A stretch of DNA of 64,000 bases. Source: Gemmatimonadales bacterium. Its GTDB lineage: Bacteria > Gemmatimonadota > Gemmatimonadetes > Gemmatimonadales > GWC2-71-9. How positions within the stretch are numbered: the stretch's first letter is position 1; each line of letters begins with the position of its first letter. The translations under genes and the position numbers were made by a program. The DNA lies in contig JBIOTT010000024.1 of NCBI GenBank assembly GCA_044866195.1, forward strand, positions 4,849 to 68,848. The letters are read 5' to 3'. The notes beneath the pieces were generated by a model that ran no database searches, was not told the origin of the DNA, and was given only the letters and a program-made list of their open reading frames with translations. Shown here in pieces: positions 1-64,000 of this stretch.

Positions 1-2241
1 CCGGCCGGGCACCGCCGCGAAGTCGTCCATCTCGTTGTTCAGGAAGAACCCCGCGTCCGGCAGGTACACCCCGGACCCGTAGCTGCTGTTGAGCGTCACC
101 GTCACGGCGACCGCGTTGCCTTGAGCGTCGATCACCGAGTAGCTCGTCGTGTGCGTGCCGCCTGGCGCAGCCACCTCGAACGCCGGCGAGGGCGATGCGC
201 GCCCCGGCTCAATGCCGCCGGCAAGCCGCGCCGCGTATGCCTTGCTGGTGAGCTCGGCGACCGGCACCCGCACGAAGGCCGGATCTCCCAGTCGCGTGTT
301 CCGGTCCACGAACGCCCGCCGGAACGCCTCGGCAAGGAGGTGCTCGTACGCGGCGCTCCCGAAGGGGGCGAGCGTCGGCCGAGTCTCGAGCATGTTCAGG
401 ATCTCGAGCAACGCGATGCCGCCTGACGACGGGAGCGGCATGGTGAGCAGCCGGTAGCCCCGATACGTGCCCGCCAGCGGCTCGCGCCAGAGCGGCCGGT
501 ATGCCGCGAGGTCGGCGCGGGTGATGATCCCACCGCCTCGCCTCATCTCGGCGACGATCTGGTCGGCAATCAGGCCGCGATAGAAGGCCTCCGGACCCCT
601 GGCAGCGATTTGCTGGAGCGTGCGAGCCAGCGCGGGCTGTCGCAGAACGGCTCCCGGCGCGAGCGGCACATCCTGCGGAAAGAATGTCGCCCCGCCGCTG
701 AACCAGGTGATGAGGGGCCGAGCTTCGGAGAGGCTCCGAGCCAGCGCGCTGTCCACGGTGAAGCCCTGGCGGGCGAGCCGGACCGCCGGAGCGATCACGT
801 CACGGAGCGGCAGCTTCCCGTAGCGGCGACGCGCTTCCGCCAGCCCGGCGACGGACCCCGGAACCCCCACCGCGAGATGGCCCACCAGGCTCTTGCCGGT
901 CGTGCGCCCCGCCGTGCCGGCATACATATCGCGGCTGGCTGCGCGGGGCGCGACCTCCCGGAAGTCGAGCGCCGCCGTGCGGCCGCCGGCCAGGTGAAGC
1001 ACCATGAACCCGCCGCCACCCAGGTTGCCGGCAGCGGGGAGTGTCACGGCCAGCGCAAAGCCGACTGCGACTGCCGCATCAACTGCGTTGCCGCCGCGGC
1101 GGAGCATCTCGAGCCCGGCTCGACTCGCCGGCTCGCTGCTGCTCGCGATCATGGCGCGGCCCACAGGCGGCGCGCTGCGCCACATCCGGGTTTGCCCGCC
1201 CTCGCCTACGGCAACAACGGTACCGGAGCCGGGCAGTGCTGCGACTGCGTTGGACGCGACCGAATCGCGCCTGGCCCAGCGGCGGCCGTCGTCCGGGGAC
1301 TCGAACGTGCCCGCCGTTCCCACCGCGACCACGGTGGCGCCGCCTCCCTGGCCGTTCACGTAGGCGACGCTGGACAGATAGCTGGTCGCCCGCGCGCTGT
1401 CGGCGAGCCGCCAGGTCCGGCCGCCATCTGAGGTGATCGCGACGTTGGGACGCCTGGCTCCCGGGTCCGCGTAGTCACCGCCCACCGCGATGCCGTTGAG
1501 CGAGTCCCGAAACGCGAGCGAGAAGATGCCAGTGCTGGGACTGCCAGACGGCAGCGGCGTGGAGCTAGGCTCCCAGGTCCGGCCGTAATCGCTGGATCGG
1601 AACACCCGTGCGGTCGCACCCGCCCCGCCAACGCCTCCTGTGCCGATCCAGGCGCGCCCACCGGCGCCAACAGCCACGGCGGTGCCGCTCGCGGCGAACG
1701 CAGCTTCACCCGGCAGTGCGGTAGGCGACGTGGCGGCAGGCAACTGAGCCCAATGGGCGCCGCCGTCCTCCGTCCGCAGAACCAGGAACCGCCCGTCCAT
1801 CGGGTCGCCTACCGCGATCCCGCGTGACGCATCCCAGAACGCGAGGCCGTCGAGGAACACGCCCTTCCTGGTGTCGTCGTATTGCCGGATCCAGGTTCGC
1901 CCGCCATCGCTGGTCCGGTAGATGCGGGCGGTGTCGGCCCCGGCGACCATTGCGTACGCCAGTCGTTGGCTCACCGCCTCGATGTCTCGAAGATCGAGCG
2001 ACGCCGCGTCGGGGATGGGGCGGAGCTCCCAGGACCGGCCACCGTCGGTCGAGCGGAGCACGGTACCATTGGTGCCGGAAGCCCAAACCGTGCCGTCGGC
2101 GGCTGCGCTAAGGCCACGCAGGGAGGCCGTGACCGATGATGCCGAAGCAGGCGCGACCTGCGCCTCGAGCGACGAGCCAATGGCCGCCTGCAAGAGGATC
2201 AATGCGAGGACGCCGCCACGTGGTTTCAGACCGGCCCTCAC
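1..2241 (-). CDS. ggt: Secreted Asp-box (BNR) beta-propeller fused to gamma-glutamyltranspeptidase; 3' end lies beyond the left window edge
   Basis: Manual translation of the minus frame. It is absent from the ORF track because its stop is outside the window. GTG start at 2241 gives a signal-like MRAGLKPRGGVLALILLQAAIGSSLEAQV. Asp-box motifs LRSTDGGRSW, YRTSDGGRTW and ITSDGGRTW are present. The same frame then reads MIASSSEPASRAGLEMLRRGGNAVDAAVAVGFALAVTLPAAGNLGGGGFMVLH, and FFLNNEMDDF at nt 1-60, which are GGT hallmarks. No in-frame stop was seen. Confidence 0.8.
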   Translation of the reverse strand, partial: MRAGLKPRGGVLALILLQAAIGSSLEAQVAPASASSVTASLRGLSAAADGTVWASGTNGTVLRSTDGGRSWELRPIPDAASLDLRDIEAVSQRLAYAMVAGADTARIYRTSDGGRTWIRQYDDTRKGVFLDGLAFWDASRGIAVGDPMDGRFLVLRTEDGGAHWAQLPAATSPTALPGEAAFAASGTAVAVGAGGRAWIGTGGVGGAGATARVFRSSDYGRTWEPSSTPLPSGSPSTGIFSLAFRDSLNGIAVGGDYADPGARRPNVAITSDGGRTWRLADSARATSYLSSVAYVNGQGGGATVVAVGTAGTFESPDDGRRWARRDSVASNAVAALPGSGTVVAVGEGGQTRMWRSAPPVGRAMIASSSEPASRAGLEMLRRGGNAVDAAVAVGFALAVTLPAAGNLGGGGFMVLHLAGGRTAALDFREVAPRAASRDMYAGTAGRTTGKSLVGHLAVGVPGSVAGLAEARRRYGKLPLRDVIAPAVRLARQGFTVDSALARSLSEARPLITWFSGGATFFPQDVPLAPGAVLRQPALARTLQQIAARGPEAFYRGLIADQIVAEMRRGGGIITRADLAAYRPLWREPLAGTYRGYRLLTMPLPSSGGIALLEILNMLETRPTLAPFGSAAYEHLLAEAFRRAFVDRNTRLGDPAFVRVPVAELTSKAYAARLAGGIEPGRASPSPAFEVAAPGGTHTTSYSVIDAQGNAVAVTVTLNSSYGSGVYLPDAGFFLNNEMDDFAAVPGR

Positions 2242-2410
2242 GCGAGAAGATGGACGAAGCAAAGCTCGGCGGAAGTTAGCCGGTCCAGCCGGTCCCACGG
2301 TGAGCCAGCCGGAAGGTGACGCAGGTCAACGACCGGGCCCAATCCCCCCGTTAGGGGTAGGAAGTATGAGACTTCCCTTCTCCGACCGGCATGACGGCGT
2401 GAGGTAGCCA

Positions 2411-3121
2411 ATGACTTCAAACCCGATAAATGAGAGCCGTTCGGTCCGGATCCAGGCAGCCGGTGTGACCCTCGATGGCGATCTCTCCCTTCCGGCTGGC
2501 GCGACCGGGATCGTCGTCTTCGCCCACGGCAGCGGAAGCAGTCGGCTGAGCCCCAGAAATCGCGGCGTAGCCGGCCAGCTCCAGCGGGCCGGCTTCGGGA
2601 CCCTGCTCTTCGACCTGCTCACGCCGCGAGAGGACGCGATCGACTCGGTCACCGCCCAGCTGCGCTTTGACATCTCCCTGCTGGCGGAGCGCCTCGCGGG
2701 CGCAGCCGACTGGCTCGGATCGCAACCGGCGGTCCGGGGTCTAGCGACGGGCTACTTCGGAGCGAGCACAGGCGCGGCCGCCGCGCTCGTAGCGGCGGCG
2801 TTGCACCCGCAGGCGGTACAAGCCATCGTGTCCCGTGGGGGACGTCCGGACCTCGCGGGCCCGGACCTCCAGCGGGTGAAGGCTCCGACCCTGCTGATCG
2901 TGGGTGGCTACGACACCGCGGTCATCGGGATGAACCAGGCGGCGCTCGTGCAGCTCCAGGTCGACGCCAAGGAGCTCCAGATCGTGCCCCGGGCCACCCA
3001 TCTCTTCGAGGAGCCCGGCGCGCTGGATCAGGTGGCGGAGCTTGCAATCGGCTGGTTCCGGCGACACTTGGGCGCCGAGGCTCACGCAGCCGCGGGCGCG
3101 AGCCGGCACGGGCATCCGTAG
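2411..3121 (+). CDS. Dienelactone-hydrolase-type alpha/beta hydrolase
   Basis: 236 aa. Has VVFAHGSGSSRLSPRNRGVA and a nucleophile-elbow-like GYFGASTGAAAAL. GAGG sits upstream of the ATG. Confidence 0.7.
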   Translation: MTSNPINESRSVRIQAAGVTLDGDLSLPAGATGIVVFAHGSGSSRLSPRNRGVAGQLQRAGFGTLLFDLLTPREDAIDSVTAQLRFDISLLAERLAGAADWLGSQPAVRGLATGYFGASTGAAAALVAAALHPQAVQAIVSRGGRPDLAGPDLQRVKAPTLLIVGGYDTAVIGMNQAALVQLQVDAKELQIVPRATHLFEEPGALDQVAELAIGWFRRHLGAEAHAAAGASRHGHP

Positions 3122-3151
3122 AGGTGCCCGCGGGTTCGACGGGAGGCTCCC

Positions 3152-4579
3152 TTGCTCGCCTTTCCCACGAATCGGGTGAGTCCATTTATCCGGGAGATCC
3201 CGATATCGGCCCGTGACGACATGCGGGTGCCGGTCCGGGTGTACGCGGACGAAGACCTCTGGCGCCAGATCGTAGACGACCGTTCCCTCGAACAAGCGGT
3301 CAATGTCGCCACATTGCCGGGGGTGACGGGATATGTGCACACGATGCCCGACGTCCACGAGGGCTACGGCTTCCCGGTGGGCGGCGTGGCAGCGACGCGC
3401 ACCGCCGACGGCGTGATCTCCCCCGGCGGCGTGGGCTACGATATCAATTGCGGCGTTCGTCTTCTGGCGTCGGGCCTCGACCACGAGACTGCTCGGCCCT
3501 CTCTCGAGGCCGCCGTGCACGACCTCAGCCGCAGCATCCCGTCAGGACCGGGTCGTAATCCCCTCCTCGACCTGAGCGAGCCCGAGCTGAATCGGGTGCT
3601 GGACGAGGGATGCGAGTTCCTGCTGGAGCGCGGGCTGGCCACGCCTGAGGATCTGACCAGCACCGAGGCCAGCGGGCGGCTCCCCGCCGCCGACGCCAGC
3701 TGCGTCTCGGCCAGAGCCAAGCAGCGCGGCCATAATCAGCTTGGCACGATCGGCTCGGGAAATCATTTCGTGGAGGTGCAAGTCGTCGACCAAATTTTCG
3801 ATGACGCGGCAGCCGAGGCGTTCGGATTGCGGCCGGGGCAGCTCACCGTACTGATTCACACCGGCTCCCGCGGCCTCGGGCATCAGGTGTGCACCGACTA
3901 TGTCCGGCAGATGGATCAGGTAATGTCGCGCTATGGCATCCGGCTGCCGGACCGGCAACTGGCTTGCGCGCCGCTCGGCTCGCCCGAGGGACGGGCCTAT
4001 TTCGCTGCGATGTGCGCGGCGGCGAATTTCGCGTGGGCCAATCGGCAGGCGATCACCGCGAGCGCGCGGCGGGTGTTCGAGCGCACATTCGGTGACCGCG
4101 GCCAGCTTCGGGTGGTGTACGACGTCGCGCACAACATTGCCAAGCTCGAGCCGCACGGCGGGGCCGAGGTCTGCGTGCACCGGAAGGGCGCGACCCGCGC
4201 GTTCGGCCCCTCCAGCCCGGAGACGCCGGCTCGCTATCGGTCCGTGGGGCAGCCGGTCTTGATCCCGGGAAGCATGGGGACGGCCTCGTACGTGCTGGCG
4301 GGTACCGACTCTGGGATGGCAATCAGTTTCGGCAGCACCTGCCATGGCGCCGGCCGGGCGATGAGCCGGGGCGAAGCTAAACGGGCTCGCTCAGGCCATG
4401 AGGTGCGGCGGGAGCTCGAAAGCCGCGGCATTATCGTGCGCTGCCCGTCGAGCAGCGAGCTCGCCGAGGAGGCGCCGGGAGCGTACAAGGACGTCGAGCG
4501 GGTCGTCGATGTAGTGCAAGGAGCCGGCCTGGCCCGCAAAGTTGCCCGACTGAAGCCACTTGGCGTGATCAAGGGATAG
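3152..4579 (+). CDS. rtcB: RNA-splicing ligase RtcB (3'-phosphate/5'-hydroxyl RNA ligase)
   Basis: Motifs [43 protein letters not shown] and TCHGAGR. The N-terminus [21 protein letters not shown] resembles archaeal-type RtcB. TTG start is preceded by GGGAGG. Confidence 0.93.
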
Positions 4580-4592
4580 AGAGGAAGCAAGC

Positions 4593-5162
4593 ATGGAACT
4601 GCCGCTTCAGATCAGCACCAGGAACTTCGAGCTTTCGTCAGCGGACGAACGGGTGATCCGCGACGGGGCGGCGAAGCTCGAGACATTCGCGCGCCGGATC
4701 ATGAGCTGCCGAGTTCTGATCGAGCTCGAAACCCGGCGGCGCAGGACGGGAAACCTGTACAACGTTCGCATCGACCTCGCCGTCCCCCGCGGCGAGCTGG
4801 TGGTCAAGCGCCAGCGAGAGACGAGCTTGCTCACCGCCGCGCAACAGGCGTTCAGGGCGGCGGCCCGGCAATTACAGGACCGGACCCGCCGGCGCCGCGG
4901 AGAGGTCAAGCTCACCCAAACCGCACCGCACGCCGTGGTGGCTCGCCTCATGCCCTGGGAAGGATACGGGTTTCTCACGGCAGCAGACGGTCGCGAGATC
5001 TACTTCGACCGCCGCAGCGTGCTGGATGATGCGTTCGATCGGCTCGAGGTGGGCACCCACGTGCGCTTCGCGGCGGAGCCAGGCGAAAACGGTCCGCAAG
5101 CCAGCACCGTGGCCCTGGTCACACGTCGAGAATCACCTCGCCCTCGACGCCGTCGAGTGTAG
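4593..5162 (+). CDS. HPF/RaiA (S30AE) ribosome-associated domain fused to a C-terminal cold-shock-like domain
   Basis: The N-terminal ~75 aa (MELPLQISTRNFELSSADERVIRDGAAKLETFARRIMSCRVLIELE...) fit the HPF/RaiA pattern. The C-terminal part (WEGYGFLTAADGREIYFDRRSVLDD...EVGTHVRFAAEPGENGPQASTV) is CspA-like. A GAGAGGAAG RBS is present, and the start is 13 nt after the rtcB stop. Confidence 0.7.
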   Translation: MELPLQISTRNFELSSADERVIRDGAAKLETFARRIMSCRVLIELETRRRRTGNLYNVRIDLAVPRGELVVKRQRETSLLTAAQQAFRAAARQLQDRTRRRRGEVKLTQTAPHAVVARLMPWEGYGFLTAADGREIYFDRRSVLDDAFDRLEVGTHVRFAAEPGENGPQASTVALVTRRESPRPRRRRV

Positions 5163-5544
5163 CGTCCACCCGGACGCCGTGCAGAGTCGCCGCCTTGACG
5201 AAGGTGGGGACGCGGTCCACGCTCACCCCGCGGGCGCGGACCCGCAGCGTCCGGTCCTCCGCCCGCTCCACCTCGAACTCGGCCCCTATCCAGCCTTCCG
5301 TCTCGGCCAGGAAAATGAGCTCGTTGAGCCAGTCGACCAGCAGCGCCGCCCGGTCGGTCGCCGACACCTCGACGGTACGCCAGGTGCCGCCTGGAGCCGG
5401 TGCGCCGGCCGGGAGCTGGAGCTGTGCCAGCGCTCGGCCCGCCTCCGCAAACAGGTCAGGGAGAGAACCGGCACGCAGGCGAAGCCGGACCTCGGAAGGA
5501 TGGTGCAGGATCTCGTGGGTGGGCGGCTGGAGCGGGGCACTCAT
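5119..5544 (-). CDS. Archease (RtcB activator family)
   Basis: 141 aa. Has HPSEVRLRLRAGSLPDLFAEAGRAL, LLVDWLNELIFL and VKAATLHGVRV, matching archease family hallmarks. Confidence 0.85.
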   Translation of the reverse strand: MSAPLQPPTHEILHHPSEVRLRLRAGSLPDLFAEAGRALAQLQLPAGAPAPGGTWRTVEVSATDRAALLVDWLNELIFLAETEGWIGAEFEVERAEDRTLRVRARGVSVDRVPTFVKAATLHGVRVDATLDGVEGEVILDV

Positions 5545-5550
5545 CGGCCG

Positions 5551-5994
5551 TCAGCCAGAGGCGAGCCGCTCCAGGAGAGTCGCAGCGCTCGCGAGCACCT
5601 CCCGATCTTTGGCGCTCAGGCCGCTCAAGCGCCGGCTCAAGGCAGCCACTCGGCGGCTACGTCCGGCCCGAAGCAGGGCCTGTCCCCTGGGAGTCGCCCG
5701 CAGATAGGTGATCCGGCCGTCGAGCCGATCCCGCGAGCGGCTCACCAGCCCCTCGGCCTCCAGTGCATTGACCAAGCGGGTCATGGTCGGGGGCCTCACC
5801 TGCTCGGCCGCCGCCAGCTGTCCCAGCGTGATCGGCCCGCCCCCGAACACGATGACCGACAGCGCCGAGAGCCGGGGCGCCGAGAGTCCGGTGACGGTGT
5901 CCTCCCGGCGGAGCCGGCGCAGCAGGTGGATGGCGGCCGAGTGCAGCCGGTCGGCCAGCTGCTCGTCACGGTGGCTTGCGCGATCGGTGGTCAT
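5551..5994 (-). CDS. MarR family transcriptional regulator
   Basis: 147 aa with a winged-HTH pattern (LSVIVFGGGPITLGQLAAAEQVRPPTMTRLVNALEAEGLVSRSRDRLDGR). It ends 6 nt upstream of the archease start. Confidence 0.85.
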   Translation of the reverse strand: MTTDRASHRDEQLADRLHSAAIHLLRRLRREDTVTGLSAPRLSALSVIVFGGGPITLGQLAAAEQVRPPTMTRLVNALEAEGLVSRSRDRLDGRITYLRATPRGQALLRAGRSRRVAALSRRLSGLSAKDREVLASAATLLERLASG

Positions 5995-6012
5995 GGCCTA
6001 TCGTAGCAATAG

Positions 6013-6038
6013 TTAGCAGGGCTAATTAGTTGTGCTAA
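6013..6038. promoter_or_regulatory. Candidate MarR operator in the marR/VOC divergent region
   Basis: Inverted repeat TTAGCA-N14-TGCTAA lies in an AT-rich patch with reiterated GCTAA(T) words (tagcaatagttagcagggctaattagttgtgctaatgacatgctagc). Confidence 0.4.
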
Positions 6039-6098
6039 TGACATGCTAGCGCGCCGGCCGGCCCGGCGCAACGATCGCCTCTAACCCCGGAGGCTGCC

Positions 6099-6506
6099 AT
6101 GTCCCCGCCCGCCGAAGCGTCCACCGCCGCCCAGTTTGGATTACGCCGGATTCATCAGATCGCCGTGACGGTCCAGGACATCAGCCGCGCCACCGCGTTC
6201 TACCGCGACACCCTCGGCATGACCCTGCTGTTTCAAGCGCCGCCCGGGCTCTCCTTCTTCGATTGCGGCGGGGTGCGACTGATGCTGAGCCGGCCCGAAG
6301 GGGCTGATACGCCGCGTGGCAACTCCATCATCTACTATGGCGTGGAGGACATCCGGCAGGCTCACGCAACCCTCGCCGAGCGGGGGGTCCGGTTCATGGA
6401 GACTCCCCATCTGCTGGCCCAACTGGCTGATCGGGATGTGTGGCTCGCGGCGTTCCGGGACAGTGAGGAAAACCTGCTTGCGCTCATGAGCGAGGTGCCG
6501 CACTGA
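6099..6506 (+). CDS. VOC (glyoxalase/bleomycin-resistance/dioxygenase) family protein
   Basis: 135 aa. The pattern IHQIAVTVQDISRATAFYRDTLGMTLLF is typical of the VOC fold. GGAGG RBS present. Confidence 0.8.
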   Translation: MSPPAEASTAAQFGLRRIHQIAVTVQDISRATAFYRDTLGMTLLFQAPPGLSFFDCGGVRLMLSRPEGADTPRGNSIIYYGVEDIRQAHATLAERGVRFMETPHLLAQLADRDVWLAAFRDSEENLLALMSEVPH

Positions 6507-6527
6507 AACTGAAAGCCGCGAAAGCGC

Positions 6528-7301
6528 TCACTTGGCGTCGTGGAAAATCACGCCCAGGGTGTAGCGGGTGCCGCTCCGAACCCGGCCGACGCCATGGCGG
6601 ACGTTCACCCGGTAGTATCCTCGTCCACCCTGGACCGGGCGAGTCCGGGTCGTGAAGAACACCAATCCGCCCTGCGCACCCGTCACCACCTCCGCGGCCG
6701 ACTGGGCTCGGGGGCGCTGCTCCACCAGGAGGAACTCACCCCCACGGTAATCCACCCCGGGCCGGCTCAGGAAACAGACCAGCTGCAGCGGAAAGGCCAC
6801 GTCGCCATAGAGGTCCTGGTGCAGGCAGTTGTATCCCCCCACTTCGTAGTGCAGCAGCAGCGGTGTGGGCTTGGTCTGGCCATGCGCCCGGCAACGCGCC
6901 AGAAACGCTTCGAGCGTCGGCGGGTAGCGGTCTGCCACCCCGAGCGCCTCGTTCCAGCGGTTGGCCACCGCTGCGAGTGGCGGGTATGCGTGGACCCGGA
7001 GCGCCTGGACCACCGGCGGCAGCGGTGCGGCCAGATACTTGTAGTCGCCCTCGCCGAACCGATGGCGCGCCATCTCTACCCGATGCCGGAACCGGCTCTC
7101 GTCTGGATAGAGCGCGATCAGCTCCTTGCATTCCTCGCCGCTGAGCACCGGATCCGTTTCCGCGTAGCCACGACCCCACAGATCGCGCTCGATCCGGCTC
7201 CAGTCGAGCGCCGCGATCCGCGCGGCGACCTCGGCCGATTCGGCCGACGTCCGAGCGCCGTCATGCTGGGGTGGCGCGGTCGAGGAGCTTCTACTCATCA
7301 T
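6528..7301 (-). CDS. 2OG-Fe(II) oxygenase of the type found in ada/alkA operons (non-AlkB)
   Basis: LHYEVGGYNCLHQDLYGD (HxD) and RHGVGRVRSGTRYTLGVIFHDA. The start was re-picked at the ATGATG at 7301, which overlaps the alkA stop by 11 nt. The 340-aa track ORF has an implausible Arg/Cys-rich extension. Confidence 0.75.
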   Translation of the reverse strand: MMSRSSSTAPPQHDGARTSAESAEVAARIAALDWSRIERDLWGRGYAETDPVLSGEECKELIALYPDESRFRHRVEMARHRFGEGDYKYLAAPLPPVVQALRVHAYPPLAAVANRWNEALGVADRYPPTLEAFLARCRAHGQTKPTPLLLHYEVGGYNCLHQDLYGDVAFPLQLVCFLSRPGVDYRGGEFLLVEQRPRAQSAAEVVTGAQGGLVFFTTRTRPVQGGRGYYRVNVRHGVGRVRSGTRYTLGVIFHDAK

Positions 7302-8328
7302 GGTCGGAACGGTGCAACGAGTGCCAGAGGTGCAGCGTGGCGTACCCTCGCCAGGGACGCCAGCGCTCGGCGATGGCCGACACCTCGGACCGGCGCACGC
7401 CCCGGGCGGCGAGCGCCCTGACGAGCCCGAGATCGCTCGCAAGCAACGCATCGCGATCGCCCAACGCGCGGAGCCGCAGGTACGCTGCGGTCCACGGCCC
7501 GACACCCGGCAGCGAGAGGAGCTGGCGGTCTGCCTCTTCCGGTGGCACACGGCGCAGGCCGGAGAGATTCAGCTCGCCCTTCGCGACCGCGACCGCCGCC
7601 CCGTGCACCGCAGCGGCCTTTGCGCGGGTGAGGCCGATAGTGCGGAGCTTGGCCGGCCCCAGACCCGCGATGGCGTCCGGCCGCGGGAAGGCGTAGCGCG
7701 GCCGCATGAGCGGGATGATGTCTTCCGGGGGCAGCCGGGGTGCCGGAATCGCGGCGAGTCGGACCAGACGGTCGGTCAGGGTGCGCGCCGCCGCGACGCT
7801 CACCTGCTGCCCGAGGATCGCGCGCATCAGCGCCTCGAACGGATCGAGCAGCTGCAGCAGCCTGAGACCGGGCGGATGGGCCCCGACCACCGGGCCGAGG
7901 ACTGAATCCTGCCGGGCAATTGCGGCGAACTCCCGCAGATCGGCGTCGAGATCGAACATCCGGGTCATGACCCGGCGCAACGTGGCGGCAGGCAGCTCCG
8001 GGGCCGACCGGACGATCAGCTGCGCCGAGCCCCCGCCTCCGCCCACGACCTGCCCTGCGGCGGGGAGGCTGCGATGTTGAACCGCCAGCGTCACCGCCTG
8101 CGCCTGACTGGCACCCCCGCCCCGTGGCGCGAGCTCGAGCCACACGACCCTCTCGAACCCGTCGGCGGCTATCAGCTCGAGCGATGGGACCGCGCGGGCA
8201 GCCAGAAACCGGAGCGCCCAACCGAAATCGAGCTCCGGGCCGACGTCCAAGCGCGCGGAGCCGCGCCCAGGCCGGCGTCCCTGGCCGGCCTTGATCGCAG
8301 AGGCGCGCCTAGTCACGCTGAGTCCCAT
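7291..8328 (-). CDS. alkA: DNA-3-methyladenine glycosylase II (AlkA; AlkA_N + HhH-GPD)
   Basis: HhH-GPD motif LLSLPGVGPWTAAYLRLRALGDRDALLASDLGL. Start re-picked at ATG 8328, which overlaps the ada stop at 8309. Confidence 0.85.
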   Translation of the reverse strand: MGLSVTRRASAIKAGQGRRPGRGSARLDVGPELDFGWALRFLAARAVPSLELIAADGFERVVWLELAPRGGGASQAQAVTLAVQHRSLPAAGQVVGGGGGSAQLIVRSAPELPAATLRRVMTRMFDLDADLREFAAIARQDSVLGPVVGAHPPGLRLLQLLDPFEALMRAILGQQVSVAAARTLTDRLVRLAAIPAPRLPPEDIIPLMRPRYAFPRPDAIAGLGPAKLRTIGLTRAKAAAVHGAAVAVAKGELNLSGLRRVPPEEADRQLLSLPGVGPWTAAYLRLRALGDRDALLASDLGLVRALAARGVRRSEVSAIAERWRPWRGYATLHLWHSLHRSDHDE

Positions 8329-9436
8329 CGCGACGCTGCTCGAGCGCCAGGAGCTGGCGCTTACGCTCCGGGCCCCACCGGTATCCGCCCACACCGCCGC
8401 CCTCCCGCACCACCCGATGGCAGGGAATCACGACCGCGACCCGGTTTCGCGCGCAGGCGCTTGCCACCGCGCGGACCGCCCGCGGCGCGCCGATGGACCG
8501 GGCCACCTCGGTGTAGGACCGGGTCTCGCCATAAGGGATCTCGCGGAGCGCTTGCCAGACCCTGAGCTCGAACGGTGTGCCAGCGACATCGGTCGGCACC
8601 GCTCGCGCTGGCGCCCCGTTCAGGTAACTCACGACCGCATCGAGCCACTCGCGCAGATCTGCCTGGGCCACACCGCGGTCCGGGTCGACCAGCTCGCGCT
8701 TGGCGTTGGGGTACTCGGCCGCAAGGCCGCGTTCCAGGTCGGCGTCGGTCTCGCCCAGCTGGACGGCGCAGACGCCCCGCGCCGTGGCTCCCACCAGCAC
8801 GCGACCCAGTCTGGTGGGCCGGATCGCGAACCGGATGTGCTCGCCCTGGCCGCCACGACGGTAGGCAGCCGGGGTCATGCCGAGATGCGCGCCGGCAGCC
8901 TCGTAGACCCGGCTGCTCGCGCCATAGCCCGCGTCAAACGTTGCCCGGCTCACAGTGGACCCGTCCCGGAGCGCAGCCTTGAGCCGGTCGGCGCGCAGGG
9001 CCGCGGCATAGCGCTTGGGCGAGACCCCAACCCGGCGGCTGAACGCGCGCTGCAGGTGATGGGGGCTCAGCCCGACTTCCCGCGCCAGCGTGGGAAGCGT
9101 GACCGGTTCATCCAGGTGGGCTTCGAGGAACTCGCGGGCCCGGGCCACGGCGAGGTCTATCGGCTTGGCCGCGTCCTGCGGGCGGCAGCGACGGCAGGCG
9201 CGATAGCCAGCCGCCTCCGCTGCAGCCGGCGTCGGAAAGAAGCCGACGTTCTTCCGCAGCGGCCGCCGAGAGGGGCAGCTCGGCCGGCAGTAGACGCCGG
9301 TCGTGGAGACGGCATACACGAAAGCGGCATCCCAGCGGCCGTCACGAGCGATAACGGCCGCCCAGGCCTGAGCCCCGTCGAGCCCATCGGTCAAACCAGC
9401 TGGTTGCACTGACTGCATCAGGAGAGCGGTTGCCAT
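8309..9436 (-). CDS. ada: Bifunctional Ada: methylphosphotriester-DNA methyltransferase / AraC-type activator / O6-methylguanine-DNA methyltransferase
   Basis: N-terminal Cys cluster YCRPSCPSRRP...CRRC, an AraC HTH region (LAREVGLSPHHLQRAFSRRVGVSPKRY), and the C-terminal MGMT active site IPCHRVV. Confidence 0.9.
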   Translation of the reverse strand: MATALLMQSVQPAGLTDGLDGAQAWAAVIARDGRWDAAFVYAVSTTGVYCRPSCPSRRPLRKNVGFFPTPAAAEAAGYRACRRCRPQDAAKPIDLAVARAREFLEAHLDEPVTLPTLAREVGLSPHHLQRAFSRRVGVSPKRYAAALRADRLKAALRDGSTVSRATFDAGYGASSRVYEAAGAHLGMTPAAYRRGGQGEHIRFAIRPTRLGRVLVGATARGVCAVQLGETDADLERGLAAEYPNAKRELVDPDRGVAQADLREWLDAVVSYLNGAPARAVPTDVAGTPFELRVWQALREIPYGETRSYTEVARSIGAPRAVRAVASACARNRVAVVIPCHRVVREGGGVGGYRWGPERKRQLLALEQRRDGTQRD

Positions 9437-9593
9437 ATCATCATCCCCGCAATGTAAGGGCTCGGCGCGCCACTACGCGCGCGGCATCGTCAGGGTGGAT
9501 GTTCGCCGCAGACGCGTTTGGCGGCTACCCGGATCTTGCGGCCGAATTCGAGGCACCCGCCCACGGTGTTGAGCGGGTCCCCTTCCGGGCGGG

Positions 9594-10472
9594 CTAGCGC
9601 TTTCGCCCCGCCACCAGGATCTGGTTGGGCAGGCCTACCACAGGACCGGTGAGATTGAGAAAGGCAGTCCCCGCGCTCAAGATGATCCGGCGGGTAAACG
9701 GCGTCCGGGCGAAGCGTCGAACCAGAATCCGGGTCGAGTTGCGGGAGCCCCGAGCGTCGATGACGTCGACCCCCACCGCATCGAGTGCGTTACGGAGCGC
9801 GGGGATCGTGTACCAGATCACGTGCCCGGCGCCCAGGGTCTCCTGGAGCGGGCGAGCCACCCGGCCGCCGGTGGCCTGATGGAGCAGGCGGCTCACACGG
9901 ATGAACGCCCCTGCCGGGTTCGGGGTCTCGAGGAGAAGGATGCCGCGGGGCTTGAGCACCCGGGCAATCGCGCGCAGCAGCTCGGGCGCAGACACCACGT
10001 GCTCTAGAACGCCCCACAGGGCCACGACCTCGAACGAGTTCGGCAGGAAGGGGCTTTGGAGAAGGTCGCCGGTTACGGTGGGGAATCCGGAGACTCGGCG
10101 AGCGAGGCGGGCACCGTTGCTCGTCACTTCGAGCCCAATTGGATCCCAGCCCAGCCGGCTGGCGGCTTGCAGGAATTCGCCGGAGCCGCAGCCCACGTCG
10201 AGCAACCGGCCCGGCGGAGACGCAGTCGCCCTCAAGTATCGGGCGAAGCGGCGGGCCCGGTGCGCAAAATACCGGCGTCCCTCGACGTCGCTGGAGTAGT
10301 TCTTATACTCGAACGCCGCCTCCTCGCGCAGACCGCGACCCTCCAGCCACTGGGCGCCGCACTGCCTGCAGCGGAGCAGCGACTGCCCATCATTGGACTG
10401 CAGCCTACCCGCAGAGCTGACGTCAGCGCGGCAGGCAGGGCACGTTGGCCTACCGGGAATAATCCAAGGCAC
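9594..10472 (-). CDS. Class I SAM-dependent methyltransferase with N-terminal zinc ribbon
   Basis: CPAC...CRQC ribbon. SAM motif I is LLDVGCGSGEF. GTG start. Confidence 0.8.
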   Translation of the reverse strand: MPWIIPGRPTCPACRADVSSAGRLQSNDGQSLLRCRQCGAQWLEGRGLREEAAFEYKNYSSDVEGRRYFAHRARRFARYLRATASPPGRLLDVGCGSGEFLQAASRLGWDPIGLEVTSNGARLARRVSGFPTVTGDLLQSPFLPNSFEVVALWGVLEHVVSAPELLRAIARVLKPRGILLLETPNPAGAFIRVSRLLHQATGGRVARPLQETLGAGHVIWYTIPALRNALDAVGVDVIDARGSRNSTRILVRRFARTPFTRRIILSAGTAFLNLTGPVVGLPNQILVAGRKR

Positions 10473-10499
10473 CCCCTCTCCCCCCTTACGTCTCGGTTC

Positions 10500-11591
10500 T
10501 CACTTCTTACTTCTCACCTCATCCAGGATTCTCTGGTACAGCGCGACGTGCCGCTCGGCCATCGCGGACTGGGTGAAGTGCTCCGCGACCCGGCGCTGCC
10601 CTGCCTGGCCGAGCCGCCGCCGCAGCTCGGGCTCGTGGGCCAGCGTCGCCAGCGCCTGGGCCAGCGCTGCCACGTCCCGGAGGGGAACCTCGAGCCCTGT
10701 CGTACCGGGCACGTTGACCTCGCGCACCGCGCTTGGCAGCGCCGTCGTGATGACCGGCCGGCCGGCAGCCATGGCCTCGAGCACGACCAGCCCGAACATC
10801 TCCTCCACCGTGACCGAGGGCAGAACCAGGAAGTCGGCGTCGGCCATCCGGCGCGGCAGGTCGTCGTCGGGGTATTCTCCCCACCACCGGACCCGGTCGC
10901 TCACCGCGAGGGCCTGGGCAAGGGTGCGAAGCCGAGGCAGCTCCGGTCCCGTGCCGACCACCTCGAGCCGCAGATCCGGCACCCGCTCCAGTGCTCTGAG
11001 CAGGATGTCCACACCTTTGTATGGGACCAGGCGTCCGATGAAGATGGCGCGGGCCGGCGCATCTGGCGGCGGCGGGGGCACGAAGGTCCAGCGCCGTTCA
11101 TCGATCCCAAAAGGAATCACCTCTACCTTGCCCTCGAACCCGGTCAGCTCGGTGGACAGTGCGACGTGCGCTCGACTCGGAACCACCACCGCCTTGGCGC
11201 GACGGAGGACCATGCGAGCCGACGGGCGATAGATACCCCGCCGCGCATCGGCGTGCTGGGTCACGACCACCGGGGTGCGGCGCGCCCGAAGCAGACACGC
11301 CAGATCCGCCAGGGGGTGGGGGTGATGCACGTGGATCACGTCGGCCCGCTTCCAGGCCGCCGCGATATAGCCGGGCGCGATCTCCTGGGAGCCGAGGGCG
11401 CCAAACGAAAACGCCCGCCGCACCGAGGAGCGCTGGCGCGCGGCGTCCCGCGAGCTGCCGAGCGTCGTCTCGACCGCCACGACCTCGACCTCGTGGCCGA
11501 GCGCGGCCGCCCCCTCGGCCAAGCCCTGGACGACGCGCTCCATCCCACCTGACCGCGGCCAGTAGTACTTCGCGAGATGAAGGATGCGCAT
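10500..11591 (-). CDS. Glycosyltransferase, GT4-like (GT-B fold)
   Basis: Begins MRILHLAKYYWPRSGGMERV and has the C-terminal EEMFGLVVLEAMAAGRPVI motif. Start re-picked at ATG 11591. Confidence 0.85.
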   Translation of the reverse strand: MRILHLAKYYWPRSGGMERVVQGLAEGAAALGHEVEVVAVETTLGSSRDAARQRSSVRRAFSFGALGSQEIAPGYIAAAWKRADVIHVHHPHPLADLACLLRARRTPVVVTQHADARRGIYRPSARMVLRRAKAVVVPSRAHVALSTELTGFEGKVEVIPFGIDERRWTFVPPPPPDAPARAIFIGRLVPYKGVDILLRALERVPDLRLEVVGTGPELPRLRTLAQALAVSDRVRWWGEYPDDDLPRRMADADFLVLPSVTVEEMFGLVVLEAMAAGRPVITTALPSAVREVNVPGTTGLEVPLRDVAALAQALATLAHEPELRRRLGQAGQRRVAEHFTQSAMAERHVALYQRILDEVRSKK

Positions 11592-11862
11592 ACTTATTGA
11601 ACCGCCAAGTTGCCCAGGACTGCTGATGCCTGTCAACCAGTGAGCTGCGTTCCCCCTCAGACCGGAGTGACGCCGCCCCTCGTGGCCGGGTCCTTAGCCT
11701 GGTGATCGGAGGCGCAATACCTTGACGCGGATTCACTTACTACTGATGTTTGGCGCCTACATGCCTGGAATCTCTCCGCACCGCGGCCTGCCGTTCTGCT
11801 GGTGGGCCCCCGTTGCTTTATTGCTCACCGCCGGCCCTCCGTTCGCCGCCCAGACCATCCGG
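11547..11862. repeat. Copy A of a segmental duplication (partner pieces at 17180-17285, 17790-17835 and 18371-18533)
   Basis: Aligned by eye. 11562-11652 matches 17195-17285 with 3 mismatches. 11653-11699 matches 17790-17835. 11700-11766 matches 18371-18437. Weaker similarity continues to about 11862/18533. Confidence 0.85.
11653..11721 (+). pseudogene. Relic of a GT4 glycosyltransferase gene (paralog of 17290..18396), reduced to two short pieces
   Basis: Only a 47-nt internal piece and the last ~22 nt of the intact gene are retained. The equivalents of 17286-17789 and 17836-18370, including the start codon, are missing. Confidence 0.65.
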
Positions 11863-11991
11863 GTCTCGCTGGATCCGAGCGGGGTGTCCACCGACGTGGG
11901 GAATCGCGGCGGGCTCATCACGATCTCGGTCTGGGATCGGGATCCCGGGCTGGCCGCCGGGGCTGCGCCCGGCGAGCCGGCCGCGGGCTGA
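11722..11991 (+). pseudogene. Truncated paralog of the export-protein N-terminus (89-codon ORF; possibly a small secreted protein)
   Basis: MTRIHLLLMFGAYMPG...PPFAAQ parallels LTRIHLPVMFRAQMPP...TPVAAQ of the 18393 gene. It then diverges and stops at 11991. Confidence 0.4.
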
Positions 11992-12008
11992 GCCCGCTGG
12001 TTCGGTTC

Positions 12009-13220
12009 ATGCCGCCCCTCCGACTGCTGGTCTTCTCCAGGGTCACCGAGGCTCACGGTGCAGGCGGGATGCAACTCCACCTCTCGTGGGCCTTGCGCTG
12101 GCTGGCCGACGCCGGCGCCGACATCACGCTGGTGACGACCGTCGGGGGCGCCCTCCCGCCGGAATCCGGTGCTCGCTCGGTCGAGCTGCCGGGAACCCGG
12201 CCCGGCCGATACAGCCGGAGCTGGTGGCGCAGCACCCGTCGCTTCGTTCGTGATCGTCCGCTCTCGGCGTGGGACGCCATCCTGAGCGAGGACAGCGGCG
12301 CTTGGGGAGTCGTCGAAGAATTGCGGCGCGACCCGAACCGGCCGCCCATCGCAATGTTTCGCCACGGCACAACCCTGGCGACGATTCGGAGCTGCATCCC
12401 GCCGCGCAACCCGCGCGCCGTCGGCATGGCCATGGTGGCGTTCCGCGATTATCTCCGTCACCCGCGCCGTCTCGCCCGCTCGGTCGACCTGATGATTGCG
12501 GTCTCGGAGAAAATCGCCGGCAGCGCGCGCGTGGAGGGGGCTGGATCGCAAACCGAGATCCGGGTCGTGCGGCTGGGCGTGGACCTCAGGCGCTTCTCGC
12601 CCAGCGCAGACATGGCCGACGACCGCCGCGCGCTCGGGCTCGACCCGGCGCTCCCAACGTTCACCTGGGTCGCACGGGATTCGCTCACCAAGCGAGTCCA
12701 TCTCGCCCTGCGGGTGGTTGACCGGCTCTCCGCGCGGGGCGTCCCATGCCAGATTGCGCTCGCGGTGGCCAAGCCGCGTCAGGCCACCCTCGCGCTCGCG
12801 GACGCGTTGAACCGTCGCCATGGCCCGCGGGTCCATTTGTTTCCGGATGCAGACCAGAGCCGGGTTCGCCTGATCCACCGCGCGTCGAGCTGTCACCTCT
12901 TTCCATCGTGCTGGGCCGAGGGTCTGCCCATCACGATCATGGAAGGGTTGGCGTGCGGAGCGCCGGTCCTCGCGTGGGACGGTCCCTCCTTTCGCGATCT
13001 GGACGTGTTTCGCGTACATCCGGATTGGCTGGTGCACTCGAGCCGGGCGGACGACTGGGCGGACCGCGCCCTGGCGAGCCTCCGGAGTGAGGGGATGGCT
13101 GACAGGCGAGCCTCGGCGCGAACCATCGCCGAGCGCTACTACGACATCGACACCACGGCCCGGAGCACTGTCGCCGCGATCAAAGAACTCATCGAGCGAT
13201 GGGCACGACGGGATCGCTGA
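12009..13220 (+). CDS. Glycosyltransferase, GT4-like
   Basis: Begins MPPLRLLVFSRV and has the C-terminal CWAEGLPITIMEGLACGAPVLAW motif. Start re-picked at ATG 12009. Confidence 0.8.
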   Translation: MPPLRLLVFSRVTEAHGAGGMQLHLSWALRWLADAGADITLVTTVGGALPPESGARSVELPGTRPGRYSRSWWRSTRRFVRDRPLSAWDAILSEDSGAWGVVEELRRDPNRPPIAMFRHGTTLATIRSCIPPRNPRAVGMAMVAFRDYLRHPRRLARSVDLMIAVSEKIAGSARVEGAGSQTEIRVVRLGVDLRRFSPSADMADDRRALGLDPALPTFTWVARDSLTKRVHLALRVVDRLSARGVPCQIALAVAKPRQATLALADALNRRHGPRVHLFPDADQSRVRLIHRASSCHLFPSCWAEGLPITIMEGLACGAPVLAWDGPSFRDLDVFRVHPDWLVHSSRADDWADRALASLRSEGMADRRASARTIAERYYDIDTTARSTVAAIKELIERWARRDR

Positions 13221-13227
13221 CCGCGTC

Positions 13228-14799
13228 GTGAAAGGCCTTCCCTGGCGCAGCGCCGCCCTCGTCATGCTGGGAGCGTTGGTCGGCCGGGTGCTCGGTATTG
13301 GGCGCGAGGCCGCGTTCGCCCATTACTTCGGAGCGGGATTCCTCACCGACGCCTATTTCGTGGCGGTGCTGATCCCGGTGCTCGTCAACAGCGTCGTGGC
13401 GGGCGGCAGCCTGCAGGCTGCGTTCGTGCCGATGGTCGCCGACGAGGCGGCACACCGGGGACGGGCGGCAGCCAACCAGATGGTGGCCGATCTCGCGTTG
13501 CTCACCACCCTCGGCCTTACGGCGGTAGCGCTAGTCGTGGCCGTACTCGCGGAGCCGATCGTCCGGGTGACGGCAAGCGGCTTCTCGGCCGAGGCAGTGA
13601 CCGCGGCAGCAACGATGCTCCGCTGGTGCGCGGTGCTCGTGGTGCTCAACGGTTTCCTCGCTGTCGCGCTCGGCGCGCTGAACACGTTCGGCGAGTTCGC
13701 GACAACGGCATCGCTCTCGCCCCTGCTCAACGCCGTGCAGATCGTAGCCATCGTGGTGCTCGCACCATGGCTCGGCATTCGCGCGGCGGTGGTCGGCCTG
13801 CTGGCCGGGACGGTGGCGCAGTGCCTGTTCCAGATCATTCCATTGCGCCGGCATGGCGTGAAGCTGTCGCGTCCGCACTTATCGCTCGCGCTCTGGCGCC
13901 GGCTCCTGCCTGGCTTTGTCCCGGCAGCACTCGCCTCACTGGTCGCTCAGGCCAACCCACTTGCCGACAAGGTGATCGGCTCCTATCTCACCGCCGGCAG
14001 CATCAGCTATCTGAACTATTCCGAGCTTTTCGCCGGCGGCGTGGCGATCGTGACCACGAGTGTGGCGCTGGTGATATTTCCCACGATGTCCACTGCGCTG
14101 GCCGAGGGTGACCCGGACCGGGCGCTCGCGGTGCTTCGCCAGGCCGCGCACGTCAATCTCCTCACCGCAGTGCCCGCCGCATTGCTGCTCGGAGCCTTCG
14201 CGCCCGACGTGGTGCGCGTCGTGTACGGCTGGGGGCGCCTCTCGCCCGCCGACTTGAATCAAGTCGCGCGATGCCTGCTCGCCTATTCGGCCGGCATCCC
14301 GGTCACCGGGCTATTCTATCTTCTCGTGCGCGCCTGCTACGCGATCAAGCGGCCCGGCTTTGCCATCCTGCTCACCGGCACGTTCTTCCTCGTGCATGCC
14401 GCTATCGGACTGGCGCTCGCGCCTCGCCTCGGGGCCGCGGGCCTGGCCATCGGCACCGCGAGTGGCGCACTGTTCACCGGGCTGGGTGGGTGGTTTGTCC
14501 TCCGGAGCGACCTGCTGCGCCGCGCCGGCGCCGACACGGTGCGCTGGCTTCTGCGGCTCGGCGCAATCGCCGCGGTCGCCATGGTCGTGCCGGCGGCGTT
14601 GCTTCGTCCCTGGTCATACGTCGGCTCGGCGACCGGCTCGCTCTGGCGGCTCCCGCTCGCCATCACGATCGGCGCACTCGTGCTCGTGCCCCTGGTGCGC
14701 CGCGCCGATCCCGAGTCGCATCGCGTGCTCGAGCGGGCCTGGAAGCGGCTGTTGGCTCCCCTCCGCACGCCACCGGTGGAGTCGAGCCCGCCGAATTGA
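13228..14799 (+). CDS. MurJ/MviN family lipid-linked oligosaccharide flippase
   Basis: The N-terminus LPWRSAALVMLGALVGRVLGIGREAAFAHYFGAGFLTDAYFVA is MurJ-typical, and the protein is polytopic. GTG 13228 was chosen just after the upstream stop. Confidence 0.8.
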   Translation: MKGLPWRSAALVMLGALVGRVLGIGREAAFAHYFGAGFLTDAYFVAVLIPVLVNSVVAGGSLQAAFVPMVADEAAHRGRAAANQMVADLALLTTLGLTAVALVVAVLAEPIVRVTASGFSAEAVTAAATMLRWCAVLVVLNGFLAVALGALNTFGEFATTASLSPLLNAVQIVAIVVLAPWLGIRAAVVGLLAGTVAQCLFQIIPLRRHGVKLSRPHLSLALWRRLLPGFVPAALASLVAQANPLADKVIGSYLTAGSISYLNYSELFAGGVAIVTTSVALVIFPTMSTALAEGDPDRALAVLRQAAHVNLLTAVPAALLLGAFAPDVVRVVYGWGRLSPADLNQVARCLLAYSAGIPVTGLFYLLVRACYAIKRPGFAILLTGTFFLVHAAIGLALAPRLGAAGLAIGTASGALFTGLGGWFVLRSDLLRRAGADTVRWLLRLGAIAAVAMVVPAALLRPWSYVGSATGSLWRLPLAITIGALVLVPLVRRADPESHRVLERAWKRLLAPLRTPPVESSPPN

Positions 14800-14839
14800 C
14801 CTCGGACCGCCCATTCCACGATCGCTAGACCATAGATTA

Positions 14840-14889
14840 GAATTGCTGATTAGCCCCTAGCATGGAATTGCTGATTGGCCCCTAGCATG
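14840..14889 (+). repeat. 25-bp tandem duplication containing a start codon
   Basis: gaattgctgattagcccctagcatg (14840-14864) is followed by gaattgctgattggcccctagcatg (14865-14889), with 1 mismatch. Confidence 0.9.
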
Positions 14890-15681
14890 GAAGGCAAGAT
14901 GGGCACCCACAGTGGGGTACCCCAGACTACATTGCCGGACTCTTGCGAGAGACCCCGCGCCTCTCTCGACGACCAGTTCCTCGCTTGGCGTCGACTGGGC
15001 GCCGTCCAAAAGGCTCAATCCATTATGAGATTGACCGAGCCTGGCCCAACTCTCGAGGCACATGCTTCGTCAGGGATTTCCGAGGTGATTGAAATAGGCG
15101 CCGGGACCGGAGCAATTCTGCAAGAGCTGTCCCCGAAACGACCCCATTGGAACCTGACAGCGGTCGACCTCGCGGAGGAGAACATTGCAGCGATCAGGCG
15201 GCTCCGCCTGCGGAACCTTAGAACGAGTCAGGTTGCTGACGCCGAGCACCTTCCTTTCCCAGACAAACGCTTCGACCTGGCAATACTATCCCATGTCATT
15301 GAGCATCTCCCGGATCCGGCCGCTGGCCTTTGCGAGGCCAGGCGCATCGCGCGTCTGCTGCTAATCGAAGTTCCGGTTGAGGGTACCCCGGTGCTCGACC
15401 TGGTCTGGTTCGTCCGCAAGCACCGTGGACGGAACCGCGTGCCCAATGACCTAGGGCACCTGTGGCACTACTCTGTACGTGAGTGGAACCGGGTCATCGC
15501 GGCAGCCGGGCTCACAATCATCGGACGGCTCCAATACTTGCTCACGCGCGAGGTCCTTCTCTTCGGCAAGTCCGGTCGTGCGCTGCAGCTGGCTCGAATC
15601 CGAGCCACTGGACAGTCGCTGTTCGGCACCAAGATCTGGGGGAATTTGGTGCACAGCCATTACGCTGTGCTAGCCACATGA
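14887..15681 (+). CDS. Class I SAM-dependent methyltransferase
   Basis: SAM motif VIEIGAGTGAIL, plus FDLAILSHVIEHLPDP. The start is taken at the second duplicated ATG and is uncertain. Confidence 0.75.
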   Translation: MEGKMGTHSGVPQTTLPDSCERPRASLDDQFLAWRRLGAVQKAQSIMRLTEPGPTLEAHASSGISEVIEIGAGTGAILQELSPKRPHWNLTAVDLAEENIAAIRRLRLRNLRTSQVADAEHLPFPDKRFDLAILSHVIEHLPDPAAGLCEARRIARLLLIEVPVEGTPVLDLVWFVRKHRGRNRVPNDLGHLWHYSVREWNRVIAAAGLTIIGRLQYLLTREVLLFGKSGRALQLARIRATGQSLFGTKIWGNLVHSHYAVLAT

Positions 15682-15718
15682 CGCTGCCCAAGCAGCGCCG
15701 CTGGTTCACGCGCCCGTA

Positions 15719-16420
15719 GTGCCTTCCGAATCAAAGCTGGTCTCGCGGCTCCAGCGCACCTGGCTCAACCCATTCCACATCGTCAGCGCCGCGCTCGAAC
15801 GGGGCCTGGCGCGCCATAGCGGTCAGCTCCGCGGACGGGTGCTCGACATCGGCTGTGGAACCAAGCCGTATCGACGGCTCTTTCCGGCCGCGACCCAGTA
15901 CGTCGGCACCGAGACCAACCGGACCTTCACCCGCGACACGCGGCACGACGTGACCGCCTTCGGCGAGGCGCTGCCGTTCCGCAACGGCGCGTTCGATGCC
16001 GTAATCTGCACGGAGGTGCTGGAGCACGTGCCCGAGCCAAGCGACTTCCTGCACGAGGTGTTTCGAGTGACTACACCGGGTGGGGTTCTGCTGCTCACCA
16101 CGCCGCAGACTTGGGGACTGCACGAGGAGCCCTACGACTTCTACCGGTACACCAAGTACGGGCTGCAGCACCTCTTCGGCAAGGTAGGCTTCGAGATGGT
16201 GGACATTTCCCCAACGACCGGGACGCTGGGGACTGTAGGACAACGCCTCAGCTCGTTCTTTTACTACCGACTCGGCGGTCGCACCCGCGCTCTCAAACCG
16301 CTGGCGGTCGTCATCTGCGCCGGGATACAGCTCACCTTCGCCGCCGCCGACCGGCTCGCGCGGCGGCAGGGCGACACGATCAACTGGATCGTTCTGGGCC
16401 GCCGCCCACCTAGCGCTTGA
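15719..16420 (+). CDS. Class I SAM-dependent methyltransferase (Methyltransf_11-like)
   Basis: VLDIGCGTKPY, plus FDAVICTEVLEHVPEP. GTG start. Confidence 0.8.
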   Translation: MPSESKLVSRLQRTWLNPFHIVSAALERGLARHSGQLRGRVLDIGCGTKPYRRLFPAATQYVGTETNRTFTRDTRHDVTAFGEALPFRNGAFDAVICTEVLEHVPEPSDFLHEVFRVTTPGGVLLLTTPQTWGLHEEPYDFYRYTKYGLQHLFGKVGFEMVDISPTTGTLGTVGQRLSSFFYYRLGGRTRALKPLAVVICAGIQLTFAAADRLARRQGDTINWIVLGRRPPSA

Positions 16421-17147
16421 CCCCGATCCGTCCGGTGTAGTCGATGCGATTGAGCAGCAGCGGGATCCCGTGAGTCGCGAGGTACTCGTCGGTCGCCCTG
16501 CGCGCACCCTGCCAGTGCCCATAGTCATCGATGATGATCACACCACCGCTGACCAGCCGGGGGTACAGGTGCACGAGCTCGTGGCGGGTCGATTCGTACC
16601 AATCGGTATCAAGCCGGAGCAGGCTGATCTGGTCAGGGGCCTGTGCTGGCAGGGTGTCTTCTACCTTCCCTTTGACAAAACGGACTCGCGACGGATCGAT
16701 CCCTGTGCCCAGCACGGCGCTCTGCACCTGCTCCAGGGGCGCGCGGGCCCAGATCCGCCCCCGGCGGCCAGTGGTCGATTCGGCGAGCTGCGCGGCGGCA
16801 CCCGTTCCTCGGAAATCGAGGTCGGCGTCTGTTGGTTGGGTCATCCCCTCAAAGGTATCGAACAGGTACAGTTGGCGATCCCGATCACCCAGCCGCAACA
16901 GCGTGAGGGCAATCGCCATCACCGTCCCGCCCTTCCACACTCCACACTCGACGACGTCGCCAGGAATCCCGTTCGCTCCCAGGTACTCCACCGCGCGCAC
17001 GCAGCTGTAGATCCGCTCGGGCGACGTGAGCGTATAGGGCTGCACCCGCCGCACTAGTGCAGCATCATCGGCCGAGAAGTCGGGAGGAATGCGCCGGGTA
17101 AGCTGATACCCGACCGTCGCCAATAACCGCTGCGCGAGCTCTCTCAT
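16410..17147 (-). CDS. TylF/MycF-family (macrocin-type) O-methyltransferase
   Basis: GDVVECGVWKGGTVM, LYLFDTFEGM and LRLDTDWYESTRHELVHLYPRLVSGGVIIIDDY. Confidence 0.85.
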   Translation of the reverse strand: MRELAQRLLATVGYQLTRRIPPDFSADDAALVRRVQPYTLTSPERIYSCVRAVEYLGANGIPGDVVECGVWKGGTVMAIALTLLRLGDRDRQLYLFDTFEGMTQPTDADLDFRGTGAAAQLAESTTGRRGRIWARAPLEQVQSAVLGTGIDPSRVRFVKGKVEDTLPAQAPDQISLLRLDTDWYESTRHELVHLYPRLVSGGVIIIDDYGHWQGARRATDEYLATHGIPLLLNRIDYTGRIGVKR

Positions 17148-17224
17148 GCTGCACGTCCCTGCGGCCGCGCGGATAATGCTCCTGACCAGGGCCTGTAGTA
17201 CTTCGCGAGATGAAGGATGTGCAT
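17144..17224 (-). pseudogene. 26-codon relic of the GT4 gene 5' end (paralog of 10500..11591); its stop overlaps the TylF-MT start codon
   Basis: Manual translation gives MHILHLAKYYRPWSGALSARPQGRAA*. The first 10 codons are near-identical to MRILHLAKYY at 11591. Its TGA shares two nucleotides with the ATG at 17147. Confidence 0.6.
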
Positions 17225-17285
17225 ATTTATTGAACCGCCAAGTTGCCCAGGACTGCTGATGGCTGTCAACCAGTGAGCTGCGTTC
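17180..17285. repeat. Copy B (first segment) of the segmental duplication
   Basis: See the 11547-11862 feature. The coordinate offset to copy A is 5633 nt for this segment. Confidence 0.85.
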
Positions 17286-17289
17286 GCCG

Positions 17290-18396
17290 GTGAGGGCGAT
17301 TATCGTCTCCCGCCTCTATGGGGACGGGGCGACTCGGGGAAAGCTGCGCGCGCTCGCCGGCCTTGGCTGCACGATCGGCGCCGTGGTTCCGGCATCGTGG
17401 CAGCCGGCTCCGGGCGACCCCCCTCGAGCAACCACGTTCGGGGATGATGCCGGCGTTCGGATCTTCCCCGCCGCCGTTCGCGGCATCGACCCGGAGCTCA
17501 CCTGGGATGCGGCCGCGCTTCGGCGAGCACTGGCCGAGTTCCGCCCCGACGTGGTGCAGGTCGAGGAGGAGCCGTCGAGCCAGGTCGCCGCCGCCGTTCT
17601 TCGGGCCGCTCGCCGGCTCGACTTTAGGGTGACGGTCTTCTCCTGGGAAGGGCTCCCCGCCCGCCTCCCCTTGCTGGCGCGGTTGCGGCGCGATCGCGTG
17701 CTGCGCCATTCGGCCGGTCTCATTGGAGGAAACCGGCTCGCGCTCGACCTGCTCGGTCGGAACCAGGCTGGGCGGCCGACCACCGTGATCCCCCAGACCG
17801 GAGTGACCCCGCCCCTCGTGGCCGGGTCCTTAGCCAGACCAGGCCTCGCGATCGGATTCGTCGGCCGTCTGGTACCCGAGCGGGGCCTGGATCTGCTGTT
17901 TCGCGCCTGCGTCCAGCTGAGCGACGCCTGGTCGGTCCACGTCGCCGGCACGGGCCCCGCCCAGGAAGAGCTCGAAGGGCTCGCCGAGCGCCTCGGGATC
18001 GCCGCCCGGGTGACTTGGCACGGCGCGCTTTCCCGACCGGCCCTTGCCGCACTCTGGCCGGGGCTCGACTGCGCGGCCTTTCCGTCCCGCACGACCCCTC
18101 GCTGGATCGAAACCCGGGGCCGCACGGTCCTCGACGCGATGGCCAACGGGCTCGCGGTCGTCGTCAGCGCCTCGGGCGCCCTGCCCGAGGTGGTGGGGCC
18201 GGCGGGAAAGGTCGTTCCCGAGGAGGGAGTGGATCAGTTGGCGGAGGTCCTCCGCGCCTTTGCCCGGGACCCGGAGTCTCGGCACGCCCTCGGTGCGGAA
18301 GCCCGGCGCCGAGTGCTCGCGGAATACACCGACGAATCCATCGCCCAACGAACGTTGGCCTTCTGGCGAGCGGTGAGCGGAGGCGCAAACCCTTGA
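17290..18396 (+). CDS. Glycosyltransferase, GT4-like
   Basis: 368 aa with a GTG start. GT-B pattern with AAFPSRTTPRWIETRGRTVLDAMANGLAVV. Confidence 0.85.
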   Translation: MRAIIVSRLYGDGATRGKLRALAGLGCTIGAVVPASWQPAPGDPPRATTFGDDAGVRIFPAAVRGIDPELTWDAAALRRALAEFRPDVVQVEEEPSSQVAAAVLRAARRLDFRVTVFSWEGLPARLPLLARLRRDRVLRHSAGLIGGNRLALDLLGRNQAGRPTTVIPQTGVTPPLVAGSLARPGLAIGFVGRLVPERGLDLLFRACVQLSDAWSVHVAGTGPAQEELEGLAERLGIAARVTWHGALSRPALAALWPGLDCAAFPSRTTPRWIETRGRTVLDAMANGLAVVVSASGALPEVVGPAGKVVPEEGVDQLAEVLRAFARDPESRHALGAEARRRVLAEYTDESIAQRTLAFWRAVSGGANP

Positions 18397-21008
18397 CGCG
18401 GATTCACTTACCGGTGATGTTTCGGGCCCAAATGCCTCCCACGCCCCCTCGCCGCGGCCCGCGTTTTCCCCGCTGGGCCTTTGTTCTCGGCTTGCTCAGC
18501 ATCAGCACTCCAGTCGCCGCGCAGATTCCGGGACTTCCGCCGGGCGCGCACCCGAGCCCTCAGGAAGTCCAGACCCTACTCGAGACGCGGCCCGACCTCG
18601 TCGCACAGCTGCAGCAGCGAATCGCAGAATCCGGTCTCACTGCCGATCAGATTCACGCGCGCCTCAGGGCCGCCGGTTACCCTGAGGACCTGCTCGACGC
18701 CTACATCGGCGGCGCGGACACGACGACAGCCCTTCCCACACCAACGACCGGCCAGCTGGGCGCGCTCGGCGCGCTCGGACTTCTCACGCTCAGCGCCGAC
18801 ACCCTAGGCCAGCCGGATTCGCTCGATATGCTGGCCCCACCCAGCCGGCAGGCGGACTCACTCCGGGCTGATTCGCTGGCGGACTCCACGGCGGCAAGAG
18901 GTCGGCTCAAGCGCTTCGGCATCGATGTCTTTCGGCGCGCCAGCACCCGGTTCCAGGCGCTTCAGTCCGGCCCGGTCGATCGCAACTACCGGCTGGGCGC
19001 CGGCGACCTCCTCGTCCTGATCATGACCGGCGACGTCGAGTCCACCAGAACCTTGGAGGTCAACCGCGAGGGGTTCATCGTCCTCCCTCAGGTAGGCCAG
19101 GTGTACGTTGCCAACCTGACGCTCGGTCAACTCGAGGACGAGCTCTACACCCGACTCCGACGAGTGTACTCCGGCGTACGCCGCGGTCCCAACCCCCGGA
19201 CCCGCTTTTCGATCACGGTGGCTCGCCTCCGCAACATTCAGGTGTACGTCGTGGGAGACGTGGTCCGTCCTGGAGCGTATCAGATCTCGGCGGCCGGCAC
19301 CGTGCTTACTGGACTCTATGCCGCGGGCGGCCCGACCGAGAACGGCGGTTTCCGGCGGATCGAAGTCCGCCGGGGTGGGACTCTGGTCGACTCGGCGGAC
19401 GTGTACGACTATCTCCTGCGCGGCATCAGCCGGACCGATGTTCACTTGGAGCCCGGTGACGTGATCTTTGTGCCGACCCGCGGACCCCTGGTGGCGGTTA
19501 CCGGCCGAGTGGTGCGGCCCGCAATCTACGAGATCAAGCCGGCCGAGACGCTGCGCGACGTGGTGGCCGCGGCGGGTGGCCTCGATGCCAGCGCCGTGGA
19601 AGGCAGAATCCAGATCAACCGGATTCTCGCCCGCCCGGCAGGCGAGTCCGGCGGCCAGCAGCGGGTCGTGATCGACGTCGCCAATGCGGGGGTTCCATCC
19701 GCCGAGATTCCGGCCTTCCCGCTCATGCCTGGGGACTCGATCCAAGTGTTCGAAGTGCCGGCGCATGTGCGTGCTTTTGTCAGCGTGAGAGGTAACGTGT
19801 TGCTCCCCGGAAAGGTCGGGTTCACCGAGGGGATGAAGCTGAGCGACGCCGTGCGTCTCGCCGGGGGGCCCAAACCAGATGTCTACCTGGGCCGGATCCT
19901 GGTGTCCCGTCTTCGCCCCGATTCGAGCCGGGTGCAGCTCCACTCTGCCTTTGCCGACACCGTCGGGCGAGTGACCGAGGATCTGGTGCTCCAGGACGGT
20001 GACGACATCCATGTGTTCTCGCGCTCGACCTTCCGAGCGCAACCGTGGATCACTATCGTCGGGGCGGTGCGGCACTCGGGGCGCGTGCCCTACCGGGAAA
20101 ACCTCACGCTGCGAGACGCCGTTCTGCTGGCCGACGGGCTTACCGAGGATGCCGTGCTCGACTCGGTGGAGATCGCGCGGCTTCCGCTGGACCGGCCCAC
20201 GGGCGCGCTGGCGCAGACCCTCCACGTGTCGCTCGATTCGAGCTACGCTGTAACCCAATCGGGTTCGAACGGGCTGCCGAAGCCGGGGCAGGATGTCGTG
20301 CTCCAGCCCTACGACAATGTCCTGATCCAGCGCCGTCCGGGATGGGATCTCCAGAGACTGGTCTCAATCACGGGGCAGGTCGAGCGACCTGGTCGCTATG
20401 CTCTCACCAGCAAGACCGAGCGCCTGTCCGACCTCCTCGGCCGCGCTGGAGGCCTGACGACTGAAGCCTACGCCGGGGGCATCCAGTTCTATCGGCGATC
20501 CGAGACCGCGCGGCCGGTCGCGCAACCGGCCGACCCCAAGGTTCCGATCCAGCCGCTGCCGCCCGGATTCGCCGCGCGGGTGGGCGTGGACCTCCCTGCC
20601 GTGCTCAAGAATCCTCGGTTCCGCGACAACCTCATCCTCACGGGGGGCGACTCGATCTTCATCCCGGAGTTCAATCCGCTGGTGCAGGTTCAGGGCTCGG
20701 TGAATGCGCCCGGACCGGTCGCATACACGCCGGGAAAGGACCTGGACTGGTACGTTGGGGCGGCGGGCGGCTACGCCCAGAAGAGCGACCGGGGCCGGGC
20801 GTTCCTCACTCAGCCTGACGGCAAGCGGCAGGTGGTGCATCGCCGATTCTTCTTCAGCGACGACGTGCCCGCGCCGCGGGCCGGCGCCGTGATCACAGTC
20901 CCCGAGCGGACCGGAGGCCAGCCAGGAAGCAATACGGCGACGGTCCTGGGCGTGCTGGGCTCGGTACTGGCCAGCCTTACGACGGTGATCGTGGTGCTCA
21001 AGCGGTGA
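18393..21008 (+). CDS. Large polysaccharide export protein (Poly_export domain plus multiple SLBB domains, C-terminal TM helix)
   Basis: YRLGAGDLLVLIMTGD...NREGFIVLPQVGQVYVANLTLGQLEDELYTRL (Wza-type), with repeated (Y/I)xLxPGDxIxVP SLBB-like units. The start is TTG 18393 or ATG 18417, after the upstream GT stop. The track start at 18015 was rejected. Confidence 0.85.
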   Translation: MTRIHLPVMFRAQMPPTPPRRGPRFPRWAFVLGLLSISTPVAAQIPGLPPGAHPSPQEVQTLLETRPDLVAQLQQRIAESGLTADQIHARLRAAGYPEDLLDAYIGGADTTTALPTPTTGQLGALGALGLLTLSADTLGQPDSLDMLAPPSRQADSLRADSLADSTAARGRLKRFGIDVFRRASTRFQALQSGPVDRNYRLGAGDLLVLIMTGDVESTRTLEVNREGFIVLPQVGQVYVANLTLGQLEDELYTRLRRVYSGVRRGPNPRTRFSITVARLRNIQVYVVGDVVRPGAYQISAAGTVLTGLYAAGGPTENGGFRRIEVRRGGTLVDSADVYDYLLRGISRTDVHLEPGDVIFVPTRGPLVAVTGRVVRPAIYEIKPAETLRDVVAAAGGLDASAVEGRIQINRILARPAGESGGQQRVVIDVANAGVPSAEIPAFPLMPGDSIQVFEVPAHVRAFVSVRGNVLLPGKVGFTEGMKLSDAVRLAGGPKPDVYLGRILVSRLRPDSSRVQLHSAFADTVGRVTEDLVLQDGDDIHVFSRSTFRAQPWITIVGAVRHSGRVPYRENLTLRDAVLLADGLTEDAVLDSVEIARLPLDRPTGALAQTLHVSLDSSYAVTQSGSNGLPKPGQDVVLQPYDNVLIQRRPGWDLQRLVSITGQVERPGRYALTSKTERLSDLLGRAGGLTTEAYAGGIQFYRRSETARPVAQPADPKVPIQPLPPGFAARVGVDLPAVLKNPRFRDNLILTGGDSIFIPEFNPLVQVQGSVNAPGPVAYTPGKDLDWYVGAAGGYAQKSDRGRAFLTQPDGKRQVVHRRFFFSDDVPAPRAGAVITVPERTGGQPGSNTATVLGVLGSVLASLTTVIVVLKR

Positions 21009-21033
21009 CCACCGACCCCTGAGCCGCGTTCAG

Positions 21034-21843
21034 GTGTTCTTCGAGTGGGCACGAACGGCCGCAATCGCCGTGCGAAACCTCGTTCTCGGTTCTAATCTCG
21101 CCAGCTCACGGCTCGCCACGCGACCGCGGGCCCTGGTTGCCTACAACTCTGAAGCACTCTTCCTGCTGAACGCGATGGAGAAACATCGCGGGCTGCCGGA
21201 GCGCCACATTCTTGAAGCTCTTCCTCCAAACGGTCCGGTGACCCTCGAGCTCAGCGGTCACATCGACCCGTTGTGGTTCCGAACCGTGGGGTCGTATCTG
21301 TCCGATTTCGTTGGACTCTGCCTTCTCTGCCGACTGCTGCGGCCGCGCGTGGTGTTCGAGATCGGCACGTTCAACGGCTACAGCGCGTTCCACTTTGCCC
21401 TGAACACGCCAGCCGACTCCGAGATCTACACCCTGGACCTTCCGCCGGGCAGGCTCGAGCTCAAGCTCAGCGCCACGGTCACCGACCTGGAACACGCGCG
21501 ACACGGTGTTGCGGCGACGACCTACGCGTTCACGGGGACCGAGGTCGAGCGTAAGATCCGCACGCTCAAAGGCGACTCGGCGACCTTCGACTTCTCTCCC
21601 TGGCACCGTGGGGTGGACCTGTTCTTCATCGATGGCGCCCACAGTTACGACTACGTGCGTTCGGACTCCGAGCGGGCGCTCCAATGCGTCCGACCGGGAG
21701 GAGCGATTGCCTGGCATGACTTCGGGCGCACGGGCGTCAACGGAGTCCGACGCTATCTCCGACAGTTGGCCGGAACCGGGGTCAAGATCAATGTGCTGCC
21801 GGGAGGCTCGCTGGCGTATGCTGTGGGTGTGAACGCGGATTAG
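21034..21843 (+). CDS. Class I SAM-dependent methyltransferase (Methyltransf_24-like)
   Basis: VVFEIGTFNGYSAFHFAL, DLFFIDGAHSYDYV and GGAIAWHDF. Start uncertain. Confidence 0.75.
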   Translation: MFFEWARTAAIAVRNLVLGSNLASSRLATRPRALVAYNSEALFLLNAMEKHRGLPERHILEALPPNGPVTLELSGHIDPLWFRTVGSYLSDFVGLCLLCRLLRPRVVFEIGTFNGYSAFHFALNTPADSEIYTLDLPPGRLELKLSATVTDLEHARHGVAATTYAFTGTEVERKIRTLKGDSATFDFSPWHRGVDLFFIDGAHSYDYVRSDSERALQCVRPGGAIAWHDFGRTGVNGVRRYLRQLAGTGVKINVLPGGSLAYAVGVNAD

Positions 21844-21848
21844 TAGAT

Positions 21849-22970
21849 CTACCCGACCGGCGTCGGCGCCAGCCCGCCAACCGGCAGCCGGTCCGCTCTC
21901 GGCGCTGTCATCGGCCGGGCCTCGTACGCGGCTGCCATCCCCAAGCCGAGGACCAGGCCTGCTACAAAGCCCGGGCCCTTCACCCAGCCGACGTCGAACA
22001 GCCCGTGGAGGTTGAACAGCCAGAAGCACGCGATGCCTGGGATGGTAAGCACTCCGAAGCGCCGCCAAACCCACCCGAACAGGAGCGCCACCACGAGCAG
22101 TCCAAGCAGTCCATAGTCATGCCAGAACTGCAAGATGATGTTGTGCGCCCCTTCCGTGGGCCTGTCCGCGAAGGGCAGCCTCCACGCGAACGTGGCCGGC
22201 CCGTTGCCAAACAAGAGAGTCCGCGGAGAGGCGTCGATTTCCTGCCAGGCCTGGCGCCAGGTGAGCAGGCGAAACGCAGCCGTTCGCAAGGAAGACTCGT
22301 AGTCGAACTTGAGCGCTTCCCAGATCACGCCGGCCAACACGGCCGGCGCCCCCGCCACGAAGAGCCACCGGGCCCACAGCCCGACCGCGAATAAGAGGCT
22401 CAGCGCAATAGCCGTTTTACTTCCGATGATCAGGAGCGCGATCATTGCGGTGAAGAACGCGGCAAGCTGTACGAGGGCATTCCTCCGTGCACTCGCGAAG
22501 GTGTACAAGAAGAGCATCTCGTAGATCGCTCCCACGCCGTTCTTCTGCATCCCGGGAACGAATATCACGTCCCGTTGCAGATCGATCCCGGCGCCAAGGC
22601 CGTACACCAACGTGGAGAGCGAGAAAGCCCAGAACGACCAGATGACGCCCCGTTCCATTTGCCGAAGGGCCCCAGGCTGGTCGACAGCGAGGCTCACGAC
22701 GATCGAGGGAACCGCAACCAGAAACGTGATCGTGCCCAGCAGGTTTGAGACCCGATAGGCCCCTGCCCACGTCAACGATTCTGCCAGTGCGAGCGCGCCG
22801 AACAGCAGGAGAAAGCGCCACAGTCTCGGTACCAAGGCCAGTCCCTGGCCTGATGCCGCACGACTGAGCAGCAGAGCCGTCCAAGGTAGAAGGATTAGAC
22901 CGATCGGGACAAAGCCGAGAGCCTGGCTCAGGAATGAGGCGGCGATAAACCCGACGATGCTGATGGCCAT
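21849..22970 (-). CDS. O-antigen ligase/polymerase-like (Wzy-type) polytopic membrane protein
   Basis: 373 aa with about 10 hydrophobic segments. The call rests on position in the polysaccharide operon and on O-antigen-ligase-like topology, not on a specific motif. Confidence 0.6.
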   Translation of the reverse strand: MAISIVGFIAASFLSQALGFVPIGLILLPWTALLLSRAASGQGLALVPRLWRFLLLFGALALAESLTWAGAYRVSNLLGTITFLVAVPSIVVSLAVDQPGALRQMERGVIWSFWAFSLSTLVYGLGAGIDLQRDVIFVPGMQKNGVGAIYEMLFLYTFASARRNALVQLAAFFTAMIALLIIGSKTAIALSLLFAVGLWARWLFVAGAPAVLAGVIWEALKFDYESSLRTAAFRLLTWRQAWQEIDASPRTLLFGNGPATFAWRLPFADRPTEGAHNIILQFWHDYGLLGLLVVALLFGWVWRRFGVLTIPGIACFWLFNLHGLFDVGWVKGPGFVAGLVLGLGMAAAYEARPMTAPRADRLPVGGLAPTPVG

Positions 22971-22976
22971 GACGAA

Positions 22977-24077
22977 TCAGACGCCTGGGTCAGCCCCAGC
23001 AAACCTCGCACGAGCCCGTGCCGCACGGCTGATGGTCACTCGCGCCCGGCGCCCGGCTTCCCAGGCGGTGACGACCAGGAAGCCCAACAGCAACCCACAG
23101 CCGACCCCAATCAAGACAATCAGCCACGGCCGGGGGTGGCTCCGACGCGCCGGCGGCTCCGCTTGATCGATGACGGTGAGCGTCGGCACGTCCTTCGCCT
23201 CGGCTATACGCGCCTCCTCGTAGGATCGTGAAAGCGTGGTATAGACGGTTTGCTTGGTCTCGACTGCTCGCTGGAGACGCGCCGACTCCACTTGCAGCGC
23301 CGGCGAATTTAGGATCGACCGGTTGCGCTCGGCGAACGCTGCCTGATCCTGCTCGGCCTTCCGGAGCTCGCGCTCTGCATCCTGCATCGCATGCTCCGAG
23401 TAGATCCGCTGCTGCCGGGACTGAAATTGCAGCCGGTTCAGATTGAACGCATTCAGGAGCTCGATCATGCGGCGCGCTACCGCAGCAGCCAGCTCGGGCC
23501 GTGGGAGCGTGACATGGACGTCGATGATACTGCTCTTCAGGGCAACCGAAATCGAGGTCCGACGCTTGAGGTATCTCACGCCCTTGTCAAGCCGCAACGC
23601 TTCGGTCCGGCCGGTAATGTCTAGCTGGTCCAGGAGCCGCTCTGTACGGCTGGAGTCTCCGTTTACTGGAAAGCGGGTCTTCAACAGGTCTTCCCGTAGC
23701 TCCCGGCTCTGGAGCAGATCCGTGTAGAAATCAGGCGGCATTTGCGTGCCGCCACTCAGCGAGCCGCCCAAGTCGGCCATGCCCGCCAACCCGGCGAGGC
23801 CGGCGAGTCCCGAGATCAGTGAAGTACTTGTGGAACCTACGCCCACGAGCCGCGTCTCCGACGTATACCGCGGCGGGAGCACGACAGCCAGTATCAGCCC
23901 AGCAACAAGCCCGAGACCCGTGACCATTCCCAGCACTTTGCGACGCTCGACCACCGCCGCCATCAGGTCCGCAAACCCGACGACCTCCACTGGTTCACCC
24001 AGGGAATCCGCCAGTGGTGGCTGCATGCGTCCTGGTCTGTCAGCGACGCCGGATTCCAGCTGTTCAATCGTTGCCAT
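22977..24077 (-). CDS. Polysaccharide chain-length determinant (Wzz/PCP) protein without a kinase domain
   Basis: N-terminal TM (LGMVTGLGLVAGLILAVVLPPRYTSETRL), a long coiled-coil region and a C-terminal TM (PWLIVLIGVGCGLLLGFLVV). Confidence 0.75.
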   Translation of the reverse strand: MATIEQLESGVADRPGRMQPPLADSLGEPVEVVGFADLMAAVVERRKVLGMVTGLGLVAGLILAVVLPPRYTSETRLVGVGSTSTSLISGLAGLAGLAGMADLGGSLSGGTQMPPDFYTDLLQSRELREDLLKTRFPVNGDSSRTERLLDQLDITGRTEALRLDKGVRYLKRRTSISVALKSSIIDVHVTLPRPELAAAVARRMIELLNAFNLNRLQFQSRQQRIYSEHAMQDAERELRKAEQDQAAFAERNRSILNSPALQVESARLQRAVETKQTVYTTLSRSYEEARIAEAKDVPTLTVIDQAEPPARRSHPRPWLIVLIGVGCGLLLGFLVVTAWEAGRRARVTISRAARARARFAGADPGV

Positions 24078-24088
24078 CTGAATTCACC

Positions 24089-25636
24089 TCACGCCTCGCG
24101 GCATTGGCCGGCGAAGGGCATGTTCCACCGTGAGCCCCCTGGGGTCGGCTGGATATCGCACCGCACGCGGCGCAGGGGCCCGCCGGGCACGGTCCTACGA
24201 CAATCCAGCGATCCGGCGGCTGTAGCGACCGACCGGTAGCGGTCCGCCGCCGGCTTTGCCATGAGGGGAGCAAAGTGTGGGGTAGCCCAGGCGGGCGTAA
24301 ATAACCCGGTTTCGATCCCCGAGTGCGGCACATCGAACAACGTAAACCAGAAAGCCGGCGCCCTGGTCCCGAGCTGAGCGAGACACTGGTATGCCATATC
24401 GAGTCCATCCGCCGCGTACGCCCAGTACCGGGCACGCAGCGAATCGGACCGCTCCGCGACGGAAATACGGGCCACGGGCGAGCCGAACCCGACTTCCGTC
24501 ACCCATATGGGGATCGTACGCCCGGTGCCAAGGTGTTGGTCCGACAACCGCCCGGTCATGTCCTGGAAGGCAGCCACATACCGGCCGAAGTTTTCCCATG
24601 GGTTTCGCCCAGGCTCCGGAGTGTCCTGTTGGACGTAAAGGTGCAGCCCCCAGCCCTCCATGGGAAAGCGGTGGTAGCGTTTGACGATCATCTCCCAGCC
24701 TGCGTGCGAAAACCCGGCATCCACCAGCGCCTGGAGATAGACGCCTGCGGAGTTGTAAAACAACGCGGCATTCCGCGCCGGACTCGAAGGACCGTCATTC
24801 CAACGGTTCATTGCGAGCAGCCCACCGGACACCGTTTTGAGCCGGGGCGCCCCCGCCTTCTCTGCCGCCCGCGCCGCGCGAAATGTCCGCCTCAGGAGCT
24901 GGGCGAAGTTCGAGGGATAGATGAACGACCCGCCTGGGAGCTTGCCGGCGTTGATGTCCTCTGGGGTTAGCACGAATGCATTGCGCTGGGTCCACACGTC
25001 CGGCTCGTTTCCAATCTCCCAGACCCGAATGCGATCGGCAAACCGTCGCAGCAACGCCGGGAAGACCACGCTCCCCAGGTTGGCTATGTACGCGTTATCG
25101 CCGTCTCCACCAGCCACTTCGGCACTATTGGCGAGCTGCTCCGCCTGCGGCGCCACGACGGTCGCGTTCGAGATGAGGCCAAGCACCTGAATATTTCGGG
25201 CACGAAGCGTGTCGAGCGCTCGGTCGTATGCCGCGAGCAACGACTCGTCCCAGCCCAGATCTTCCGCCGAACACTCCAACTGACATGCCGGGGGCAGTCC
25301 CAGAGCTTCGCGGCGCCGATGGGCCCGTTCAACGGCCTTGGGCGGCACCCTAAACTCGAATCGATACCAACGGGCGCGCAAAGCGACAATCGCCGGCAGA
25401 ATGCCCGGGTACTGATCGAACATCACTCGATAACCTGAGTCCGCGCCGGGAGCGTCGTCCAGCACCCACCCGCTTTGGATGCCCTTGATCTGGAGAGGTC
25501 CCGGAGAGAGCTCGGCGGGCCGGCAGGAGATCCCAATCAGGCTCAGCCCGAGCCCGAGGAAAAGCTTGAGGGTGCGAACTGCGGGCGAACCGCTTGGCGC
25601 GGTGCCTGCGGAGAGCCGCCTGCGATTCCCGGACAT
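24089..25636 (-). CDS. Clan GH-A (TIM-barrel) glycoside hydrolase, probable lipoprotein
   Basis: Candidate acid/base motif VWEIGNEPD and nucleophile motif IWVTEVGF. Start re-picked at ATG 25636, giving MSGNRRR...LGLSLIGISC. Confidence 0.6.
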   Translation of the reverse strand: MSGNRRRLSAGTAPSGSPAVRTLKLFLGLGLSLIGISCRPAELSPGPLQIKGIQSGWVLDDAPGADSGYRVMFDQYPGILPAIVALRARWYRFEFRVPPKAVERAHRRREALGLPPACQLECSAEDLGWDESLLAAYDRALDTLRARNIQVLGLISNATVVAPQAEQLANSAEVAGGDGDNAYIANLGSVVFPALLRRFADRIRVWEIGNEPDVWTQRNAFVLTPEDINAGKLPGGSFIYPSNFAQLLRRTFRAARAAEKAGAPRLKTVSGGLLAMNRWNDGPSSPARNAALFYNSAGVYLQALVDAGFSHAGWEMIVKRYHRFPMEGWGLHLYVQQDTPEPGRNPWENFGRYVAAFQDMTGRLSDQHLGTGRTIPIWVTEVGFGSPVARISVAERSDSLRARYWAYAADGLDMAYQCLAQLGTRAPAFWFTLFDVPHSGIETGLFTPAWATPHFAPLMAKPAADRYRSVATAAGSLDCRRTVPGGPLRRVRCDIQPTPGGSRWNMPFAGQCREA

Positions 25637-25720
25637 GGAGATCCCAAGGTGAGAACCGGTGAACAGCTGGCAATCTCGGTGCCACGATGAGTTCGGGCCT
25701 GTGGCGTCCAACGTGTAGCA

Positions 25721-26869
25721 TCAGCCGACCACCGTCTCACGGAGCGCCCGCAGTTGCTCCATTCGCCGGGTCCAGGAGAAGTCTTCCGCGAATGCCCGGC
25801 GGCGCGCCGCCATCTCCCCGCTCCGCACGCTCAGGCACCTCTCAACTGCCGCGACGAATCCATCGGCATCATCGGCCAGCGCCAGCCAGTCCACGTATGC
25901 GCCGAGCGCCGGGACCGGCCGACCAACGACCGGCTTCCCCCGCAGCAGATACTCGAAGAACTTGAGCGGGAAGCTCGCGTCCATCACCTTGTGCCTCGCC
26001 GACGGCAGCAGTCCCACTTCGAATCGGTCAATCACGGCCGGCGCCAGCCGATGGGGCACCTCCCCCAGCCAATGCACGTTGGCTGGCGAGGTCGATGCGC
26101 TGACGGCCGCCTGAACGTCCCCTCGATTGGTCGGCCCCACCAGCGCGAGCGTCCAGTCGGGCCGCAGCCGAGCGATACCCTCGATCAGCGCCATGTCCAC
26201 CTTGTACGCAGCCAGGTTGCCTAGATAGCCCAGCCGCGGGCGGGGAAGCGCGTCCAGCGCGTCGAGAACGGGATGCCGTAGGCCGGCGGCCTCTTGCCCG
26301 AAGAGCTCCGTGTCGGCGACGTTGGGGAGCACTTCCACCCGCCGCGCCACTGTTCGAAGCCGGGCCGCCAGCGGCTCACCGGTCGCGATGGTGAGACCTG
26401 CAAGGCCGGCTAGCGCAGCTTCCATCCGCCGGACTGCCTCGGCATCGACCCCTGGGTTGGCCGCGTAGTCGTCCACGCAGTAGTAGATCAGGCCACGGGG
26501 CCTGACCGCTGTCGCGGTGCCGAGGCCCATCGGGTGGAACATCCAGCACGCATCCACCGGCCATCCCCGGGCCGCGAGCACCGCCCGTACCTGCAGCCCC
26601 ACCCATCGGCTGTTGAGCTCCGCGCCCCGACCGTACGCCGGAAGCGGCAGCGGGGAGTAGATCCAGAGTTGCGGACCCGCTCGGCGCAGCGGCCGGGCCG
26701 ATCGCCAGAGCCGCGGCACGATACGTCGCCACTCGTGCATTCGCGGCGGTCGAGCTCCGACCGATTCGACGTAGAGCACCGGTCGCTCCGCCGCGAGCCG
26801 CTGGGTGAGGTGGTGACAGTTCACCCGCGATTCGGTAAACCAGAGCGCGGATCCGTACACCAGGTCCAC
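25721..26869 (-). CDS. Glycosyltransferase (GT-B, TuaH/GT4-like)
   Basis: 382 aa with a GTG start. Assigned by operon context and general GT-B features. Weaker motif support than the other GTs. Confidence 0.6.
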   Translation of the reverse strand: MDLVYGSALWFTESRVNCHHLTQRLAAERPVLYVESVGARPPRMHEWRRIVPRLWRSARPLRRAGPQLWIYSPLPLPAYGRGAELNSRWVGLQVRAVLAARGWPVDACWMFHPMGLGTATAVRPRGLIYYCVDDYAANPGVDAEAVRRMEAALAGLAGLTIATGEPLAARLRTVARRVEVLPNVADTELFGQEAAGLRHPVLDALDALPRPRLGYLGNLAAYKVDMALIEGIARLRPDWTLALVGPTNRGDVQAAVSASTSPANVHWLGEVPHRLAPAVIDRFEVGLLPSARHKVMDASFPLKFFEYLLRGKPVVGRPVPALGAYVDWLALADDADGFVAAVERCLSVRSGEMAARRRAFAEDFSWTRRMEQLRALRETVVG

Positions 26870-26913
26870 GACTCACCCGATCGCAGTTGGCGCGACGCGA
26901 GGCGGGCACCCCA

Positions 26914-28131
26914 TCAGAGGCGGGCCGCGGTCCGCCGCGCCAGATCGAGGAAACGACCCCGAAAGGCGGGTGTAGAAAATCGGAGAGCGAGATCCCGACA
27001 TCGGTCACGGGGCGGTGGATCGCCCGATTCCAGGAGCCTCATTCCCGCCGCCAGCGCCTCGGCGGTCTGCTCGCCAACCAGAACGCCGCCCGGCTCATCT
27101 CGGGGCGGGCCGCCGAGCAGGACGCCGTGCCGCGCTCCCACCACGTCGAGCATTCCGCCTCGACCGAGGCCCACGACCGGAACGCCCGTGGCGAGCGCCT
27201 CCACGCCGACGATGCCGAAGTCCTCCTCGCCGGGAAACAGGAGCGCCCGGGCACCCGCCAAGACCTCGTGCTTGGTGCGGTCGGACACCCAGCCCAGGAA
27301 CTCGACCGATCGCCCCGCGCCTACCGATCGCGCCACCGCCTCGAGCCGGGACCGCTCCGGGCCCTGCCCGATCACCACCAGCCGCCGCCCCGCCAGGGCG
27401 GCAGCTCGAACGGCTAGGTCGAGTCGCTTGTATCCGACCAGCCGCGACATGGCAACGTAGTAATCTCCTGGTGGCCCGTTCCCCAATGGGATCGCATCGA
27501 CCTCGACTGGCGGGTGCAGTACCGCGGCGGGTCGCCGGTAGGTCCGCCAGATGCGCTGGGCCACCACCCGCGAGATCGCCACGTATCGGTGGACCCGTGC
27601 CGACGTCGCCACATCCCAAACCGCGAGATCGCGAAGAAGCCCGCGGATCCAGGGACGCAGGACCGCCGGAACCCCCGCTAGATAGTCGGGGAGCAGATCG
27701 TGCGCGTACCGCATAGGCGAGTACACGTACGCCAAATGCCGCTGGTAGCTGCGGTGCGAAACGCTCTTCGCCACCGCGTGAGAGCTGGACACGATGAGCG
27801 CCGCATCGCCGACGTCCAGCGTCTGGACCGCGTCAGCGAACCAGGGGAGCAGGACCTTGCGGAGCCGCACCGCATTCGGCACCCGGCCCAGATAGCTCTG
27901 GCGGACCCGCGCGGGGTCGATGCCCAGAGCCGGTAGCACCCGGGTGTCAGTGAACAAGGTGAGGATGGGCGCGCTGGGGAAGAGCGTCGCCAGTTCGCGC
28001 AGCACCTGCTCTGCCCCGTGCACCCCTCCAATCCAATCGTGCACCAGCACGACGGGCGGGCCGTCCCACACCTCCGAGGCGCTTCCCGTCCGAGGCACCA
28101 CGTCAGTCGAGGCGATCACCCCTGAGCTCAC
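26914..28131 (-). CDS. Glycosyltransferase, GT4-like
   Basis: C-terminal motif FPGEEDFGIVGVEALATGVPVV. Start re-picked at GTG 28131 (GTGA overlap with the epimerase stop). The 833-aa track ORF is a frame read-through artefact. Confidence 0.8.
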   Translation of the reverse strand: MSSGVIASTDVVPRTGSASEVWDGPPVVLVHDWIGGVHGAEQVLRELATLFPSAPILTLFTDTRVLPALGIDPARVRQSYLGRVPNAVRLRKVLLPWFADAVQTLDVGDAALIVSSSHAVAKSVSHRSYQRHLAYVYSPMRYAHDLLPDYLAGVPAVLRPWIRGLLRDLAVWDVATSARVHRYVAISRVVAQRIWRTYRRPAAVLHPPVEVDAIPLGNGPPGDYYVAMSRLVGYKRLDLAVRAAALAGRRLVVIGQGPERSRLEAVARSVGAGRSVEFLGWVSDRTKHEVLAGARALLFPGEEDFGIVGVEALATGVPVVGLGRGGMLDVVGARHGVLLGGPPRDEPGGVLVGEQTAEALAAGMRLLESGDPPPRDRCRDLALRFSTPAFRGRFLDLARRTAARL

Positions 28132-29078
28132 TGGACCTCTTTCACCGCGCTGGTGGCGATGACGTGCTCGACAACTCGCCGGACCCCTTCCTCGAGCCCC
28201 ACCACCGGCTCCCATCCCCAGGCCGCGCGCGCGAGGCTCGCGTCGAGGCAAATGCGCGACACCTCGCCAGGCCGCGCCGGCGCGAACGTCGGCGGGCGCT
28301 CGTATCCGGTCGCGGCTGCCACCGCTCGGAAGATCGCGATGTCCGCGACCTCCCTGCCCCAGCCCAGGTTGGCCACCACGCCGCTCGGGCCCCGCACGGC
28401 TCGCAGGTTGGCCTCCACTACGTCGGCAACGTAGACATAATCCCGCGTCTTGCTCCCGTCGCCGAAAATGAACACCTCTTCCCCCCGCAGCATCCGGCCG
28501 GTGAAGATTGCGATCACGCCCGCCTCGCCGTCCGGCCGTTGCCGCGGGCCGTAGACGTTGGGAAAGCGGAGCGCCGCGTACTCGATCTCGCCTCGGCTCG
28601 CATAGACGCTCAGATAGTGCTCCAGCGACAGCTTGCTCGCCCCGTACTCCGAGATGGGATACGCCGGCTCGGTCTCCTTCACCGGCAGTCTTGCGGGATC
28701 GACGTTCCCATAAACCGCGCCGCCGGTCGAGGCATACACCAGCCGCCGCACCCCGGCCCCGATCGCCTCGCGGATCAGTCCCAGGCCGCCGATCACGTTC
28801 ACCCGCGCGTCGAAGTCGGGCTCGCGAGTGGAGCGGCGCACGTCCATCTGGGCGGCGAGGTGGAAGATGATCTCGGGCCGGAACCGGCGGAGGATCCGCC
28901 GGACCGCTCCCGTATCGCACAGATCGGTCTCCCAGAACTCCACCGCGTCGGCGACGTTGGCTCGGAGCCCGGTGGACAGGTCGTCGAGGGTCCCGACCTC
29001 GTGGCCGTCGGCCAGGAGGCGGTCGGCGATGTGCGAGCCGATGAATCCGGCGGCGCCGGTGACGAGTACTCTGCTCAT
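28128..29078 (-). CDS. NAD-dependent nucleotide-sugar epimerase/dehydratase (SDR)
   Basis: MSRVLVTGAAGFIGSH Rossmann motif and YGASK catalytic motif. Confidence 0.85.
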   Translation of the reverse strand: MSRVLVTGAAGFIGSHIADRLLADGHEVGTLDDLSTGLRANVADAVEFWETDLCDTGAVRRILRRFRPEIIFHLAAQMDVRRSTREPDFDARVNVIGGLGLIREAIGAGVRRLVYASTGGAVYGNVDPARLPVKETEPAYPISEYGASKLSLEHYLSVYASRGEIEYAALRFPNVYGPRQRPDGEAGVIAIFTGRMLRGEEVFIFGDGSKTRDYVYVADVVEANLRAVRGPSGVVANLGWGREVADIAIFRAVAAATGYERPPTFAPARPGEVSRICLDASLARAAWGWEPVVGLEEGVRRVVEHVIATSAVKEVQ

Positions 29079-29105
29079 GCCTCTCCCTGTGGGCTTCCGC
29101 CCACC

Positions 29106-29735
29106 TCAATGAGCGCCGCGGCCCCGCAGCACCGCCGCAGGCGTGCGCAGCGCAATGACCAGGTCTCGGCCAAAGCGCCAATGCTCGATGTAGTCGAGAT
29201 CCATACCCACCCGCTCGGCGTAGTCGATCTCTTGCCGCCCCGAAACCTGCCAGAGGCCCGAGAGCCCGGGCCGCACCGCAAGCAGCCGGTCCGCTCCGGA
29301 GCCGTACTTGGCGAGCTCCGCCGGTGTGATCATGCGGGGACCGATCAGGCTCATCTCGCCCCGCAGCACGTTGATCAGCTGCGGTAGCTCGTCGATGGAC
29401 CACTTCCGCAGCCACCGGCCCACCGGGGTGACCCGGGGATCGCGGTGGAGCTTGAAGTTACGCTCGAAGGCGGCGCGGAGGTCCGGATTCTCGGCCAGAA
29501 TGCGGTCGGCGTCGGCCACCATCGTGCGGAGCTTGAGCGCATCGAACGCGCGGCCGCCGAGCCCCACCACCCGGCGCCGGTGGAGTAGCGGTCCCGGCGA
29601 CGTGAGCACGACGAGAAGCGCGGCCACCAGCAACACCGGCGAGACCGCGATGAGCAGCAGCGCCGCGCCCAAGATATCCATCAGCCGTTTGCCGGGATGC
29701 CCGACGCTGGGGTGGCGGTCGGCTGCCCCCGTCAT
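29106..29735 (-). CDS. Small phosphoglycosyl (sugar) transferase, Bac_transf family
   Basis: KRLMDILGAALLLIAVSPVLL, KLRTM, DPRVTPVGRWLRKWSIDELPQLINVLRGEMSLIGPR and RPGLSGLWQVSGR. Start ATG 29735 (ATGA overlap). Confidence 0.85.
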   Translation of the reverse strand: MTGAADRHPSVGHPGKRLMDILGAALLLIAVSPVLLVAALLVVLTSPGPLLHRRRVVGLGGRAFDALKLRTMVADADRILAENPDLRAAFERNFKLHRDPRVTPVGRWLRKWSIDELPQLINVLRGEMSLIGPRMITPAELAKYGSGADRLLAVRPGLSGLWQVSGRQEIDYAERVGMDLDYIEHWRFGRDLVIALRTPAAVLRGRGAH

Positions 29736-30349
29736 CCGCGCTCGGCGCGCGCTGCCTCGCGCACCGCGTAGGTGAGCGCATGGTGCAGCACGACCTGGGC
29801 CGATTCCACCCACCCGTAGTCGTCGCTGGGGATCAGGATCGGGACGTCTACCAGGTCGCGCGCCTTCCCGCCGCTCCGTCCCAGCAGACCCACGGTCCGG
29901 ATGTCGAGGCTGGCCGCGGTCGCTAGCAACGCCAGCAGGTTAGGCGAGCTGCCGCTCACGGACACCACCACCAGCGCATCGCCCCGGCGGCCCAGCACCT
30001 CGAGCTGCTCGGCGAAAACTCTGTCGAACGCGGTGTCGTTGGCCCATGCGGTCAAGAGGCCGGCGTTATCCGCCAGCGACAGCGCCCGAGTGCCGCGTCC
30101 GCCCCGCGAGCGCCCGGCTTTCTGCAGGTCCAGCGCGAGGTGGGACGCCGTCGCCGCGCTCCCGCCATTCCCCGCCACGAAGATCGTACCGTCATGGTTG
30201 CGGGTCTCCACCAGCACGGCCGCCGCCCGCTCGACCGCCTCGGCGTCGATGCCGCGAATGGCCTGCGCCGCCTCGCGCAGCCATCGCGCGGCGGCCAGCC
30301 CCCCCGGCAGCCCCGCCGGCGCTTCCGACGCGGGGATCGGCTCGCTCAT
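29732..30349 (-). CDS. gmhA: SIS-domain sedoheptulose-7-phosphate isomerase (GmhA-like)
   Basis: IFVAGNGGSAATASHLALDL and VVVSVSGSSPN. Start ATG 30349 (ATGA overlap). Confidence 0.8.
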   Translation of the reverse strand: MSEPIPASEAPAGLPGGLAAARWLREAAQAIRGIDAEAVERAAAVLVETRNHDGTIFVAGNGGSAATASHLALDLQKAGRSRGGRGTRALSLADNAGLLTAWANDTAFDRVFAEQLEVLGRRGDALVVVSVSGSSPNLLALLATAASLDIRTVGLLGRSGGKARDLVDVPILIPSDDYGWVESAQVVLHHALTYAVREAARAERG

Positions 30350-31791
30350 CGATCCGGCCCCAGGTAGTGCCAGGCGGCCGGGGCACGAATGCCCACCGGA
30401 GGCGACGGCCGGGAAATGGGAGCGGGCGGCCCGAGCCAGGGCTCGTCCGCCGCGGCGGCCTCGGTGTGCCACCGGGACAGGGCGCCCACGCCGCCGAGCA
30501 TGCGCCCCGCGAGGCCGCGGACCGTCAGGTAGAGAATCTGGGCATCGAGCGCGATGGAATAGTTGCGGACGTAGTACAGATCCAGAGCCGCCCGCTCCTC
30601 GACGGTCAGGCTCGCGCTGTTGAGCCGCCACAGCCCGGTGAGCCCCGGCAGCATGGACGAGAGGCTGCTCCACCAGCGCTCGTGCGAGCGCAGCTCGCGC
30701 GGCTCGATCGGGCGAGGTCCGACCAGGCTCATCTCACGCCGGAGCACGTTGAAGAGTGCTGGGAGCCGAGCCAGGGCTGGCGAGCGCACCAGCCCGGCGT
30801 GCAGGCCCATCAGCTCGAACGCTCCACTCGCGCTCAGCACCCGTTCCCGACTGACCAGGGGCACGCCGCGCGAGCGGGCCTTGAGCCACCAGTAGATCCA
30901 CGCCGGCGTGAGGGCCACTGCCAGCAGCAGCGCCACGCCCGAATCGATCAGGCTTTTTGCGCCCGCTCCCCAGCCCCGCAACCGGGTGGGATAGAGATAG
31001 AGCAGTGGAACGTGTCCGACGTGGGTCATCTCGGTCGAAGTGGTGAGCAGGTCGTAGAAGGTGGGAGACACCCACGCTTCGACCCGCCGGTCAGGCCGGG
31101 TAACCAGCTCGGCCAGGTGCCGCTGGCTTTCCCAGCTCAACGCGCCGCCGATGATGATGATCTGCTCGACCTCGAGCCGATCGGCCGCGGCCGCCGCATG
31201 CAACGGATGGTCCACCACGGCCAGCCCGTCGGCGATCTCGGTGCCGGGGCGCTGGTAGTCATCCAGGAAGCCGACCACCTCAGTACCATGCCGCGGATCG
31301 CGCAGTTGCCGGGCGACCGCGATGCCGTGCTGGTTGCCGCCCGCGATGAGAACCCGGCGCAGCCACTGCCCCCGCCCGAGGTGCCGCTGGATCACCCGCC
31401 GCCACAGCAGCCGGCCCCCCACCAGCCCCACCATGCTGCCCAGCCAGGCCATCACCAGCCAGGAGCGGGAAACGAACGGAGGGCCGCCGAGGAAGTAGCT
31501 CAGCATCACCACGCCCACAACACCGTAGGTCGAGGTCCCGATCAGGCGGGGATAGAGCGGATAGGTCCCGAGCAGCGCCCACCGCCGGTAGAGGCCCTGG
31601 CCCCACGCCAGCATCACCGTCACCAGCGCCACCGAAGCTGCCAGCACCGGGTACACCGGCCAGACGTGGCCGCCGACCTGACGCGCCAGCAGCTGCTGGT
31701 GCGCCACGATGGCCACGCCGTAGCCGGCGAGCACCGCGAGCGCGTCAGTCGCCAGGATGGCTAGACGAACGCCGCGCCAGACCCGACCCAT
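30346..31791 (-). CDS. Large polyprenyl-phosphate glycosylphosphotransferase (WbaP/EPS type, with central nucleotide-binding-like domain)
   Basis: N-terminal TM helices, RVLIAGGNQHG, and C-terminal LPALFNVLRREMSLVGPRP...LPGLTGLW. Start ATG 31791, overlapping the upstream gene by 31 nt. Confidence 0.8.
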   Translation of the reverse strand: MGRVWRGVRLAILATDALAVLAGYGVAIVAHQQLLARQVGGHVWPVYPVLAASVALVTVMLAWGQGLYRRWALLGTYPLYPRLIGTSTYGVVGVVMLSYFLGGPPFVSRSWLVMAWLGSMVGLVGGRLLWRRVIQRHLGRGQWLRRVLIAGGNQHGIAVARQLRDPRHGTEVVGFLDDYQRPGTEIADGLAVVDHPLHAAAAADRLEVEQIIIIGGALSWESQRHLAELVTRPDRRVEAWVSPTFYDLLTTSTEMTHVGHVPLLYLYPTRLRGWGAGAKSLIDSGVALLLAVALTPAWIYWWLKARSRGVPLVSRERVLSASGAFELMGLHAGLVRSPALARLPALFNVLRREMSLVGPRPIEPRELRSHERWWSSLSSMLPGLTGLWRLNSASLTVEERAALDLYYVRNYSIALDAQILYLTVRGLAGRMLGGVGALSRWHTEAAAADEPWLGPPAPISRPSPPVGIRAPAAWHYLGPDR

Positions 31792-32831
31792 CGTCCCTCC
31801 GGATAGTCCAGCCCGGGAATCTCGGGCATGGAGTTCACCAGCACCTGCGCGCCGCCGTCGTCGAAGTGGAACGTCATGCGGGTGAGCCCCTCGGCCTCCA
31901 GAACCTGAGTGACCACCGGCTGGTGCTCGGGCTCGCAGAAGAGCAAAAGGAACCCCCCACCACCGGCCCCGGCGATCTTGCCGCCGCTGGCCCCGTGCTC
32001 CAGCGCGAGTTGGTACAGCCGGTCGATGCGTTCGTTGCTGATCCCGGCGGCGAGCCGCTTCTTCCGCTGCCATGACTCGTGCAGGACCTGCCCGATCTGA
32101 CGCACGTCTCCCGCCCGCAGCGCGTCGCGCGCGATCTCGGCGTCCCGCTTGATGCCGTGCAAGCTCTCGATCACCGTCGCGTCCTGCTCCTGGGAGGAGG
32201 CTCGCTGCTCCCGGAGAATCGTGGCCGCGTTTCTGGAGGCCCCGGTGTAGAACAGGAGCAGGCTGCGCTCGAGCTGGTCGCGGATCGGCAGCGGAAGCTC
32301 CAGCGGCCGGACCACAGTGCGGGCGGCGGTGAACTCGATCGCATTCAGGCCGCCGAAGGACGCGGCGAACTGGTCCTGCAGACCGATGGGCCGTCCCAGC
32401 TTCCCGATCTCGATGTACGAAGCCAGCTCCGCCACTTCCTGCTTGGTGGCGCGCCGCTGGCACAACGTGGCGAGCGCTTTGATGAGCGCCACCGCCACCG
32501 TGCTCGAGCTGCCCAGCCCGGTTCCCGGGGGAATTTCGCTTGCCGTGAACACCGAGAGCCCGCGGGTGACGCCGAATTCGTGGAGGATCGACTTCAGGTA
32601 GCCGAGCTCGCCGTCGAACGAGAGCACCACCCCGGGTGCCTGCCGCTCGAAGACCCGGAAATCCGAGGACGTGATCTGAACCGCGTCGTCGATCGTCCGG
32701 GTGGCGATGACGTAGAAGTAGCGGTTGATGGTGGCGCTGACGACCAGCCCCCCGTAGCGCGCGTAGTAGGCCTCGAGGTCGGTGCCGCCTCCGGCGAACG
32801 AGATGCGCAATGGCGCCCGGGCGATCAACAT
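31761..32831 (-). CDS. hddA: GHMP kinase, D-glycero-alpha-D-manno-heptose-7-phosphate kinase-like (HddA)
   Basis: Begins MLIARAPLRISFAGGGTDLEAYY. GHMP motif is PPGTGLGSSSTVAVALI. Start ATG 32831. Confidence 0.8.
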   Translation of the reverse strand: MLIARAPLRISFAGGGTDLEAYYARYGGLVVSATINRYFYVIATRTIDDAVQITSSDFRVFERQAPGVVLSFDGELGYLKSILHEFGVTRGLSVFTASEIPPGTGLGSSSTVAVALIKALATLCQRRATKQEVAELASYIEIGKLGRPIGLQDQFAASFGGLNAIEFTAARTVVRPLELPLPIRDQLERSLLLFYTGASRNAATILREQRASSQEQDATVIESLHGIKRDAEIARDALRAGDVRQIGQVLHESWQRKKRLAAGISNERIDRLYQLALEHGASGGKIAGAGGGGFLLLFCEPEHQPVVTQVLEAEGLTRMTFHFDDGGAQVLVNSMPEIPGLDYPEGRWVGSGAAFV

Positions 32832-32833
32832 CG

Positions 32834-33568
32834 TTACGCCGCTCGGGGCGGTGCGAGCCGCCCACTTTCGACCAGGGTGGTTGCCGCGGCGAGCCGCTCG
32901 TGCGAGCCGATATCGATGACCAGAGCGTCCGACCGGATCCCCAAGACGCGAGACCCTGCCCGGAGGAGAACCGGGAACAGGTCGAAAGCAAAGTCCTGGA
33001 ATCCCTCCCGGGGGACAAAATCCCAGACCCGCGGACCCAGAACATAGATCCCGGCGTTGGCCCAGGCCTCCGGAGCATTCCACTCGGCGGGTTTCTCGAT
33101 CAGCGAGCGCACCCAGCCCGCGCCGTCCAGGGCTACCATGCCAGCGCGCCGCGGGTCCTCCACCTGGGTCAGGACGATCGTGGCGTCGGCCTTTGCCCGG
33201 CGATGCGCGACCAGCACCGGCTCGAGCCGGAGGTCCGTCAGCACGTCACCGTAGACCACGAGAAACGGATCCTCGCCGGCCAGAAAGCCGCGCAACGGAA
33301 CCAGGGCGCCGGACGACCCGAGCAGCACAGGCTCCCAGGAATACCGGACCGAGAGCCCGAAGGCCGACCCGTCGCCCACGAAGCGCATAAGCGGCTCGGG
33401 CTTGTAGTGCGTGTTGATGGCCACTTCGGACACGCCGTTTGCCCGCAGCCACTCGAGGCCATAGGCCACCATGGGCGCGCCGGCCACGGGCACCATCGGC
33501 TTGGGCCGATCGGCGGTGAGCGGGCGAAGCCGCTGTCCTTCCCCCGCAGCGAGCAGCAGCGCCTTCAC
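32834..33568 (-). CDS. Sugar-1-phosphate nucleotidyltransferase (HddC-like)
   Basis: MKALLLAAGEGQRLRPLTADRPKPMVPV, an NTP_transferase signature. Confidence 0.75.
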   Translation of the reverse strand: MKALLLAAGEGQRLRPLTADRPKPMVPVAGAPMVAYGLEWLRANGVSEVAINTHYKPEPLMRFVGDGSAFGLSVRYSWEPVLLGSSGALVPLRGFLAGEDPFLVVYGDVLTDLRLEPVLVAHRRAKADATIVLTQVEDPRRAGMVALDGAGWVRSLIEKPAEWNAPEAWANAGIYVLGPRVWDFVPREGFQDFAFDLFPVLLRAGSRVLGIRSDALVIDIGSHERLAAATTLVESGRLAPPRAA

Positions 33569-34197
33569 GCAGCCACGGACCCGGCCCGCTCGAGCTCGGC
33601 TCGGAGGGACCCGCCTTGCGGCACCCAGCTGGCTTGCTCGGCAGCGCAGTCCAGGCGGACACAGGAAGCATTGGGGATGGTCAGCCGCTTATAGGCGGCG
33701 AGCGGACACCGCAGGGTGGACAGGACTCCCACCCGGATCGGCGCGACGTGCGTCACGAGGAGCGTGGGCAGGTGGCTGGCACGGGCATCCGCGACGGCCC
33801 CCGCTATCCGCGCCGCTACCTGCGCCAGCGTTTCACGCCCTTCGATCCGGACCTGGTCGGGATGGGTCAACCAGAGGCTGTACTCCTCGGGAAAGTCCCG
33901 AGCAACCTCGGCCTCGGTACGCCCTTCCCAGGCGCCCAGGCGCATTTCGTCCAGCCGCTGGTCGATCGTAAGCGGAAGGCACAGCCGGTCGCGAAGGAGG
34001 GTGGCAGACTCGAGAGCCCGCCACACCGAGCTGGACCAGATCTGCCGGATGCCCAGCACCTTGATCTGCCGGGCCAGGCGGATGACCTCGGAACGGCCAC
34101 GGCGGGTAAGCGGCTCGTTCTGGCGGCCGGCGTAGACGCCGGCGCGGTTGGACTCCGTCTCGCCGTGGCGGGCGAGAAAGACGGGATGTGCGATCAA
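33565..34197 (-). CDS. Histidine phosphatase (phosphoglycerate-mutase) family protein
   Basis: The FLARHGETESN motif (RHG catalytic signature). 210 aa, first gene of the operon, with an ATGA overlap onto the nucleotidyltransferase gene. Confidence 0.8.
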   Translation of the reverse strand: MIAHPVFLARHGETESNRAGVYAGRQNEPLTRRGRSEVIRLARQIKVLGIRQIWSSSVWRALESATLLRDRLCLPLTIDQRLDEMRLGAWEGRTEAEVARDFPEEYSLWLTHPDQVRIEGRETLAQVAARIAGAVADARASHLPTLLVTHVAPIRVGVLSTLRCPLAAYKRLTIPNASCVRLDCAAEQASWVPQGGSLRAELERAGSVAA

Positions 34198-34463
34198 GGC
34201 CGTTCCTTTCGCAAGGCGTTCCTTCTCGCAGCCGCCGGGGACCGACGGGCGGACGGCTTCTCGTTCCTGCTGTGAACTCAGAGTACGCGCACCAGGCGCA
34301 GCAGTTGAAATCGGGTCTGCCGCGTCCGCCGAACGGATACGTCTGTCACCTCAGGAATGCACGAGAATGCAACGTCCGTACATCCCGCTGTCTTGTTTGA
34401 ATACGACCCGCGGCATAAGTAAAACCCGGTAACTTCCTGTCAGGCAAGAGAATGGCATGTGCC

Positions 34464-34482
34464 GGTCAAGCGCGGGTCAAGC
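34464..34482. promoter_or_regulatory. Direct repeat GGTCAAGC-N3-GGTCAAGC (11-bp period)
   Basis: Seen at 34464-34471 and 34475-34482 in the 566-bp intergenic region. The spacing is typical of winged-helix response-regulator sites. Confidence 0.3.
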
Positions 34483-34678
34483 CTTCCTCACCTGGCGAAC
34501 TTAGATGGCCACACCTCGAAACATTTCCCGCCGGGCAAGAGAGATACCATTTGGGTCACAGCGGGGTGAATCACGATCCGCGCGCTAACACTTCACCGAG
34601 CTGCACATTCCCACTACGGCGGCCGTCACGTGACGCTGCGCGTCGGCCACTGGCGCCCCGGCGCTCCATTCGCTATGA

Positions 34679-34694
34679 TGTGAAATAATTCACA
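34679..34694. promoter_or_regulatory. CRP/FNR-family-type palindrome TGTGA-N6-TCACA
   Basis: tgtgaaataattcaca has both half-sites perfect. It lies ~70 nt upstream of the isocitrate-lyase-family ATG, and a TATGAT hexamer (34674-34679) overlaps the left half-site. Confidence 0.45.
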
Positions 34695-34698
34695 ACCT

Positions 34699-34738
34699 CC
34701 GGCGCGTCCCCAGTCGGCGCGCTGGCGGGTCTTTTTTT
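34699..34738 (+). terminator. Terminator/attenuator-like GC hairpin followed by T7 run in the leader of the isocitrate-lyase-family gene
   Basis: ccggcgcg-tccccagtcgg-cgcgctgg, or alternatively ccccag/ctgg(c)ggg, followed by tcttttttt. It ends ~25 nt before the ATG at 34764. Confidence 0.4.
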
Positions 34739-34763
34739 CTGAGCCCCTCGCGGAGAAACCGCC

Positions 34764-35897
34764 ATGGCGACGACAGCCGCTCCGGTGTCCCCCAACGCCA
34801 CCTATCCTGCCGAGGCGATCGCCAAGTTGTTCGCGCCGCCCGAGCGCGAGGTGCCGGCCGTCAAGCTCCGGCGCTTGCTGAACGAGGCCAAGGCCAAGGG
34901 GTCGTATCTTCATACCGCGGGCGCTTATGACGCCTTTTCTGCTGCGATCATGACCCGCCTTGGGTTCAAGTCTTTGTATGGCAGCGGATGGCAGCTCGCC
35001 GCCACCAAGAGCATGTACCCTGACATCGGCATCTATCAGTCGCATCAGATGGTCGAGCTCGTGCTGGAGATCCGAAAGGGCATCGAGGGCGCCCGGAACA
35101 CTCACTGGTATGACACCGAAGGCCGGGAGCTTCTCGACGCACCACCGGCCTTTGTCGACATGGAGGCCGGGTTCGGCGGCCCCACCCAGACCTTCACGCT
35201 GGCGACCGAACTGATCCGCGTCGGAGCGGCCGGCGTGCACCTCGAGAACCAAGACCCGACCAATCGGACCTGCGGTCACATCGTCAACGTAGGCAAGAGC
35301 AAGCGGGATAAGGTCCTGGTCCCCCGGAGCGACTGGCTGGCCAAACTCAAAGCCATCAAGGCGGCCGCTCAGGCCACAGGGGTGGAGGTCGTCGTCATCG
35401 CCCGTACCGACTCGATCGACGGCGCGCTGCCAGGCAGATCGTCCGGAGGGGTCAAGATGGCGATCGAGGACGCTTGGGAGGCCGCCGAGCTTGGGGCGGA
35501 CGTGATCTGGCCGGAGTTCAACAACACCGAGCTGACCCAGCCGCAGGAGTTCTCGGAGGGGGTCCGCAAGCACTACCCGAACCAGATGCTCGGCTTCAAC
35601 CTCTCGCCTTCGCTCTACTTCGGGCGCGCCAAGAAAGCGGGCACGCTGATCACCAACCAGCAGCTCGCGGATCTGGGTTACACGCTTCAGTTCTCGACGC
35701 TATTCAACTTCCGCACGGCGGGAATGGCGATGGAGAAGGGGCTGCGGAAGTTCCTCGCCAGCGGCATCGATGCCCTGGCGGATCTGCAGAACGAGGAGGA
35801 CGAGATGGCCCCCCCGCCGACCACCAAGATGCACCAGAAGTTTGCCGGGATGAACCGGTGGCTGATACTCGAGCAGATCCTGTCTGGGAGCGAGTAG
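34764..35897 (+). CDS. Isocitrate lyase / PEP mutase family protein (short ICL-like)
   Basis: SLYGSGWQLAA, VDMEAGFGG, GVHLENQ, TCGH and IARTDS, all collinear with ICL active-site motifs. The KKCGH motif is replaced by RTCGH. Confidence 0.85.
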   Translation: MATTAAPVSPNATYPAEAIAKLFAPPEREVPAVKLRRLLNEAKAKGSYLHTAGAYDAFSAAIMTRLGFKSLYGSGWQLAATKSMYPDIGIYQSHQMVELVLEIRKGIEGARNTHWYDTEGRELLDAPPAFVDMEAGFGGPTQTFTLATELIRVGAAGVHLENQDPTNRTCGHIVNVGKSKRDKVLVPRSDWLAKLKAIKAAAQATGVEVVVIARTDSIDGALPGRSSGGVKMAIEDAWEAAELGADVIWPEFNNTELTQPQEFSEGVRKHYPNQMLGFNLSPSLYFGRAKKAGTLITNQQLADLGYTLQFSTLFNFRTAGMAMEKGLRKFLASGIDALADLQNEEDEMAPPPTTKMHQKFAGMNRWLILEQILSGSE

Positions 35898-35903
35898 TTC
35901 TTA

Positions 35904-35985
35904 GAAAAAGCGTAAACGGTAAACGGTGAACGGGGGCTCCGATGATTCAAGGAGCCCCCGTTTACCGTTTACGCGGTTTCTTTTC
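35904..35985. terminator. Bidirectional intrinsic terminator between the ICL-family gene and hflX
   Basis: A 22-bp stem (35919-35940 pairs with 35951-35972, one G-U) with a 10-nt loop. It is preceded by agaaaaag and followed by ggtttcttttc. The arms are built from gtaaacg heptamers. Confidence 0.75.
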
Positions 35986-37234
35986 GTGGTGCCCGCTGCA
36001 CCACCCGTCCGCCAGCTTTTAGCTGTTCCGCCCTCCACGGCTCCAGCCTTACCGTCACTTCCTGCTCGACCCCCTCGGCCTTCACACCCAGCACCTCGCC
36101 GTCGCGGTAAAGTGCGGCCAGCTGGGCTCCGTCTGAGACCGGTACCCGCACGACCACCGTCACCCGCCCAGCCCGCTCCAGCTCGCGCAGCCGCGCCTTG
36201 AGCGCGGACAGGCCATCGGTCCGCATGGTCGTGGCCATCACCGCGCCGGGGTGGAGCTCCCGTACTCGCACCGCGAATTGGGTCGGGTCGGGCAGCAGGT
36301 CGATCTTGTTGAAGACGACCACCAGCGGCCGGTCGGAAAGATCGAGCTCGCCCAGGACGCCCTCGACCACCCATATCTGCTCCTCCCAGTCGGGGTGGCT
36401 CGCGTCGACCACGTGCAGCAGTGCGTCGGCCGCACGGGCTTCCTCCAGCGTGGCGCGGAAGCTCGCCACCAGGTGGTGCGGCAGTTTCCGGATGAAGCCA
36501 ACCGTGTCGCTCACCCGGCCCCGGATCCCTTCCCCCAGATCGACTTCGCGGGTGAGCGTGTCCAGGGTGGCGAAGAGCCGATTCTCCACCAGAATGTCAT
36601 GCTCTCCCGAAAGCCCCCGGAGAATGCTGGACTTGCCCGCGTTGGTGTAGCCCACCAGCGCAAGGCTCAGCATCGGGTCGCGCCCGGCGCGCACGTTTTC
36701 TCGGTGGCGCTCGACGTCCTTGAGCTTGAGCTTGAGCGCCTGGATCCGGCGGCGGATGATACGGCGGTCGGTCTCCAACTGGGTCTCGCCCGGGCCCCGG
36801 AGCCCGATACCGCCCCGGATACGGGACAGGTGGGTCCACATCCGGGTCAGCCGAGGAAGGAGATACTCGAGCTGGGCCAGCTCCACCTGCAGCTTGGCCT
36901 CGTGGCTTCGGGCCCGAGTGGCGAAGATGTCGAGGATCACCTCCGCCCGATCCATGACCCGGATCTTGAGCTCACGCTCCAGATTGGCGCCCTGAACCGG
37001 CGTCAGCTCCTCATCGAGAACGAGCAGCGTCGCCCCGACGTCGGCGACGGTTCCTTTGATCTCCTCGACTTTGCCCTCGCCGACCAATGTGGCCGGATTG
37101 GGCGAAACGACTTGCTGCGATACTCTCGCCACGACGTCGGCGCCAGCGGTGTCCACCAACTGGGCCAGCTCGTCGAGGTGCTCGGTCATGACCCGGGCGT
37201 CCGCCGAGCCTTTGCGGGGCGCCGCGACCAGCAC
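35969..37234 (-). CDS. hflX: GTPase HflX
   Basis: G1 motif GYTNAGKSS, plus DTVGF and NKID. The HflX N-terminal domain pattern is ELAQLVDTAGA. Confidence 0.9.
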   Translation of the reverse strand: MLVAAPRKGSADARVMTEHLDELAQLVDTAGADVVARVSQQVVSPNPATLVGEGKVEEIKGTVADVGATLLVLDEELTPVQGANLERELKIRVMDRAEVILDIFATRARSHEAKLQVELAQLEYLLPRLTRMWTHLSRIRGGIGLRGPGETQLETDRRIIRRRIQALKLKLKDVERHRENVRAGRDPMLSLALVGYTNAGKSSILRGLSGEHDILVENRLFATLDTLTREVDLGEGIRGRVSDTVGFIRKLPHHLVASFRATLEEARAADALLHVVDASHPDWEEQIWVVEGVLGELDLSDRPLVVVFNKIDLLPDPTQFAVRVRELHPGAVMATTMRTDGLSALKARLRELERAGRVTVVVRVPVSDGAQLAALYRDGEVLGVKAEGVEQEVTVRLEPWRAEQLKAGGRVVQRAPRKETA

Positions 37235-37304
37235 GGCGCGCTCGATCGGATCCCGGACGTTGATTAGTTCGCGAATGGGAGCTGCATCCTCACAGGAAAA
37301 GGAA

Positions 37305-38645
37305 TCATTCTTGAGCCTGCTTCTGCTGGGCCCACCAGGCCAGCCGTTCGGCCACGCGTTTCTCGTACCCCATGTCGCCGGGGGTGTAGAAGCTGGTTCC
37401 CCGTAGCTCGTCCGGCAGGTATTCCTGCGCCAGGTATCCCGTCGGCGAATCGTGCGCGTAGCGGTATCCGGCGCCGTATCCCAGCTGCTTCATGAGCGGC
37501 GTCGGAGCGTTCCGGATGTGCAGAGGCACCGGAGCGGCGGGGGAGTTGCGGGCTGCCTCGAGCGCCTGGCCCAGCGCCTCTTTGGCGCTGTTCGACTTGG
37601 GTGCGGTTGCGAGATAGATCGTCATCTCCGCCAGCGGCAGGTATCCCTCCGGGGGACCTAGCATGTGGAACGCGTCCCGCGCCGCGACAGCGATCACCAG
37701 CGCGTTGGGGTCGGCGAGCCCGATGTCTTCGGCCGCCATAGCGATGGCTCGGCGGAAGAGCGTCATGGGATCCTCGCCGCCTTCGATCATGCGCGCCATC
37801 CAGTAGAGCGCCCCCTGCGGATCGCTGCCGCGAAGCGACTTGTGGTACGCCGATAGCAGGTTGTAATGCTCCTCACCCGCCTTGTCGTAGCGCGCGAACC
37901 GCTTCTGCATCGCTTCCCGGGCCAGCTCGACCGTGATCCTGCCATCCGTCGCGGCGTGCGCGGCCGAGGCCTCGAGCACGCTCAGCGCCCGGCGCGCGTC
38001 GCCGTCGGCCTCGTCCGCGATAAAGGCGAGCGCCTCCGGATCGGCCTGAAGCTCGAGCTCGCCCAGCCCGCGCTCCCGGTCGGCCAGCGCCCGCTCGATC
38101 AGCGCCAGTAAGTCCGGCGCGGAGAGGGCCTCCAGCACGAAGACTCGGGTCCGGGAGAGCAGCGCGCCGATCACCTCGAAGCTGGGGTTCTCGGTGGTCG
38201 CACCGATCAGGCTGATGGTACCGTCTTCGGCGGGAGGCAGCAGGCTGTCCTGCTGGGCCTTGTTCAGCCGGTGGATCTCGTCGACGAACAGCACCGTCTC
38301 GGGCCCGCCGGCGGCCAGCTGCTGCTTCGCCTGAACCACGATCTCCCGGATGCGGGGCACACCCTCGCTCACGGCGCTGAAAGGGACGAACGTGCGTCCC
38401 GTCGCCCGGGCCAGCAGCTGCCCGAGCGTGGTCTTTCCCGACCCGGGCGGCCCCCAGAAGATCAGCGATCCCGGCGCCCCCTGCTCGATCAGCACCTGAA
38501 GCGGCTTCCCCGGGCCGAGCAAGTGCCGCTGCCCCACGAACTCGTCCAAAGTTCGGGGGCGCATGCGGCTCGCGAGCGGCTCCGCTCGCCGGGCGCCCGG
38601 AAACAGCGAGGGCTCTTCGGCGATGGCGGCGCGTCTGGGACCCAT
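37305..38645 (-). CDS. rarA: Replication-associated recombination protein A (RarA/MgsA AAA+ ATPase)
   Basis: [21 protein letters not shown], Walker [10 protein letters not shown], and [15 protein letters not shown]. Start re-picked at ATG 38645. Confidence 0.9.
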
Positions 38646-38657
38646 GCCAGGGAAGAT

Positions 38658-38689
38658 AGGCGGACGGGCGAACAGGCGGACGGGCGAGG
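38658..38689. repeat. Four tandem GGCGGAC-type octamers (intergenic)
   Basis: aggcggac gggcgaac aggcggac gggcgagg, between the ZIP stop and the rarA start. Confidence 0.8.
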
Positions 38690-38710
38690 TGGTGCCGCTC
38701 CCGCCGGCCG

Positions 38711-39415
38711 TCACCGTATCAGCCACTCGGCGGCGAAGAAAGCGGCCACCCCACCCACGAAAGACACCGCCGATACCCACCGGCGGCGGTTCTGAAACTC
38801 CGGCACCAGGTTGGACGCGGCGACGTACAGTGTCACACCCGCCGACAATGCGAGCCCATGCCGAGCCAGCGGAGCGACAGCTTCCGTGAGAACCGCGCCG
38901 AGCAGCGTGGCCAGCCCCAGCCCGGTGGCGGAAGCCACCGCCCGCCCCTTGCTCTGTCCGCCCGCGAGCATCATGCTGGCGATGGTCACGCCTTCCGGCA
39001 GCTTGTGCACCAGAACGGCCAGGAACAGCAGCAGGCCGAGCCGGCTGGAGGCGAGAAATCCGCTGGCAATCGCCACTCCATCGAAGAAGGTGTGCAGCGA
39101 CAGGCCGACCAGGGCGGTTACTCCGGTGGCGGCGCTGACCCGGTGGGTCTCCTCGCCATAGTGGAAATGCGGATTCATCACATGCTGGGCGAAATGGACC
39201 GCGAGATAGCCGGCGAGAACGAACCAGGCGGCGCCCGCCCCGTCCTGCAACGCGGTGGGGAACACCCCGATTACGGTGACCGCGAGCATGAATCCCGCCC
39301 CGAAAGCGATTCCCGCGTCGATCGCGTGCAGGCTCCGATGCAGATGGCGCACCACGGCCAGGGCGCCCACGACATTGCCAAGGGCGGCGGCGACCGCAAA
39401 CCCGAGCAGAATCAC
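38711..39415 (-). CDS. ZIP family divalent-metal transporter
   Basis: 234 aa and polytopic. Has HTFFDGVAIASGF and VLVHKLPEGVTIASMM, typical of the ZupT family. Confidence 0.85.
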   Translation of the reverse strand: MILLGFAVAAALGNVVGALAVVRHLHRSLHAIDAGIAFGAGFMLAVTVIGVFPTALQDGAGAAWFVLAGYLAVHFAQHVMNPHFHYGEETHRVSAATGVTALVGLSLHTFFDGVAIASGFLASSRLGLLLFLAVLVHKLPEGVTIASMMLAGGQSKGRAVASATGLGLATLLGAVLTEAVAPLARHGLALSAGVTLYVAASNLVPEFQNRRRWVSAVSFVGGVAAFFAAEWLIR

Positions 39416-40635
39416 GTGAGGTTCCGTACCAGGGCGGTGAGCCGATCGGGAGTGTTGAGCGACGGATCGTCGAGGACGCGCTCGAGCAGCTGATCGAGCA
39501 CCTCACCCACCCGGGGACCGCGCGGCACGCCCAGGGCGAGCAGGTCGTTGCCGTCGAGAGCGAGCTCTCCCCGGGTAATCGGCTCTCGCCGGCGCCGGAT
39601 CTCGGCCACCGCGCCGGCCCAGGGCGCGTCGCTGCCGTGACGGAGCCGCCACAGCGCGAGCAGGTCGTCCGCCGCGGGGCCGGCGGTGGCGAGCCACCGT
39701 CGCACCCCGGCCGCGGTTTGATCCCGGGGCTCAGCCGGCGCCTGTGCGATGGCTTCGGCCCGGCCGATCTCTGCATTCGAACCCTTGAGCCGCTGCAGCA
39801 CGGTCCCGGGCTTGGCGCACTGGAGGGCAACCAGCAGCACCGGGTCGCGAGGCTCCCGGTCGACGTCGGTGACCGAGTAGTCGCTGCCAGCGACGGGCCC
39901 GCGCACCAGCTCCGGGAGCCAGATCGCAGCGGCCCCCACCGCCTGCCAGAGCTCCACCAGCCGGGCAACCGAACGAGCGGTGCGGAGTCCCTTGAACAGC
40001 TCGTCGCGCACCCGTTCGGCGGAGAGCTGCGCCAGCCCGGGCGCAGCGGCGCGGGCCGCCTCCCAGGTCGGCGGATCGATGGTGAACCCGAACCGCGCAG
40101 CGAAGCGGAGCGCGCGGAGAATCCGAAGGTAGTCCTCCCGGAATCGCTCCTCCGGCACTCCCACCGCCCGGACGATGCCTTTCTCCAAATCGGCGGCTCC
40201 GCCGAACGGGTCGCGCCACTCGTGGCGGAACGGATGATAGGCAATCGCGTTGATCGTGAAGTCGCGGCGGGCGAGGTCTTCGTCCAGCGACACGCCGTAC
40301 GCCACGACGGCATGGCGCCCATCGGTGCTGACATCGCGGCGAAATGTGGTTACCTCGTGCAGCACTCGCCGCCGGTCCAGCACGCCGATGGTGCCGTGTT
40401 TGGACCCGATGTCCACCGTCCGCTTGCGCGGGAACAGTGCCTGGACCTGCTCCGGCCGCGCCGAGGTGGTGAAGTCGATGTCGGCTGCGGGGAGCGGACG
40501 CCCCTCCCACGCCGTGCCGAGCAGCGCGTCGCGGATGGCTCCCCCGACGCACCAGACCTCGTACCCGGCGTCTTCCAGACCCCGAGCAATGTCGAGCGCT
40601 TCATCTGGGATCTGGAGCTTAGATGGGAACCTCAT
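39412..40635 (-). CDS. cca: tRNA nucleotidyltransferase / poly(A) polymerase family (CCA-adding enzyme-like)
   Basis: VWCVGGAIRDALLG, DIDFTT and RRDFTINA. Start re-picked at ATG 40635. Confidence 0.75.
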   Translation of the reverse strand: MRFPSKLQIPDEALDIARGLEDAGYEVWCVGGAIRDALLGTAWEGRPLPAADIDFTTSARPEQVQALFPRKRTVDIGSKHGTIGVLDRRRVLHEVTTFRRDVSTDGRHAVVAYGVSLDEDLARRDFTINAIAYHPFRHEWRDPFGGAADLEKGIVRAVGVPEERFREDYLRILRALRFAARFGFTIDPPTWEAARAAAPGLAQLSAERVRDELFKGLRTARSVARLVELWQAVGAAAIWLPELVRGPVAGSDYSVTDVDREPRDPVLLVALQCAKPGTVLQRLKGSNAEIGRAEAIAQAPAEPRDQTAAGVRRWLATAGPAADDLLALWRLRHGSDAPWAGAVAEIRRRREPITRGELALDGNDLLALGVPRGPRVGEVLDQLLERVLDDPSLNTPDRLTALVRNLT

Positions 40636-40645
40636 CGCGACCGGC

Positions 40646-41605
40646 TCACCCGCCGTAGGGCACGCCGGCCGAGAGCGAGAGCAGCAGCTCCATGCGGGCC
40701 TGTGAAGGGGTGCGCGGCCCAGCCGGGACGACGCCCATGGACACGAGCCCCGCGCCGCCGCCCTCGAAGGCGTAGACCGGCGTGACCACGCCCGTGGGGC
40801 AGCGACTGGCAAGCACCACCGGCTTGCCCTCATCCAGCCAGCGTTGAATCGCCGGGATGGCGCCGGGGGGCAGGTTGCCGCTTCCGAAGGCCACGATCAC
40901 GACGCCGTCGTAGCGCGGCCGGGCCAGCTCGAGCATTTCTCCCTGGTCGCCGATCACCATGGGAACCAGGGCGACGCGCGGGCCGGAGGCCGCCAGGCGG
41001 GCGGCAGGCAGGCGGGCCGGCGCGCAGGCGGGCAGAGCGTACTCGACGCGGCCGCCTTGAACCGTCCCCAGGGCCACTCCGTGCGGGGCCGCAAAGGCGT
41101 CGAGCCGCATGGTGTCCGTCTTCACCGCCTCGTGTCCCGCGAAGACCTGCCCGGCGAACACCACGATGGCGCCGCGACCAGCGCTCCCTGGGCTCGCGAC
41201 CACTGCGGCCGCGTCCCGGAGATTGCGGGGACCATCCCAATCGGCGTCGCTGGATGTGCGCATCGCACCGGTGATCGCAACCGGGATGGCGGGGTCGAGC
41301 GTCCGCGCCAGCAGGTAGGCCGTTTCTTCTATCGTGTCGGTCCCATGGGTGATCACGATACCGCGCGGCCGATCCGGGTCTGCGGTCTGGATCTCGCGCA
41401 CCCGATTCCGCAGCGCCCAGAGGCGCTCCGGTCCCAGGTGCGCGGCCGGCACCCGGGCCCAGTTCTCGATCCGAAAGGGGGCGATCCGGTCGAGCCCCGG
41501 GATCCGGGCGACAAGTTGCTCGCCGTCGTGCGCGGGCACGTTCCCGCCGGCGGCCGGATCGTGGTGCATGGAGATCGTACCGCCGGTGAAGAGGAGATGA
41601 ATCAC
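40646..41605 (-). CDS. ansA: L-asparaginase (type I-like)
   Basis: FTGGTISM and ITHGTDTIEETAY signatures. GTG start at 41605 (GTGA overlap). Confidence 0.85.
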   Translation of the reverse strand: MIHLLFTGGTISMHHDPAAGGNVPAHDGEQLVARIPGLDRIAPFRIENWARVPAAHLGPERLWALRNRVREIQTADPDRPRGIVITHGTDTIEETAYLLARTLDPAIPVAITGAMRTSSDADWDGPRNLRDAAAVVASPGSAGRGAIVVFAGQVFAGHEAVKTDTMRLDAFAAPHGVALGTVQGGRVEYALPACAPARLPAARLAASGPRVALVPMVIGDQGEMLELARPRYDGVVIVAFGSGNLPPGAIPAIQRWLDEGKPVVLASRCPTGVVTPVYAFEGGGAGLVSMGVVPAGPRTPSQARMELLLSLSAGVPYGG

Positions 41606-42366
41606 TGATCGGCTGGGCTCAGCAGCCGGCGCAGGCGCTCGAGCAGCGAGGGCCGGAGCTCGAGAGGCTCGACCAGCCGCATCGGCTGATCGGACAGGAC
41701 GGCCGCAGGATTGTACCGCGTCAGCAGATCGGCCTGGATGTCCCCGCCATGCTCTTCGATCAGGCGCCGGCCGGCGAGCAGCATCCGGGTGTCGCCGTGG
41801 TTGTCGGCAGCGATGATGTCCGCCAGGCCGGTCGCGATCAGCTGGCGAGCTCGCTCGCCCCGGCCCCTGGGTGTAAGGAGCGTTGTCGCATCCACCTGCA
41901 TGAAGGCCCCCACCCGACGCCACCGCTCCACGGCGGGCACCGAGCAGGAGGTGTAGCGCTCCGGGTGCGCCAGCACCGGCGCCAGGCCAAGCGATACGAT
42001 GTGGGCCAGCGCGTTGCTCACGGTGGCGCCCGCCACCATGCGGGGGAACTCGACCAGGATATACCGGCTGCCGCCGAGTCGCACACCCGGGTTCGCCGCG
42101 GCGGCTTCGCCCAGGGGCCGGTCCAGCATGACTTCGGCGCCGCGATGCAGCAACGGGGCTCGGGGGGCTGCCGCGCGCAGGGTCTCGAACGCCGCGTCGT
42201 GGCGCGCCGGAACCCCCTCCTCGGCCCGGCTGGCGAGCAGGTGCGGCGTGAGGCAGAGCTCGGTGACGCCGTTCCGGGCCATCTCACGGAGTGTGGCGAC
42301 GGCCTGCTCCACCGTGCGAGCCCCGTCGTCGACCGCGGGCAGGAGATGCGAATGGAGGTCGATCAC
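41602..42366 (-). CDS. PHP-family manganese-dependent protein-tyrosine phosphatase (CpsB/YwqE type)
   Basis: MIDLHSHLLPAVDDGA and LCLTPHL, with AHPERY and ADNHG matching CpsB metal-binding motifs. Confidence 0.8.
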   Translation of the reverse strand: MIDLHSHLLPAVDDGARTVEQAVATLREMARNGVTELCLTPHLLASRAEEGVPARHDAAFETLRAAAPRAPLLHRGAEVMLDRPLGEAAAANPGVRLGGSRYILVEFPRMVAGATVSNALAHIVSLGLAPVLAHPERYTSCSVPAVERWRRVGAFMQVDATTLLTPRGRGERARQLIATGLADIIAADNHGDTRMLLAGRRLIEEHGGDIQADLLTRYNPAAVLSDQPMRLVEPLELRPSLLERLRRLLSPADQ

Positions 42367-42686
42367 AAGCCGGGTCGATGGGCCTGAACGAGTTCCTCGG
42401 CAAAGCCGGCGAGGCCGGCTGCGCCCTGCTCCGCCTGCGCGAGCAACGCCAGCGTCACCAGCGCGTCGGCCGCCAGCAGGTCGAGCGCGGCGGCGCGATC
42501 GCCGGGATGCTCGAGGGCGTGGCTCAGCGCGGCTTCACCCGCCCGCGCGAGCGATTGGGCGATGGTCGGCTCCGGCGACACCCGGCGCGCATATTCGACG
42601 ACGCGGCCGCGGAGCGCTTCCGGTGCTCGCGCCGTGTGCCGCTCGAGCCAGGCCCAGAGAGCGGCAGACGGCTCGGGCGGGGTCAC
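42363..42686 (-). CDS. Hypothetical 107-aa Ala/Leu-rich helical protein
   Basis: The only support is 4-nt overlaps with the alaS stop and the cpsB-like start. No motif was recognised. Confidence 0.45.
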   Translation of the reverse strand: MTPPEPSAALWAWLERHTARAPEALRGRVVEYARRVSPEPTIAQSLARAGEAALSHALEHPGDRAAALDLLAADALVTLALLAQAEQGAAGLAGFAEELVQAHRPGL

Positions 42687-45406
42687 CCGCCGTTGCCAAG
42701 CCAGGCTGCTACCACGGCAGGGGTCTGGGCCCGCGCATCCCCCAATCGAGCCGGATCGCCGGCGCCAGCCGATGCGAAGTGGGGCCGGCCGCCGCCCTTG
42801 CCGCCGCTGATGGCCGCGATCCGATTTACCAGATCTCCCGCCTTTCGTCCGGCGCTCACCAGATCCTCGCTCAGGGTGACGTGAATCGCGCCCCGACCCG
42901 CGGTGCCGAAGAGCACCAACACGGCGTTGCGCCGGCCCTCCCGAAACCGGTCGGCGATCTGACCCAGCTCATTCCGATCGTCGGTGGCGGTCTCCGCCAT
43001 GGTCAGCTGCACCTGATCCACCTGCAGAGTCTCGCCCTCGGCCGGGCCGGTCCCGCCGGACCGGCGGGCATCCTGGAGCCGCGCCTCGAGCCGCTGCCGG
43101 TCTTCGAGCAGTTGGTCGATCTTTCGCGCCAGGTGCTCCGGCTGGGCCTTGAGCCGCTCCGCCGCCTTGGCGATGCGGTCGTCGAGCTCCTGCAGCACGG
43201 CGTAGGCGGTTGGGCCGGTCACGGCCTCGATCCGCCGAACGCCGGCCTGAACCCCGCCCTGCCCCTTGAAGCGGAACAGGCCGACCTGACCGGTGCTGCG
43301 GACATGAGTGCCGCCGCACAGCTCGATCGAGTCGCCCATCTGCACCACCCGAACCACGTCGCCATACTTCTCGGTGAAGAATGCCATCGCGCCCAGGTCG
43401 AGCGCATCGCGGTACGGCATCTGCCGCGTGATGGTCTCGTAGTTGGCCCAGATCTGCTCGTTCACATCCCGCTCGATGGCGCGGAGCGTCTCCGGGTCGA
43501 TCGGCTCCTGATGCGTGAAGTCGAAGCGAAGCCGATCGGGCTCGACCAGCGAGCCAGCCTGCCGCACGTGGCCACCGAGATGCCGGCGCAAGGCCAGGTG
43601 GACGAGGTGAGTGGCGCTGTGGTTGCGCTCGATGTTGCGGCGGCGCGGAGTATCGACCATCGCCTCGACCGGGGTGGGATCGAACGACTCGCCGAAGCTG
43701 CCGCCGATCACCGTGCCCTTGGCCGGGTCCTTCCGCACACTGTCGACCTCGAGCGTCCAGCCGCTGCCGGCCACCGAGCCGGTGTCGCTGACCTGGCCGC
43801 CCGATTCCGCGTAGAACGGATTCTCCCGCAGCACGAGCTCGACCCGATCGCCCGCCTGGCGAAATGCCAGCAGGGCGGAGTCGGTCTGGGTCGTATCGTA
43901 CCCCACGAATTTCTGCTTGCCCCGCTTGAGCGTGCGCCAGGCGGTCGGATCCTTCGCGTGCACCGCAGGGCCGCGCGCCGGCTGCCGCCGGAACGCCCCG
44001 TCCTGCTCGACCGCCGCCGCATCCACTCCCACCGTGGCCTCCCGGCGCGCCGCACGGGAACGCTCCCGCTGCTCGGCGAGCGCGCGCTCGAACCCGGGCA
44101 GGTCGACGCGCACGCCCCGCTCGCCGGCGATGATCTCGGTGAGATCGATGGGGAAGCCGTAGGTATCGTAAAGCTTGAACGCCTCCTCCCCGGCGATCGT
44201 TTCGGCGCCGGTGGCGAAGATTTCGTCCAGCCGCTTGAGCCCGCCGTCGATCGTCTCGAGAAACCGTTCCTCTTCTGCCCGGGTGGTGTCGTGGAGATAT
44301 CCGGCCTGGCCCACCAGCTCGGGATAGATGGCGCCCATCTCGCGCACGACCACGTCGGTGAGCGGGGCGAGGGTGGGCTCGCGCCGGCCCAGCAGCCACG
44401 CGTGCCGGACGGCCCGGCGCAGGATCCGCCGCAGGACGTAGCCGCGGCCTTCGTTGCTGGGGTAGATCCCGTCGGCCAGCAGGAAGCTCACCGCCCGCGC
44501 GTGGTCCGCCAGCACCCGATACGAGGTGCTGCGGGCCCGGGCGTCGACGTTGGGATCGTCGTCATGGACGTAGTCGTACGGCCGCCCAACCAGCTCGCCC
44601 ACCCGATCGAGCAGCGGGCGGAACAGGTCGGTGTGAAAGTTGTCGTCTTCCCCCTGCATCACCGCCGCGATCCGCTCGAGACCGGCTCCGGTGTCGACCG
44701 AGGGCCGGGGCAGCGGAGTGAGCACCCCATCCAGAGCGCGATCGAACTGCATGAAGACGAGATTCCAGATCTCGAGAAACCGGCCCTCCTCGGCCAAACG
44801 CTCGAAATCTGCCTGGGCGACGACCTCCTCTGTCCGCCCGTCCGCCTGTCCGCCTGTCCGCCTGTCGAGGTCGACGTAGATCTCCGTACTCGGGCCACAG
44901 GGACCGGTGTCGCCCATCTGCCAGAAGTTGTCTTTGTCGCCCAATCCGTAGATCCGGTGGTCGGGAAGGCCCGCGATCTCACGCCAGAGCGCGCGGGCCT
45001 CCTGATCGCTGTGGTGCACCGTGACCCGCAGGCGGTCGGGGGAGAGGCCGAGCCCATCCTTGCCGGTGACGAGCTCCCAGGCGAACGCGATGGCGTCGCG
45101 CTTGAAGTAGTCGCCGAAGGAAAAGTTCCCCAGCATCTCGAAAAAAGTGTGGTGCCGCTTGGTGTGGCCGACCTGCTCGAGGTCGTTGTGCTTGCCCCCC
45201 GCGCGGACCACCTTCTGGCAGGTGGCCGCCCGGACATACTCGCGCCGCTCCTGTCCGAGAAACACACGCTTGAACTGCACCATGCCGGCGTTGGTGAACA
45301 GCAGCGTCGGGTCGTCCTTGGGTTCCAGGGACGAAGAGGGCACCTTGCGGTGCCCCCGGGCGACGAAGAAGTCGAGGAAAAGCCGGCGGATGTCAGCGGA
45401 ACGCAT
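42683..45406 (-). CDS. alaS: Alanine--tRNA ligase
   Basis: MRSADIRRLFLDFFVARGHRKVPSSSL, FTNAGMVQFK, GDTGPCGP, and the editing-domain HSATHL...CGGTH. Confidence 0.95.
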   Translation of the reverse strand: MRSADIRRLFLDFFVARGHRKVPSSSLEPKDDPTLLFTNAGMVQFKRVFLGQERREYVRAATCQKVVRAGGKHNDLEQVGHTKRHHTFFEMLGNFSFGDYFKRDAIAFAWELVTGKDGLGLSPDRLRVTVHHSDQEARALWREIAGLPDHRIYGLGDKDNFWQMGDTGPCGPSTEIYVDLDRRTGGQADGRTEEVVAQADFERLAEEGRFLEIWNLVFMQFDRALDGVLTPLPRPSVDTGAGLERIAAVMQGEDDNFHTDLFRPLLDRVGELVGRPYDYVHDDDPNVDARARSTSYRVLADHARAVSFLLADGIYPSNEGRGYVLRRILRRAVRHAWLLGRREPTLAPLTDVVVREMGAIYPELVGQAGYLHDTTRAEEERFLETIDGGLKRLDEIFATGAETIAGEEAFKLYDTYGFPIDLTEIIAGERGVRVDLPGFERALAEQRERSRAARREATVGVDAAAVEQDGAFRRQPARGPAVHAKDPTAWRTLKRGKQKFVGYDTTQTDSALLAFRQAGDRVELVLRENPFYAESGGQVSDTGSVAGSGWTLEVDSVRKDPAKGTVIGGSFGESFDPTPVEAMVDTPRRRNIERNHSATHLVHLALRRHLGGHVRQAGSLVEPDRLRFDFTHQEPIDPETLRAIERDVNEQIWANYETITRQMPYRDALDLGAMAFFTEKYGDVVRVVQMGDSIELCGGTHVRSTGQVGLFRFKGQGGVQAGVRRIEAVTGPTAYAVLQELDDRIAKAAERLKAQPEHLARKIDQLLEDRQRLEARLQDARRSGGTGPAEGETLQVDQVQLTMAETATDDRNELGQIADRFREGRRNAVLVLFGTAGRGAIHVTLSEDLVSAGRKAGDLVNRIAAISGGKGGGRPHFASAGAGDPARLGDARAQTPAVVAAWLGNGG
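44831..44866. repeat. Tandem octamers (t/c)gtccgcc x4 inside alaS
   Basis: tgtccgcc cgtccgcc tgtccgcc tgtccgcc tgtc. On the coding strand this reads DRRTGGQADGRT, in a variable catalytic-domain loop. Confidence 0.85.
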
Positions 45407-45432
45407 TGGGGGAAAATATAGGCGGGGAAGCT

Positions 45433-45570
45433 AGCGGGCAGCTAATCCGCTATCCGCTATCCGCTAGCCGCCAAGGCACGAGGATCTCGGCCGCTCGGAG
45501 ATGCCTGCGCGCGAACGGATAGCAGCGGATGGCGGATAGCGGATAGCCGATAGCGGGGTAGCGGCCAGCT
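45433..45570. repeat. Long imperfect inverted repeat built from atccgct/agcggat heptamers (recX-alaS intergenic)
   Basis: Arms 45433-45472 and 45531-45570 give ~34 of 40 positions paired by hand. The 58-nt loop contains a nested hairpin (ggca..atctc/gagatgcc). The recX stop codon lies in the right arm. Confidence 0.8.
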
Positions 45571-46186
45571 ACCCAAGCACCCCTGCCACTGCCTCGAGCG
45601 CCTCCCGGCCGCCGAACCCTCGCCGCGCGAGATAGGCCAGCAGTCGGCGACGCTTCACCGGCCGCGGCAGGCCCTCCAGCTGGGCGGCACGCTTGGCGGC
45701 GAGTGCCGCCGGAAGCGCGCGGCGGTCGGTGTCGGCGGGCCACTGCTCGGCGATGGCCGTATCGATGCAGCCGCGGGCAACCCCCAACATGCTCAGGTCT
45801 CGGGCCAGGCGGGCCGGCCCGCGACCGCGCTCGGCTCGCGTGGCCACGTAGTGGCGGGCGAACGCCAAGTCGTCCAGCAGCCCCGCACGCTCCGCCCGGG
45901 TCAATGCAGCTTCGACCGCCTCGGCAGCCAGGCCCCGCCGCTGCAAGCGCCGGCCCAGATCCACCCGTGCGTGGGGACGGCGCTCCAGCGCGCGGAGCAC
46001 GGTGCGATAGGCGGCTTCGATATCGGCGGCCCGGGCCAGCCGCTCACTGGCCGGCCCATCGAGCGCCTGGCCCGATCCGAGCCCCGCAACCGCATCGCGA
46101 TCGACCGTGGCGAACGGCCGGCCCTCTACCAGCACCCGCACGCTGCCCGGGCGGCGAGGATCGGCCTCGATCGCGGTGACGATCAC
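45569..46186 (-). CDS. recX: Recombination regulator RecX
   Basis: RecX helical repeats ([29 protein letters not shown]...FARHYV). GTG start at 46186 (GTGA overlap with the recA stop). Confidence 0.85.
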
Positions 46187-47226
46187 TCCTCCTCCACCCC
46201 GACTCCCGCAGCGGCCGCCTTCATGCCGAGCACTTCCTTCACCTTGGCTTCGACTTCGGTCTGGAGCGCCGGATTGTCCCGCAGGAAGAGCTTCGCATTC
46301 TCCCGGCCCTGCCCGATACGCTGGTCGCCGTAGGAGTACCACGCCCCCGACTTCTGGATGATGTTCGCCTCCGCGGCGAGATCCACCAGCAGGGCGGTGT
46401 GGCTAATGCCCTCGTCGAACATCACGTCGAACTCGGCCTGACGGAACGGCGGCGCCACCTTATTTTTGACGACCTTCACCCGCACGTGGCTCCCGATCAC
46501 CGCCTCACGCTCCTTCACCGGCCCGATGCGCCGGATGTCGAGCCGCAGCGACGCGTAGAACTTGAGCGCCTTGCCGCCGGTGGTGGTCTCCGGATTGCCG
46601 AACATGACACCGATCTTTTCGCGCAGCTGATTGATGAAGACGACCGCGCAGTTGGAGCGGTTGATCGCACCCGCGAGCTTCCGGAGTGCCTGGCTCATGA
46701 GCCGGGCCTGCAGCCCCACGTGGCTGTCACCCATCTCGCCTTCGATTTCCGCCTTGGGCACGAGGGCGGCGACCGAATCGACGATGACGAGATCCACCGC
46801 CCCGGAGCGCACCAGAATCTCCACGATCTCGAGCGCCTGCTCGCCGGTGTCGGGCTGCGAGACCAGCAGGTTCTCGATATCGACGCCCAGCTTCTTGGCG
46901 TACTCGATGTCGAGTGCGTGCTCGGCGTCGACATAGGCCGCGACACCACCCGCCCGCTGCACGTTGGCGACCAAGTGGAGCGAGAGGGTTGTTTTGCCGG
47001 ACGACTCGGGGCCGTAGATCTCGGTGATGCGGCCCCGGGGCACGCCTCCGATCCCGGTGGCGGCATCGAGGTTGATGGCGCCGGTGGGGATCGCCGCCAC
47101 CCGGACCCGCGGCGACTCGGCGCCCATCCGCATGATGGAGCCCTTGCCGAGCTGCTTTTCGATCTGCGAGATGGCGAGGCCCAGCGCCTTGCGGCGATCG
47201 GCGTCGAGTCGAGTCTCTTCGGCCAT
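46183..47226 (-). CDS. recA: Recombinase RecA
   Basis: [22 protein letters not shown], Walker [10 protein letters not shown], and [38 protein letters not shown]. Start re-picked at ATG 47226 with a GAGG RBS. Confidence 0.97.
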
Positions 47227-47282
47227 TGGGACGACCTCGATATAAACGTGGATGATTTTGCTACACCTGAGTACTGCCAACC

Positions 47283-47311
47283 AAGATATTACCGAATACT
47301 TCCCGAATCAA
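47283..47311 (-). promoter_or_regulatory. Candidate sigma70-type promoter of recA
   Basis: On the minus strand, TTGATT-17 nt-TATCTT, ~55 nt upstream of the recA ATG. This is pattern only. Confidence 0.35.
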
Positions 47312-47353
47312 GAGGTTTCTACTGGCTGATTTTGCACCATAATGGGTTTTTCA

Positions 47354-47461
47354 CCACGGAGGCACGGAGGCACAGAGCACGATCGATGTGGCTTCGCGAG
47401 CCGCGATCTCAAGCCCCAGGCCACCACCCCAAACCACCTCTGTGCCTCCGTGCCTCCGTGG
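47354..47461. repeat. 108-bp element with perfect 24-bp terminal inverted repeats (MITE-like or I-shaped terminator)
   Basis: ccacggaggcacggaggcacagag (47354-47377) is the exact reverse complement of 47438-47461, with a 60-nt spacer. TTTTCA is present immediately on both sides (47348-47353 and 47462-47467). Confidence 0.7.
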
Positions 47462-47503
47462 TTTTCAGTTTCTGCCTTTTCTGCCTTTGCGGCTGACGCT
47501 TTG

Positions 47504-47902
47504 TCATACCCTCCATGCGTCCTGCAGGTGCTCCACCGCCGGCTCGCCCGAAGCACCCTCCCATACGCTCACCACGTCGAACCGGTATCCGTCGTTTGCC
47601 CGGCCGAACCGCGACTGCCAGCAGGCGGCGACCCGCGCCAGGATTGCCTGCTTCCGGGCGCTGACGGCTTCGGCCGGTGCGCCACAGCGGGCGCTCTTTC
47701 GGGTTTTCACTTCGACGAAAGCAATCAGGCGGCCGCGACGGGCCACCAGATCGAGATCGTGCCGGCCGAAGCGGAACCGATGGGCTTCGATCTCCCAGCC
47801 GCAGGAGACCAGATATGCGAGCGCCACCAGCTCGCCCCGCAAGCCACGAATGTGGCGGCGATCGGTCCATTGGGCGGCGGGAACAAACGACGGATCAGGC
47901 AT
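47504..47902 (-). CDS. yraN: YraN family (UPF0102) endonuclease-like protein
   Basis: GELVALAYLVSCGWEIEAHRFRFGRHDLDLVARRGRLIAFVEVKTR. Confidence 0.8.
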   Translation of the reverse strand: MPDPSFVPAAQWTDRRHIRGLRGELVALAYLVSCGWEIEAHRFRFGRHDLDLVARRGRLIAFVEVKTRKSARCGAPAEAVSARKQAILARVAACWQSRFGRANDGYRFDVVSVWEGASGEPAVEHLQDAWRV

Positions 47903-47976
47903 GCAGCGAAACTAGGAAAGCACCGTGGGGGGCGGCCCATCCAATCCGCGCGGGCCAGCGCCGAATCATCGGCGAC

Positions 47977-49080
<1,104 letters not shown>

Positions 49081-49102
49081 GAGTGGGCGCTCGATGATAC
49101 GG

Positions 49103-52100
49103 CTATCGGCCCGCCGGTGTCCGGGCGGCGCTGCTCCGGGTCGCACCTGCCCGGATCGCCCGCTGCAGGCGCCGGCGCCGCCGCTCGGCTCTGGAGGCCC
49201 GTGGGGCCGCCGCTGTGACGCTCACGGGCACTCGCTCCTGGAGCAGCAGCTCCACGGCCTGCACGCTGCGCGAGGCGTGGAACCATCGCTGAAACGGCTC
49301 GTCGGCCAGCGTGTTGGCGAGCGCCACCAGGCTCATACCCTGGTGGTGCGCCATCCAGGTGCGAATGAGCTCCGGCGCGCTCTTGGCGGCCCCGCCGGCC
49401 CCGTAGTCGGCTGCCTCGAAGAACCCGTACTTCCCCACCCAGCCGAGGCGGGCCATGCGGAAGAGGTTCGCGAGGGCAGACTCGCGGGCGACTCCAAGCG
49501 CCAAGCAGACCGCGTACGGCGCCACTACCAGCCGGTTGTCCCCATCGAGCCGCAGCCTGAGACTGGGCACTCCAAACGCGTGGTACTGATAGCTGCCGGC
49601 GGCGTCACGCACGGCATAGGCGGATTCCGAGATGCCCCAGGGCACCCCATGCCGGTCGGCGTAGCGCGCTTGGGCCACGACTGCTGCACGGGCACTGCGT
49701 TGGAGCAGGGTGTGAGGATAGCCGCGCATCCACAGGGTCGGCATGAGATACTCGAACATCGTGCCGCTCCAGGACAGGATCGCACTGGTGCCCGCGATGC
49801 TGACCAGCGGACGCCCGCTGCGGAACCAGCTCTCGACCGGCACGTCGCCCTTGGCGATGGCGATGAATGCGGCCAATCGCGCCTCCGATGCGAGCAGGTC
49901 GTAGCAGGTGGGCAGCCGTTCCCCCCGCTCGGCGTCGAGACCGATGCTGAGCAGCCGGCGCTTGGGGTCGAACAGCGGTCGGAAATCCATCTCGCTCACC
50001 AACCGGTCGGCCGAGTCCGCCAACGCGTCGAAGCTCGCCAGCAGGTCCTGATGCGCGGCCCGCACGTCTCTCAGTCGTCGCTGCACCGCCGGATCGAGCT
50101 CGCCCGCAGCGCCCTCGGCCAGACCTGCGAGCTGACTCACCAGGTTCTGGGGCACGAGCTCATGGGGCTTGGGCAGCGCGAGGCCGCGGAAGGTCTCGCG
50201 CTCCTCAGCTCCGAGCCATGGTGCATACCGCTCGATCAGCTCGCCGACCGCGTGGAGGCGTTCCTGGACGTCCGCCAATCCCGTGGCTTTCGCGGTTCGC
50301 TCGAGGGCTGGGAGATCGGCCAGCCATGCAGCGCCATCCTCCCCATAGACTGCCACCCGTTCGCGGAGCGGGGCAGCGGCGGGCCCTGCCTGGTTGAGCG
50401 TATCCCGGAGGCCCTGCCAAATGGCCGGCGAGAGCAACGGGCGACGGGCCATTTCCCGGGCTGCCGCGGCAAGGGTCCAGCTGCAGACGGCGAGATTGCC
50501 GCTGTCCACGGTCGAGATGAAGCGCGGCGGCAGCGGGGCTCCGGTGCGGGTGTCGTACCAGTTGAGCAGGTGCCCGTGTGATCGTTCCAGCCGCTCGATG
50601 GCTTCCAGCGTCGCCCGGCTCCCCGCCACCGCTTCAGGGACGGTGAGGTAGCCCAGCTCAAGCGCCGCCAACCGGGCGTTCAGCAGGAGCCCGATATTGG
50701 TGGGAGAGGTGCGGTGCGCCACCAGGGCCGGCTCGACCTGTACGTTGTCGGGCACCAGCCAGCCGTGCTCGGCACCTCCATAGTCCCGGAAGAACCACCA
50801 GGTCTCGAGGGCAAGCCCGCGCAGAAAGTGCCAGGCGGCCGGTGACAGCTCCGGTCCGGCAGCGCGGGCGGCCCGGTTGAGCCACTGGGCCAGCGGCTTC
50901 GAGGCGGCCCAAAGGGCCAGGATCGGAGCTGCGATCGGCAGCGAGGAAGGGCTGAACACGGTGATCGTCATCGCCATAAGCACCACCAGGAGCGGCATCG
51001 CGTCCAGGTACGCGTCGATCGCCGTGCGCCGGGTCCGGTCGGTCTCGACCTGCGCCGCCGTTTCCCACTCGAGGAGTTTTCGCTTGGTGATGAGGGTCCG
51101 CACCAGCGAGCGCACCACCGCATCGATCAGGACCAGCGTCTGGTGGGCCAGGAACGCGAGGTGCAGCAGAATGCCCGCATGAGCGCGCACAAGCCCGTCG
51201 AAGGCGGCGCGCACGCTCGGGAGGATGCCGCTCAGGCGCCGAATCCGCAGGAGATCGAGCCCGAACAGCGCGTACGGCGGCAGCGCGATGAGCGCGAGCG
51301 TGACCAGCGTCCACTGAGTCGCGGTGCCCACCAAGATGAGCCAGCCAGCCACGAGCAGCACGAACGTGTGTGGCTCCAGCGCGCTGCGCCGGAGATTGTC
51401 CTGGATCTTCCAGCGGGAGAGGCCACTGATGGGGTTGGGGATCGACCGATTGTAGTAATCCGGCACCCGCGGAAGCAGCCACCACACCGTCTGCCAGTCG
51501 CCCCGGACCCAGCGGTGCTTCCGGCGGTTGTAGGCCGAGTAGTGGGAGGGATAATCGTCGATGATCTCGATGTCGGACGCGAGACCGGCCCGGGCATACG
51601 CGCCCTCCATGAGGTCATGGCTGAGCAGCGCGTTGACCGGGAAGCGGTGCTCGAGCACGGCCCGGAGCACATCGACCTCGTAGATGGCCTTGCCGGTGAA
51701 GGTGCCTTCCCGGAACAGGTCCTGGTACACGTCGGACACCGCCCGGGTGTAGACGTCGATGCCGGTCTGGCCCGAGTAGATGCTCGCGAGGCGCGACCGG
51801 AGCGCCGACGTAACGCTCACGCCGACCCGTGGCTGTATGATGCCGTACCCCTCGACCACGATGTTGCGGCGCGGATCGATGACTGCCTGGTTGAGCGGAT
51901 GGGCGATGGTTCCCGCCAATCGATGGGCCGTCCCGGGGGGGAGCTGGGTGTCGGCATCCAGGGTGATGACGTACGCGATCCGGGGCAGCAGCGACAGCGC
52001 GCCGCGCTTGATCGGAAAGCTGTCCTGGTCGGCCCGGAGCAGCCGGTTGAGGTCCAGCAGCTTCCCGCGCTTCCGCTCCCAACCCATCCACGCCTGTTCG

Positions 52101-53452
52101 CCCGGGTTGTACACCCCATAGCGGTGGAAAAGGAAGAAGCTCCCCCGGCCTTCCGCGGCGTACTTGAGGTTGAGCCCGTCGATCAGCTCCGCTACCAGCT
52201 CCACCAGGGGATTGTCGGGGTGGGGCGGCTCCGGCGAGTCTGGGAGATCGGTGATCAGGGCGAAGTGCAGATTTGGATCGCGGTTGGCGAGGAAGCGCAC
52301 TTCGAGCTCGTTCACCAGAGTTCGCACCTGCTCGGGGTCGAGGAGCAAGGTGGGCACCGCCACCATGGTCGCGCACCCGTCCGGAATCCCGGCCGAGAAA
52401 TCGAGCTTGGGGAGTGGCCGGGGCGGCACCAGAAAAGTCGCCAGCCCATTCATGATCTCCACGGCCGCCTGAACCGCGAGCGGCACCAGCAGGAGGGCGC
52501 CCAGCAGGGAGGCGAAGTAGCGGCCCAGCTGGAGCTGTACCAGTCCGACCAGAACCGCCGACAGCAATACCACGCCGCCCATGTAGAACGCCGCCGGTGC
52601 GGCCAATACCAGCTCGGTCACCCACTGCCGGGGCGGGGGACGGTACCCGATCCGGTGCCGAAGCTCCACCACGCCTCGATCGAGGAGATAGTAGCCGACG
52701 TGCGCGCGGCGGGCCTGCATCCGCGCGTCGGACACCGGCCGATTGGCCGCGTCGCGAGCCAGCACCAGGGCGGCCTCCGCGACGCTCACTTCGGCCATCC
52801 CGGTGCGTGCGGCCAATTGTTCGACCTCACCCTGACAGAGATCGCGACTCTCGGGATCCATCTTCGAGTAGGCACCGGCGGGATCCTGCCGGAGCACACG
52901 CTCCACGACGCTCAGGGTTTCGACTACATCGCGCCAGGGCGTATCGCCGACCGTCCGCAGGCTCGCTAGCAACGGCGGCAGCCGCGTCGGATCGTCCCCG
53001 GCCGCCACCGAGGCGATCCGCTCGAGCAGCTGGAGCTGGAGCATCGGCCGCACGGCCCAGAGCTCGCGCAGCTCCAGCGGTCGCGGGTCCTGGGCCCCAT
53101 CGGCGAACGCAAGGAACTCCTGCACCGCGAAGACGTCGCCGGCGGCCGCGAGATAGGCACCGGCGAGGACGTAGACCCAGGACAAGGCCTCCCGCCCCGC
53201 CGCTACGTGGGGCACTCGGCTCAACCGGGTGGCGGCATGGCGACATTCGGCGAGCGACTCCTGCAGCAGCTGGGTGGCATCTGCGACCAGCTCTGCGGCG
53301 GGCGACGACTCCCGCGCCGCGGAGCGCAGCGCGTCGGCCGCGTCGTGCCACGCCTGGGCCGTGTGGGGGGCCCGGCGCGGCGACCGGTCTACGACGCGCC
53401 AGCGCGCGGCCACGGCGGCTCCGGCCGCCCGGAGTTGCGACTCGGTCTTCAT
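49103..53452 (-). CDS. Cyclic beta-1,2-glucan synthase-like protein (GT84 domain plus glucoamylase-like (alpha/alpha)6 domain, no GH94 domain)
   Basis: ITLDADTQLPPG, RRKHRWVRGDWQ, VAHRTSPTNIGLLL, GHLLNWYDTRTGAPL...STVDSGNL, SWSGTMFEYLMP, PWGISESAY and MAHHQGM. Start ATG 53452 (ATGA overlap). ~1449 aa. Confidence 0.85.
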   Translation of the reverse strand: MKTESQLRAAGAAVAARWRVVDRSPRRAPHTAQAWHDAADALRSAARESSPAAELVADATQLLQESLAECRHAATRLSRVPHVAAGREALSWVYVLAGAYLAAAGDVFAVQEFLAFADGAQDPRPLELRELWAVRPMLQLQLLERIASVAAGDDPTRLPPLLASLRTVGDTPWRDVVETLSVVERVLRQDPAGAYSKMDPESRDLCQGEVEQLAARTGMAEVSVAEAALVLARDAANRPVSDARMQARRAHVGYYLLDRGVVELRHRIGYRPPPRQWVTELVLAAPAAFYMGGVVLLSAVLVGLVQLQLGRYFASLLGALLLVPLAVQAAVEIMNGLATFLVPPRPLPKLDFSAGIPDGCATMVAVPTLLLDPEQVRTLVNELEVRFLANRDPNLHFALITDLPDSPEPPHPDNPLVELVAELIDGLNLKYAAEGRGSFFLFHRYGVYNPGEQAWMGWERKRGKLLDLNRLLRADQDSFPIKRGALSLLPRIAYVITLDADTQLPPGTAHRLAGTIAHPLNQAVIDPRRNIVVEGYGIIQPRVGVSVTSALRSRLASIYSGQTGIDVYTRAVSDVYQDLFREGTFTGKAIYEVDVLRAVLEHRFPVNALLSHDLMEGAYARAGLASDIEIIDDYPSHYSAYNRRKHRWVRGDWQTVWWLLPRVPDYYNRSIPNPISGLSRWKIQDNLRRSALEPHTFVLLVAGWLILVGTATQWTLVTLALIALPPYALFGLDLLRIRRLSGILPSVRAAFDGLVRAHAGILLHLAFLAHQTLVLIDAVVRSLVRTLITKRKLLEWETAAQVETDRTRRTAIDAYLDAMPLLVVLMAMTITVFSPSSLPIAAPILALWAASKPLAQWLNRAARAAGPELSPAAWHFLRGLALETWWFFRDYGGAEHGWLVPDNVQVEPALVAHRTSPTNIGLLLNARLAALELGYLTVPEAVAGSRATLEAIERLERSHGHLLNWYDTRTGAPLPPRFISTVDSGNLAVCSWTLAAAAREMARRPLLSPAIWQGLRDTLNQAGPAAAPLRERVAVYGEDGAAWLADLPALERTAKATGLADVQERLHAVGELIERYAPWLGAEERETFRGLALPKPHELVPQNLVSQLAGLAEGAAGELDPAVQRRLRDVRAAHQDLLASFDALADSADRLVSEMDFRPLFDPKRRLLSIGLDAERGERLPTCYDLLASEARLAAFIAIAKGDVPVESWFRSGRPLVSIAGTSAILSWSGTMFEYLMPTLWMRGYPHTLLQRSARAAVVAQARYADRHGVPWGISESAYAVRDAAGSYQYHAFGVPSLRLRLDGDNRLVVAPYAVCLALGVARESALANLFRMARLGWVGKYGFFEAADYGAGGAAKSAPELIRTWMAHHQGMSLVALANTLADEPFQRWFHASRSVQAVELLLQERVPVSVTAAAPRASRAERRRRRLQRAIRAGATRSSAARTPAGR

Positions 53453-55350
53453 CGGTAGCTCGAGGCCTGCAACTCGAACATTTCGGCGTAGCGCCCGCCC
53501 TGCTGAACCAGGGCATCGTGGCTCCCGTCTTCCACGATGCGCCCGCCGGCGAGGACCAGGATCCGGTCGCACATCCGCACGGTCGAAAACCGGTGGGAGA
53601 TCAGCAACGCCGTTCGCCCGTGGGTCAGCTCGGCAAACCGCTGGAAGACCTCGTACTCGGTGCGCGCGTCGAGCGCGGCCGTGGGCTCGTCCAGGACCAG
53701 CACCTGAGAATCCCGCAGGTAGGCGCGGGCCAGAGCGATCTTCTGCCACTCTCCGCCCGAGAGGTCGAGGCCGCCGTCGAACCGCCGTCCCAAGAGCTGC
53801 TCGTAGCCGCCGGGGAGCCGGCGGATCACCGGCTCCGCCAGGCTCTTTCGAGCCGCGGCCTCGAGCCGGGGCCGGTTGCCGAGGGCGTCGACCTGCCCCA
53901 TGGCAATGTTCTCGGCCGCGGTCATCTCATAGCGCACGAAGTCCTGGAAGATGACCCCGATCTCGCGGTGCAGGTCTGCCAGGTCGTACTCGTGCAGATC
54001 GACACCGTCGAGTGTGATCCGCCCCCTGGTGGGGTCGTAGAGCCGGGTGAGCAGCTTCACGATGGTGGTCTTGCCTTCGCCGTTCTCGCCGACCAGCGCG
54101 ACCCGCTCGCCCGGAGCGATGGCGAACCTGAGACCCTCGAGCACCCAGCGCGCGCCACCGGGGTATCGAAACGACACATCAGCGAACTCGAAGCCGGTCC
54201 GCAGGGGGCGAGGGGCCGGCCGCGCGTTCGGGCCGGACCGCAGCTTGGGCTCGATGGCGAAGAACTCCAGCAGGTCGGAAGCGAATAGGGCTTGGTCGGC
54301 GATCCCCGAGAGGGTGGAGAAGAACGCCTGGAGATTGGCGCTGGCTCCGGCGATCGCGCCGGCCACGAAGGTCAGCGTGCCGACGCTGATCTCCCCCTGG
54401 GCGGCGCGCACGACGACATAGGCATAGGCCCCGTAGTACGCGGCCGTGCTGCCTACGGAGAGCAGCGCGCCCCAGCTAAGCCGCCGACGCGCCAGGGCGA
54501 TGCTCTGCGCATGAATGGCATCCGCCAGCGCGCGGAAGCGCTGGCCCAGAAACTCGGCCAGACCAAACAGCTTGAGCTCCTTGGCCGAGTCCCGGCTGGA
54601 GCCGAGTACGCGGAGATAGTCGAGCTGCCGGCGCACCGGGGTTTGCCGGTAGGCCAGCGCATAGCCCGCGAAGGCGAAATGACTCTCGCCCAGGAACACC
54701 GGCACCACCCCCGCCACCAGCAGCGCCAGGAGCCAGGGCGAGAAGGTCGAGATTCCGATGGCCAGGGTGACCGCGGTCACGGCCTGCTGGAGCATCTGTC
54801 CGACCGAGCGGATCAGACCGACCCGATCGGTGGATTGCACCCGGGCCCGCTCGAGCTTGTCGTGGAACGCCGGATCCTCGTAGGTCGTAAGGTCGAGCCG
54901 GCTGGCGTGTTCCATCACCTTCACACTGACATGACGCACGTACCGATCGGCGAGGACGGCCTCGAAATAGTCGACGGTGCGGGAGATCAAGCTCCCGCCA
55001 AGTGCCAGCGCCAGCTCGAGACCGACCAGCCACCAGAGCGAGGCCGGCATGCCCTCCCCCGCCCCGGCGGCGGCCACGACGCCATCCACGATGCGCTTGG
55101 AGACGGCGAGCATAGCAAGCGGGATCACCGAGGCGACCACGCGTGCTCCCACGACGCCGACGACGGTCCCGGGCCCAGCCTCCCAGACGATGCGGAGCAC
55201 CGGCGGGACGTTGCGCAGCGCGCGCATCCGCTCGCGCCAGGCACTGCGCCCAGTCGAGGTCGTGAGATCGGACGGCGCCGCCGAATTGGAGTCGTTCATC
55301 GGGTCCTGGTCGATGGTTCGAGCGACCGGCTCGCGGTCGGACAGGTTCAT
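53449..55350 (-). CDS. ABC exporter, fused permease/ATPase (MsbA / NdvA-ChvA type)
   Basis: Six-TM N-terminal half. Walker A GENGEGKTT, LSGGEWQKIALARA and LVLDEPTAALD. Start taken at ATG 55350 and is uncertain. Confidence 0.85.
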   Translation of the reverse strand: MNLSDREPVARTIDQDPMNDSNSAAPSDLTTSTGRSAWRERMRALRNVPPVLRIVWEAGPGTVVGVVGARVVASVIPLAMLAVSKRIVDGVVAAAGAGEGMPASLWWLVGLELALALGGSLISRTVDYFEAVLADRYVRHVSVKVMEHASRLDLTTYEDPAFHDKLERARVQSTDRVGLIRSVGQMLQQAVTAVTLAIGISTFSPWLLALLVAGVVPVFLGESHFAFAGYALAYRQTPVRRQLDYLRVLGSSRDSAKELKLFGLAEFLGQRFRALADAIHAQSIALARRRLSWGALLSVGSTAAYYGAYAYVVVRAAQGEISVGTLTFVAGAIAGASANLQAFFSTLSGIADQALFASDLLEFFAIEPKLRSGPNARPAPRPLRTGFEFADVSFRYPGGARWVLEGLRFAIAPGERVALVGENGEGKTTIVKLLTRLYDPTRGRITLDGVDLHEYDLADLHREIGVIFQDFVRYEMTAAENIAMGQVDALGNRPRLEAAARKSLAEPVIRRLPGGYEQLLGRRFDGGLDLSGGEWQKIALARAYLRDSQVLVLDEPTAALDARTEYEVFQRFAELTHGRTALLISHRFSTVRMCDRILVLAGGRIVEDGSHDALVQQGGRYAEMFELQASSYR

Positions 55351-55528
55351 CAATGTAAAGTGGCCGCCGCGTGACGCGGGTGCGGCCCTGCCGTTCGAAT
55401 CTCTTCCCGTTTGCGGGGCGCCCACCTGCGGGCCTACTTCGGCTGGTCTATCGCTCGAGAATTTCGAGTGGAGCCTGGGCGAGGCGAAGCGGTGCGGATG
55501 GCCATCGAAGGGATGCGTTTGGGCCGGT

Positions 55529-57007
55529 TCAGCGAGAGGCGACGGCTCGGTCCATCCAGCCGCCGCTGAACCCCGCTCGGCGGAGCCCGCGAAGGATGTG
55601 GGGATTGCGCTGCATAACACGCCAGACGAGCTCACTGCGATAGTTCTCGAGCATCGCCACGATCGGCCCCTGGTTGATGCCGACGTAATCGGTATCGAAC
55701 CAACCCTCCCCCGGGATCACCCGACCGAGGGGGACCGGCATCGGGACCGCGAACGTGGGATTGAAGGCATCGATGAATCCGTAGTTACCGAATAGCCGAT
55801 CGCCGTAACGCTGCCGCATTGTGACGAGCGCCGGGATGGCGATCTCGGGGGCGAAGGGGACCGAGCCCCCAAGCGCGGTGGGGGCCAGGGTACCGTCGTC
55901 GCGCACCTCAGTGAACGAAGTGCCGCGCGCGGCGTAGCCGAAGAACGCCCGGGGCCGGCCAGCAACGGTGAGGAGCGCATTGCCCGGGCCATCCGACGCG
56001 GTGAGACCCCATAGATCGGCCCCGTAACCCACCCACTCACCGGGGTTCGCAATCGCGTAAGCCCGTTGCGCATAGGTCTGCCGCCGCGAATTCTCGAAAT
56101 AATCGATACCGCGGGCTCGCATGTACTCGTCCTGGATACCCCGGAAGTCGATCCAGACGTGGGAGTATTGATGGCCGAACATCGGCCCGAATCCGACATG
56201 CTCCAGCGTCTTGTCGTCCGAGCCCCATCGGTACGCGCGGGTCCAAGTATCCCAAGCGTCTCGGCCGATCGGGTGCGTGGGCGAGCCGAGCGCGAGCAGA
56301 TACACGAGCATGGCTTCGTTATAGCCCGACCAGTCGAACGTGAGAAAGCCGGTTTCGGGAGTCCAGCCGTGCGAGATCAGGGGGTAGTTGGCCTGGGCCC
56401 AATGCCAGTCTACTCGGGCATAGAGTGCTTCCGCGTAGCTCCTGATCGCGACTTCCCGGCCGTCGTCGCCGTCGAAATACGACTGACAAAACAGGGCGCC
56501 CCCGAGCAGGAGCGCGGTATCGACCGTGGAGAGCTCCACGGTCTGGTACCGTCGTCCGCGCTCCATGTCGAGAAAGTGATAGAAGAATCCGTGGTAACCG
56601 CTGACTTCAGTCGGCGCGGCTCCTTGGGGAGCCTCCCAGAAAAAGCGCAGCGTCCGAAGCACCCGCTCCGCAGCTTCGGCCCGGGTCACGTAGCCGCGTT
56701 CGACACCGATGGGATACGCCGTGAGCGCGAAGCCGACGGCGGCGATGCTGGACGATGAGTGCGAGGGCCACCGATCAGGGGTGAGCCCGGTGAGCGGCTC
56801 GCTCCGCTCCCAGAAGAACGCGAACGTGCGCTGCTCGAGCGTGTCGAGGAAGGCGCGCTGGCCCTGAGTGATGGAGCCCGCTGCAGCCTCGGGGCGCACA
56901 GCAGCGGGTTGCGGGAACGAGGCACAACCCTGGAGGCATGCGATGGTGAGGAGCATCGCTCGAACCGAGCTCCTCCGGGCCTGCCGGTTAGTAATGGCCC
57001 CGTGCAT
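55529..57007 (-). CDS. Glucoamylase-family (alpha/alpha)6 lipoprotein, GH144-like endo-beta-1,2-glucanase candidate
   Basis: Signal/lipobox MLLTIACLQGCAS. Has FFYHFLDM, ELSTVDTALLLGGAL, GYNEAMLVYLLALGSPTHPI and PMFGHQYSHVWIDFRG. Confidence 0.65.
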   Translation of the reverse strand: MHGAITNRQARRSSVRAMLLTIACLQGCASFPQPAAVRPEAAAGSITQGQRAFLDTLEQRTFAFFWERSEPLTGLTPDRWPSHSSSSIAAVGFALTAYPIGVERGYVTRAEAAERVLRTLRFFWEAPQGAAPTEVSGYHGFFYHFLDMERGRRYQTVELSTVDTALLLGGALFCQSYFDGDDGREVAIRSYAEALYARVDWHWAQANYPLISHGWTPETGFLTFDWSGYNEAMLVYLLALGSPTHPIGRDAWDTWTRAYRWGSDDKTLEHVGFGPMFGHQYSHVWIDFRGIQDEYMRARGIDYFENSRRQTYAQRAYAIANPGEWVGYGADLWGLTASDGPGNALLTVAGRPRAFFGYAARGTSFTEVRDDGTLAPTALGGSVPFAPEIAIPALVTMRQRYGDRLFGNYGFIDAFNPTFAVPMPVPLGRVIPGEGWFDTDYVGINQGPIVAMLENYRSELVWRVMQRNPHILRGLRRAGFSGGWMDRAVASR

Positions 57008-57165
57008 TATGCAGGCATCGAAGAGGACCGGGGATCACCAATCGCACTGGGCACCAAGCCGAAATCTATGCGGGTGGCTGAGAAGTTGGGTTGCCGTTCC
57101 CAACGTCGGATTGCACCCGCCATTTCCGCTGACCTCCTGGTCGAACCCGACCCGACCGCGCCTCA

Positions 57166-59481
57166 ATGACGCGGGCTGGCGAATGCATCCGACTCTGGGC
57201 CGCGCTGCGAACCGCGCCCATGGCTGTGGTGACCCTCGCTGTCCTGGGCTGCCCCGGGCCTCTTCCGGGACCGAGCGGCCCCATCCAACCTGCCGGCCAA
57301 GCCGGCGCCTCCCCGATGGACCGATTCGTAGACTCTCTGCTGGCGCGGATGACCCTCGAGGAGAAGCTGGGCCAGCTGACTCAGTCGACCGGACCGGGCA
57401 GCAACACCGGCCCCGCCGCGCGGGCAGGTACCGACGCCGACATCCGGGCCGGCCGGGTCGGTTCCTTCCTCGGCGTTCGCGGTGCGGCGTACACCCGCGA
57501 GCTCCAGCAGATTGCGGTCGAGGAGAGCCGGCTCGGCATTCCGCTCCTCTTCGCCGACGACGTCATCCACGGTTACCGAACGATCTTCCCGGTGCCACTG
57601 GCCGAGGCATCCACGTGGGATCCGGCCGCGGTGGAGCGTTCGGCCCGGATCGCCGCAGTGGAGGCCACCGCCAACGGGGTCCATTGGACCTACGCGCCGA
57701 TGGTCGATATCGCACGCGACCCCCGCTGGGGTCGGGTGGTGGAAGGGACGGGGGAGGACCCCTACCTCTGCTCGGTCATGGCCGCAGCGCGGGTGCGTGG
57801 CTTCCAGAGCCCCGATCTCTCGTCCGACAGCACCCTCCTCGCTACCGCCAAGCATTTCGCGGCTTATGGCGCTGCTGAAGGCGGGCGCGATTACAACACG
57901 GCAGACCTCTCGGACCGGACTCTTCACGAGATCTACCTCCCACCCTTCAAGGCCGCCATCGACGCTGGCGCCCAATCGGTGATGGCGGCGTTCAACGAGA
58001 TCGCCGGCCTGCCGATGCACGCGAACCGGCCCTTGATTCGCGGCGTGCTCCGCGACGCCTGGGGTTTCGACGGAGTGGTGGTCAGCGACTACACCGGGAT
58101 CCTCGAGCTGATCCGCCACGGGATCGCCGCCGACAGCGCCGCGGCGGGCCGGCTGGCGCTCACCGCCGGGGTCGACGTCGACATGGTGAGCCGGATTTAT
58201 CTGAGCCAGCTCCCACACCTCGTGCATGGGGGAGCGGTGGCCGAGTCCCTGGTGAACCAGGCCGTGCGACGAATACTGCGGGCGAAGTATCGGCTCGGGC
58301 TCTTCACCGACCCGTACCGCTACAGCGATCCGGCACGGGAGCGGGCTCGCACGCTCACGTCGGAGCACCTGGCAGCGGCGCGCGAAATGGCCCGGAAATC
58401 CATCGTACTGCTCAAGAATTCGGGGCAGACGCTTCCGCTCTCGAAGGGTCTCGGTACCCTGGCGGTCATCGGCCCCCTGGCTGACGACGCGGCCTCCACG
58501 CTGGGCCCTTGGGCCGGGGCAGGGCGGCCCGAAGACGCCGTGACGGTGCTCGCTGGGATCCGGCGAGCCGTTCCCGCCGGAACCCGCGTGCTCTACGCCA
58601 CGGGCGCCGAGACGCGGGGTGAAGACACGACCGGCTTCGCGGAGGCCGTCCGGGTCGCGTGGCAGGCGGACGCAGTGGTTCTGGTGCTAGGGGAAGACCG
58701 GGACATGAGCGGGGAGGCCAACAATCGCACCTCGCTCGACCTCCCGGGTGTGCAGCAGCAGCTGGCCGAACGGGTGCAGGCGACCGGGAAGCCGGTGGTC
58801 GTGGTGCTGATGAACGGCCGCCCGCTGTCCACTCCGTGGCTCGATGCCCAGGTTCCGGCGATCATCGAGGCATGGTACCTGGGTGTGCAGACTGGCCCAG
58901 CGGTCGCCGACGTGCTGTTCGGCGACTACAACCCTGGCGGCAAGCTCCCGATAACCGTGCCGCGCAGCGTGGGCCAGGTCCCCATCTACTACAACCACAA
59001 GCCGACCGGGCGTCCGCCCGAGGAACGGGAGCGGTACAGCTCCAAGTACCTCGACGAGCCCTGGACCCCGCTCTACCCCTTCGGCTACGGTTTGAGCTAC
59101 ACGGCTTTCGCGTACGACAGCCTCCGCCTGAGCACCGCGCGGCTTCGTCGATCCGATTCGGTCGAGGTGAGCGTCAGGGTGACCAACACCGGCCGGCACG
59201 CGGGCGACGAGGTGGTCCAGCTCTATGTTCGCGATGAGGTCGCGAGCAGCACCCGGCCGGTGCTGGCGCTACGCCGGTTCGAGCGGATCACGCTGGCACC
59301 GGGAGAGGCACGCACGGTGGCGTTCACGCTGCGCGCCGACGACTTCGCGTTTCCCGGTCCCGATTTGGAGCCCCTTGTCGAGCCGGGCTTCTTCACCGTG
59401 GGCGTGGGGACCAGCTCGGCAGACCTGCAGCAAGCGCGTTTCGAGCTGGTGAGTGAGTTATCGCCCCGGGCCGCGCCGTGA
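57166..59481 (+). CDS. bglX: GH3 beta-glucosidase (BglX-like), secreted or lipoprotein
   Basis: MTLEEKLGQL, GIPLLFADDVIHG, DPRWGRVVEGTGEDP, GVVVSDY, and the C-terminal fibronectin-like domain pattern EVVQLYVRD. Confidence 0.9.
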   Translation: MTRAGECIRLWAALRTAPMAVVTLAVLGCPGPLPGPSGPIQPAGQAGASPMDRFVDSLLARMTLEEKLGQLTQSTGPGSNTGPAARAGTDADIRAGRVGSFLGVRGAAYTRELQQIAVEESRLGIPLLFADDVIHGYRTIFPVPLAEASTWDPAAVERSARIAAVEATANGVHWTYAPMVDIARDPRWGRVVEGTGEDPYLCSVMAAARVRGFQSPDLSSDSTLLATAKHFAAYGAAEGGRDYNTADLSDRTLHEIYLPPFKAAIDAGAQSVMAAFNEIAGLPMHANRPLIRGVLRDAWGFDGVVVSDYTGILELIRHGIAADSAAAGRLALTAGVDVDMVSRIYLSQLPHLVHGGAVAESLVNQAVRRILRAKYRLGLFTDPYRYSDPARERARTLTSEHLAAAREMARKSIVLLKNSGQTLPLSKGLGTLAVIGPLADDAASTLGPWAGAGRPEDAVTVLAGIRRAVPAGTRVLYATGAETRGEDTTGFAEAVRVAWQADAVVLVLGEDRDMSGEANNRTSLDLPGVQQQLAERVQATGKPVVVVLMNGRPLSTPWLDAQVPAIIEAWYLGVQTGPAVADVLFGDYNPGGKLPITVPRSVGQVPIYYNHKPTGRPPEERERYSSKYLDEPWTPLYPFGYGLSYTAFAYDSLRLSTARLRRSDSVEVSVRVTNTGRHAGDEVVQLYVRDEVASSTRPVLALRRFERITLAPGEARTVAFTLRADDFAFPGPDLEPLVEPGFFTVGVGTSSADLQQARFELVSELSPRAAP

Positions 59482-59671
59482 GGCGATGCGCCCGAGAGCG
59501 GGGGTCGATGGCTGCCATGATCGGTGCCTGGTGCCCGCGTCGACCGGCGTGAGCCAGTTCTGGGTCGGATTGAACGCGTCACGAAAACCGTAGATCCCAG
59601 AGCAGGTGACCGAGGTCGTGGCACAACTGCCGCACCGCGACGGGACCGCCCGTCCCCATCGCTTGCGGGCT

Positions 59672-61945
59672 CTAGCTGCAGTACTCCTCGACCTGGTCGA
59701 TCCCGATCCGGACGTCGCGCGGCTTGCTCCCGTTCTGGGGACCGAGAATCCCTGCCTCTTCCAGCTGATCCATCAGGCGGGCCGCGCGGCCGTAGCCGAT
59801 GCCGAGCTTGCGTTGGAGGAGCGAGGTGGAGCCGCCCTGGTTCTGCACGCAGGCGATCGCGGCGTCCTTGAAGAGGGGGTCTCGCTCGGACGCGTCGAAG
59901 GGTTCGCCGCCGGCCGCTTCGCCCGCTTCGGTGTCCGGCACCTCGTCCAGGATGTTGGTCTCCACGGCCTCCGTGGCCCCGCGCTCCTTCTGTTCCCGCA
60001 CCCACTCGCGATACCGCTTCATAAGCTTCTCGGTCTCCTCGGTGCCGATGTAGGCCCCCTGAAGGCGCATCGGCTCGCTCTTCCCCGGCTCGAGGAACAG
60101 CATATCGCCTTTGCCAAGCAGGGCCTCGGCCCCGTTCTGGTCGAGAATGGTGCGGCTATCCACCTTCTGCGCGACCCGGAAGGCGATCCGGCTGGGGAAG
60201 TTGGCCTTGATCAGCCCGGTGATGACGTTCACCGAGGGTCGCTGGGTCGCCACGATCAGGTGCAGGCCCACGGCCCGCGCCTTCTGCGCCAGTCGCGCGA
60301 GGTGCAATTCCACCTCGGCTTGCACGGTCATCATGAGATCGGCCAGCTCGTCCACCACCACGACGATCAGGGGCAGCTTGCCCTGGGTATAGACCTCGTC
60401 CTGCGACGGCTGGGGCGGCGTGTCCGGCGATTCCGCCGCGATTTCGATGAGCGTGATCTTCTTGGGCACGGGGTTCCTGAGCGGCTTGCCGTCGGCAACC
60501 TTGCGGTTGAAGTCGGTGACGTTGCGCGCGCCGTTCGCCTCGAGCAGCGCGTACCGCCGCTCCATCTCCCCAACCGCCCACTTGAGAACTACGGCGGCCT
60601 CCTTGTAGTTCGTCACCACCGGGTGGCGCAGGTGCGGCAGGCCGTTGTACATCGAGAGCTCGACCATCTTGGGATCGATCATCAGAAGCCGCAGGTCTTC
60701 CTTGTGCTGGTATTGGTACAGCAGCGATGTGATGATCGCGTTGATCCCGACCGATTTGCCGGTGCCGGTGGCGCCCGCGATGAGGAGGTGCGGCATCTTC
60801 CCCAGGTCGGCGATGACGGGACGGCCCTCGAGATCGAGGCCGAGCGCGACGGGGAGAAGGCGATCTTCGCCCTGCCAGGTCTCGTCCTCCAGCAGCTCGC
60901 GAAGCATGACCACCCGCGATTTGGGGTTGGGCACTTCGACGCCGACCATGTCCCGTCCCGGAATCCGAGCCACCCGGATCGAGCGCGCACTCATCTTGAG
61001 CGCGAGATCGTCGGCCAGGGTGACCAGCCTATTCATCTTGACGCCGGGCCGGAGGCGAACGCCGTACTGCGTGACCACCGGCCCGGTGGTGCGCCCGGCG
61101 ACATCGCCCTCGACTTTGAACTCGGCCAGCGTAGCCTCGAGTCGTTCCTGCAGCGAGTCGAGCTCGCTCTCGCCGGCATCGACCGCCTTCCCGGAGGGAG
61201 GATCGAGGAGCTCGACGTCCCACACGGCGGACAGGCGGACAGGCGGACGGGCGGGCAGGGCGGCCCGGCGGACGGGCGGACGGGCGGACGGAGACTTCGG
61301 TGTACTAAAGCCAGCTTGGACGCCGGGAGCGCCGTCCGCCTGCCCGCCTGCCCGCCTGCCCGCCTGGTCCGCCTGTCCGCCTGTCCGCCCGTCCGCCCTG
61401 TCCGCCTTGTCCGCCTGTCCGCCGGTCCGCTTGCCGGCCCGTCCGCCCGTCCGCCCGTCCGCCTCCAACCGCTGCAGCGGATGCCACGCGAAGGTGAGCA
61501 GGGTGAGCGCCGAGAGTGCGAGAAATCCCAGCAGCACGGCCCCTGCGAGGCCGACCCGGTCCGAGACCACCTCCGCCAGCATGCCGGGGAGCAGTCCCGC
61601 GAGTCGGGCCGGCAGGGCGCGCTGCTCCACGTCCGGGACCAGATCCAGGTAGCTCACCTGGGTCACCACGCCGACGAGATAGGGCAGCAGCAAGCTCAGT
61701 CCGACCATCAGCGCCGCCGCTCGCTTCATGTCGAGCCGGCCGAGCCGCTCGAATCCTGCGAGCGCGAGGCCCAGGCCTAGCAACGGGAGTCCGATCGCGC
61801 CGGCGCCGAGCGCGTGCCAGAGCGCGTGGCCGATCCAGCGCCCGACCGGGCCGGTGAGCGCAAACGGGAGTAGCGTGAGCCCGACGAAGACGCCGAGCAC
61901 CAGCGCCGTAATGGCGCCGAGCCGGCGGCGGGAGTCGGCGGTCAT
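59672..61945 (-). CDS. ftsK: DNA translocase FtsK/SpoIIIE
   Basis: N-terminal TM domain. Walker A AGATGTGKSV, plus VVVVDELADLMM, IVATQRPSVNVITG, and a C-terminal gamma (winged-helix) domain STSLLQRKLGIGYGRAARLMDQLE. Confidence 0.93.
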   Translation of the reverse strand: MTADSRRRLGAITALVLGVFVGLTLLPFALTGPVGRWIGHALWHALGAGAIGLPLLGLGLALAGFERLGRLDMKRAAALMVGLSLLLPYLVGVVTQVSYLDLVPDVEQRALPARLAGLLPGMLAEVVSDRVGLAGAVLLGFLALSALTLLTFAWHPLQRLEADGRTGGRAGKRTGGQADKADRADGRTGGQADQAGRRAGGQADGAPGVQAGFSTPKSPSARPPVRRAALPARPPVRLSAVWDVELLDPPSGKAVDAGESELDSLQERLEATLAEFKVEGDVAGRTTGPVVTQYGVRLRPGVKMNRLVTLADDLALKMSARSIRVARIPGRDMVGVEVPNPKSRVVMLRELLEDETWQGEDRLLPVALGLDLEGRPVIADLGKMPHLLIAGATGTGKSVGINAIITSLLYQYQHKEDLRLLMIDPKMVELSMYNGLPHLRHPVVTNYKEAAVVLKWAVGEMERRYALLEANGARNVTDFNRKVADGKPLRNPVPKKITLIEIAAESPDTPPQPSQDEVYTQGKLPLIVVVVDELADLMMTVQAEVELHLARLAQKARAVGLHLIVATQRPSVNVITGLIKANFPSRIAFRVAQKVDSRTILDQNGAEALLGKGDMLFLEPGKSEPMRLQGAYIGTEETEKLMKRYREWVREQKERGATEAVETNILDEVPDTEAGEAAGGEPFDASERDPLFKDAAIACVQNQGGSTSLLQRKLGIGYGRAARLMDQLEEAGILGPQNGSKPRDVRIGIDQVEEYCS
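61226..61464. repeat. Inverted arrays of GGCGGAC(A/G) octamers inside the ftsK linker
   Basis: About 8 units of ggcggac(a/g) at 61226-61291, a 41-nt spacer, then about 16 units of the reverse complement (c/t)gtccgcc at 61333-61464. Confidence 0.9.
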
Positions 61946-62724
61946 AACAGCTGGGGTTGGGGCTGTGGCGACGCGGGCTGAAGCTGCCGCTCCGGCGCGA
62001 CGGTCACCCGGCGCTCGTGAAAGTAAGGCAGCACGGGATAGGCATCGAGCCGGCCGGCATCGAGCACATCGGCTCGGAACCCGAGCCGGTTGAGCTCACG
62101 CCCGGCCCGGCTGTACGAAAGCGGCCGTTGCCAGTTGTCGCGGTAGCGGCGGACCAGGTCCAGGCTCGCCAGCGCCGCATCGTTGAGCCCCTTGCGGGGC
62201 TTGGGGCCGCCGAGAGCGGCTGCAGCGAGTCGGCCGGCGCAGTAGGCGTCATCCAGGCTGAACGCGGTCTCCCGGCCGGCGCAGAGAATCAGCACCTCGC
62301 GGTTTTGCTCCAGCGCGTCCCGGGCCCGCTCTCCGGCGACGGTGAGGTTCGCGGCCGCCGCGACATACACCGTCGCGGCTCCTTGGGCCGCTAACAGCGC
62401 CTTGGTCCCGTTGGTCGTGGTCACGATGATCGTCTTTCCCTTCACCGCCTGCTCGGTCATCTCGAGCGGGCTGTTGCCCAGCGCGAAACCCGGGATGCGC
62501 ACGCAATTCTTCTCGCCGGCCAGCAGCACGTCGGCGCTGCCGATGGTCTGGGCCAGGCGGAGCGCTTCCTCGGTGGAGGCGACCGGGATGAGCGCGCGCG
62601 CACCGTGATGGAGCGCGGCGCACATCACGGTAGTGGCGCGGAGGATGTCGATCACGAAGATCGTGCGCCCCTGCACATCCGAGGGCCCGAGGCCCACCGG
62701 GGAGAACCAGACGTGGAGCTTCAT
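61942..62724 (-). CDS. comB: 2-phosphosulfolactate phosphatase family protein (ComB-like)
   Basis: VIDILRATT, GEKNCVRIPGFALGNSP and LDDAYCAG. Start ATG 62724 shares 1 nt with the accC stop. Confidence 0.8.
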   Translation of the reverse strand: MKLHVWFSPVGLGPSDVQGRTIFVIDILRATTVMCAALHHGARALIPVASTEEALRLAQTIGSADVLLAGEKNCVRIPGFALGNSPLEMTEQAVKGKTIIVTTTNGTKALLAAQGAATVYVAAAANLTVAGERARDALEQNREVLILCAGRETAFSLDDAYCAGRLAAAALGGPKPRKGLNDAALASLDLVRRYRDNWQRPLSYSRAGRELNRLGFRADVLDAGRLDAYPVLPYFHERRVTVAPERQLQPASPQPQPQLL

Positions 62725-64000
62725 CAGTCCGGCTGCAGCAGGTGCGACTCGCGCTCGAGAAACCGGGTGTCGACCTTGCCCGCGGCGAAGTCGGGGTGCC
62801 GAATGACCCGGGCCAGAAACGGGATGGTCGTCGTGATGCCCTCGAGGATGAAGCTGTCGAGCGCCTGTCCCATTCGGGAGAGCGCTTCCTGCCGGGTGTT
62901 GCCGTGCACGATCACCTTGGCGAGCAGCGAATCGTAGTAGGGCGGCACGGTGTAGCCGGCATACACATGCGTGTCCACCCGCACGCCGGGACCCCCGGGC
63001 GGATGGTACGCCGTGATCAGTCCGGGGGAGGGCTGGAAGTTGCGGTAGGGATCTTCGGCGTTGATCCGGCACTCGATGGCGTGGCCCCGAAGCCGGGTGC
63101 CGTCGCCGCGGTAGCTGATCGGGTCGCCGGCAGCGATCCGGATCTGCTCCTTCACCAGATCGAAGCTCGCCACCATCTCGGTCACCGGGTGCTCCACCTG
63201 GATCCGGGTGTTCATCTCCATGAAGTAGAACTTACCATCGGTGTCGAGCAGGAACTCGACCGTGCCCGCGCCCTGATAGCCGATGTTGGAGGCGAGGGCG
63301 ACGGCTGCCTCGCCCATGCGGCGCCGGAGGCCGTGGTCCAGCGCCGGGCTGGGGCTCTCCTCCACCAGCTTCTGATGGCGGCGCTGGACCGAGCAATCGC
63401 GCTCGCCCAGGTGGACCACCTTCCCGTGGACATCGCCCAACACCTGGATCTCGACGTGACGGGGGCGCTCGAGATACTTCTCGACGTAGACCGCGCCGTT
63501 GCCGAAGGCAGCCAGCGCCTCGTTCTGGGCCAGGCCGAACAACTGGGAGAACTGCTCCAGATCCTGTGCGATGCGCATCCCCTTCCCGCCCCCGCCGGCC
63601 GTCGCCTTGATGATGACGGGAGGCCCGATCTCCTCGGCAAACCGCAGGGCCTCGTCCGGATCTTCGATCGTGCCGGGCGAGCCGGGCACGGTGGGAACCT
63701 CGGCTTCCTGGGCCAGCTTGCGGGCTGTCGCCTTGTCGCCCATGAGCCGAATCTGCTCGCCGGTCGGGCCGACGAACGTGATGTTCGATGCCCGGCAGGT
63801 GTCGGCAAACTCGGCATTCTCGGCCAGAAACCCATAGCCGGGATGGATCGCGTCGGCACCGGTGATCTCCGCCGCGGCGATTAGATTCGGGATCTTGAGG
63901 TAGGAGAGCCGGCCGGGTGGCGGGCCGATGCACACGTCGTCGTCGGCAAAGCGGACGTGCAGCGACTCCCGGTCGGCCTCGCTGTAGACGGCCACCGTCT
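62724..64000 (-). CDS. accC: Acetyl-CoA carboxylase biotin carboxylase subunit; 5' end beyond the right window edge
   Basis: [54 protein letters not shown]. The family N-terminus (about 40 aa) is missing from the window. Confidence 0.93.

Follow-up and report, generated by a model that had tools for sequence, protein, structure and literature searches.

Gene content of the locus

The window analyzed here is a stretch of 64,000 nucleotides from a metagenome-assembled genome of a Gemmatimonadales bacterium. An ORF check of the window placed five genes exactly where the original prediction had put them. Three lie on the plus strand: a DLH-type alpha/beta hydrolase gene (2411-3121; Pfam DLH/Abhydrolase, with a DLH score of 23.9 bits that exceeds the cut-off of 21), rtcB (3152-4579; Pfam RtcB, E=5e-170, profile positions 1-426 of 426) and a gene encoding a fusion of S30AE and cold-shock (CSD) domains (4593-5162; Pfam S30AE and CSD). 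The gaps between them are 30 nt and 13 nt, so the tight placement of rtcB described earlier holds. The archease gene (5119-5544; Pfam Archease, E=1e-22, full length) is encoded on the minus strand, 6 nt past the end of a MarR-family regulator gene on the same strand (5551-5994; Pfam MarR), also as described. Its ORF overlaps that of the HPF-CSD fusion convergently by 44 nt. The stated absence of RtcR and RtcA agrees with a Pfam scan of 45 window ORFs, none of which showed an RtcA (RTC) or sigma54-activator domain. Comparison with defense-system models (PADLOC) returned generic CSD and winged-helix similarities and no match to an anti-phage system.

The 5' neighbor of the DLH gene is a BNR/Ycf48-like+GGT gene that runs divergently on the minus strand, which makes DLH the first gene of the plus-strand unit. 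A sequence scan found no terminator-like sites between the three plus-strand genes. Together with the short gaps and the presence of Shine-Dalgarno sites (GGGAGG upstream of the TTG start codon of rtcB), this suggests that DLH, rtcB and the fusion gene are co-transcribed. On the other strand, the archease gene starts only 6 nt past the marR stop codon and is therefore probably read through from the marR promoter.

RtcB, archease, HPFcold and the hydrolase

The window RtcB aligns with RtcB of P. horikoshii (1uc2_A; phmmer, E=1.5e-157). The full set of metal-binding and guanylylation residues of that enzyme (D95, C98, N202, H203, H234, H329 and H404 in P. horikoshii numbering) is identical in the alignment, and the window protein is assigned on this basis to the archaeal, archease-dependent type of 3'-phosphate/5'-hydroxyl RNA ligase. 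Archease has been shown to be a cofactor of RtcB (PMC3973293, PMC4604427). The partners of rtcB had been called non-canonical, a label that does not suit archease, the canonical cofactor of this RtcB type (PMC3973293); the order archease->RtcB is found in at least 37 of 80 RtcB loci and is the commonest arrangement among relatives. For this archease-dependent type, the absence of RtcR and RtcA is normal.

The protein first described as an HPF/RaiA-cold-shock fusion belongs to the HPFcold class. Its two Pfam domains span residues 5-102 (PF02482) and 122-174 (PF00313), and it matches the Coxiella HPFcold chain 9t0z_9 over its full length (phmmer, E=3.2e-32; query 1-174, chain 6-179). In the AF2 model (pLDDT 83.7), the N-terminal domain resembles RaiA/HPF (TM 0.85-0.91) and the C-terminal domain resembles Csp (TM 0.86). 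The CSD keeps the aromatic YGF and YF motifs as well as the C-terminal GPQA motif. Relatives of the window HPFcold occur in at least 587 stretches from genomes of many phyla. The structure of HPFcold on the Coxiella ribosome was solved in 2026 and revealed that the CSD holds the anti-Shine-Dalgarno 3' end of 16S rRNA (PMC13392368). Genes for chimeric HPFs often adjoin Balon (bioRxiv 10.1101/2025.11.04.686544).

The first gene of the unit is predicted to encode a DLH-family serine hydrolase with a nucleophile-acid-His triad. It aligns with the 'dienelactone hydrolase' of PDB entry 2O2G (E=9e-77), and the GASTG, GGYD and ATHLF ((A/S)HLF) motifs are identical or near-identical. Homologues are abundant (at least 8000 candidates, all at E<=1e-10), and the best 120 of these at least 8000 are 64-81% identical. 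Among the matches listed, the closest DLH lies in a PRT-erythromycin-esterase-DLH operon without RtcB. As adjacency of DLH to RtcB was seen in the window only, the proposal that DLH is a specific partner of RtcB is not sustained.

A conserved RtcB-HPFcold-archease block

RtcB, HPFcold and archease form one conserved block. In the related locus L084 (compared loci carry L numbers), positions 6552-8945 align contiguously with window positions 3145-5537 at 78% nucleotide identity (blastn). The RtcB proteins of the two loci are 84% identical and the archeases 64%, and L084 shows the same convergent overlap of archease with HPFcold. Its block sits in an island whose other genes include Balon, BON and USP. 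Among the other closest relatives, L085 and L086 carry archease->RtcB->HPFcold, and the short contig L087 carries RtcB->HPFcold. The link also recurs in distant lineages: an Alphaproteobacteria MAG has RlmJ-archease-RtcB-HPFcold facing a beta-CASP RNase (L029), a Gammaproteobacteria MAG has RtcB-archease faced by HPFcold (L048), and a Binatia MAG has DUF2267-RtcB-HPFcold (L058). The RtcBs linked to HPFcold fall into two separate clades.

When 80 HPFcold loci from different species were surveyed, RtcB was found within 10 kb in eight of them; about 0.4 in 80 would be expected by chance, a rough estimate that assumes one RtcB copy per genome of a few Mb. The remaining 72 HPFcold loci have no RtcB within 10 kb, and 77 of 80 RtcB loci have no HPFcold. 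The link is thus facultative. The survey of neighborhoods called for by the original prediction gave a divided answer: the co-occurrence of RtcB with S30AE-CSD fusions recurs, but direct DLH-RtcB adjacency does not. The proposed link of an RNA ligase with a ribosome-hibernation factor is supported by this recurrence; the roles proposed for DLH and MarR are not supported.

In relatives, the genes around HPFcold encode PRT, EryEst, DLH, CBS, a baeRF10 protein, BON, dodecin, USP, HSP20 and PPDK-like proteins. A profile built from the baeRF10 proteins gives a nearly full-length match to Balon Rv2629 (8v9k_z; E=3e-5), and a Balon-type gene adjoins the RtcB-HPFcold block in L084, L085 and L086. No Balon was found in the window by tblastn with the baeRF10 protein of L082, and a search of the window for USP, HSP20, BON, CBS and PRT genes found none.

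Insertion between resident genes

The segment from 2189 to 5557, which spans DLH with its promoter, RtcB, HPFcold and archease, is an insertion relative to syntenic relatives. In blastn, L170 aligns to window positions 9549-5558 and 2188-3, and in L170 the two aligned stretches lie just about 120 nt apart. In both L170 and L171, BNR/GGT comes immediately after MarR and none of the four genes is present, while L169 has DLH alone inserted; these three loci together identify the segment as inserted. On either side of it, the window is collinear with L169 and L170 (74-79% identity). The order RtcB-HPFcold-archease-MarR-VOC is repeated exactly in an independent Logan contig, L081. The positions of DLH beside RtcB and of MarR beside archease are local accidents.

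Transcriptional control

The unit had been proposed to be under MarR-type control. Homologues of MarR are found in none of the 160 surveyed HPFcold and RtcB loci, and MarR is present without the module in L170 and L171. Its orthologues are 77-85% identical. In a palindrome scan of the window, MarR-type palindromes were found only in the marR-VOC intergenic region, where TTAGCAGGGCTAA and TTAGTTGTGCTAA stand in tandem (6013-6038) as a candidate MarR operator of the divergent promoter region; none was found upstream of DLH. These palindromes are nearly invariant in L169, L170 and L171, with or without the module. Judged by these comparisons, MarR is a resident gene of an older locus, unrelated to the RtcB cassette, and archease and marR are probably co-transcribed only as a result of the insertion. 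MarR-type control of the whole unit is accordingly not what these loci point to.

A different candidate regulatory site lies upstream of DLH. The sequence GTGACGCAGGTCAA (2316-2329, plus strand) is the sole match in the window to TTGAC-N4-GTCAA at one mismatch or fewer, and it resembles a CRP/FNR box. L169 keeps the box ahead of DLH, and L165 and L082 keep it ahead of their PRT-EryEst-DLH operons. In all four promoters a -10-like hexamer follows 21-22 nt past the box: TAGGGG in the window (2352-2357, plus strand, at 22 nt), TATACC in L169, TAGCAG in L165 and TAGTGG in L082. This fixed spacing would place the center of the box near -41.5, the class-II geometry, and the box may serve as the site of a CRP/FNR-family activator of the DLH-RtcB-HPFcold promoter. 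The bare pattern TGAC-N4-GTCAA occurs at 12 positions in about 2 Mb (all loci, both strands), which by rough estimate is about chance; hence only the positional conservation in the four orthologous promoters counts. The hexamer TAGGGG is weak, and a generic sigma70 scan called no promoter in the region of 2352-2357. Of the window genes scanned with Pfam, none encoded a CRP/FNR protein.

Past the putative -10 hexamer and ahead of the DLH start lies a perfect palindrome, GGAAGT-N5-ACTTCC (2360-2376, plus strand), which is unique in the window and absent from the set of loci compared for it. As an RNA hairpin, it folds no better than shuffled sequences (z=-0.7). The upstream motif of related Gemmatimonadota islands, CTTCAY-N6-TTCAC, is absent here.

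Proposed origin and function

The explanation that we favor, and hold to be reasonably probable, is a mosaic insertion of two stress/dormancy-island cassettes that yielded a hibernation and RNA-repair unit started by a CRP/FNR-family activator. Both cassettes would derive from a widespread ribosome-hibernation gene island; they lie inserted between the resident marR gene and BNR/GGT, which formerly came next after marR. The first, DLH, would be the remnant of a PRT-erythromycin-esterase-DLH operon that retains the promoter of that operon with its CRP/FNR-like box, and the second is the conserved block RtcB-HPFcold-archease. Stress, with oxygen, redox or energy limitation as its probable signal, would act through a CRP/FNR-family activator to produce one transcript of DLH, RtcB and HPFcold. 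HPFcold would then plug the decoding center of idle 70S ribosomes while its CSD clamps the anti-Shine-Dalgarno 3' tail of 16S rRNA. Archease would make RtcB a multiple-turnover enzyme, and RtcB would reseal RNA ends bearing 2',3'-cyclic phosphate and 5'-OH. Such ends could arise from endonuclease cuts in rRNA or tRNA during dormancy, and their resealing would permit translation to restart. DLH would be a co-regulated serine hydrolase. MarR would control its own transcript and the divergent VOC gene, with archease driven by MarR as a by-product of the insertion. The comparisons show the gene identities, the insertion and the conservation of the block and of the promoter box; in this scheme we infer co-transcription, which activator acts, which RNAs are the substrates and any physical cooperation of HPFcold with RtcB.

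How closely the two proteins cooperate can be read in other ways. RtcB and archease might simply provide general repair of tRNA, mRNA and rRNA within the stress regulon of HPFcold, with neither mechanistic cooperation nor a special part to play at the 16S 3' end. The modularity of the island fits this, given the few HPFcold loci with RtcB, and so do the close relatives L082 and L167, which have BON->HPFcold without RtcB. Most archease-RtcB pairs occur without HPFcold, and RtcB is known to act on many RNA substrates (PMC10630183). We nevertheless consider simple co-regulation less likely, as lineages far apart, and both RtcB clades, show direct adjacency in the same operon. The neighbors of the block in L029, the rRNA methyltransferase RlmJ and the beta-CASP RNase, point to ribosomal RNA, and there is a precedent for pairing RtcB with a decoding-center binder, PrfH (PMC9304027).

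A more specific and still more tentative suggestion is that archease-RtcB-HPFcold is dedicated to protecting and repairing the 16S rRNA 3' end, as a hibernation-coupled counterpart of PrfH-RtcB2 that has spread horizontally across phyla. The CSD would hold the anti-Shine-Dalgarno tail, or a clipped fragment, on hibernating ribosomes, and RtcB with archease would reseal cuts like those of MazF or colicin E3. The 16S 3' fragment cut by MazF is cited in PMC6101614 as being religated by RtcB, and 16S rRNA cut by colicin E3 is repaired by RtcB2-PrfH (PMC9304027, PMC9223846).

The original prediction went further in another direction, to a dedicated ribosome/rRNA damage-response unit that joins DLH, RtcB and HPF-CSD as specific partners, with MarR controlling the whole. 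The tight packing, the probable read-through into archease and the RtcB-HPFcold link, which is real, speak for it. Against it stand the lack of MarR homologues in the surveyed loci, the operator-like palindromes and VOC partner kept by module-less marR loci, the lack of a MarR-type palindrome 5' of DLH and a DLH-RtcB adjacency seen nowhere else, and in this form it is very unlikely. Least probable of all is a recent meaningless juxtaposition or assembly chimera without joint expression or role: the metagenomic origin of the window and the demonstrable mosaicism of the region would allow it, but L081 shows the same arrangement independently, every ORF is intact with catalytic residues kept, L084 keeps RtcB-HPFcold-archease as a unit, and the sequence on both sides lines up with L169 and L170.

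Comparison with known systems

As in E. coli RtcR-rtcBA, where an RtcB-family ligase is induced by translation-apparatus stress, the unit proposed here would answer to stress. It differs in that the scanned window genes include neither RtcA nor the sigma54/CARF activator RtcR, and in its other RtcB subtype with archease present. The P. horikoshii archease-RtcB 'tRNA splicing operon' (PMC3973293, PMC4604427) shares the identical catalytic residues and an adjacent archease. In the window and in L084, by contrast, archease has moved to a convergent position 3' of HPFcold and out of the RtcB transcript, unlike in L085, L086 and L029, where it lies 5' of RtcB. Here the host is a bacterium, and the window, whose sole tRNA is tRNA-Tyr, showed no tRNA with an intron.

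RtcB2-PrfH (PMC9304027, PMC9223846, PMC13166195) also places an RtcB gene beside the gene for a decoding-center/A-site binder, and its proposed purpose, restoring ribosomes cut in the 16S rRNA 3' region, is one that the window module may share. The partner here is a hibernation factor rather than a release-factor homologue (the neighbors of rtcB are DLH, HPFcold and archease, with no release-factor-like PrfH gene adjacent), the ligase is the archaeal archease-dependent RtcB rather than RtcB2, and there is no known ribotoxin link. Coxiella burnetii HPFcold (CBU_0020; PDB 9T0Z/9TZE; Nat Commun 2026, PMC13392368) has the same S30AE/RaiA N-domain, short linker and CSD. It was characterized on the ribosome, whereas the window protein is assigned by sequence and predicted structure. 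Gemmatimonadota, the phylum of the window protein, is not named where that study highlights lineages, and the window protein has an extra Arg-rich tail of nine residues where its ORF overlaps archease. Its gene also probably shares an operon with RtcB, a link that goes unmentioned there.

Further parallels are found in hibernation-factor operons, in which Balon commonly occurs with RaiA, Hsp20 and RtcB (Helena-Bueno et al., Nature 2024, PMC10901736), and in the M. tuberculosis DosR block Rv2623-Rv2631, where hibernation factors likewise cluster with Hsp20, OsmY/BON, USP and RtcB. The DosR regulon includes Rv2631 (RtcB), Rv0079 (HPF type) and Rv2030c (PRT and erythromycin esterase) (PMC5309233, PMC4410610), and Rv2629 (Balon) is induced by hypoxia (PMC10901736). 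Compared with these islands, the window holds a trimmed four-gene version moved to a new site, its hibernation factor is HPFcold and not plain RaiA, and a DosR-type regulator or box was not identified here. The placement of RtcB beside hibernation-factor genes has already been published (PMC10901736). As the cassette landed beside an unrelated MarR, the window is a further example of a known stress-operon type and not a MarR-controlled system.

Gene content and protein identities

On the plus strand the module has three genes. The first (2411-3121) encodes a DLH-type alpha/beta hydrolase; the second (3152-4579) encodes RtcB and begins with TTG six bases past a GGGAGG Shine-Dalgarno; the third (4593-5162) encodes an S30AE/RaiA-cold-shock-domain fusion, here HPFcold. 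These are followed on the minus strand by archease (5119-5544) and a MarR regulator (5551-5994). An ORF listing, Pfam and NCBIfam scans and direct reading of the sequence confirmed all five genes as originally predicted, with gaps of 30, 13 and 6 nt. A convergent 44-nt overlap of the HPFcold and archease ORFs had been missed; a terminator or structure within this overlap was considered and rejected as not significant. Minus-strand translation shows a large divergent gene to the left of DLH (1-2298, running off the left end). Its product starts with a signal-peptide-like N-terminus and joins BNR/Ycf48-like repeats to a gamma-glutamyltranspeptidase domain (BNR/GGT). The plus-strand unit therefore begins with DLH. 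No terminator-like sites were found between DLH, RtcB and HPFcold. The DLH stop TAG lies in frame with the RtcB TTG, with 10 sense codons between them (3119-3121 and 3119-3154 for the stop and the whole stretch), which is probably a coincidence.

The module's right-hand neighbours are a VOC/glyoxalase gene, which is divergent, and an alkylation-repair operon of Ada-AlkA-AlkB-like type (6528-9436, minus strand). The latter encodes Ada (AraC/methyltransferase, 8309-9436), an AlkA-like glycosylase (7291-8394) and an 'Oxygenase-NA' 2OG-Fe(II) enzyme (6528-7550), an order kept in the syntenic marR loci L170 and L171. The remaining window is ordinary chromosome, including AlaRS, RecA, FtsK and a large exopolysaccharide biosynthesis/export cluster (9594-30000; GT4 glycosyltransferases, a MurJ-like flippase, Wzz/GNVR, Poly_export/SLBB and several methyltransferases) that contains a single tRNA-Tyr (21907-21993). 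Two minus-strand translation-maintenance genes, encoding an HflX-type GTPase (35969-37234) and a CCA-adding/poly(A) polymerase-family nucleotidyltransferase (39412-40833), lie about 30 kb from the module with no evident link to it. The names of its homologues assign the window to Gemmatimonadales. Known or structured RNAs near RtcB, such as Y RNA, were rejected, as Rfam gave nothing above the gathering score in 1500-7000; a P10 match inside rtcB (28 bits, threshold 37) was taken as chance. A reading of the locus as a defence system was without PADLOC support.

RtcB matches the Pyrococcus horikoshii enzyme (P. horikoshii RtcB, E=1.5e-157), with all metal-binding and guanylylation residues conserved, and is of the archaeal type, which works with archease (PMC3973293, PMC4604427). 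Archease is thus its canonical partner. The absence of RtcA and of a sigma54 activator (RtcR), which was borne out among the window genes scanned, is then unremarkable.

The S30AE-cold-shock fusion gave a full-length match (E=3e-32) to the chain named 'Ribosome hibernation promoting factor' in PDB 9T0Z/9TZE. This chain is Coxiella CBU_0020, named HPFcold in 2026; its N-domain occupies the decoding centre, and its cold-shock domain is bound to the 3' end of 16S rRNA, where it protects the anti-Shine-Dalgarno (PMC13392368). An AlphaFold model of the window protein (pLDDT 83.7) has the same two folds. Its C-terminus bears a 9-residue tail of mostly Arg and Pro, SPRPRRRRV (5136-5162), that is absent from the closest homologues (180 aa) and is encoded by the stretch overlapping the archease 3' end. 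The HPFcold family numbers at least 587 related stretches from many phyla in a one-genome-per-species collection.

The structural-genomics protein 2O2G is closely homologous to DLH (E=9e-77). A homologue search returned at least 8000 candidates, every one at E<=1e-10, and identity was 64-81% in the best 120 of these. In its closest relatives a stand-alone Response_reg receiver gene follows DLH (L165 8731-9114; L166 1270-1650), and in one homologue (P0154) hydrolase and receiver domain form a single protein, a hint of a tie between this hydrolase family and phosphorelay signalling. Rv0571c may carry a DLH domain.

Conservation of the gene neighbourhood

The pairing of an RNA ligase with a ribosome-hibernation factor was found to recur in relatives and in other phyla. 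The closest RtcBs (74-81% identical) are all followed by HPFcold, with archease just upstream of RtcB in the close relatives L085 and L086; more distant RtcBs mostly form archease-RtcB pairs alone. The survey of 80 metagenomic RtcB loci found 37 with archease, 3 with HPFcold and 1 with DLH. Outside Gemmatimonadota, the two genes lie side by side in a Binatia MAG (L058; DUF2267-RtcB-HPFcold), in a Gammaproteobacteria MAG (L048; HPFcold facing RtcB-archease) and in an Alphaproteobacteria MAG (L029, 7169-11950). The last holds an RNA-centred cluster in which RlmJ (23S rRNA methyltransferase)-archease-RtcB-HPFcold converges on a gene for a beta-CASP/RMMBL ribonuclease. In a neighbour-joining tree the HPFcold-linked RtcBs fell into two separate clades, the second sampled solely via HPFcold and hence a biased test. 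Given the RtcB survey and the recurrence outside Gemmatimonadota, the RtcB-HPFcold link is real but facultative.

A second survey covered 80 HPFcold loci from different species, searched within 10 kb by tblastn with Gemmatimonadales queries; all counts are lower bounds. Phosphoribosyltransferase (PRT) was the most frequent neighbour (16/80), followed by USP (12), CBS and HSP20 (11 each), DLH (9), RtcB (8), the aeRF1-like baeRF10 (6), and BON and dodecin (5 each); MarR and VOC were each found in 0/80.

The full island is visible in Pfam-annotated contigs of close relatives. One (L082) reads PRT-erythromycin esterase-DLH-CBS-baeRF10-small ORF-BON-HPFcold-dodecin-USP, then HSP20 and a PPDK-like gene; another (L084) reads baeRF10-small ORF-BON-RtcB-HPFcold, a convergent archease, then dodecin-USP. 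A single-sequence phmmer search of baeRF10 against the PDB for a likeness to the hibernation factor Balon matched nothing; a profile was needed, and it matched Rv2629 and MSMEG_1130, two Balon proteins with solved structures.

Origin of the locus

Orthologues of the window MarR (77-85% identity) lie in syntenic loci. Both L170 and L171 carry Ada-AlkA-oxygenase-VOC on one side and MarR-BNR/GGT on the other, with BNR/GGT 63 or 14 nt past MarR and without DLH, RtcB, HPFcold or archease. A third such locus (L169) has a single DLH (78% identical) between MarR and BNR, oriented as in the window. In blastn, L170 and the window are collinear over window 9549-5558 and 2188-3, between which the window has 2189-5557 in addition; L084 6552-8945 aligns unbroken with window 3145-5537 at 78% identity. 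The locus is therefore a mosaic, in which a DLH cassette and an RtcB-HPFcold-archease cassette have been placed in the marR/BNR-GGT junction. The RtcB-to-VOC part has an exact copy on an independent Logan contig, and this argues against an assembly artefact. In relatives the BNR/GGT gene sits directly downstream of marR, and it may be the original MarR-operon partner. The locus illustrates the trimming and re-insertion of stress-island cassettes.

Regulation of the module

Two tandem TTAGC-N3-GCTAA palindromes (6013-6038) lie in the marR-VOC intergenic region and are near-invariant across L169, L170 and L171; nothing resembling them was found upstream of DLH. Because the palindromes are confined in this way, MarR is predicted to regulate its own transcript and VOC. 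Control of the plus-strand operon by MarR, as first proposed, was rejected on synteny and operator distribution: module genes are missing from the L170 and L171 marR loci, and the HPFcold survey returned no MarR. Archease starts 6 nt past the marR stop without a Shine-Dalgarno of its own and is probably read through from marR; the insertion, not a conserved design, brought this arrangement about.

The only well-conserved stretch upstream of DLH between the window and L169 is CGGAAGGTGACGC(A/C)GGTCAACGACCG. The PRT-EryEst-DLH operon of L165 is preceded by the box GTGACGCNGGTCAA as well, and that of L082 by a degenerate form of it. A TAG... hexamer lies 21-22 nt downstream every time, and with this spacing the box is centred near -41.5, as in class-II CRP/FNR promoters. 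We infer that a predicted CRP/FNR-family activator drives DLH-RtcB-HPFcold. The box pattern alone has few matches across all loci, about our own chance estimate.

A palindrome at 2360-2376, GGAAGT-N5-ACTTCC, was rejected as a shared regulatory site, being unique to the window, and as an RNA hairpin, its fold being no better than shuffles. The direct repeat CTTCAY-N6-TTCAC, with an 11-bp register, was rejected as a promoter element of the module as it is absent near DLH and from the module as a whole. It occurs upstream of island genes (BON, CBS, PPDK-like, PRT, archease) in seven related Gemmatimonadota loci: L001 12294-12321; L009 7002-7018; L019 12444-12460 and 13277-13293; L037 9097-9113; L082 7137-7153; L084 5767-5783, 11676-11692 and 12455-12471; and L086 1901-1917. 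One further exact match lies inside an Acidiferrales locus (L052). The repeat may be the site of a response regulator or of an alternative sigma factor.

Proposed role and comparison with known systems

Oxygen, redox or energy stress would induce a single transcript making DLH, RtcB and HPFcold. HPFcold would silence and protect 70S ribosomes, gripping the 16S 3' tail, while RtcB and archease would reseal endonuclease cuts in rRNA or tRNA, allowing translation to resume. Colicin-E3-cut 16S rRNA is repaired by RtcB2 with PrfH (PMC9304027), and a passage in PMC6101614 cites religation by RtcB of the MazF-cut 16S 3' fragment; these cases are a precedent for RtcB paired with a decoding-centre-binding protein. 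We consider the overall account of the locus fairly probable. The specific 16S-tail protect-and-repair model is tentative and, in our judgement, rather unlikely. Of the damage-response unit in the original prediction, the link between RtcB and a hibernation factor stands, and MarR control and the DLH partnership have been dropped.

The locus is useful for showing HPFcold, RtcB and archease as genes that travel as a group. The HPFcold structure dates only from 2026, and its genomic partners were, to our knowledge, without prior analysis. Gene order in several phyla puts HPFcold in predicted operons together with an RNA ligase and the protein that activates this ligase. This raises the idea that ribosome hibernation is coupled to rRNA end repair, possibly at the 16S 3' tail held by HPFcold. 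The neighbouring MarR, a bystander, cautions against inferring regulation from adjacency alone.

The locus belongs to a stress/hibernation operon type already in the literature, and the island gene set mirrors published Balon, chimeric-HPF and DosR gene sets. Stress operons house the Balon genes, whose most frequent neighbour is RaiA; Hsp20, OsmY and RtcB also occur beside them, and Rv2629 (Balon) is induced by hypoxia (PMC10901736). Chimeric HPFs often have Balon as a neighbour (bioRxiv 2025.11.04.686544). The mycobacterial DosR regulon includes Rv2631 (RtcB), Rv0079 (HPF type) and Rv2030c (PRT+erythromycin esterase) (PMC5309233, PMC4410610). The locus points to a dormancy toolkit like that of the DosR regulon in Gemmatimonadota, a soil phylum that has been little studied.

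Follow-up and report, generated by a model that had tools for sequence, protein, structure and literature searches.

Genes and features of the locus

The window, the whole 64-kb stretch of DNA analyzed, comes from an uncultured-organism assembly and harbors a locus in which genes for OPX export, a PCP (Wzz/GNVR), a MOP/MurJ flippase and GT4 glycosyltransferases occur together, as assigned by Pfam. The intact genes of the locus are as follows.

10500..11591, minus strand: GT4minus, intact left arm of a divergent gene pair (Pfam Glycos_transf_1/Glyco_transf_4)
12009..13220, plus strand: K1, GT4 glycosyltransferase that opens the retained downstream block (Pfam)
13228..14799, plus strand: K2, MurJ/MOP-family flippase-like (Pfam MurJ, 9.7e-65)
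14875-15681, plus strand: K3, class I SAM methyltransferase (Pfam)
15719-16420, plus strand: K4, class I SAM methyltransferase (Pfam)
16410..17147, minus strand: K5, TylF-family O-methyltransferase (Pfam TylF, 1e-46)
17290..18396, plus strand: GT4plus of module B, intact (Pfam)
18393..21008, plus strand: OPX-type export gene of module B, intact (Pfam Poly_export+SLBB)
23133-24083: Wzz+GNVR protein (Pfam)

Relatives of the window, all of them MAGs, are designated here by L numbers. The GT4minus protein is 91-96% identical to those of close relatives. Orthologues of K1 lie directly after a Wzz-like gene in L115 (82% amino acid identity), L126 (73%) and L004 (56%), those of K2 are found in L113, L004 and L126, and those of K4 in L001 (75%), L007 (80%) and L126 (79%). 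K5 is transcribed away from the nearby control block (copy B, below); its orthologue closes the L126 locus (79%) and another is present in L001. When TylF was used as a query against metagenomes, the best of the matches listed reached 65%, and none of the listed loci shares a second gene with the window. The window gene at 21849-22970 has no Pfam match and is 66% identical to an L120 gene that carries Wzy_C. The Wzy gene present between K1 and MurJ in L126 is missing from the window.

A direct repeat flanks the five genes K1-K5

According to the initial annotation, GT4-MurJ-MT-MT-TylF is flanked on both sides by directly oriented copies of a decayed segmental duplication. The repeat is real, and Pfam confirms the gene content. 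Self-BLASTN of the window returns three same-strand, collinear matches between 11548-11866 (copy A) and 17181-18535 (copy B), placing the copies in direct orientation; a separate repeat search agrees.

Match 1: A 11548-11655 = B 17181-17288, 108 nt, 93.5%, E 2.5e-42
Match 2: A 11654-11699 = B 17790-17835, 46 nt, 95.7%, E 1e-15
Match 3: A 11701-11866 = B 18372-18535, 166 nt, 71%, 1 gap, E 2.3e-17

Self-BLASTN detects nothing comparable elsewhere in the 64 kb, and inverted repeats in the 10-20 kb interval are limited to short, chance-level matches. The 108-bp repeat contains 7 mismatches, with longest perfect tracts of 35, 25 and 23 nt, and in principle offers the substrate for recombination that had been suggested. 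Exactly three mismatches fall within 11562-11652 (at 11587, 11593 and 11629), reproducing the count first reported. The repeat does enter the minus-strand GT4 gene, but for about 15 codons, to 11548, and not the 10 or so proposed. Two short pieces of GT4plus follow in copy A, as described, and then the diverged copy of the export N-terminus (71%); copy A does not end at 11862, however, since the relic reaches a stop codon at 11989-11991. The three matches imply deletions of 501 and 535 bp, close to those originally proposed, but two deletions do not suffice: copy A requires at least five, and more are needed in copy B.

Dating two events from the uneven divergence between the copies (94-96% versus 71%) was considered and rejected. 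The N-terminal segment of the export gene carries no timing signal because it is hypervariable even between intact orthologues (73% identity between copy B of the window and that of L116, 71% between L115 and L001).

Copy A is a collinear series of gene relics

Comparison with relatives resolves copy A into the following pieces.

11548..11655: control block of copy A, comprising the first 44 nt of GT4minus and the 64-nt divergent intergenic region
11654..11699, plus strand: GT4plus interior relic, 95.7% identical to 17790-17835 and 96% to L115 2529-2573
11700..11721, plus strand: GT4plus 3'-end relic, 18/22 identical to 18371-18392
11722..11991, plus strand: chimeric 89-codon relic ORF (blastp against intact proteins; nucleotide matches to L115, L118, L126 and L002)
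11722-~11853, plus strand: part 1 of the ORF, export codons 1-44
11848-11880, plus strand: part 2, internal export gene, aa ~599-609
11882-11961, plus strand: part 3, Wzz-like gene, aa 152-176
11989-11991, plus strand: TGA at the end of the tail, the native Wzz-like stop by its position relative to L115, 17 nt before the K1 ATG

The start codon of GT4plus is deleted in copy A, and hence 11654-11699 is not translated from its native start. The Shine-Dalgarno sequence of the export gene, GGAGG, sits within the GT4plus 3'-end relic at 11708-11712. The relics at 11848-11880 and 11882-11961 are revealed only by comparison with relatives, and by blastp against intact proteins all pieces of the ORF stay in their native frame. 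The pieces follow the order of L115 (870-2027, 2529-2573, 3110-3218, 4950-4982, 6210-6285, 6778-), and the same collinearity is found against L126. The 33-nt export relic shares 94% identity with L115 and 79% with copy B of the window itself, and the Wzz-like relic is 87% identical to L115. The 316-bp stretch first flagged is what erosion has left of a duplicate of the control region and of glycosyltransferase, export and chain-length genes. For annotation, this means that the 89-codon ORF has to be treated as a chimeric relic, not as a gene family, and the GT4 'fragments' as pseudogene pieces.

Copy B and the junction beside TylF

17148..17180: junction zone, native TylF upstream sequence to ~17159, then a 21-nt orphan segment (17160-17180)
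17181..17288: control block of copy B, a 44-nt relic of the GT4minus 5' end (17181-17224) and the intergenic region

Homology of the window to L116 ends at 17159. The minus strand of copy B contains a 26-codon ORF, from an ATG at 17224 to a TGA at 17144-17146, and this stop codon shares bases with the ATG of TylF. The idea of a conserved translated leader for TylF was rejected: the ATGA overlap belongs to the native start of TylF, and the corresponding ORF of the sister lineage (below) is out of frame and stops early. The GT4minus relic of copy B has private replacements (R2H, W11R and R13W) at otherwise conserved GT4 residues; therefore coding constraint has been lost there. Farther downstream, no relic follows the export stop codon of copy B, and homology to Wzz-bearing relatives ends within 2 nt of it.

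Ancestral order in single-module relatives

Relatives with a single module display the order GT4minus<-P->GT4plus-Export-Wzz-like-GT4-(Wzy)-MurJ-MT-MT-<TylF, which L126 carries whole on one contig and L115, L118, L004 and L002 carry in part. In the synteny map, GT4minus and GT4plus are adjacent in 10/10 relatives that possess both genes. Because single-module relatives share this order, the supposed five-gene cassette is the native downstream part of the first module. The relics of copy A are collinear with the ancestral order as well; therefore the K1-K5 block is native, and what changed is that the core was doubled and then partly lost.

A sister lineage carries both junctions and other relics

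A sister lineage at about 90% nucleotide identity carries junction A (L110-L114, five assemblies) and junction B (L116/L117). The assemblies are independent (JGI, ENA and NCBI), and contigs tile at 100% over 239 nt. Divergence from the window at 4-fold sites is ~0.16-0.22. The arrangement predates the split of the two lineages because both junctions are shared, and the event is not recent, as had been assumed.

The relic pieces differ between the lineages. L110A keeps export aa 273-314, and the window keeps export aa ~599-609 and the Wzz-like piece; the core of the GT4plus interior relic is also present in L110A, with different borders. In that 46-nt fragment, divergence between the two relic lineages is low (1/34, P = 0.007). 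In both lineages a Shine-Dalgarno sequence and a TTG start lead into a single ORF with all recognizable pieces in native frame, and although the junctions differ, both leader ORFs terminate at the shared native stop (TGA versus TAA). The export relic of the sister lineage matches copy B of that lineage at 98% identity. What looks like a frameshift in the sister export gene is no sign of a pseudogene but a scaffold gap, written as a run of N.

In copy B, about 390 bp of relics remain in the sister lineage where the window has the 21-nt orphan. L116 1913-2298 holds remnants of the methyltransferase g9594m (aa 237-256) and of GT4minus (aa 232-261). Because sister copy B keeps these relics of the GT4minus interior and of the left-hand methyltransferase, the doubled unit measured ~12 kb or more. 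Each copy thus retains remnants of the genes lost there: GT4plus, Export and Wzz-like in copy A, and the GT4minus 5' end in copy B, together with internal GT4minus and g9594m in L116.

Module B is a mosaic

Sliding identity reveals a sharp switch of affinity at ~18500-18550, at export codon ~45, from L115-like upstream to L119/L120-like downstream. Module B of the window is 83-95% identical to L115 up to ~18530 and 59-76% thereafter. The export protein of module B is 77-84% identical to those of L119/L120 versus 66-69% to those of L115/L001/L002, and the protein clades agree. The layout Export-O-MT-<Wzy-<Wzz/GNVR of 18393-25720 in the window recurs collinearly in L119 and L120 (L120: export protein 77%, O-methyltransferase 65% identical); contigs of the L119/L120 type begin inside GT4plus. 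By these affinities, module B is a recombinant. The control block and GT4 fragment, 92-98% identical to everything, are uninformative on the kinship of copies A and B.

Origin of the arrangement

The arrangement probably arose by an old doubling of the locus core, with a recombinant downstream allele and reciprocal, piecemeal loss; copy A is the gutted 5' end (11547-11991) of the first module, once a complete core of control region, GT4plus, OPX export protein and Wzz-like protein. The ancestral single locus had the order methyltransferase(g9594m)<-GT4minus<-P->GT4plus-Export-Wzz-like-GT4(K1)-MurJ-MT-MT-<TylF. A unit of ~12 kb or more, spanning at least from inside g9594m to just upstream of TylF, would have been doubled in tandem before the window and its sister diverged. 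Beyond the 5' part of its export gene, the downstream copy now has a different allele, consisting of a clade-II export gene, O-methyltransferase, <Wzy and <Wzz/GNVR, which recombination would have attached near export codon 45. The doubling may have occurred either by in-situ tandem duplication plus allelic replacement or by one-step stacking of a second allele. Redundant genes would then have been lost reciprocally through many small deletions: in copy A, GT4plus before the lineages split and Export and Wzz-like afterwards, independently in each lineage; in copy B, g9594m and GT4minus. As a net result, the K1-K5 block now lies upstream of GT4plus-Export, with each arm facing one copy of the control block.

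One alternative is an in-situ tandem duplication with random loss and no foreign DNA, in which g9594m..TylF was doubled and the second copy lost Wzz-like-K1..K5 through a single clean deletion with its edge precisely at the export stop; its ancestor would have read Export-Wzz-like-K1..K5, followed by the O-methyltransferase/Wzy/Wzz region. The complementary relics of the two copies and the 94-96% identity of their control blocks and GT4 fragments fit this history, as does the 98% identity of the sister export relic to its own copy B, for which the favored account has to assume gene conversion in addition. K1, the Wzz-like relic and the 33-nt export relic, however, resemble the L115-type module, to whose clade the export gene of module B does not belong, and the sharp breakpoint lies at ~18500; the clade placement of the export relic rests on those 33 nt, all relics being short. 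Export-O-methyltransferase adjacency also occurs in L120 and L119, and is therefore an established allele rather than a fresh deletion product. The absence of any relic after the export stop of copy B is unlike all other losses in the region. Duplication without foreign DNA is accordingly judged unlikely.

The initial annotation proposed a recent rearrangement or cassette insertion; in its insertion form, a foreign five-gene cassette would have entered the divergent promoter region, with target duplication, and would be readily lost by recombination between the repeats. Direct repeats do flank the block, no cassette separates GT4minus from GT4plus in the relatives, and the GC content of K3-K5 is lower (0.63-0.65). 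Yet L126, L115 and L004 have these five genes, with order and orientation unchanged, downstream of GT4plus-Export-Wzz-like, and the loci of L126 and L115 already contradict an insertion; copy A includes internal export and Wzz-like relics, and the relics in sister copy B extend the duplicated unit far beyond a promoter region. By Pfam, the block consists of glycosyltransferase, flippase and methyltransferase genes only, with no mobility gene, and the arrangement is older than a split with ~0.17-0.22 synonymous divergence. An insertion is very improbable. A chimeric or collapsed metagenomic contig is barely credible: repeats can mislead assemblers, and both the window and its relatives derive from uncultured organisms, but copies that differ by 7/108 mismatches and multiple internal deletions are no assembler product, and both junctions recur in the independent, tiling assemblies of the sister lineage.

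Comparison with known systems

Polysaccharide loci are already known to contain gene remnants, and the event is of a known kind, without a new molecular system. The likeness to O-antigen and capsule loci of E. coli, Salmonella and Yersinia pseudotuberculosis lies in short glycosyltransferase, processing or export relics that persist after recombination between locus forms. The Abe module of Y. pseudotuberculosis contains a tyv remnant left by a recombination event (PMC5399914). The present relics differ in that they stem from doubling of a whole core with complementary losses, are common to a sister lineage and hence old, and belong to an uncultured soil Gemmatimonadales host.

The tandem-duplication/random-loss model of gene-order change is classically invoked for animal mitochondrial genomes. 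The shared features are a multi-gene unit present twice in tandem, loss of one copy of each redundant gene, repositioning of a block, and pseudogene relics that mark the intermediate. Here, in contrast, the setting is a bacterial chromosomal locus, the downstream copy is another allele beyond export codon ~45, and the Wzz-like gene of copy A was lost without a replacement of the same type. Allelic replacement in serotype switching likewise leaves a sharp clade switch inside a conserved gene at the edge of a variable region. Normal serotype switching replaces the old variable region, but here the old region (K1-K5) is kept beside the new one. Homology-facilitated illegitimate recombination, reportedly described in transformable bacteria by de Vries and Wackernagel in 2002, resembles the present case in its second junction without homology (TylF upstream/g9594m relic). 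Wzx/Wzy-dependent loci with OPX and PCP proteins share Poly_export+SLBB, Wzz/GNVR, a MOP/MurJ flippase, several GT4s and methyltransferases; they serve as context, and no new pathway component is claimed.

The locus provides a well-documented example of polysaccharide-locus remodeling in an uncultured soil phylum, with two alternative locus forms stacked and redundant export and chain-length genes eroded stepwise. The order of events can be read directly because the ancestral state, the derived state and a sister with other relics are all represented. The outcome is a hybrid locus in which a retained control-region copy, a putative promoter, would drive expression of the old modification and flippase block.

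Conservation of the control block and expression of K1-K5

Conservation in the region is highest in the ~110-bp control block, which peaks at 0.90-0.98 across 11 intact loci and is retained in all four relic copies. Between the window and its sister, the copy A block shows 3/104 mismatches versus a neutral expectation of ~0.19 (P = 8e-7); the export N-terminal relic of copy A is 24% diverged, which is about neutral. A second peak in the intact loci (0.88-0.92 at 18381-18400) covers the export ribosome-binding site and start. The 46-nt GT4plus fragment was rejected as an embedded cis-element, since it shows no peak across 11 intact genes (0.65-0.76). A consensus scan of copy A (11.4-12.1 kb) found no sigma-70-like promoter or terminator, and Rfam families gave no match in 10.4-18.7 kb. 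By its position and conservation, the surviving block is inferred to hold both putative divergent promoters, which makes it a candidate regulatory element for Gemmatimonadales surface-polysaccharide genes.

K1 has no Shine-Dalgarno sequence of its own. The copy A block would drive K1-MurJ via the translated in-frame leader ORF, which would carry ribosomes as far as the native Wzz-like stop, 17 nt short of K1, and the copy B block would drive TylF. On a further reading, less likely than not, copy A would have been kept by selection as a minimal expression module consisting of the control block, the export Shine-Dalgarno and start, and an in-frame spacer to the Wzz-like stop. K1 would then rely on upstream ribosomes, through translational coupling or avoidance of Rho polarity, and the independent Export and Wzz-like deletions in the two lineages would both have been limited to those that are net in-frame. 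Statistically, the argument from reading frame is modest, at about (1/3)^3 to (1/3)^5, and ORFs are common in DNA of 69% GC; the locus lends itself to testing whether selection acts on in-frame decay within operons. If selection did maintain such a module, the four relic copies would form a natural deletion map that confines both divergent promoters to about 110 bp.

Repeat structure and native gene order

Self-BLASTN of the 64-kb window and a repeat search concur in three collinear direct matches between a relic, copy A (11548-11991), and its downstream counterpart, copy B (from 17181), with no further self-BLASTN match of comparable level. The count of three mismatches in 11562-11652 in the initial annotation is exact, and its gene content is borne out by Pfam.

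Matches between copy A and copy B (self-BLASTN, direct) and neighboring genes (Pfam)
11548-11655 to 17181-17288: 93.5%, 108 nt, E 2.5e-42
11654-11699 to 17790-17835: 95.7%, 46 nt, E 1e-15
11701-11866 to 18372-18535: 71%, 166 nt, E 2.3e-17
10500-11591, minus strand: glycosyltransferase GT4 (GT4minus)
12009-13220: GT4 (K1)
ending at 14799: MurJ-like gene (K2)
14875-15681 and 15719-16420: two class I methyltransferases (K3, K4)
16410-17147, minus strand: TylF (K5)
17290-18396: GT4 (GT4plus)
18393-21008: Poly_export+SLBB export protein (Export)

A genome-collection scan with GT4plus as the query places the window among uncultured soil Gemmatimonadales. GT4minus adjoins GT4plus-Export across a ∼65-bp spacer in 10 of 10 relatives having both genes. 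One contig, L126, carries an entire single module: Ada and GT4minus lead leftward from a control block (the 5' end of GT4minus plus the divergent spacer), and GT4plus, Export, a 332-aa gene, K1, Wzy, MurJ, two methyltransferases (the second K4) and an inverted TylF follow to its right. K1, K4 and TylF of L126 are 73%, 79% and 79% identical to those of the window, and L115 (K1 82%), L118 and L004 share this gene order over their available extent. The K1-K5 genes, initially read as an inserted cassette, are thus native rather than foreign. The 332/333-aa gene gave no match in a Pfam search; it is labeled Wzz-like because its L002 homologue resembles the Wzz/GNVR gene of the window (23133-24083; 25% identity, E 1e-16). 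The Wzy of L126, a 462-aa Wzy_C polymerase encoded between K1 and MurJ (8761-10149), has no counterpart at this junction (13220/13228) in the window, the sister lineage or L004. L011 (JBLMWC010000143.1) is labeled a Bacillota MAG, likely through mis-binning; its locus is Gemmatimonadales-like (GT4minus 80%) and syntenic with window 36-42 kb.

Anatomy of copy A

The pieces of copy A were mapped by alignment to the intact L115 module, with an equivalent picture from L126, L118 and L002.

Window pieces and their L115 equivalents
10498-11655 to 870-2027: GT4minus and control region
11654-11698 to 2529-2573: GT4plus interior
11700-11808 to 3110-3218: GT4plus 3' end and Export 5' end
11848-11880 to 4950-4982: Export interior, 94%
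11882-11957 to 6210-6285: Wzz-like interior, 87%
12008-13224 to 6778-7994: K1

Because the pieces are collinear with the intact module, the K1-K5 block is the sequence that came next after GT4plus-Export-Wzz-like. The stepwise alignment requires at least five deletions rather than the two clean ones proposed earlier, and the relic is longer and more fragmented.

Identity between the copies is uneven, with 9/154 mismatches in one part vs 46/166 in the other (P = 1e-7). This contrast was rejected as dating two events, since even intact orthologues are hypervariable in the N-terminal segment of Export, which is 73% identical between copy B of the window and of the sister lineage, and 76%, about the neutral level, between the two relic versions. 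No other DNA in the region is as conserved as the control block (0.90-0.98 mean pairwise identity across 11 intact loci), which differs at only 3/104 positions between the relic lineages (P = 8e-7 against neutral). Its 64-nt divergent intergenic region (11592-11655, 17225-17288) exceeds any coding part of the locus in cross-species conservation; inspection by eye shows an imperfect inverted repeat in it, TTGCCCAGG-N10-CCTGTCAA. Neither a sigma-70 consensus nor an Rfam match turned up at the control block.

Age and order of loss

The rearrangement had been called recent. Both junctions occur in a sister lineage of ∼90% nucleotide identity, diverged by 0.16-0.22 at 4-fold sites of GT4minus, K1, K4 and TylF, so the arrangement is old. 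Junction A was found in five assemblies from JGI, ENA and NCBI (L110-L114) and junction B in L116/L117; L113 and L116 are identical (100%) over a 239-nt overlap, reconstructing the entire double module, and these independent assemblies exclude an assembly artefact.

The sister relic has the control block and GT4plus core as in the window, with slightly different borders. Of Export it retains aa 273-314; the pieces kept by the window, export aa ∼599-609 and Wzz-like, are missing from it. As both lineages keep one GT4plus core, the GT4plus deletion in module A predates their split; as the residual pieces differ, Export and Wzz-like of that module were still mostly there when the lineages parted and later eroded independently. 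The shared core of ∼35 nt (11654-11699; L110 2059-2108) has 1/34 mismatch between relics (P = 0.007 against neutral) and no special conservation among intact genes.

Between TylF and GT4plus lie 503 bp in the sister and 142 bp in the window. The longer spacer of the sister preserves remnants of GT4minus (aa 232-261) and the methyltransferase gene to its left, g9594m (aa 237-256), each 90% at the protein level. Because of these relics, the doubled unit spanned at least the stretch from within g9594m to a point immediately upstream of TylF; its intact form would have measured about 12 kb or more. In the window, a 21-nt orphan (17160-17180) separates copy B from the native sequence upstream of TylF; it lacks homology to the ∼390 bp of relics in the sister and was presumably left behind by a later deletion.

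Origin of copy B

One classical way for gene order to change is duplication followed by random loss. A pure history of this kind is disfavoured here, as it requires a deletion that stops precisely at the end of Export and leaves no relic, and as it conflicts with the export proteins, which form two clades: copy B is 84% identical to L119, 77% to L120 and 66-69% to L115/L001/L002. Around export codon 45 (about 18500-18550), sliding identity switches sharply; copy B matches L115 at 83-95% upstream and 59-76% downstream, where it is L119/L120-like, and sister L116 switches affinity in the same way. L119 and L120 share the layout of window 18393-25720 (Export, O-methyltransferase, inverted Wzy and Wzz/GNVR). 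The window relic, in turn, is L115-like (export piece 94% vs 79% to its own copy B; Wzz-like piece 87%). The clades, breakpoint, layout and relics together show that the downstream module carries another allele of the locus, acquired either by doubling and a later swap or by stacking of a second allele in one event.

A complication for this reading is the 125-nt sister relic export piece (L110 2324-2448 vs L116 4330-4456), which matches the intact copy B of its own lineage at 98% and that of the window at 87%, implying recent gene conversion (favoured) or late deletion in that lineage. GT4plus (17290-18396 vs L116 2403-3509) shows a 4-fold-site divergence of 0.41, about twice that of GT4minus, K1, K4 and TylF, which suggests that module B recombined again once the lineages had split. 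A second variable region of lower GC (0.62-0.65 at 21-26 kb) occupies 21034-34700; in L009 and L011, homologues of window 34.7-42 kb come immediately after the export gene, and in L119 and L120 its place is taken by homologues of 21034-25720.

Recombination is known to leave gene remnants as footprints in O-antigen and capsule loci (PMC7685785, PMC5399914). The relics are likewise gene remnants within a polysaccharide locus, a clear new example of known processes and no new kind of system. The 108-bp repeats (longest perfect tracts 35, 25 and 23 nt) could still delete the 5.6-kb block, as initially suggested. That two lineages have kept the block speaks for such loss being rare or disfavoured by selection.

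Retained signals

In both lineages, copy A keeps the control block and the export gene GGAGG and TTG start, a second conservation peak. It forms a single ORF of 89 codons in the window and 113 in the sister, with all recognisable pieces in native frame and a stop at the native Wzz-like position (TGA vs TAA), 17-18 nt before K1, which lacks a Shine-Dalgarno. K1-MurJ would now take its promoter and translation signals from copy A, and TylF from copy B. Selection for ribosomes reaching K1 may underlie the in-frame erosion of copy A, with modest statistics; the B-side leader is not conserved. Between MurJ and K3 (14826-14890), just upstream of K3, an AT-rich 25-nt unit, TAGNCCNTAGNNTNGAATTGCTGAT, is repeated in tandem ∼2.6 times within a genome of 69% GC, against just one similar copy in the sister lineage; this repeat may give K3-K4 a promoter or operator of their own.

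Follow-up and report, generated by a model that had tools for sequence, protein, structure and literature searches.

Comparison with described repeat systems

Convergent inverted pairs of tandem G-rich heptamers have been described for the GGGAATC repeats of Xanthomonas by Rehm et al. (2015, PLoS One, PMC4692102), with arrays of 2–26 units and 70–75 pairs per genome, one array on each strand and the G-rich array first. Those pairs are mostly intergenic, near or overlapping the upstream stop codon, with an intragenic minority, and they differ in length among close species and have no link to mobile elements, as is also the case for the arrays of the 64,000-nt stretch of a Gemmatimonadales chromosome (phylum Gemmatimonadota) analysed here (the window) and of its relatives. 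However, Xanthomonas has one dominant unit per genome with a GGG run, which has led to a quadruplex reading, whereas here we found several coexisting families of 7- and 8-nt units that share only an R-CGG-D core, most of them with GG runs only; the Xanthomonas report describes neither pairs within essential genes nor arrays on either side of conserved codons, both of which occur here (PMC4692102). In Geobacter metallireducens, Aklujkar et al. (2009, PMC2700814) reported paired "global regulator binding sites" of 3–5 tandem octa-, nona- or heptanucleotides, given as supplementary alignments only and without analysis of origin, together with GGACCGG ×4 elements. Similar to our pairs, the sites lie on opposite strands at variable distance and form several families per genome, the GGACCGG elements are both intragenic and intergenic, and one family, TCTCCGTS (complement CACGGAGA), is nearly equal to the unit of our site 3, CACGGAGG; they were, however, read as putative IHF/HU binding sites, which is not our reading, and the families GTTGCTYN and MTYCTGA lack the CGG core of the units here (PMC2700814). 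A sequence-only reading of the window had recognised no described element class, which is correct in that neither precedent was named or explained, but not in that paired arrays had been reported in both organisms (PMC4692102, PMC2700814).

Over-represented tandem heptamers are also known from cyanobacteria and Beggiatoaceae (STRR, GGGGAYT and TAACTGA), where they are intergenic and have been explained by slippage tied to the polymerase footprint (PMC4679880, PMC4692102). They are mostly solo, with inverted pairs rare in Nostoc and only one in Beggiatoa, their units are unlike those here, and the TAACTGA arrays, unlike ours, lie upstream of start codons. Heptamer microsatellites of this type were reportedly the subject of Mrazek 2007 and Mazel 1990. 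Intrinsic (Rho-independent) terminators likewise place a stable stem just 3′ of the stop codon, and site 1 has their A-run and T-run; however, the pairs here have arms of 25–70 nt, spacers of 40–120 nt and many intragenic copies, and the T-tail is missing in 10 of 14 gene-end pairs. REP/BIME are palindromic extragenic repeats near stop codons, and Rickettsia palindromic elements are palindromes tolerated in frame within protein genes; unlike both, the structures here have no conserved element sequence, their arms are microsatellites that can be separate insertions, and RAYT was not found among the ~40 window genes scanned. Palindromic microsatellites of Fusarium mitochondria likewise differ in presence among close species and occur together with indels, but they belong to AT-rich eukaryotic organelle DNA, were proposed to be mobile and are unrelated in sequence to our arrays (Ponts et al. 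2020, PMC7218506).

Four paired inverted arrays in the window

Our inverted tandem-repeat scan, set to tandem units of 7 nt or more with their reverse complement no more than 200 nt away, revealed exactly four structures of the form (unit)n–spacer–(reverse-complement unit)n in the window (Table 1), each backed by at least 10 hits, whereas 60 Markov-1 shuffles yielded on average 0.02 clusters with 5 or more hits and never more than 1. No other inverted repeat in the window had arms of 16 nt or longer, and all four sites folded far more stably than shuffled sequence (z of -4.8 to -8.1). Scan and folding thus recovered every one of the four hairpins that the sequence-only reading had ascribed to one design and to a recurring process, and the gene contexts that it gave were correct: between the convergent ICL-family and hflX genes (site 1), between recX and alaS (site 2), between yraN (UPF0102) and recA (site 3), and inside the FtsK linker (site 4). 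Each hairpin thus pairs one 7–8-nt microsatellite array with its inverted counterpart, and the set does not consist of four unrelated terminators.

Table 1. Positions of the arrays, stems and spacers in the window
Feature	Position	Strand	Sequence or remark
Site 1, 5′ array	35912–35932		GTAAACG GTAAACG GTGAACG
Site 1, non-repeat inner stem	35933–35958		GGGGCTCC / GGAGCCCC, 10-nt loop
Site 1, 3′ array	35959–35972		CGTTTAC ×2
Solo array, site-4 family, partly degenerate	38658–38687	-	between upstream stop codon and probable rarA start
Degenerate array of GCGGGCAG-type octamers	40975–41035	-	inside asparaginase gene, protein ...PACAPARLPAARLAAS...
Solo array, site-4 family	44830–44866	-	GCGGACAG ×4.6, in frame, variable loop of alaS
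Site 2, left array	45432–45473		~6 CCGCTA-type heptamers
Site 2, spacer	45474–45529		unique sequence, small stem of its own
Site 2, right array	45530–45571		AGCGGAT-type units, from 45524
Site 3, left arm	47353–47377		ACCACGGAGGCACGGAGGCACAGAG
Site 3, spacer	47378–47437		60 nt, unique
Site 3, right arm	47438–47462		perfect complement of left arm
Separate 9-mer tandem repeat adjoining site 3	47469–47488	+	TTTCTGCCT ×2.2
Site 4, GGCGGACR array	61222–61291		×8 on + strand
Site 4, spacer	61292–61329		encodes FtsK linker part (GAPGVQAGFSTPK)
Site 4, YGTCCGCC array	61330–61464		×16.6 on + strand

At site 1, the 5′ array begins 14 nt after the ICL-family stop codon (TAG, 35895–35897) and the hflX stop codon (TAA, - strand, 35969–35971) falls within a CGTTTAC unit; judged from its A-rich upstream and T-rich downstream flanks (gcggtttcttttcg), the site may be likened to a bidirectional terminator. 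The units of site 2 are ATCCGCT ×3.9 (45445–45471) and AGCGGAT ×4.7 (45524–45556), in arms that reach 42 nt with 86% complementarity; the left array has perfect units inside and degenerate units outside, and in this family the C-rich array comes first. The right array overlaps the recX stop codon (45569–45571), and the other end of the hairpin is ~10 nt from the conserved TATATT box of alaS (45415–45420). The arms of site 3 are perfect (25 nt each), and contain two copies of CACGGAGG and CACAGAG; the yraN stop codon (47504–47506) is 41 nt from the right arm, and the adjoining 9-mer repeat shows further local slippage. The arms of site 4 are 70 nt long with 83% complementarity; in the ftsK mRNA (- strand), the YGTCCGCC array is the G-rich first array, encoding ADGRTGGRAGKRTGGQADK..., and the GGCGGACR array, with its eight units at 61226–61291, is the C-rich second array, encoding ...PSARPPVRRAALPARPPVRLSA.

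The window and most of the relatives come from metagenome assemblies, and mis-assembly of tandem repeats is frequent in these, but chance or an assembly artefact is effectively refuted as an explanation by the shuffles, by the presence of the ftsK pair in six independent assemblies of one clade (different samples, reading frames intact) and of site 2 in two assemblies, and by the reports of the same pattern in finished Xanthomonas and Geobacter genomes.

Unit families, core and polarity

The sequence-only reading had assigned each hairpin a different unit, which proved to be a small-sample effect: units are not arbitrary but fall into families shared by unrelated loci; CGGAACG occurs at three of them, CCGCTAT at two and GCGGRCAG at four or five, the last within the window, where the site-4 unit occurs also in alaS, upstream of rarA and, degenerate, in the asparaginase gene. 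The site-2 unit was found again at a different locus in a relative. That all four units contain CGG held and could be generalised to the other families, which have in common an R-CGG-D core, a purine preceding CGG in 19 of 20 families (p = 1e-5), and the G-rich array came first in 30 of 34 pairs (p = 6e-6). Solo arrays using pair-type units are common. The one in alaS inserts RRTGGQADGRT directly before the conserved EIWNLVFMQF; in this loop, a complete pair is present in L094, and other units occupy the same position in the window and in L006. The arrays of the four hairpins belong to a G-rich family that is united by this core and widespread in Gemmatimonadota.

A core repeated at 7–8-nt spacing looks like a recognition motif, and the strong polarity belongs to the DNA itself; the arrays might therefore be iteron-like sites bound by a nucleoid protein or a regulator, or act via a G-quadruplex or cruciform, the more so as, in two genomes, site 2 adjoins the -10 box of alaS and as protein binding was proposed for Geobacter (PMC2700814) and quadruplex or cruciform formation for Xanthomonas (PMC4692102). 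We consider this quite improbable, since the units differ beyond a core of 4–5 nt, so that one protein would read little beyond CGG, most units carry only GG runs and would be weak quadruplex formers, arrays within ftsK, alaS and hflX are improbable operators, turnover among close relatives is rapid, and there is no known candidate protein.

Occurrence and placement in Gemmatimonadota

Arms of period 7 or 8 were present in 19 of the 36 long inverted repeats found in 487 kb of related Gemmatimonadota DNA (3.9 per 100 kb), compared with 7 of 86 in 1.83 Mb from other phyla (0.38 per 100 kb), a ~10-fold excess; random window segments were equally periodic in only 0.5%. The placement at gene ends that the sequence-only reading had noted extends beyond the window: approximately 12 of 23 pairs lay within -6 to +42 nt of a stop codon, in DNA that is only ~10% intergenic, and many arrays began exactly at the stop codon. 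Approximately 10 of the 23 were in frame within genes (ftsK, alaS, hflX and rarA), essential genes included, which indicates that the structure can do without a role in termination.

The concentration at gene ends raises the alternative that the pairs are selected RNA hairpins, a long stem after the stop codon being useful for termination where a phylum has few canonical terminators, for blocking 3′ exonucleases in the manner of REP, or for cleavage by RNase III; tandem arms would be the cheapest way of lengthening such a stem. Consistent with it are the A-run and T-run of site 1 between convergent genes, the number of canonical terminator-like sites in the window (15 against 8.3 +/- 3.4 expected, not a clear enrichment), the conservation of site 2 in L094, the retention of the rarA-end hairpin in L089 (period 7) and L090 (period 8) although unit and period have changed on both arms, and the mean distance of 28 nt from stop codons in Xanthomonas (PMC4692102). 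Nevertheless, as a general explanation it appears unlikely: nearly half of the pairs are within coding regions, with arm complementarity alike in intragenic and gene-end pairs, a T-rich tail is present in only 4 of the 14 gene-end pairs, loops of 40–120 nt are not terminator-like, arm mismatches (5 GU, 2 AC and 19 other) show no G-U wobble bias, the closest relatives lack site 3, and solo arrays with the same units are common.

Turnover among relatives and separate insertion of the arms

Comparison across genomes revealed changes in unit number, as would be expected from the slippage that the sequence-only reading had suggested. The ftsK pair has ~16+8 units in the window and 7–10 + 3–7 in relatives, although exact copy numbers may be wrong in these metagenome assemblies, and site 2 is shorter in L094, with the same unit; the retention of this unit while AlaRS is only 72% identical suggests either constraint or repeated regeneration. 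The ftsK genes of L084 and L289 are ~99% identical outside the array, but ~25 differences are crowded within a 70-nt part of one array, in which unique sequence has given way to units. The ftsK arrays of L081 have diverged from each other, so that nothing maintains pairing there. The closest relatives, L001 and L002 (RecA 90% identical), lack the whole ~150-nt insert of site 3, gain and loss being fast.

This insert, with TGAAAA on either side, resembles the product of a non-autonomous mobile element (MITE-, REP- or Rickettsia palindromic element-like) with inverted ends made of tandem sub-repeats, inserting between genes and in frame. Mobility would also account for one unit being shared by unrelated loci, in-frame palindromic inserts are reminiscent of the Rickettsia elements, a viral contig (L196) carries two pairs with related spacers, and the paired sites of G. 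metallireducens have IS elements inserted at a constant distance from them (PMC2700814). Such an element, including the REP-like family with variable units that had been put forward, is nonetheless improbable, and insertion as a single module is ruled out by L089, which has in-frame pairs in hflX and rarA: in hflX, the arrays are separate insertions of 9 and 8 aa around 40 conserved residues including the NKxD motif, and the two in rarA are likewise separate insertions on either side of conserved codons. In addition, each of the four sites in the window has a spacer that was unique in the ~3 Mb of DNA compared, consistent target duplication was absent, the ~40 window genes scanned included no transposase, RAYT or reverse transcriptase, solo arrays are frequent, and the arms are often very unequal (11 versus 3 units at L090:12937). 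The flanking of conserved residues in hflX fits an array copied to a nearby second site.

Possible origin of the paired arrays

From the directly observed architecture, enrichment, placement, unit families, copy-number change and array-clustered mutations, we infer, with somewhat more confidence than doubt, a lineage-wide microsatellite process in which slippage and short-range template switching are combined and the products are kept where tolerated. Whole units would be gained or lost through replication slippage; a nascent strand, either folded back or switched to the opposite strand, would then place a reverse-complement copy of the array at a nearby site, or neighbouring sequence would be overwritten with units; and only products in places tolerating extra sequence, namely the short stretch of a few dozen bases that separates a stop codon from the signals of the next gene, or flexible protein loops and linkers, would survive. 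The quasipalindrome literature supports template switching. Switching between inverted-repeat arms is likewise a documented mechanism (PMC13100816), and we infer such a step here from the arrays themselves.

Some observations run against this process. Identical 7–8-mers at unrelated loci are too rare by chance seeding, so that a sequence-specific driver or transfer between loci is needed, and plain slippage supplies neither; nor are the R-CGG-D core and the G-rich-first polarity predicted by the combined process. Array starts exactly at stop codons could reflect function rather than tolerance, and the cluster of ftsK differences between L084 and L289 could be a short recombination patch instead. 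Under the combined slippage and template-switching process, the hairpin would be mainly a by-product of the formation of the second array, and some gene-end copies were probably put to use as terminators or 3′-end hairpins, site 1, which has an A-run and a T-run, being the clear candidate.

Structure and gene context of the four window sites

In pattern searches, each of the four sites had a tandem run of its named unit on one strand and a second tandem run close by on the other, the expected count of the named tandem units in dinucleotide-preserving shuffles being 0. All arms consisted of at least 2 tandem units of 7-9 nt (Tandem Repeats Finder and pattern searches), and both Tandem Repeats Finder and an inverted-repeat finder concurred with direct reading. 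A custom scan for tandem units of at least 7 nt having their reverse complement no more than 200 nt away returned exactly these 4 clusters, with 10-119 supporting hits each, versus a mean of 0.02 clusters having at least 5 hits in sixty Markov-1 shuffles. The four hairpins with arms of tandem 7-8-mers, as proposed in the sequence-only reading, were thus confirmed, and in excess of shuffled sequence. No other inverted repeat in the window had arms of 16 nt or more, and the folding of all four far exceeded that of shuffles (z -4.8 to -8.1). Paired arrays lay 10-60 nt apart within the window; among relatives the distance reached about 120 nt. Rfam covariance models gave no gathering-score match anywhere in the window and, at a permissive threshold, just two chance-level matches within 35.7-47.7 kb (E 0.25-0.33).

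The window has a G+C content of 63-72%. Between its RecA and the RecA of Gemmatimonadales metagenome-assembled genomes the identity is 90%, and exact database look-up found no identical record. On a gene map based on third-position G+C and Pfam, sites 1-3 lay at gene ends and site 4 in the FtsK linker, in agreement with the placement at gene ends or in a protein linker noted before. No transposase, RAYT or reverse transcriptase was found among the approximately 40 window genes scanned with Pfam.

Coordinates of the arrays and neighbouring features (window positions unless a locus is named; L-numbers are DNA loci fetched from relatives or other phyla)
Feature	Position	Strand	Description
Site 1	35912-35972		GTAAACG GTAAACG GTGAACG – GGGGCTCC – 10-nt loop – GGAGCCCC – CGTTTAC CGTTTAC; flanked by ICL-family gene (stop at 35897) and hflX, which converge; hflX TAA is inside a repeat unit
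Site 2	45432-45571		about 6 CCGCTA-type heptamers, 56-nt spacer, about 6 complementary units; between recX (stop overlaps arm) and alaS
Site 3	47353-47462		perfect 25-nt arms (CACGGAGG CACGGAGG CACAGAG), 60-nt spacer; 41 nt past yraN stop, upstream of candidate recA promoter
Site 4	61222-61464		GGCGGACR x8, 38-nt spacer, complement x16.6; inside ftsK (59672-61945), linker joining membrane and motor domains
Site-4 unit, solo (unpaired) array	44830-44866		alaS, in frame; adds RRTGGQADGRT
Site-4 unit, solo array			directly upstream of rarA
Site-4 unit, degenerate array			within asparaginase gene
Arrays with stop codon in unit	35966-35972; L011:4353-4360; L004:8722-8726 and 15387-15391; L049:2824-2830		units GTAAACG, GTAGACG, TGATTGCG, TAGCGTTTC
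recA upstream block	47252-47320; L001:9935-9995; L002:1885-1947	- (window)	TTGATT-N17-TAATAT and repeated TTCGG motif (ttgattcgggaagtattcggtaatat); common to these three closest genomes
alaS TATATT box	45404-45420; also L088-L094	- (window)	just upstream of alaS
Direct repeat	14840-14892		25-nt GAATTGCTGATTAGCCCCTAGCATG x2.1, 96% identical, in low-G+C spacer
Methyltransferase ORF	14875-15681		direct repeat lies upstream and runs into it
375-aa ORF	21849-22976	-	no Pfam match
tRNA-Tyr	21907-21993	-	within 375-aa ORF, same strand
RtcB-archease cluster	3122-5550		RtcB ligase; S30AE (ribosome-hibernation) + cold-shock-domain ORF (4569-5162); archease on opposite strand
Palindrome	L001:9056-9125		perfect 32-nt arms, 6-nt loop, about 850 nt upstream of recA
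Terriglobales octamer pair	L069:4852-5023		unit CACAGAGG
Viral pairs	L196:203-330; L196:2458-2560		mutually similar spacers (aattcaattgaatt...)
Viral array at contig end	L214:2-127		at least 18 units
Viral nested arrays	L209:3200-3330; L240		three different heptamers

Several gene-end arrays were also seen to include, within their first unit, the stop codon of the gene upstream; since 7 is not a multiple of 3, a heptamer array containing a stop codon supplies stops in all three frames. The conserved recA upstream block is followed by a second promoter-like element, TTGGCA-N17-AATCAT, and may correspond to the promoter of recA, including an SOS-type operator of Gemmatimonadota. In every Gemmatimonadota alaS locus examined, a TATATT box was located 7-8 nt before the ATG, a position which suggests that alaS mRNA would be leaderless or have a very short leader; the right arm of site 2 occupies the expected position of the alaS -35 element. 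Elsewhere in the window, 1) the 25-nt direct repeat is unrelated to the 7-8-mer arrays, 2) the part of the 375-aa ORF overlapping tRNA-Tyr is probably not coding, and 3) the S30AE-cold-shock ORF may be a fusion, or two genes joined by stop-to-stop ORF calling.

Occurrence in Gemmatimonadota and other phyla

The compared DNA was drawn from genomes (80 loci centred on recA) and metagenomes (80 loci centred on alaS), with six ftsK loci in addition. The metagenome search with AlaRS retrieved mostly distant relatives (at least 57% identity at 9 loci only) and was used as a cross-phylum control; it contained no strain-level copies of sites 1-3, and it supplied three loci, L089, L090 and L094, that were rich in pairs. 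Inverted repeats with period-7/8 arms were about ten times as dense in Gemmatimonadota as in other phyla, and only 0.5% of random window segments were as periodic as the arms.

Long inverted repeats in the compared DNA
Group	DNA	Long inverted repeats	With period-7/8 arms	Density of the latter
Gemmatimonadota	487 kb	36	19	3.9 per 100 kb
Other phyla	1.83 Mb	86	7	0.38 per 100 kb

Besides these three, L004, L006 and L011 were pair-rich Gemmatimonadota loci, some others being nearly without long hairpins; L003, L005, L007-L010 and L012-L017 were classed as array-poor. Sites 1-4 are part of a wider phenomenon than could be seen from the window sequence alone. A long hairpin of a different type, without tandem periodicity, is present in L001, the closest relative in the same clade. 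Clear pairs outside the phylum were found in Terriglobales, Geobacter, Phycisphaera and further contigs. At least 120 viral contigs carried (GCGGAWH)3, and 13 of the 115 arrays analysed were paired; (GCGGAWH)n arrays were very common among the matches listed from IMG/VR. From these viral arrays, whole pairs may be duplicated or mobile in some genomes.

Unit families, common core and polarity

The impression that each site has a different unit was not borne out, since units recur at unrelated loci. CGGAACG is shared by L089 hflX and two sites in L090; CCGCTAT by site 2, the orthologous site of L094 and a position downstream of tatA in L081; and GCGGRCAG occupies four or five window positions. 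The units of sites 1 and 3 were single copies within the available DNA (64 kb of the source genome). The CGG content of the units, in turn, extended past the window. In a census of 47 arrays (at least 3 copies, period 7-9) with 29 distinct units, CGG was present on the G-rich strand in 20 (background 0.41, p = 0.002); it was preceded by a purine in 19 of these 20 units (background 0.49, p = 1.3e-5) and followed by a base other than C in 18 (background 0.58, p = 0.002). This gives a consensus of R-CGG-D plus 2-3 free bases.

The G-rich array was 5' of its C-rich partner in 30/34 independent pairs (p = 6e-6), a property identical on both strands, and at three of the four window sites; the consistent exception is the CCGCTAT family, including site 2. 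The site-3 unit is almost the same as units of the Terriglobales contig L069 and of Geobacter metallireducens (complement of TCTCCGTS). Near-identical octamers (CACGGAGG, CACAGAGG and CACGGAGA) are found as inverted pairs in Gemmatimonadota, Acidobacteriota and Desulfobacterota (L069; class 2 sites of PMC2700814), a likeness that may reflect convergence on a favoured unit, or transfer.

Placement and turnover

Of 23 pairs in the Gemmatimonadota DNA, about 12 had their start within -6 to +42 nt of a stop codon, and about 10 were in frame inside genes. In ftsK, all members of the closest clade carried (GGCGGRCR)n ... (YGYCCGCC)n with varying copy number (about 16+8 units in the window; 7-10 plus 3-7 in L081, L082, L084 and L085), and more distant FtsK proteins had an ordinary K/A/E/P linker. 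Total FtsK length was 743-768 aa in 120 homologues (alignment A1), although the hypervariable linker, about 80 aa long, was exchanged as a whole, for repeats in one clade; this suggests that the length of the linker, not its sequence, is under selection. In the variable loop of alaS, the window had GCGGACAG as a solo array, L006 had GGGATGC/GGGAAGC, and L094 had a complete pair (CGGCGGAA x3, spacer, complement x3). In L089, GCGGAAC x4 and GTTCCGC x4 were separate insertions of 9 and 8 aa relative to window HflX, bracketing 40 conserved residues including the NKxD motif; likewise, two arrays in L089 rarA bracketed the conserved GDARRALNALE, with degenerate remnants at the same places in L090. 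Because the arrays surround pre-existing conserved codons in hflX and rarA, a single inserted module cannot be their source.

Gain, loss and changes of unit number, the comparison suggested from the sequence, were all seen between relatives. Site 3 was absent from L001 and L002 (RecA 90% identical), the yraN-recA spacer being 188 nt in the window versus 33-41 nt in these two, with the recA block beyond it conserved. Site 2 was present with the same unit, in shorter form, in L094 (AlaRS 72% identical) and absent in L088-L093. At the rarA stop, L089 had a period-7 and L090 a period-8 pair with units related yet different. The FtsK of L084 and L289, members of one 90% cluster, were about 99% identical outside the linker, and in their DNA about 25 differences all fell within 70 nt of the G-rich array. 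Here L084 had about nine units, and L289 had unique sequence and then four perfect units; in the other arm the two were nearly identical. Such a cluster is what conversion or template switching would be expected to produce, not point mutation; a short recombination patch is an alternative source. The ACG variant of the left array of L084 was also found in the right arm, in arrays too degenerate for a firm template-switch signature. In L081 the two ftsK arrays had diverged in unit variant, and this drift indicates that pairing there is maintained by nothing.

Function and known element classes

Intrinsic termination as a role for all pairs was ruled out, as 10 of 14 gene-end pairs had no T-rich tail and spacers reached 40-120 nt; a tail was present in 4 of 14. 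The combination of G+C-rich stem, short loop and T/U tract was found at site 1 only, which is the only convincing bidirectional terminator-like structure, the T-tail of site 3 being on the + strand only. The four are not ordinary unrelated terminators; canonical terminator-like sites were hardly enriched in the region, and a terminator role is impossible at the intragenic positions in ftsK, alaS, hflX and rarA. Arm mismatches showed no G-U wobble bias (5 GU, 2 AC, 19 other) and so no signal of selection at the RNA level, and arm complementarity was similar in intragenic and gene-end pairs.

The suggested REP-like family with variable units did not hold up. REP/BIME elements are not supported, since units and spacers differ among sites, spacers are unique and there is no conserved palindrome of the 20-40 nt typical of REP; of the REP heads GTAG or CGTC, GTAG occurred within the L011 unit (GTAGACG) only. 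No multicopy spacer or flank was found, blastn-short against all fetched DNA giving self-matches only, and no consistent target-site duplication was seen, the sole instance being TGAAAA at site 3; with the hflX arrays bracketing conserved host codons, this speaks against a MITE. The arrays resemble the Rickettsia-type palindromic element in being tolerated in frame inside genes, but that element is one conserved module of about 100-150 nt at a single point, and the two separate insertions in hflX and rarA and the lack of a conserved module speak against it. Two further candidates were rejected: inversion of an intragenic segment would destroy the conserved motifs of hflX or rarA, and telomerase-like end addition cannot leave host sequence between arrays. 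The gene-end copies may have a role, and function is unnecessary to explain the pair architecture.

Proposed origin

We lean, with modest confidence, to slippage combined with short-range template switching, under purifying selection on the products. Slippage would alter unit number, and template switching would make an inverted copy nearby and overwrite adjacent sequence; the latter is suggested by the cases with two insertions, by the clustering of differences between strains and by a complementarity that is high whatever the context. Purifying selection would then spare only products located shortly past a stop codon or in a flexible part of a protein, and in FtsK linker length would be held constant while its sequence is replaced. 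Template switching at quasipalindromes has reportedly been treated by Ripley, Lovett and Löytynoja. It is presented as an established mechanism for quasipalindromes in PMC13100816. The slippage-like process envisaged from the sequence agrees with the copy-number differences, from which its mechanism is deduced. The combined model does not account for the common R-CGG-D core, the tendency of the G-rich array to come first, or the return of identical units at unrelated loci, which is why our confidence goes no further.

These three features would be jointly explained if an active process anchored to sequence, and not generic slippage, wrote the arrays; we consider this unlikely. It might be 1) nick- or primer-initiated strand displacement with fold-back synthesis starting at R-CGG-D, or 2) a gene-less selfish repeat spreading between loci by template switching. 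If true, it would also account for the heptamer-repeat excess long noted in many bacteria, and, as a side effect, new disordered segments would continually be created in essential proteins such as FtsK, AlaRS, HflX and RarA.

Relation to described repeats and significance

In Xanthomonas, about 185 GGGAATC arrays per genome have been reported, of which 70-75 cases are two convergent arrays on opposite strands, mostly near stop codons; their lengths vary between species, and the authors discussed quadruplexes and left the origin without conclusion (Rehm et al. 2015, PMC4692102). In Geobacter metallireducens, sites of tandem octa-, nona- and heptanucleotides form 24, 21 and 8 opposite-strand pairs with varying spacing, and there are also 49 GGACCGG x4 elements within and between genes; for these sites IHF/HU binding was guessed (Aklujkar et al. 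2009, PMC2700814). The pairs described here match this type in tandem arms, nearby complement, convergent polarity, mostly stop-proximal position and length polymorphism, whereas their intragenic share (about 10/23) exceeds the 7-11% reported for Xanthomonas (PMC4692102). Cyanobacterial and Beggiatoaceae heptamer repeats, in contrast, are mostly unpaired, and Fusarium mitochondria offer a formal analogue of paired arrays. The view that this is not a described class therefore stands in part: the architecture is on record in two genera, where it is unnamed and unexplained. Full-text searching found neither a description of such repeats in Gemmatimonadota nor any paper with the literal repeat strings. 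New aspects are the phylum itself, several 7- and 8-nt unit families existing side by side with one core, a polarity expressed in numbers, the frequent in-frame pairs in essential genes, some with arrays bracketing conserved residues, and the strain-level overwriting of sequence by units.

That bacteria have an excess of heptamer repeats has been on record since 2007, and we know of no accepted cause. The present pairs bear on why such repeats are over-represented, and their many families with one core, polarity, presence in essential genes and differences between approximately 99%-identical strains make the question of origin testable in Gemmatimonadota. Default annotation of such hairpins as terminators is unwarranted, and hypervariable low-complexity loops in conserved Gemmatimonadota proteins can be products of repeats at the DNA level, not adaptive features.
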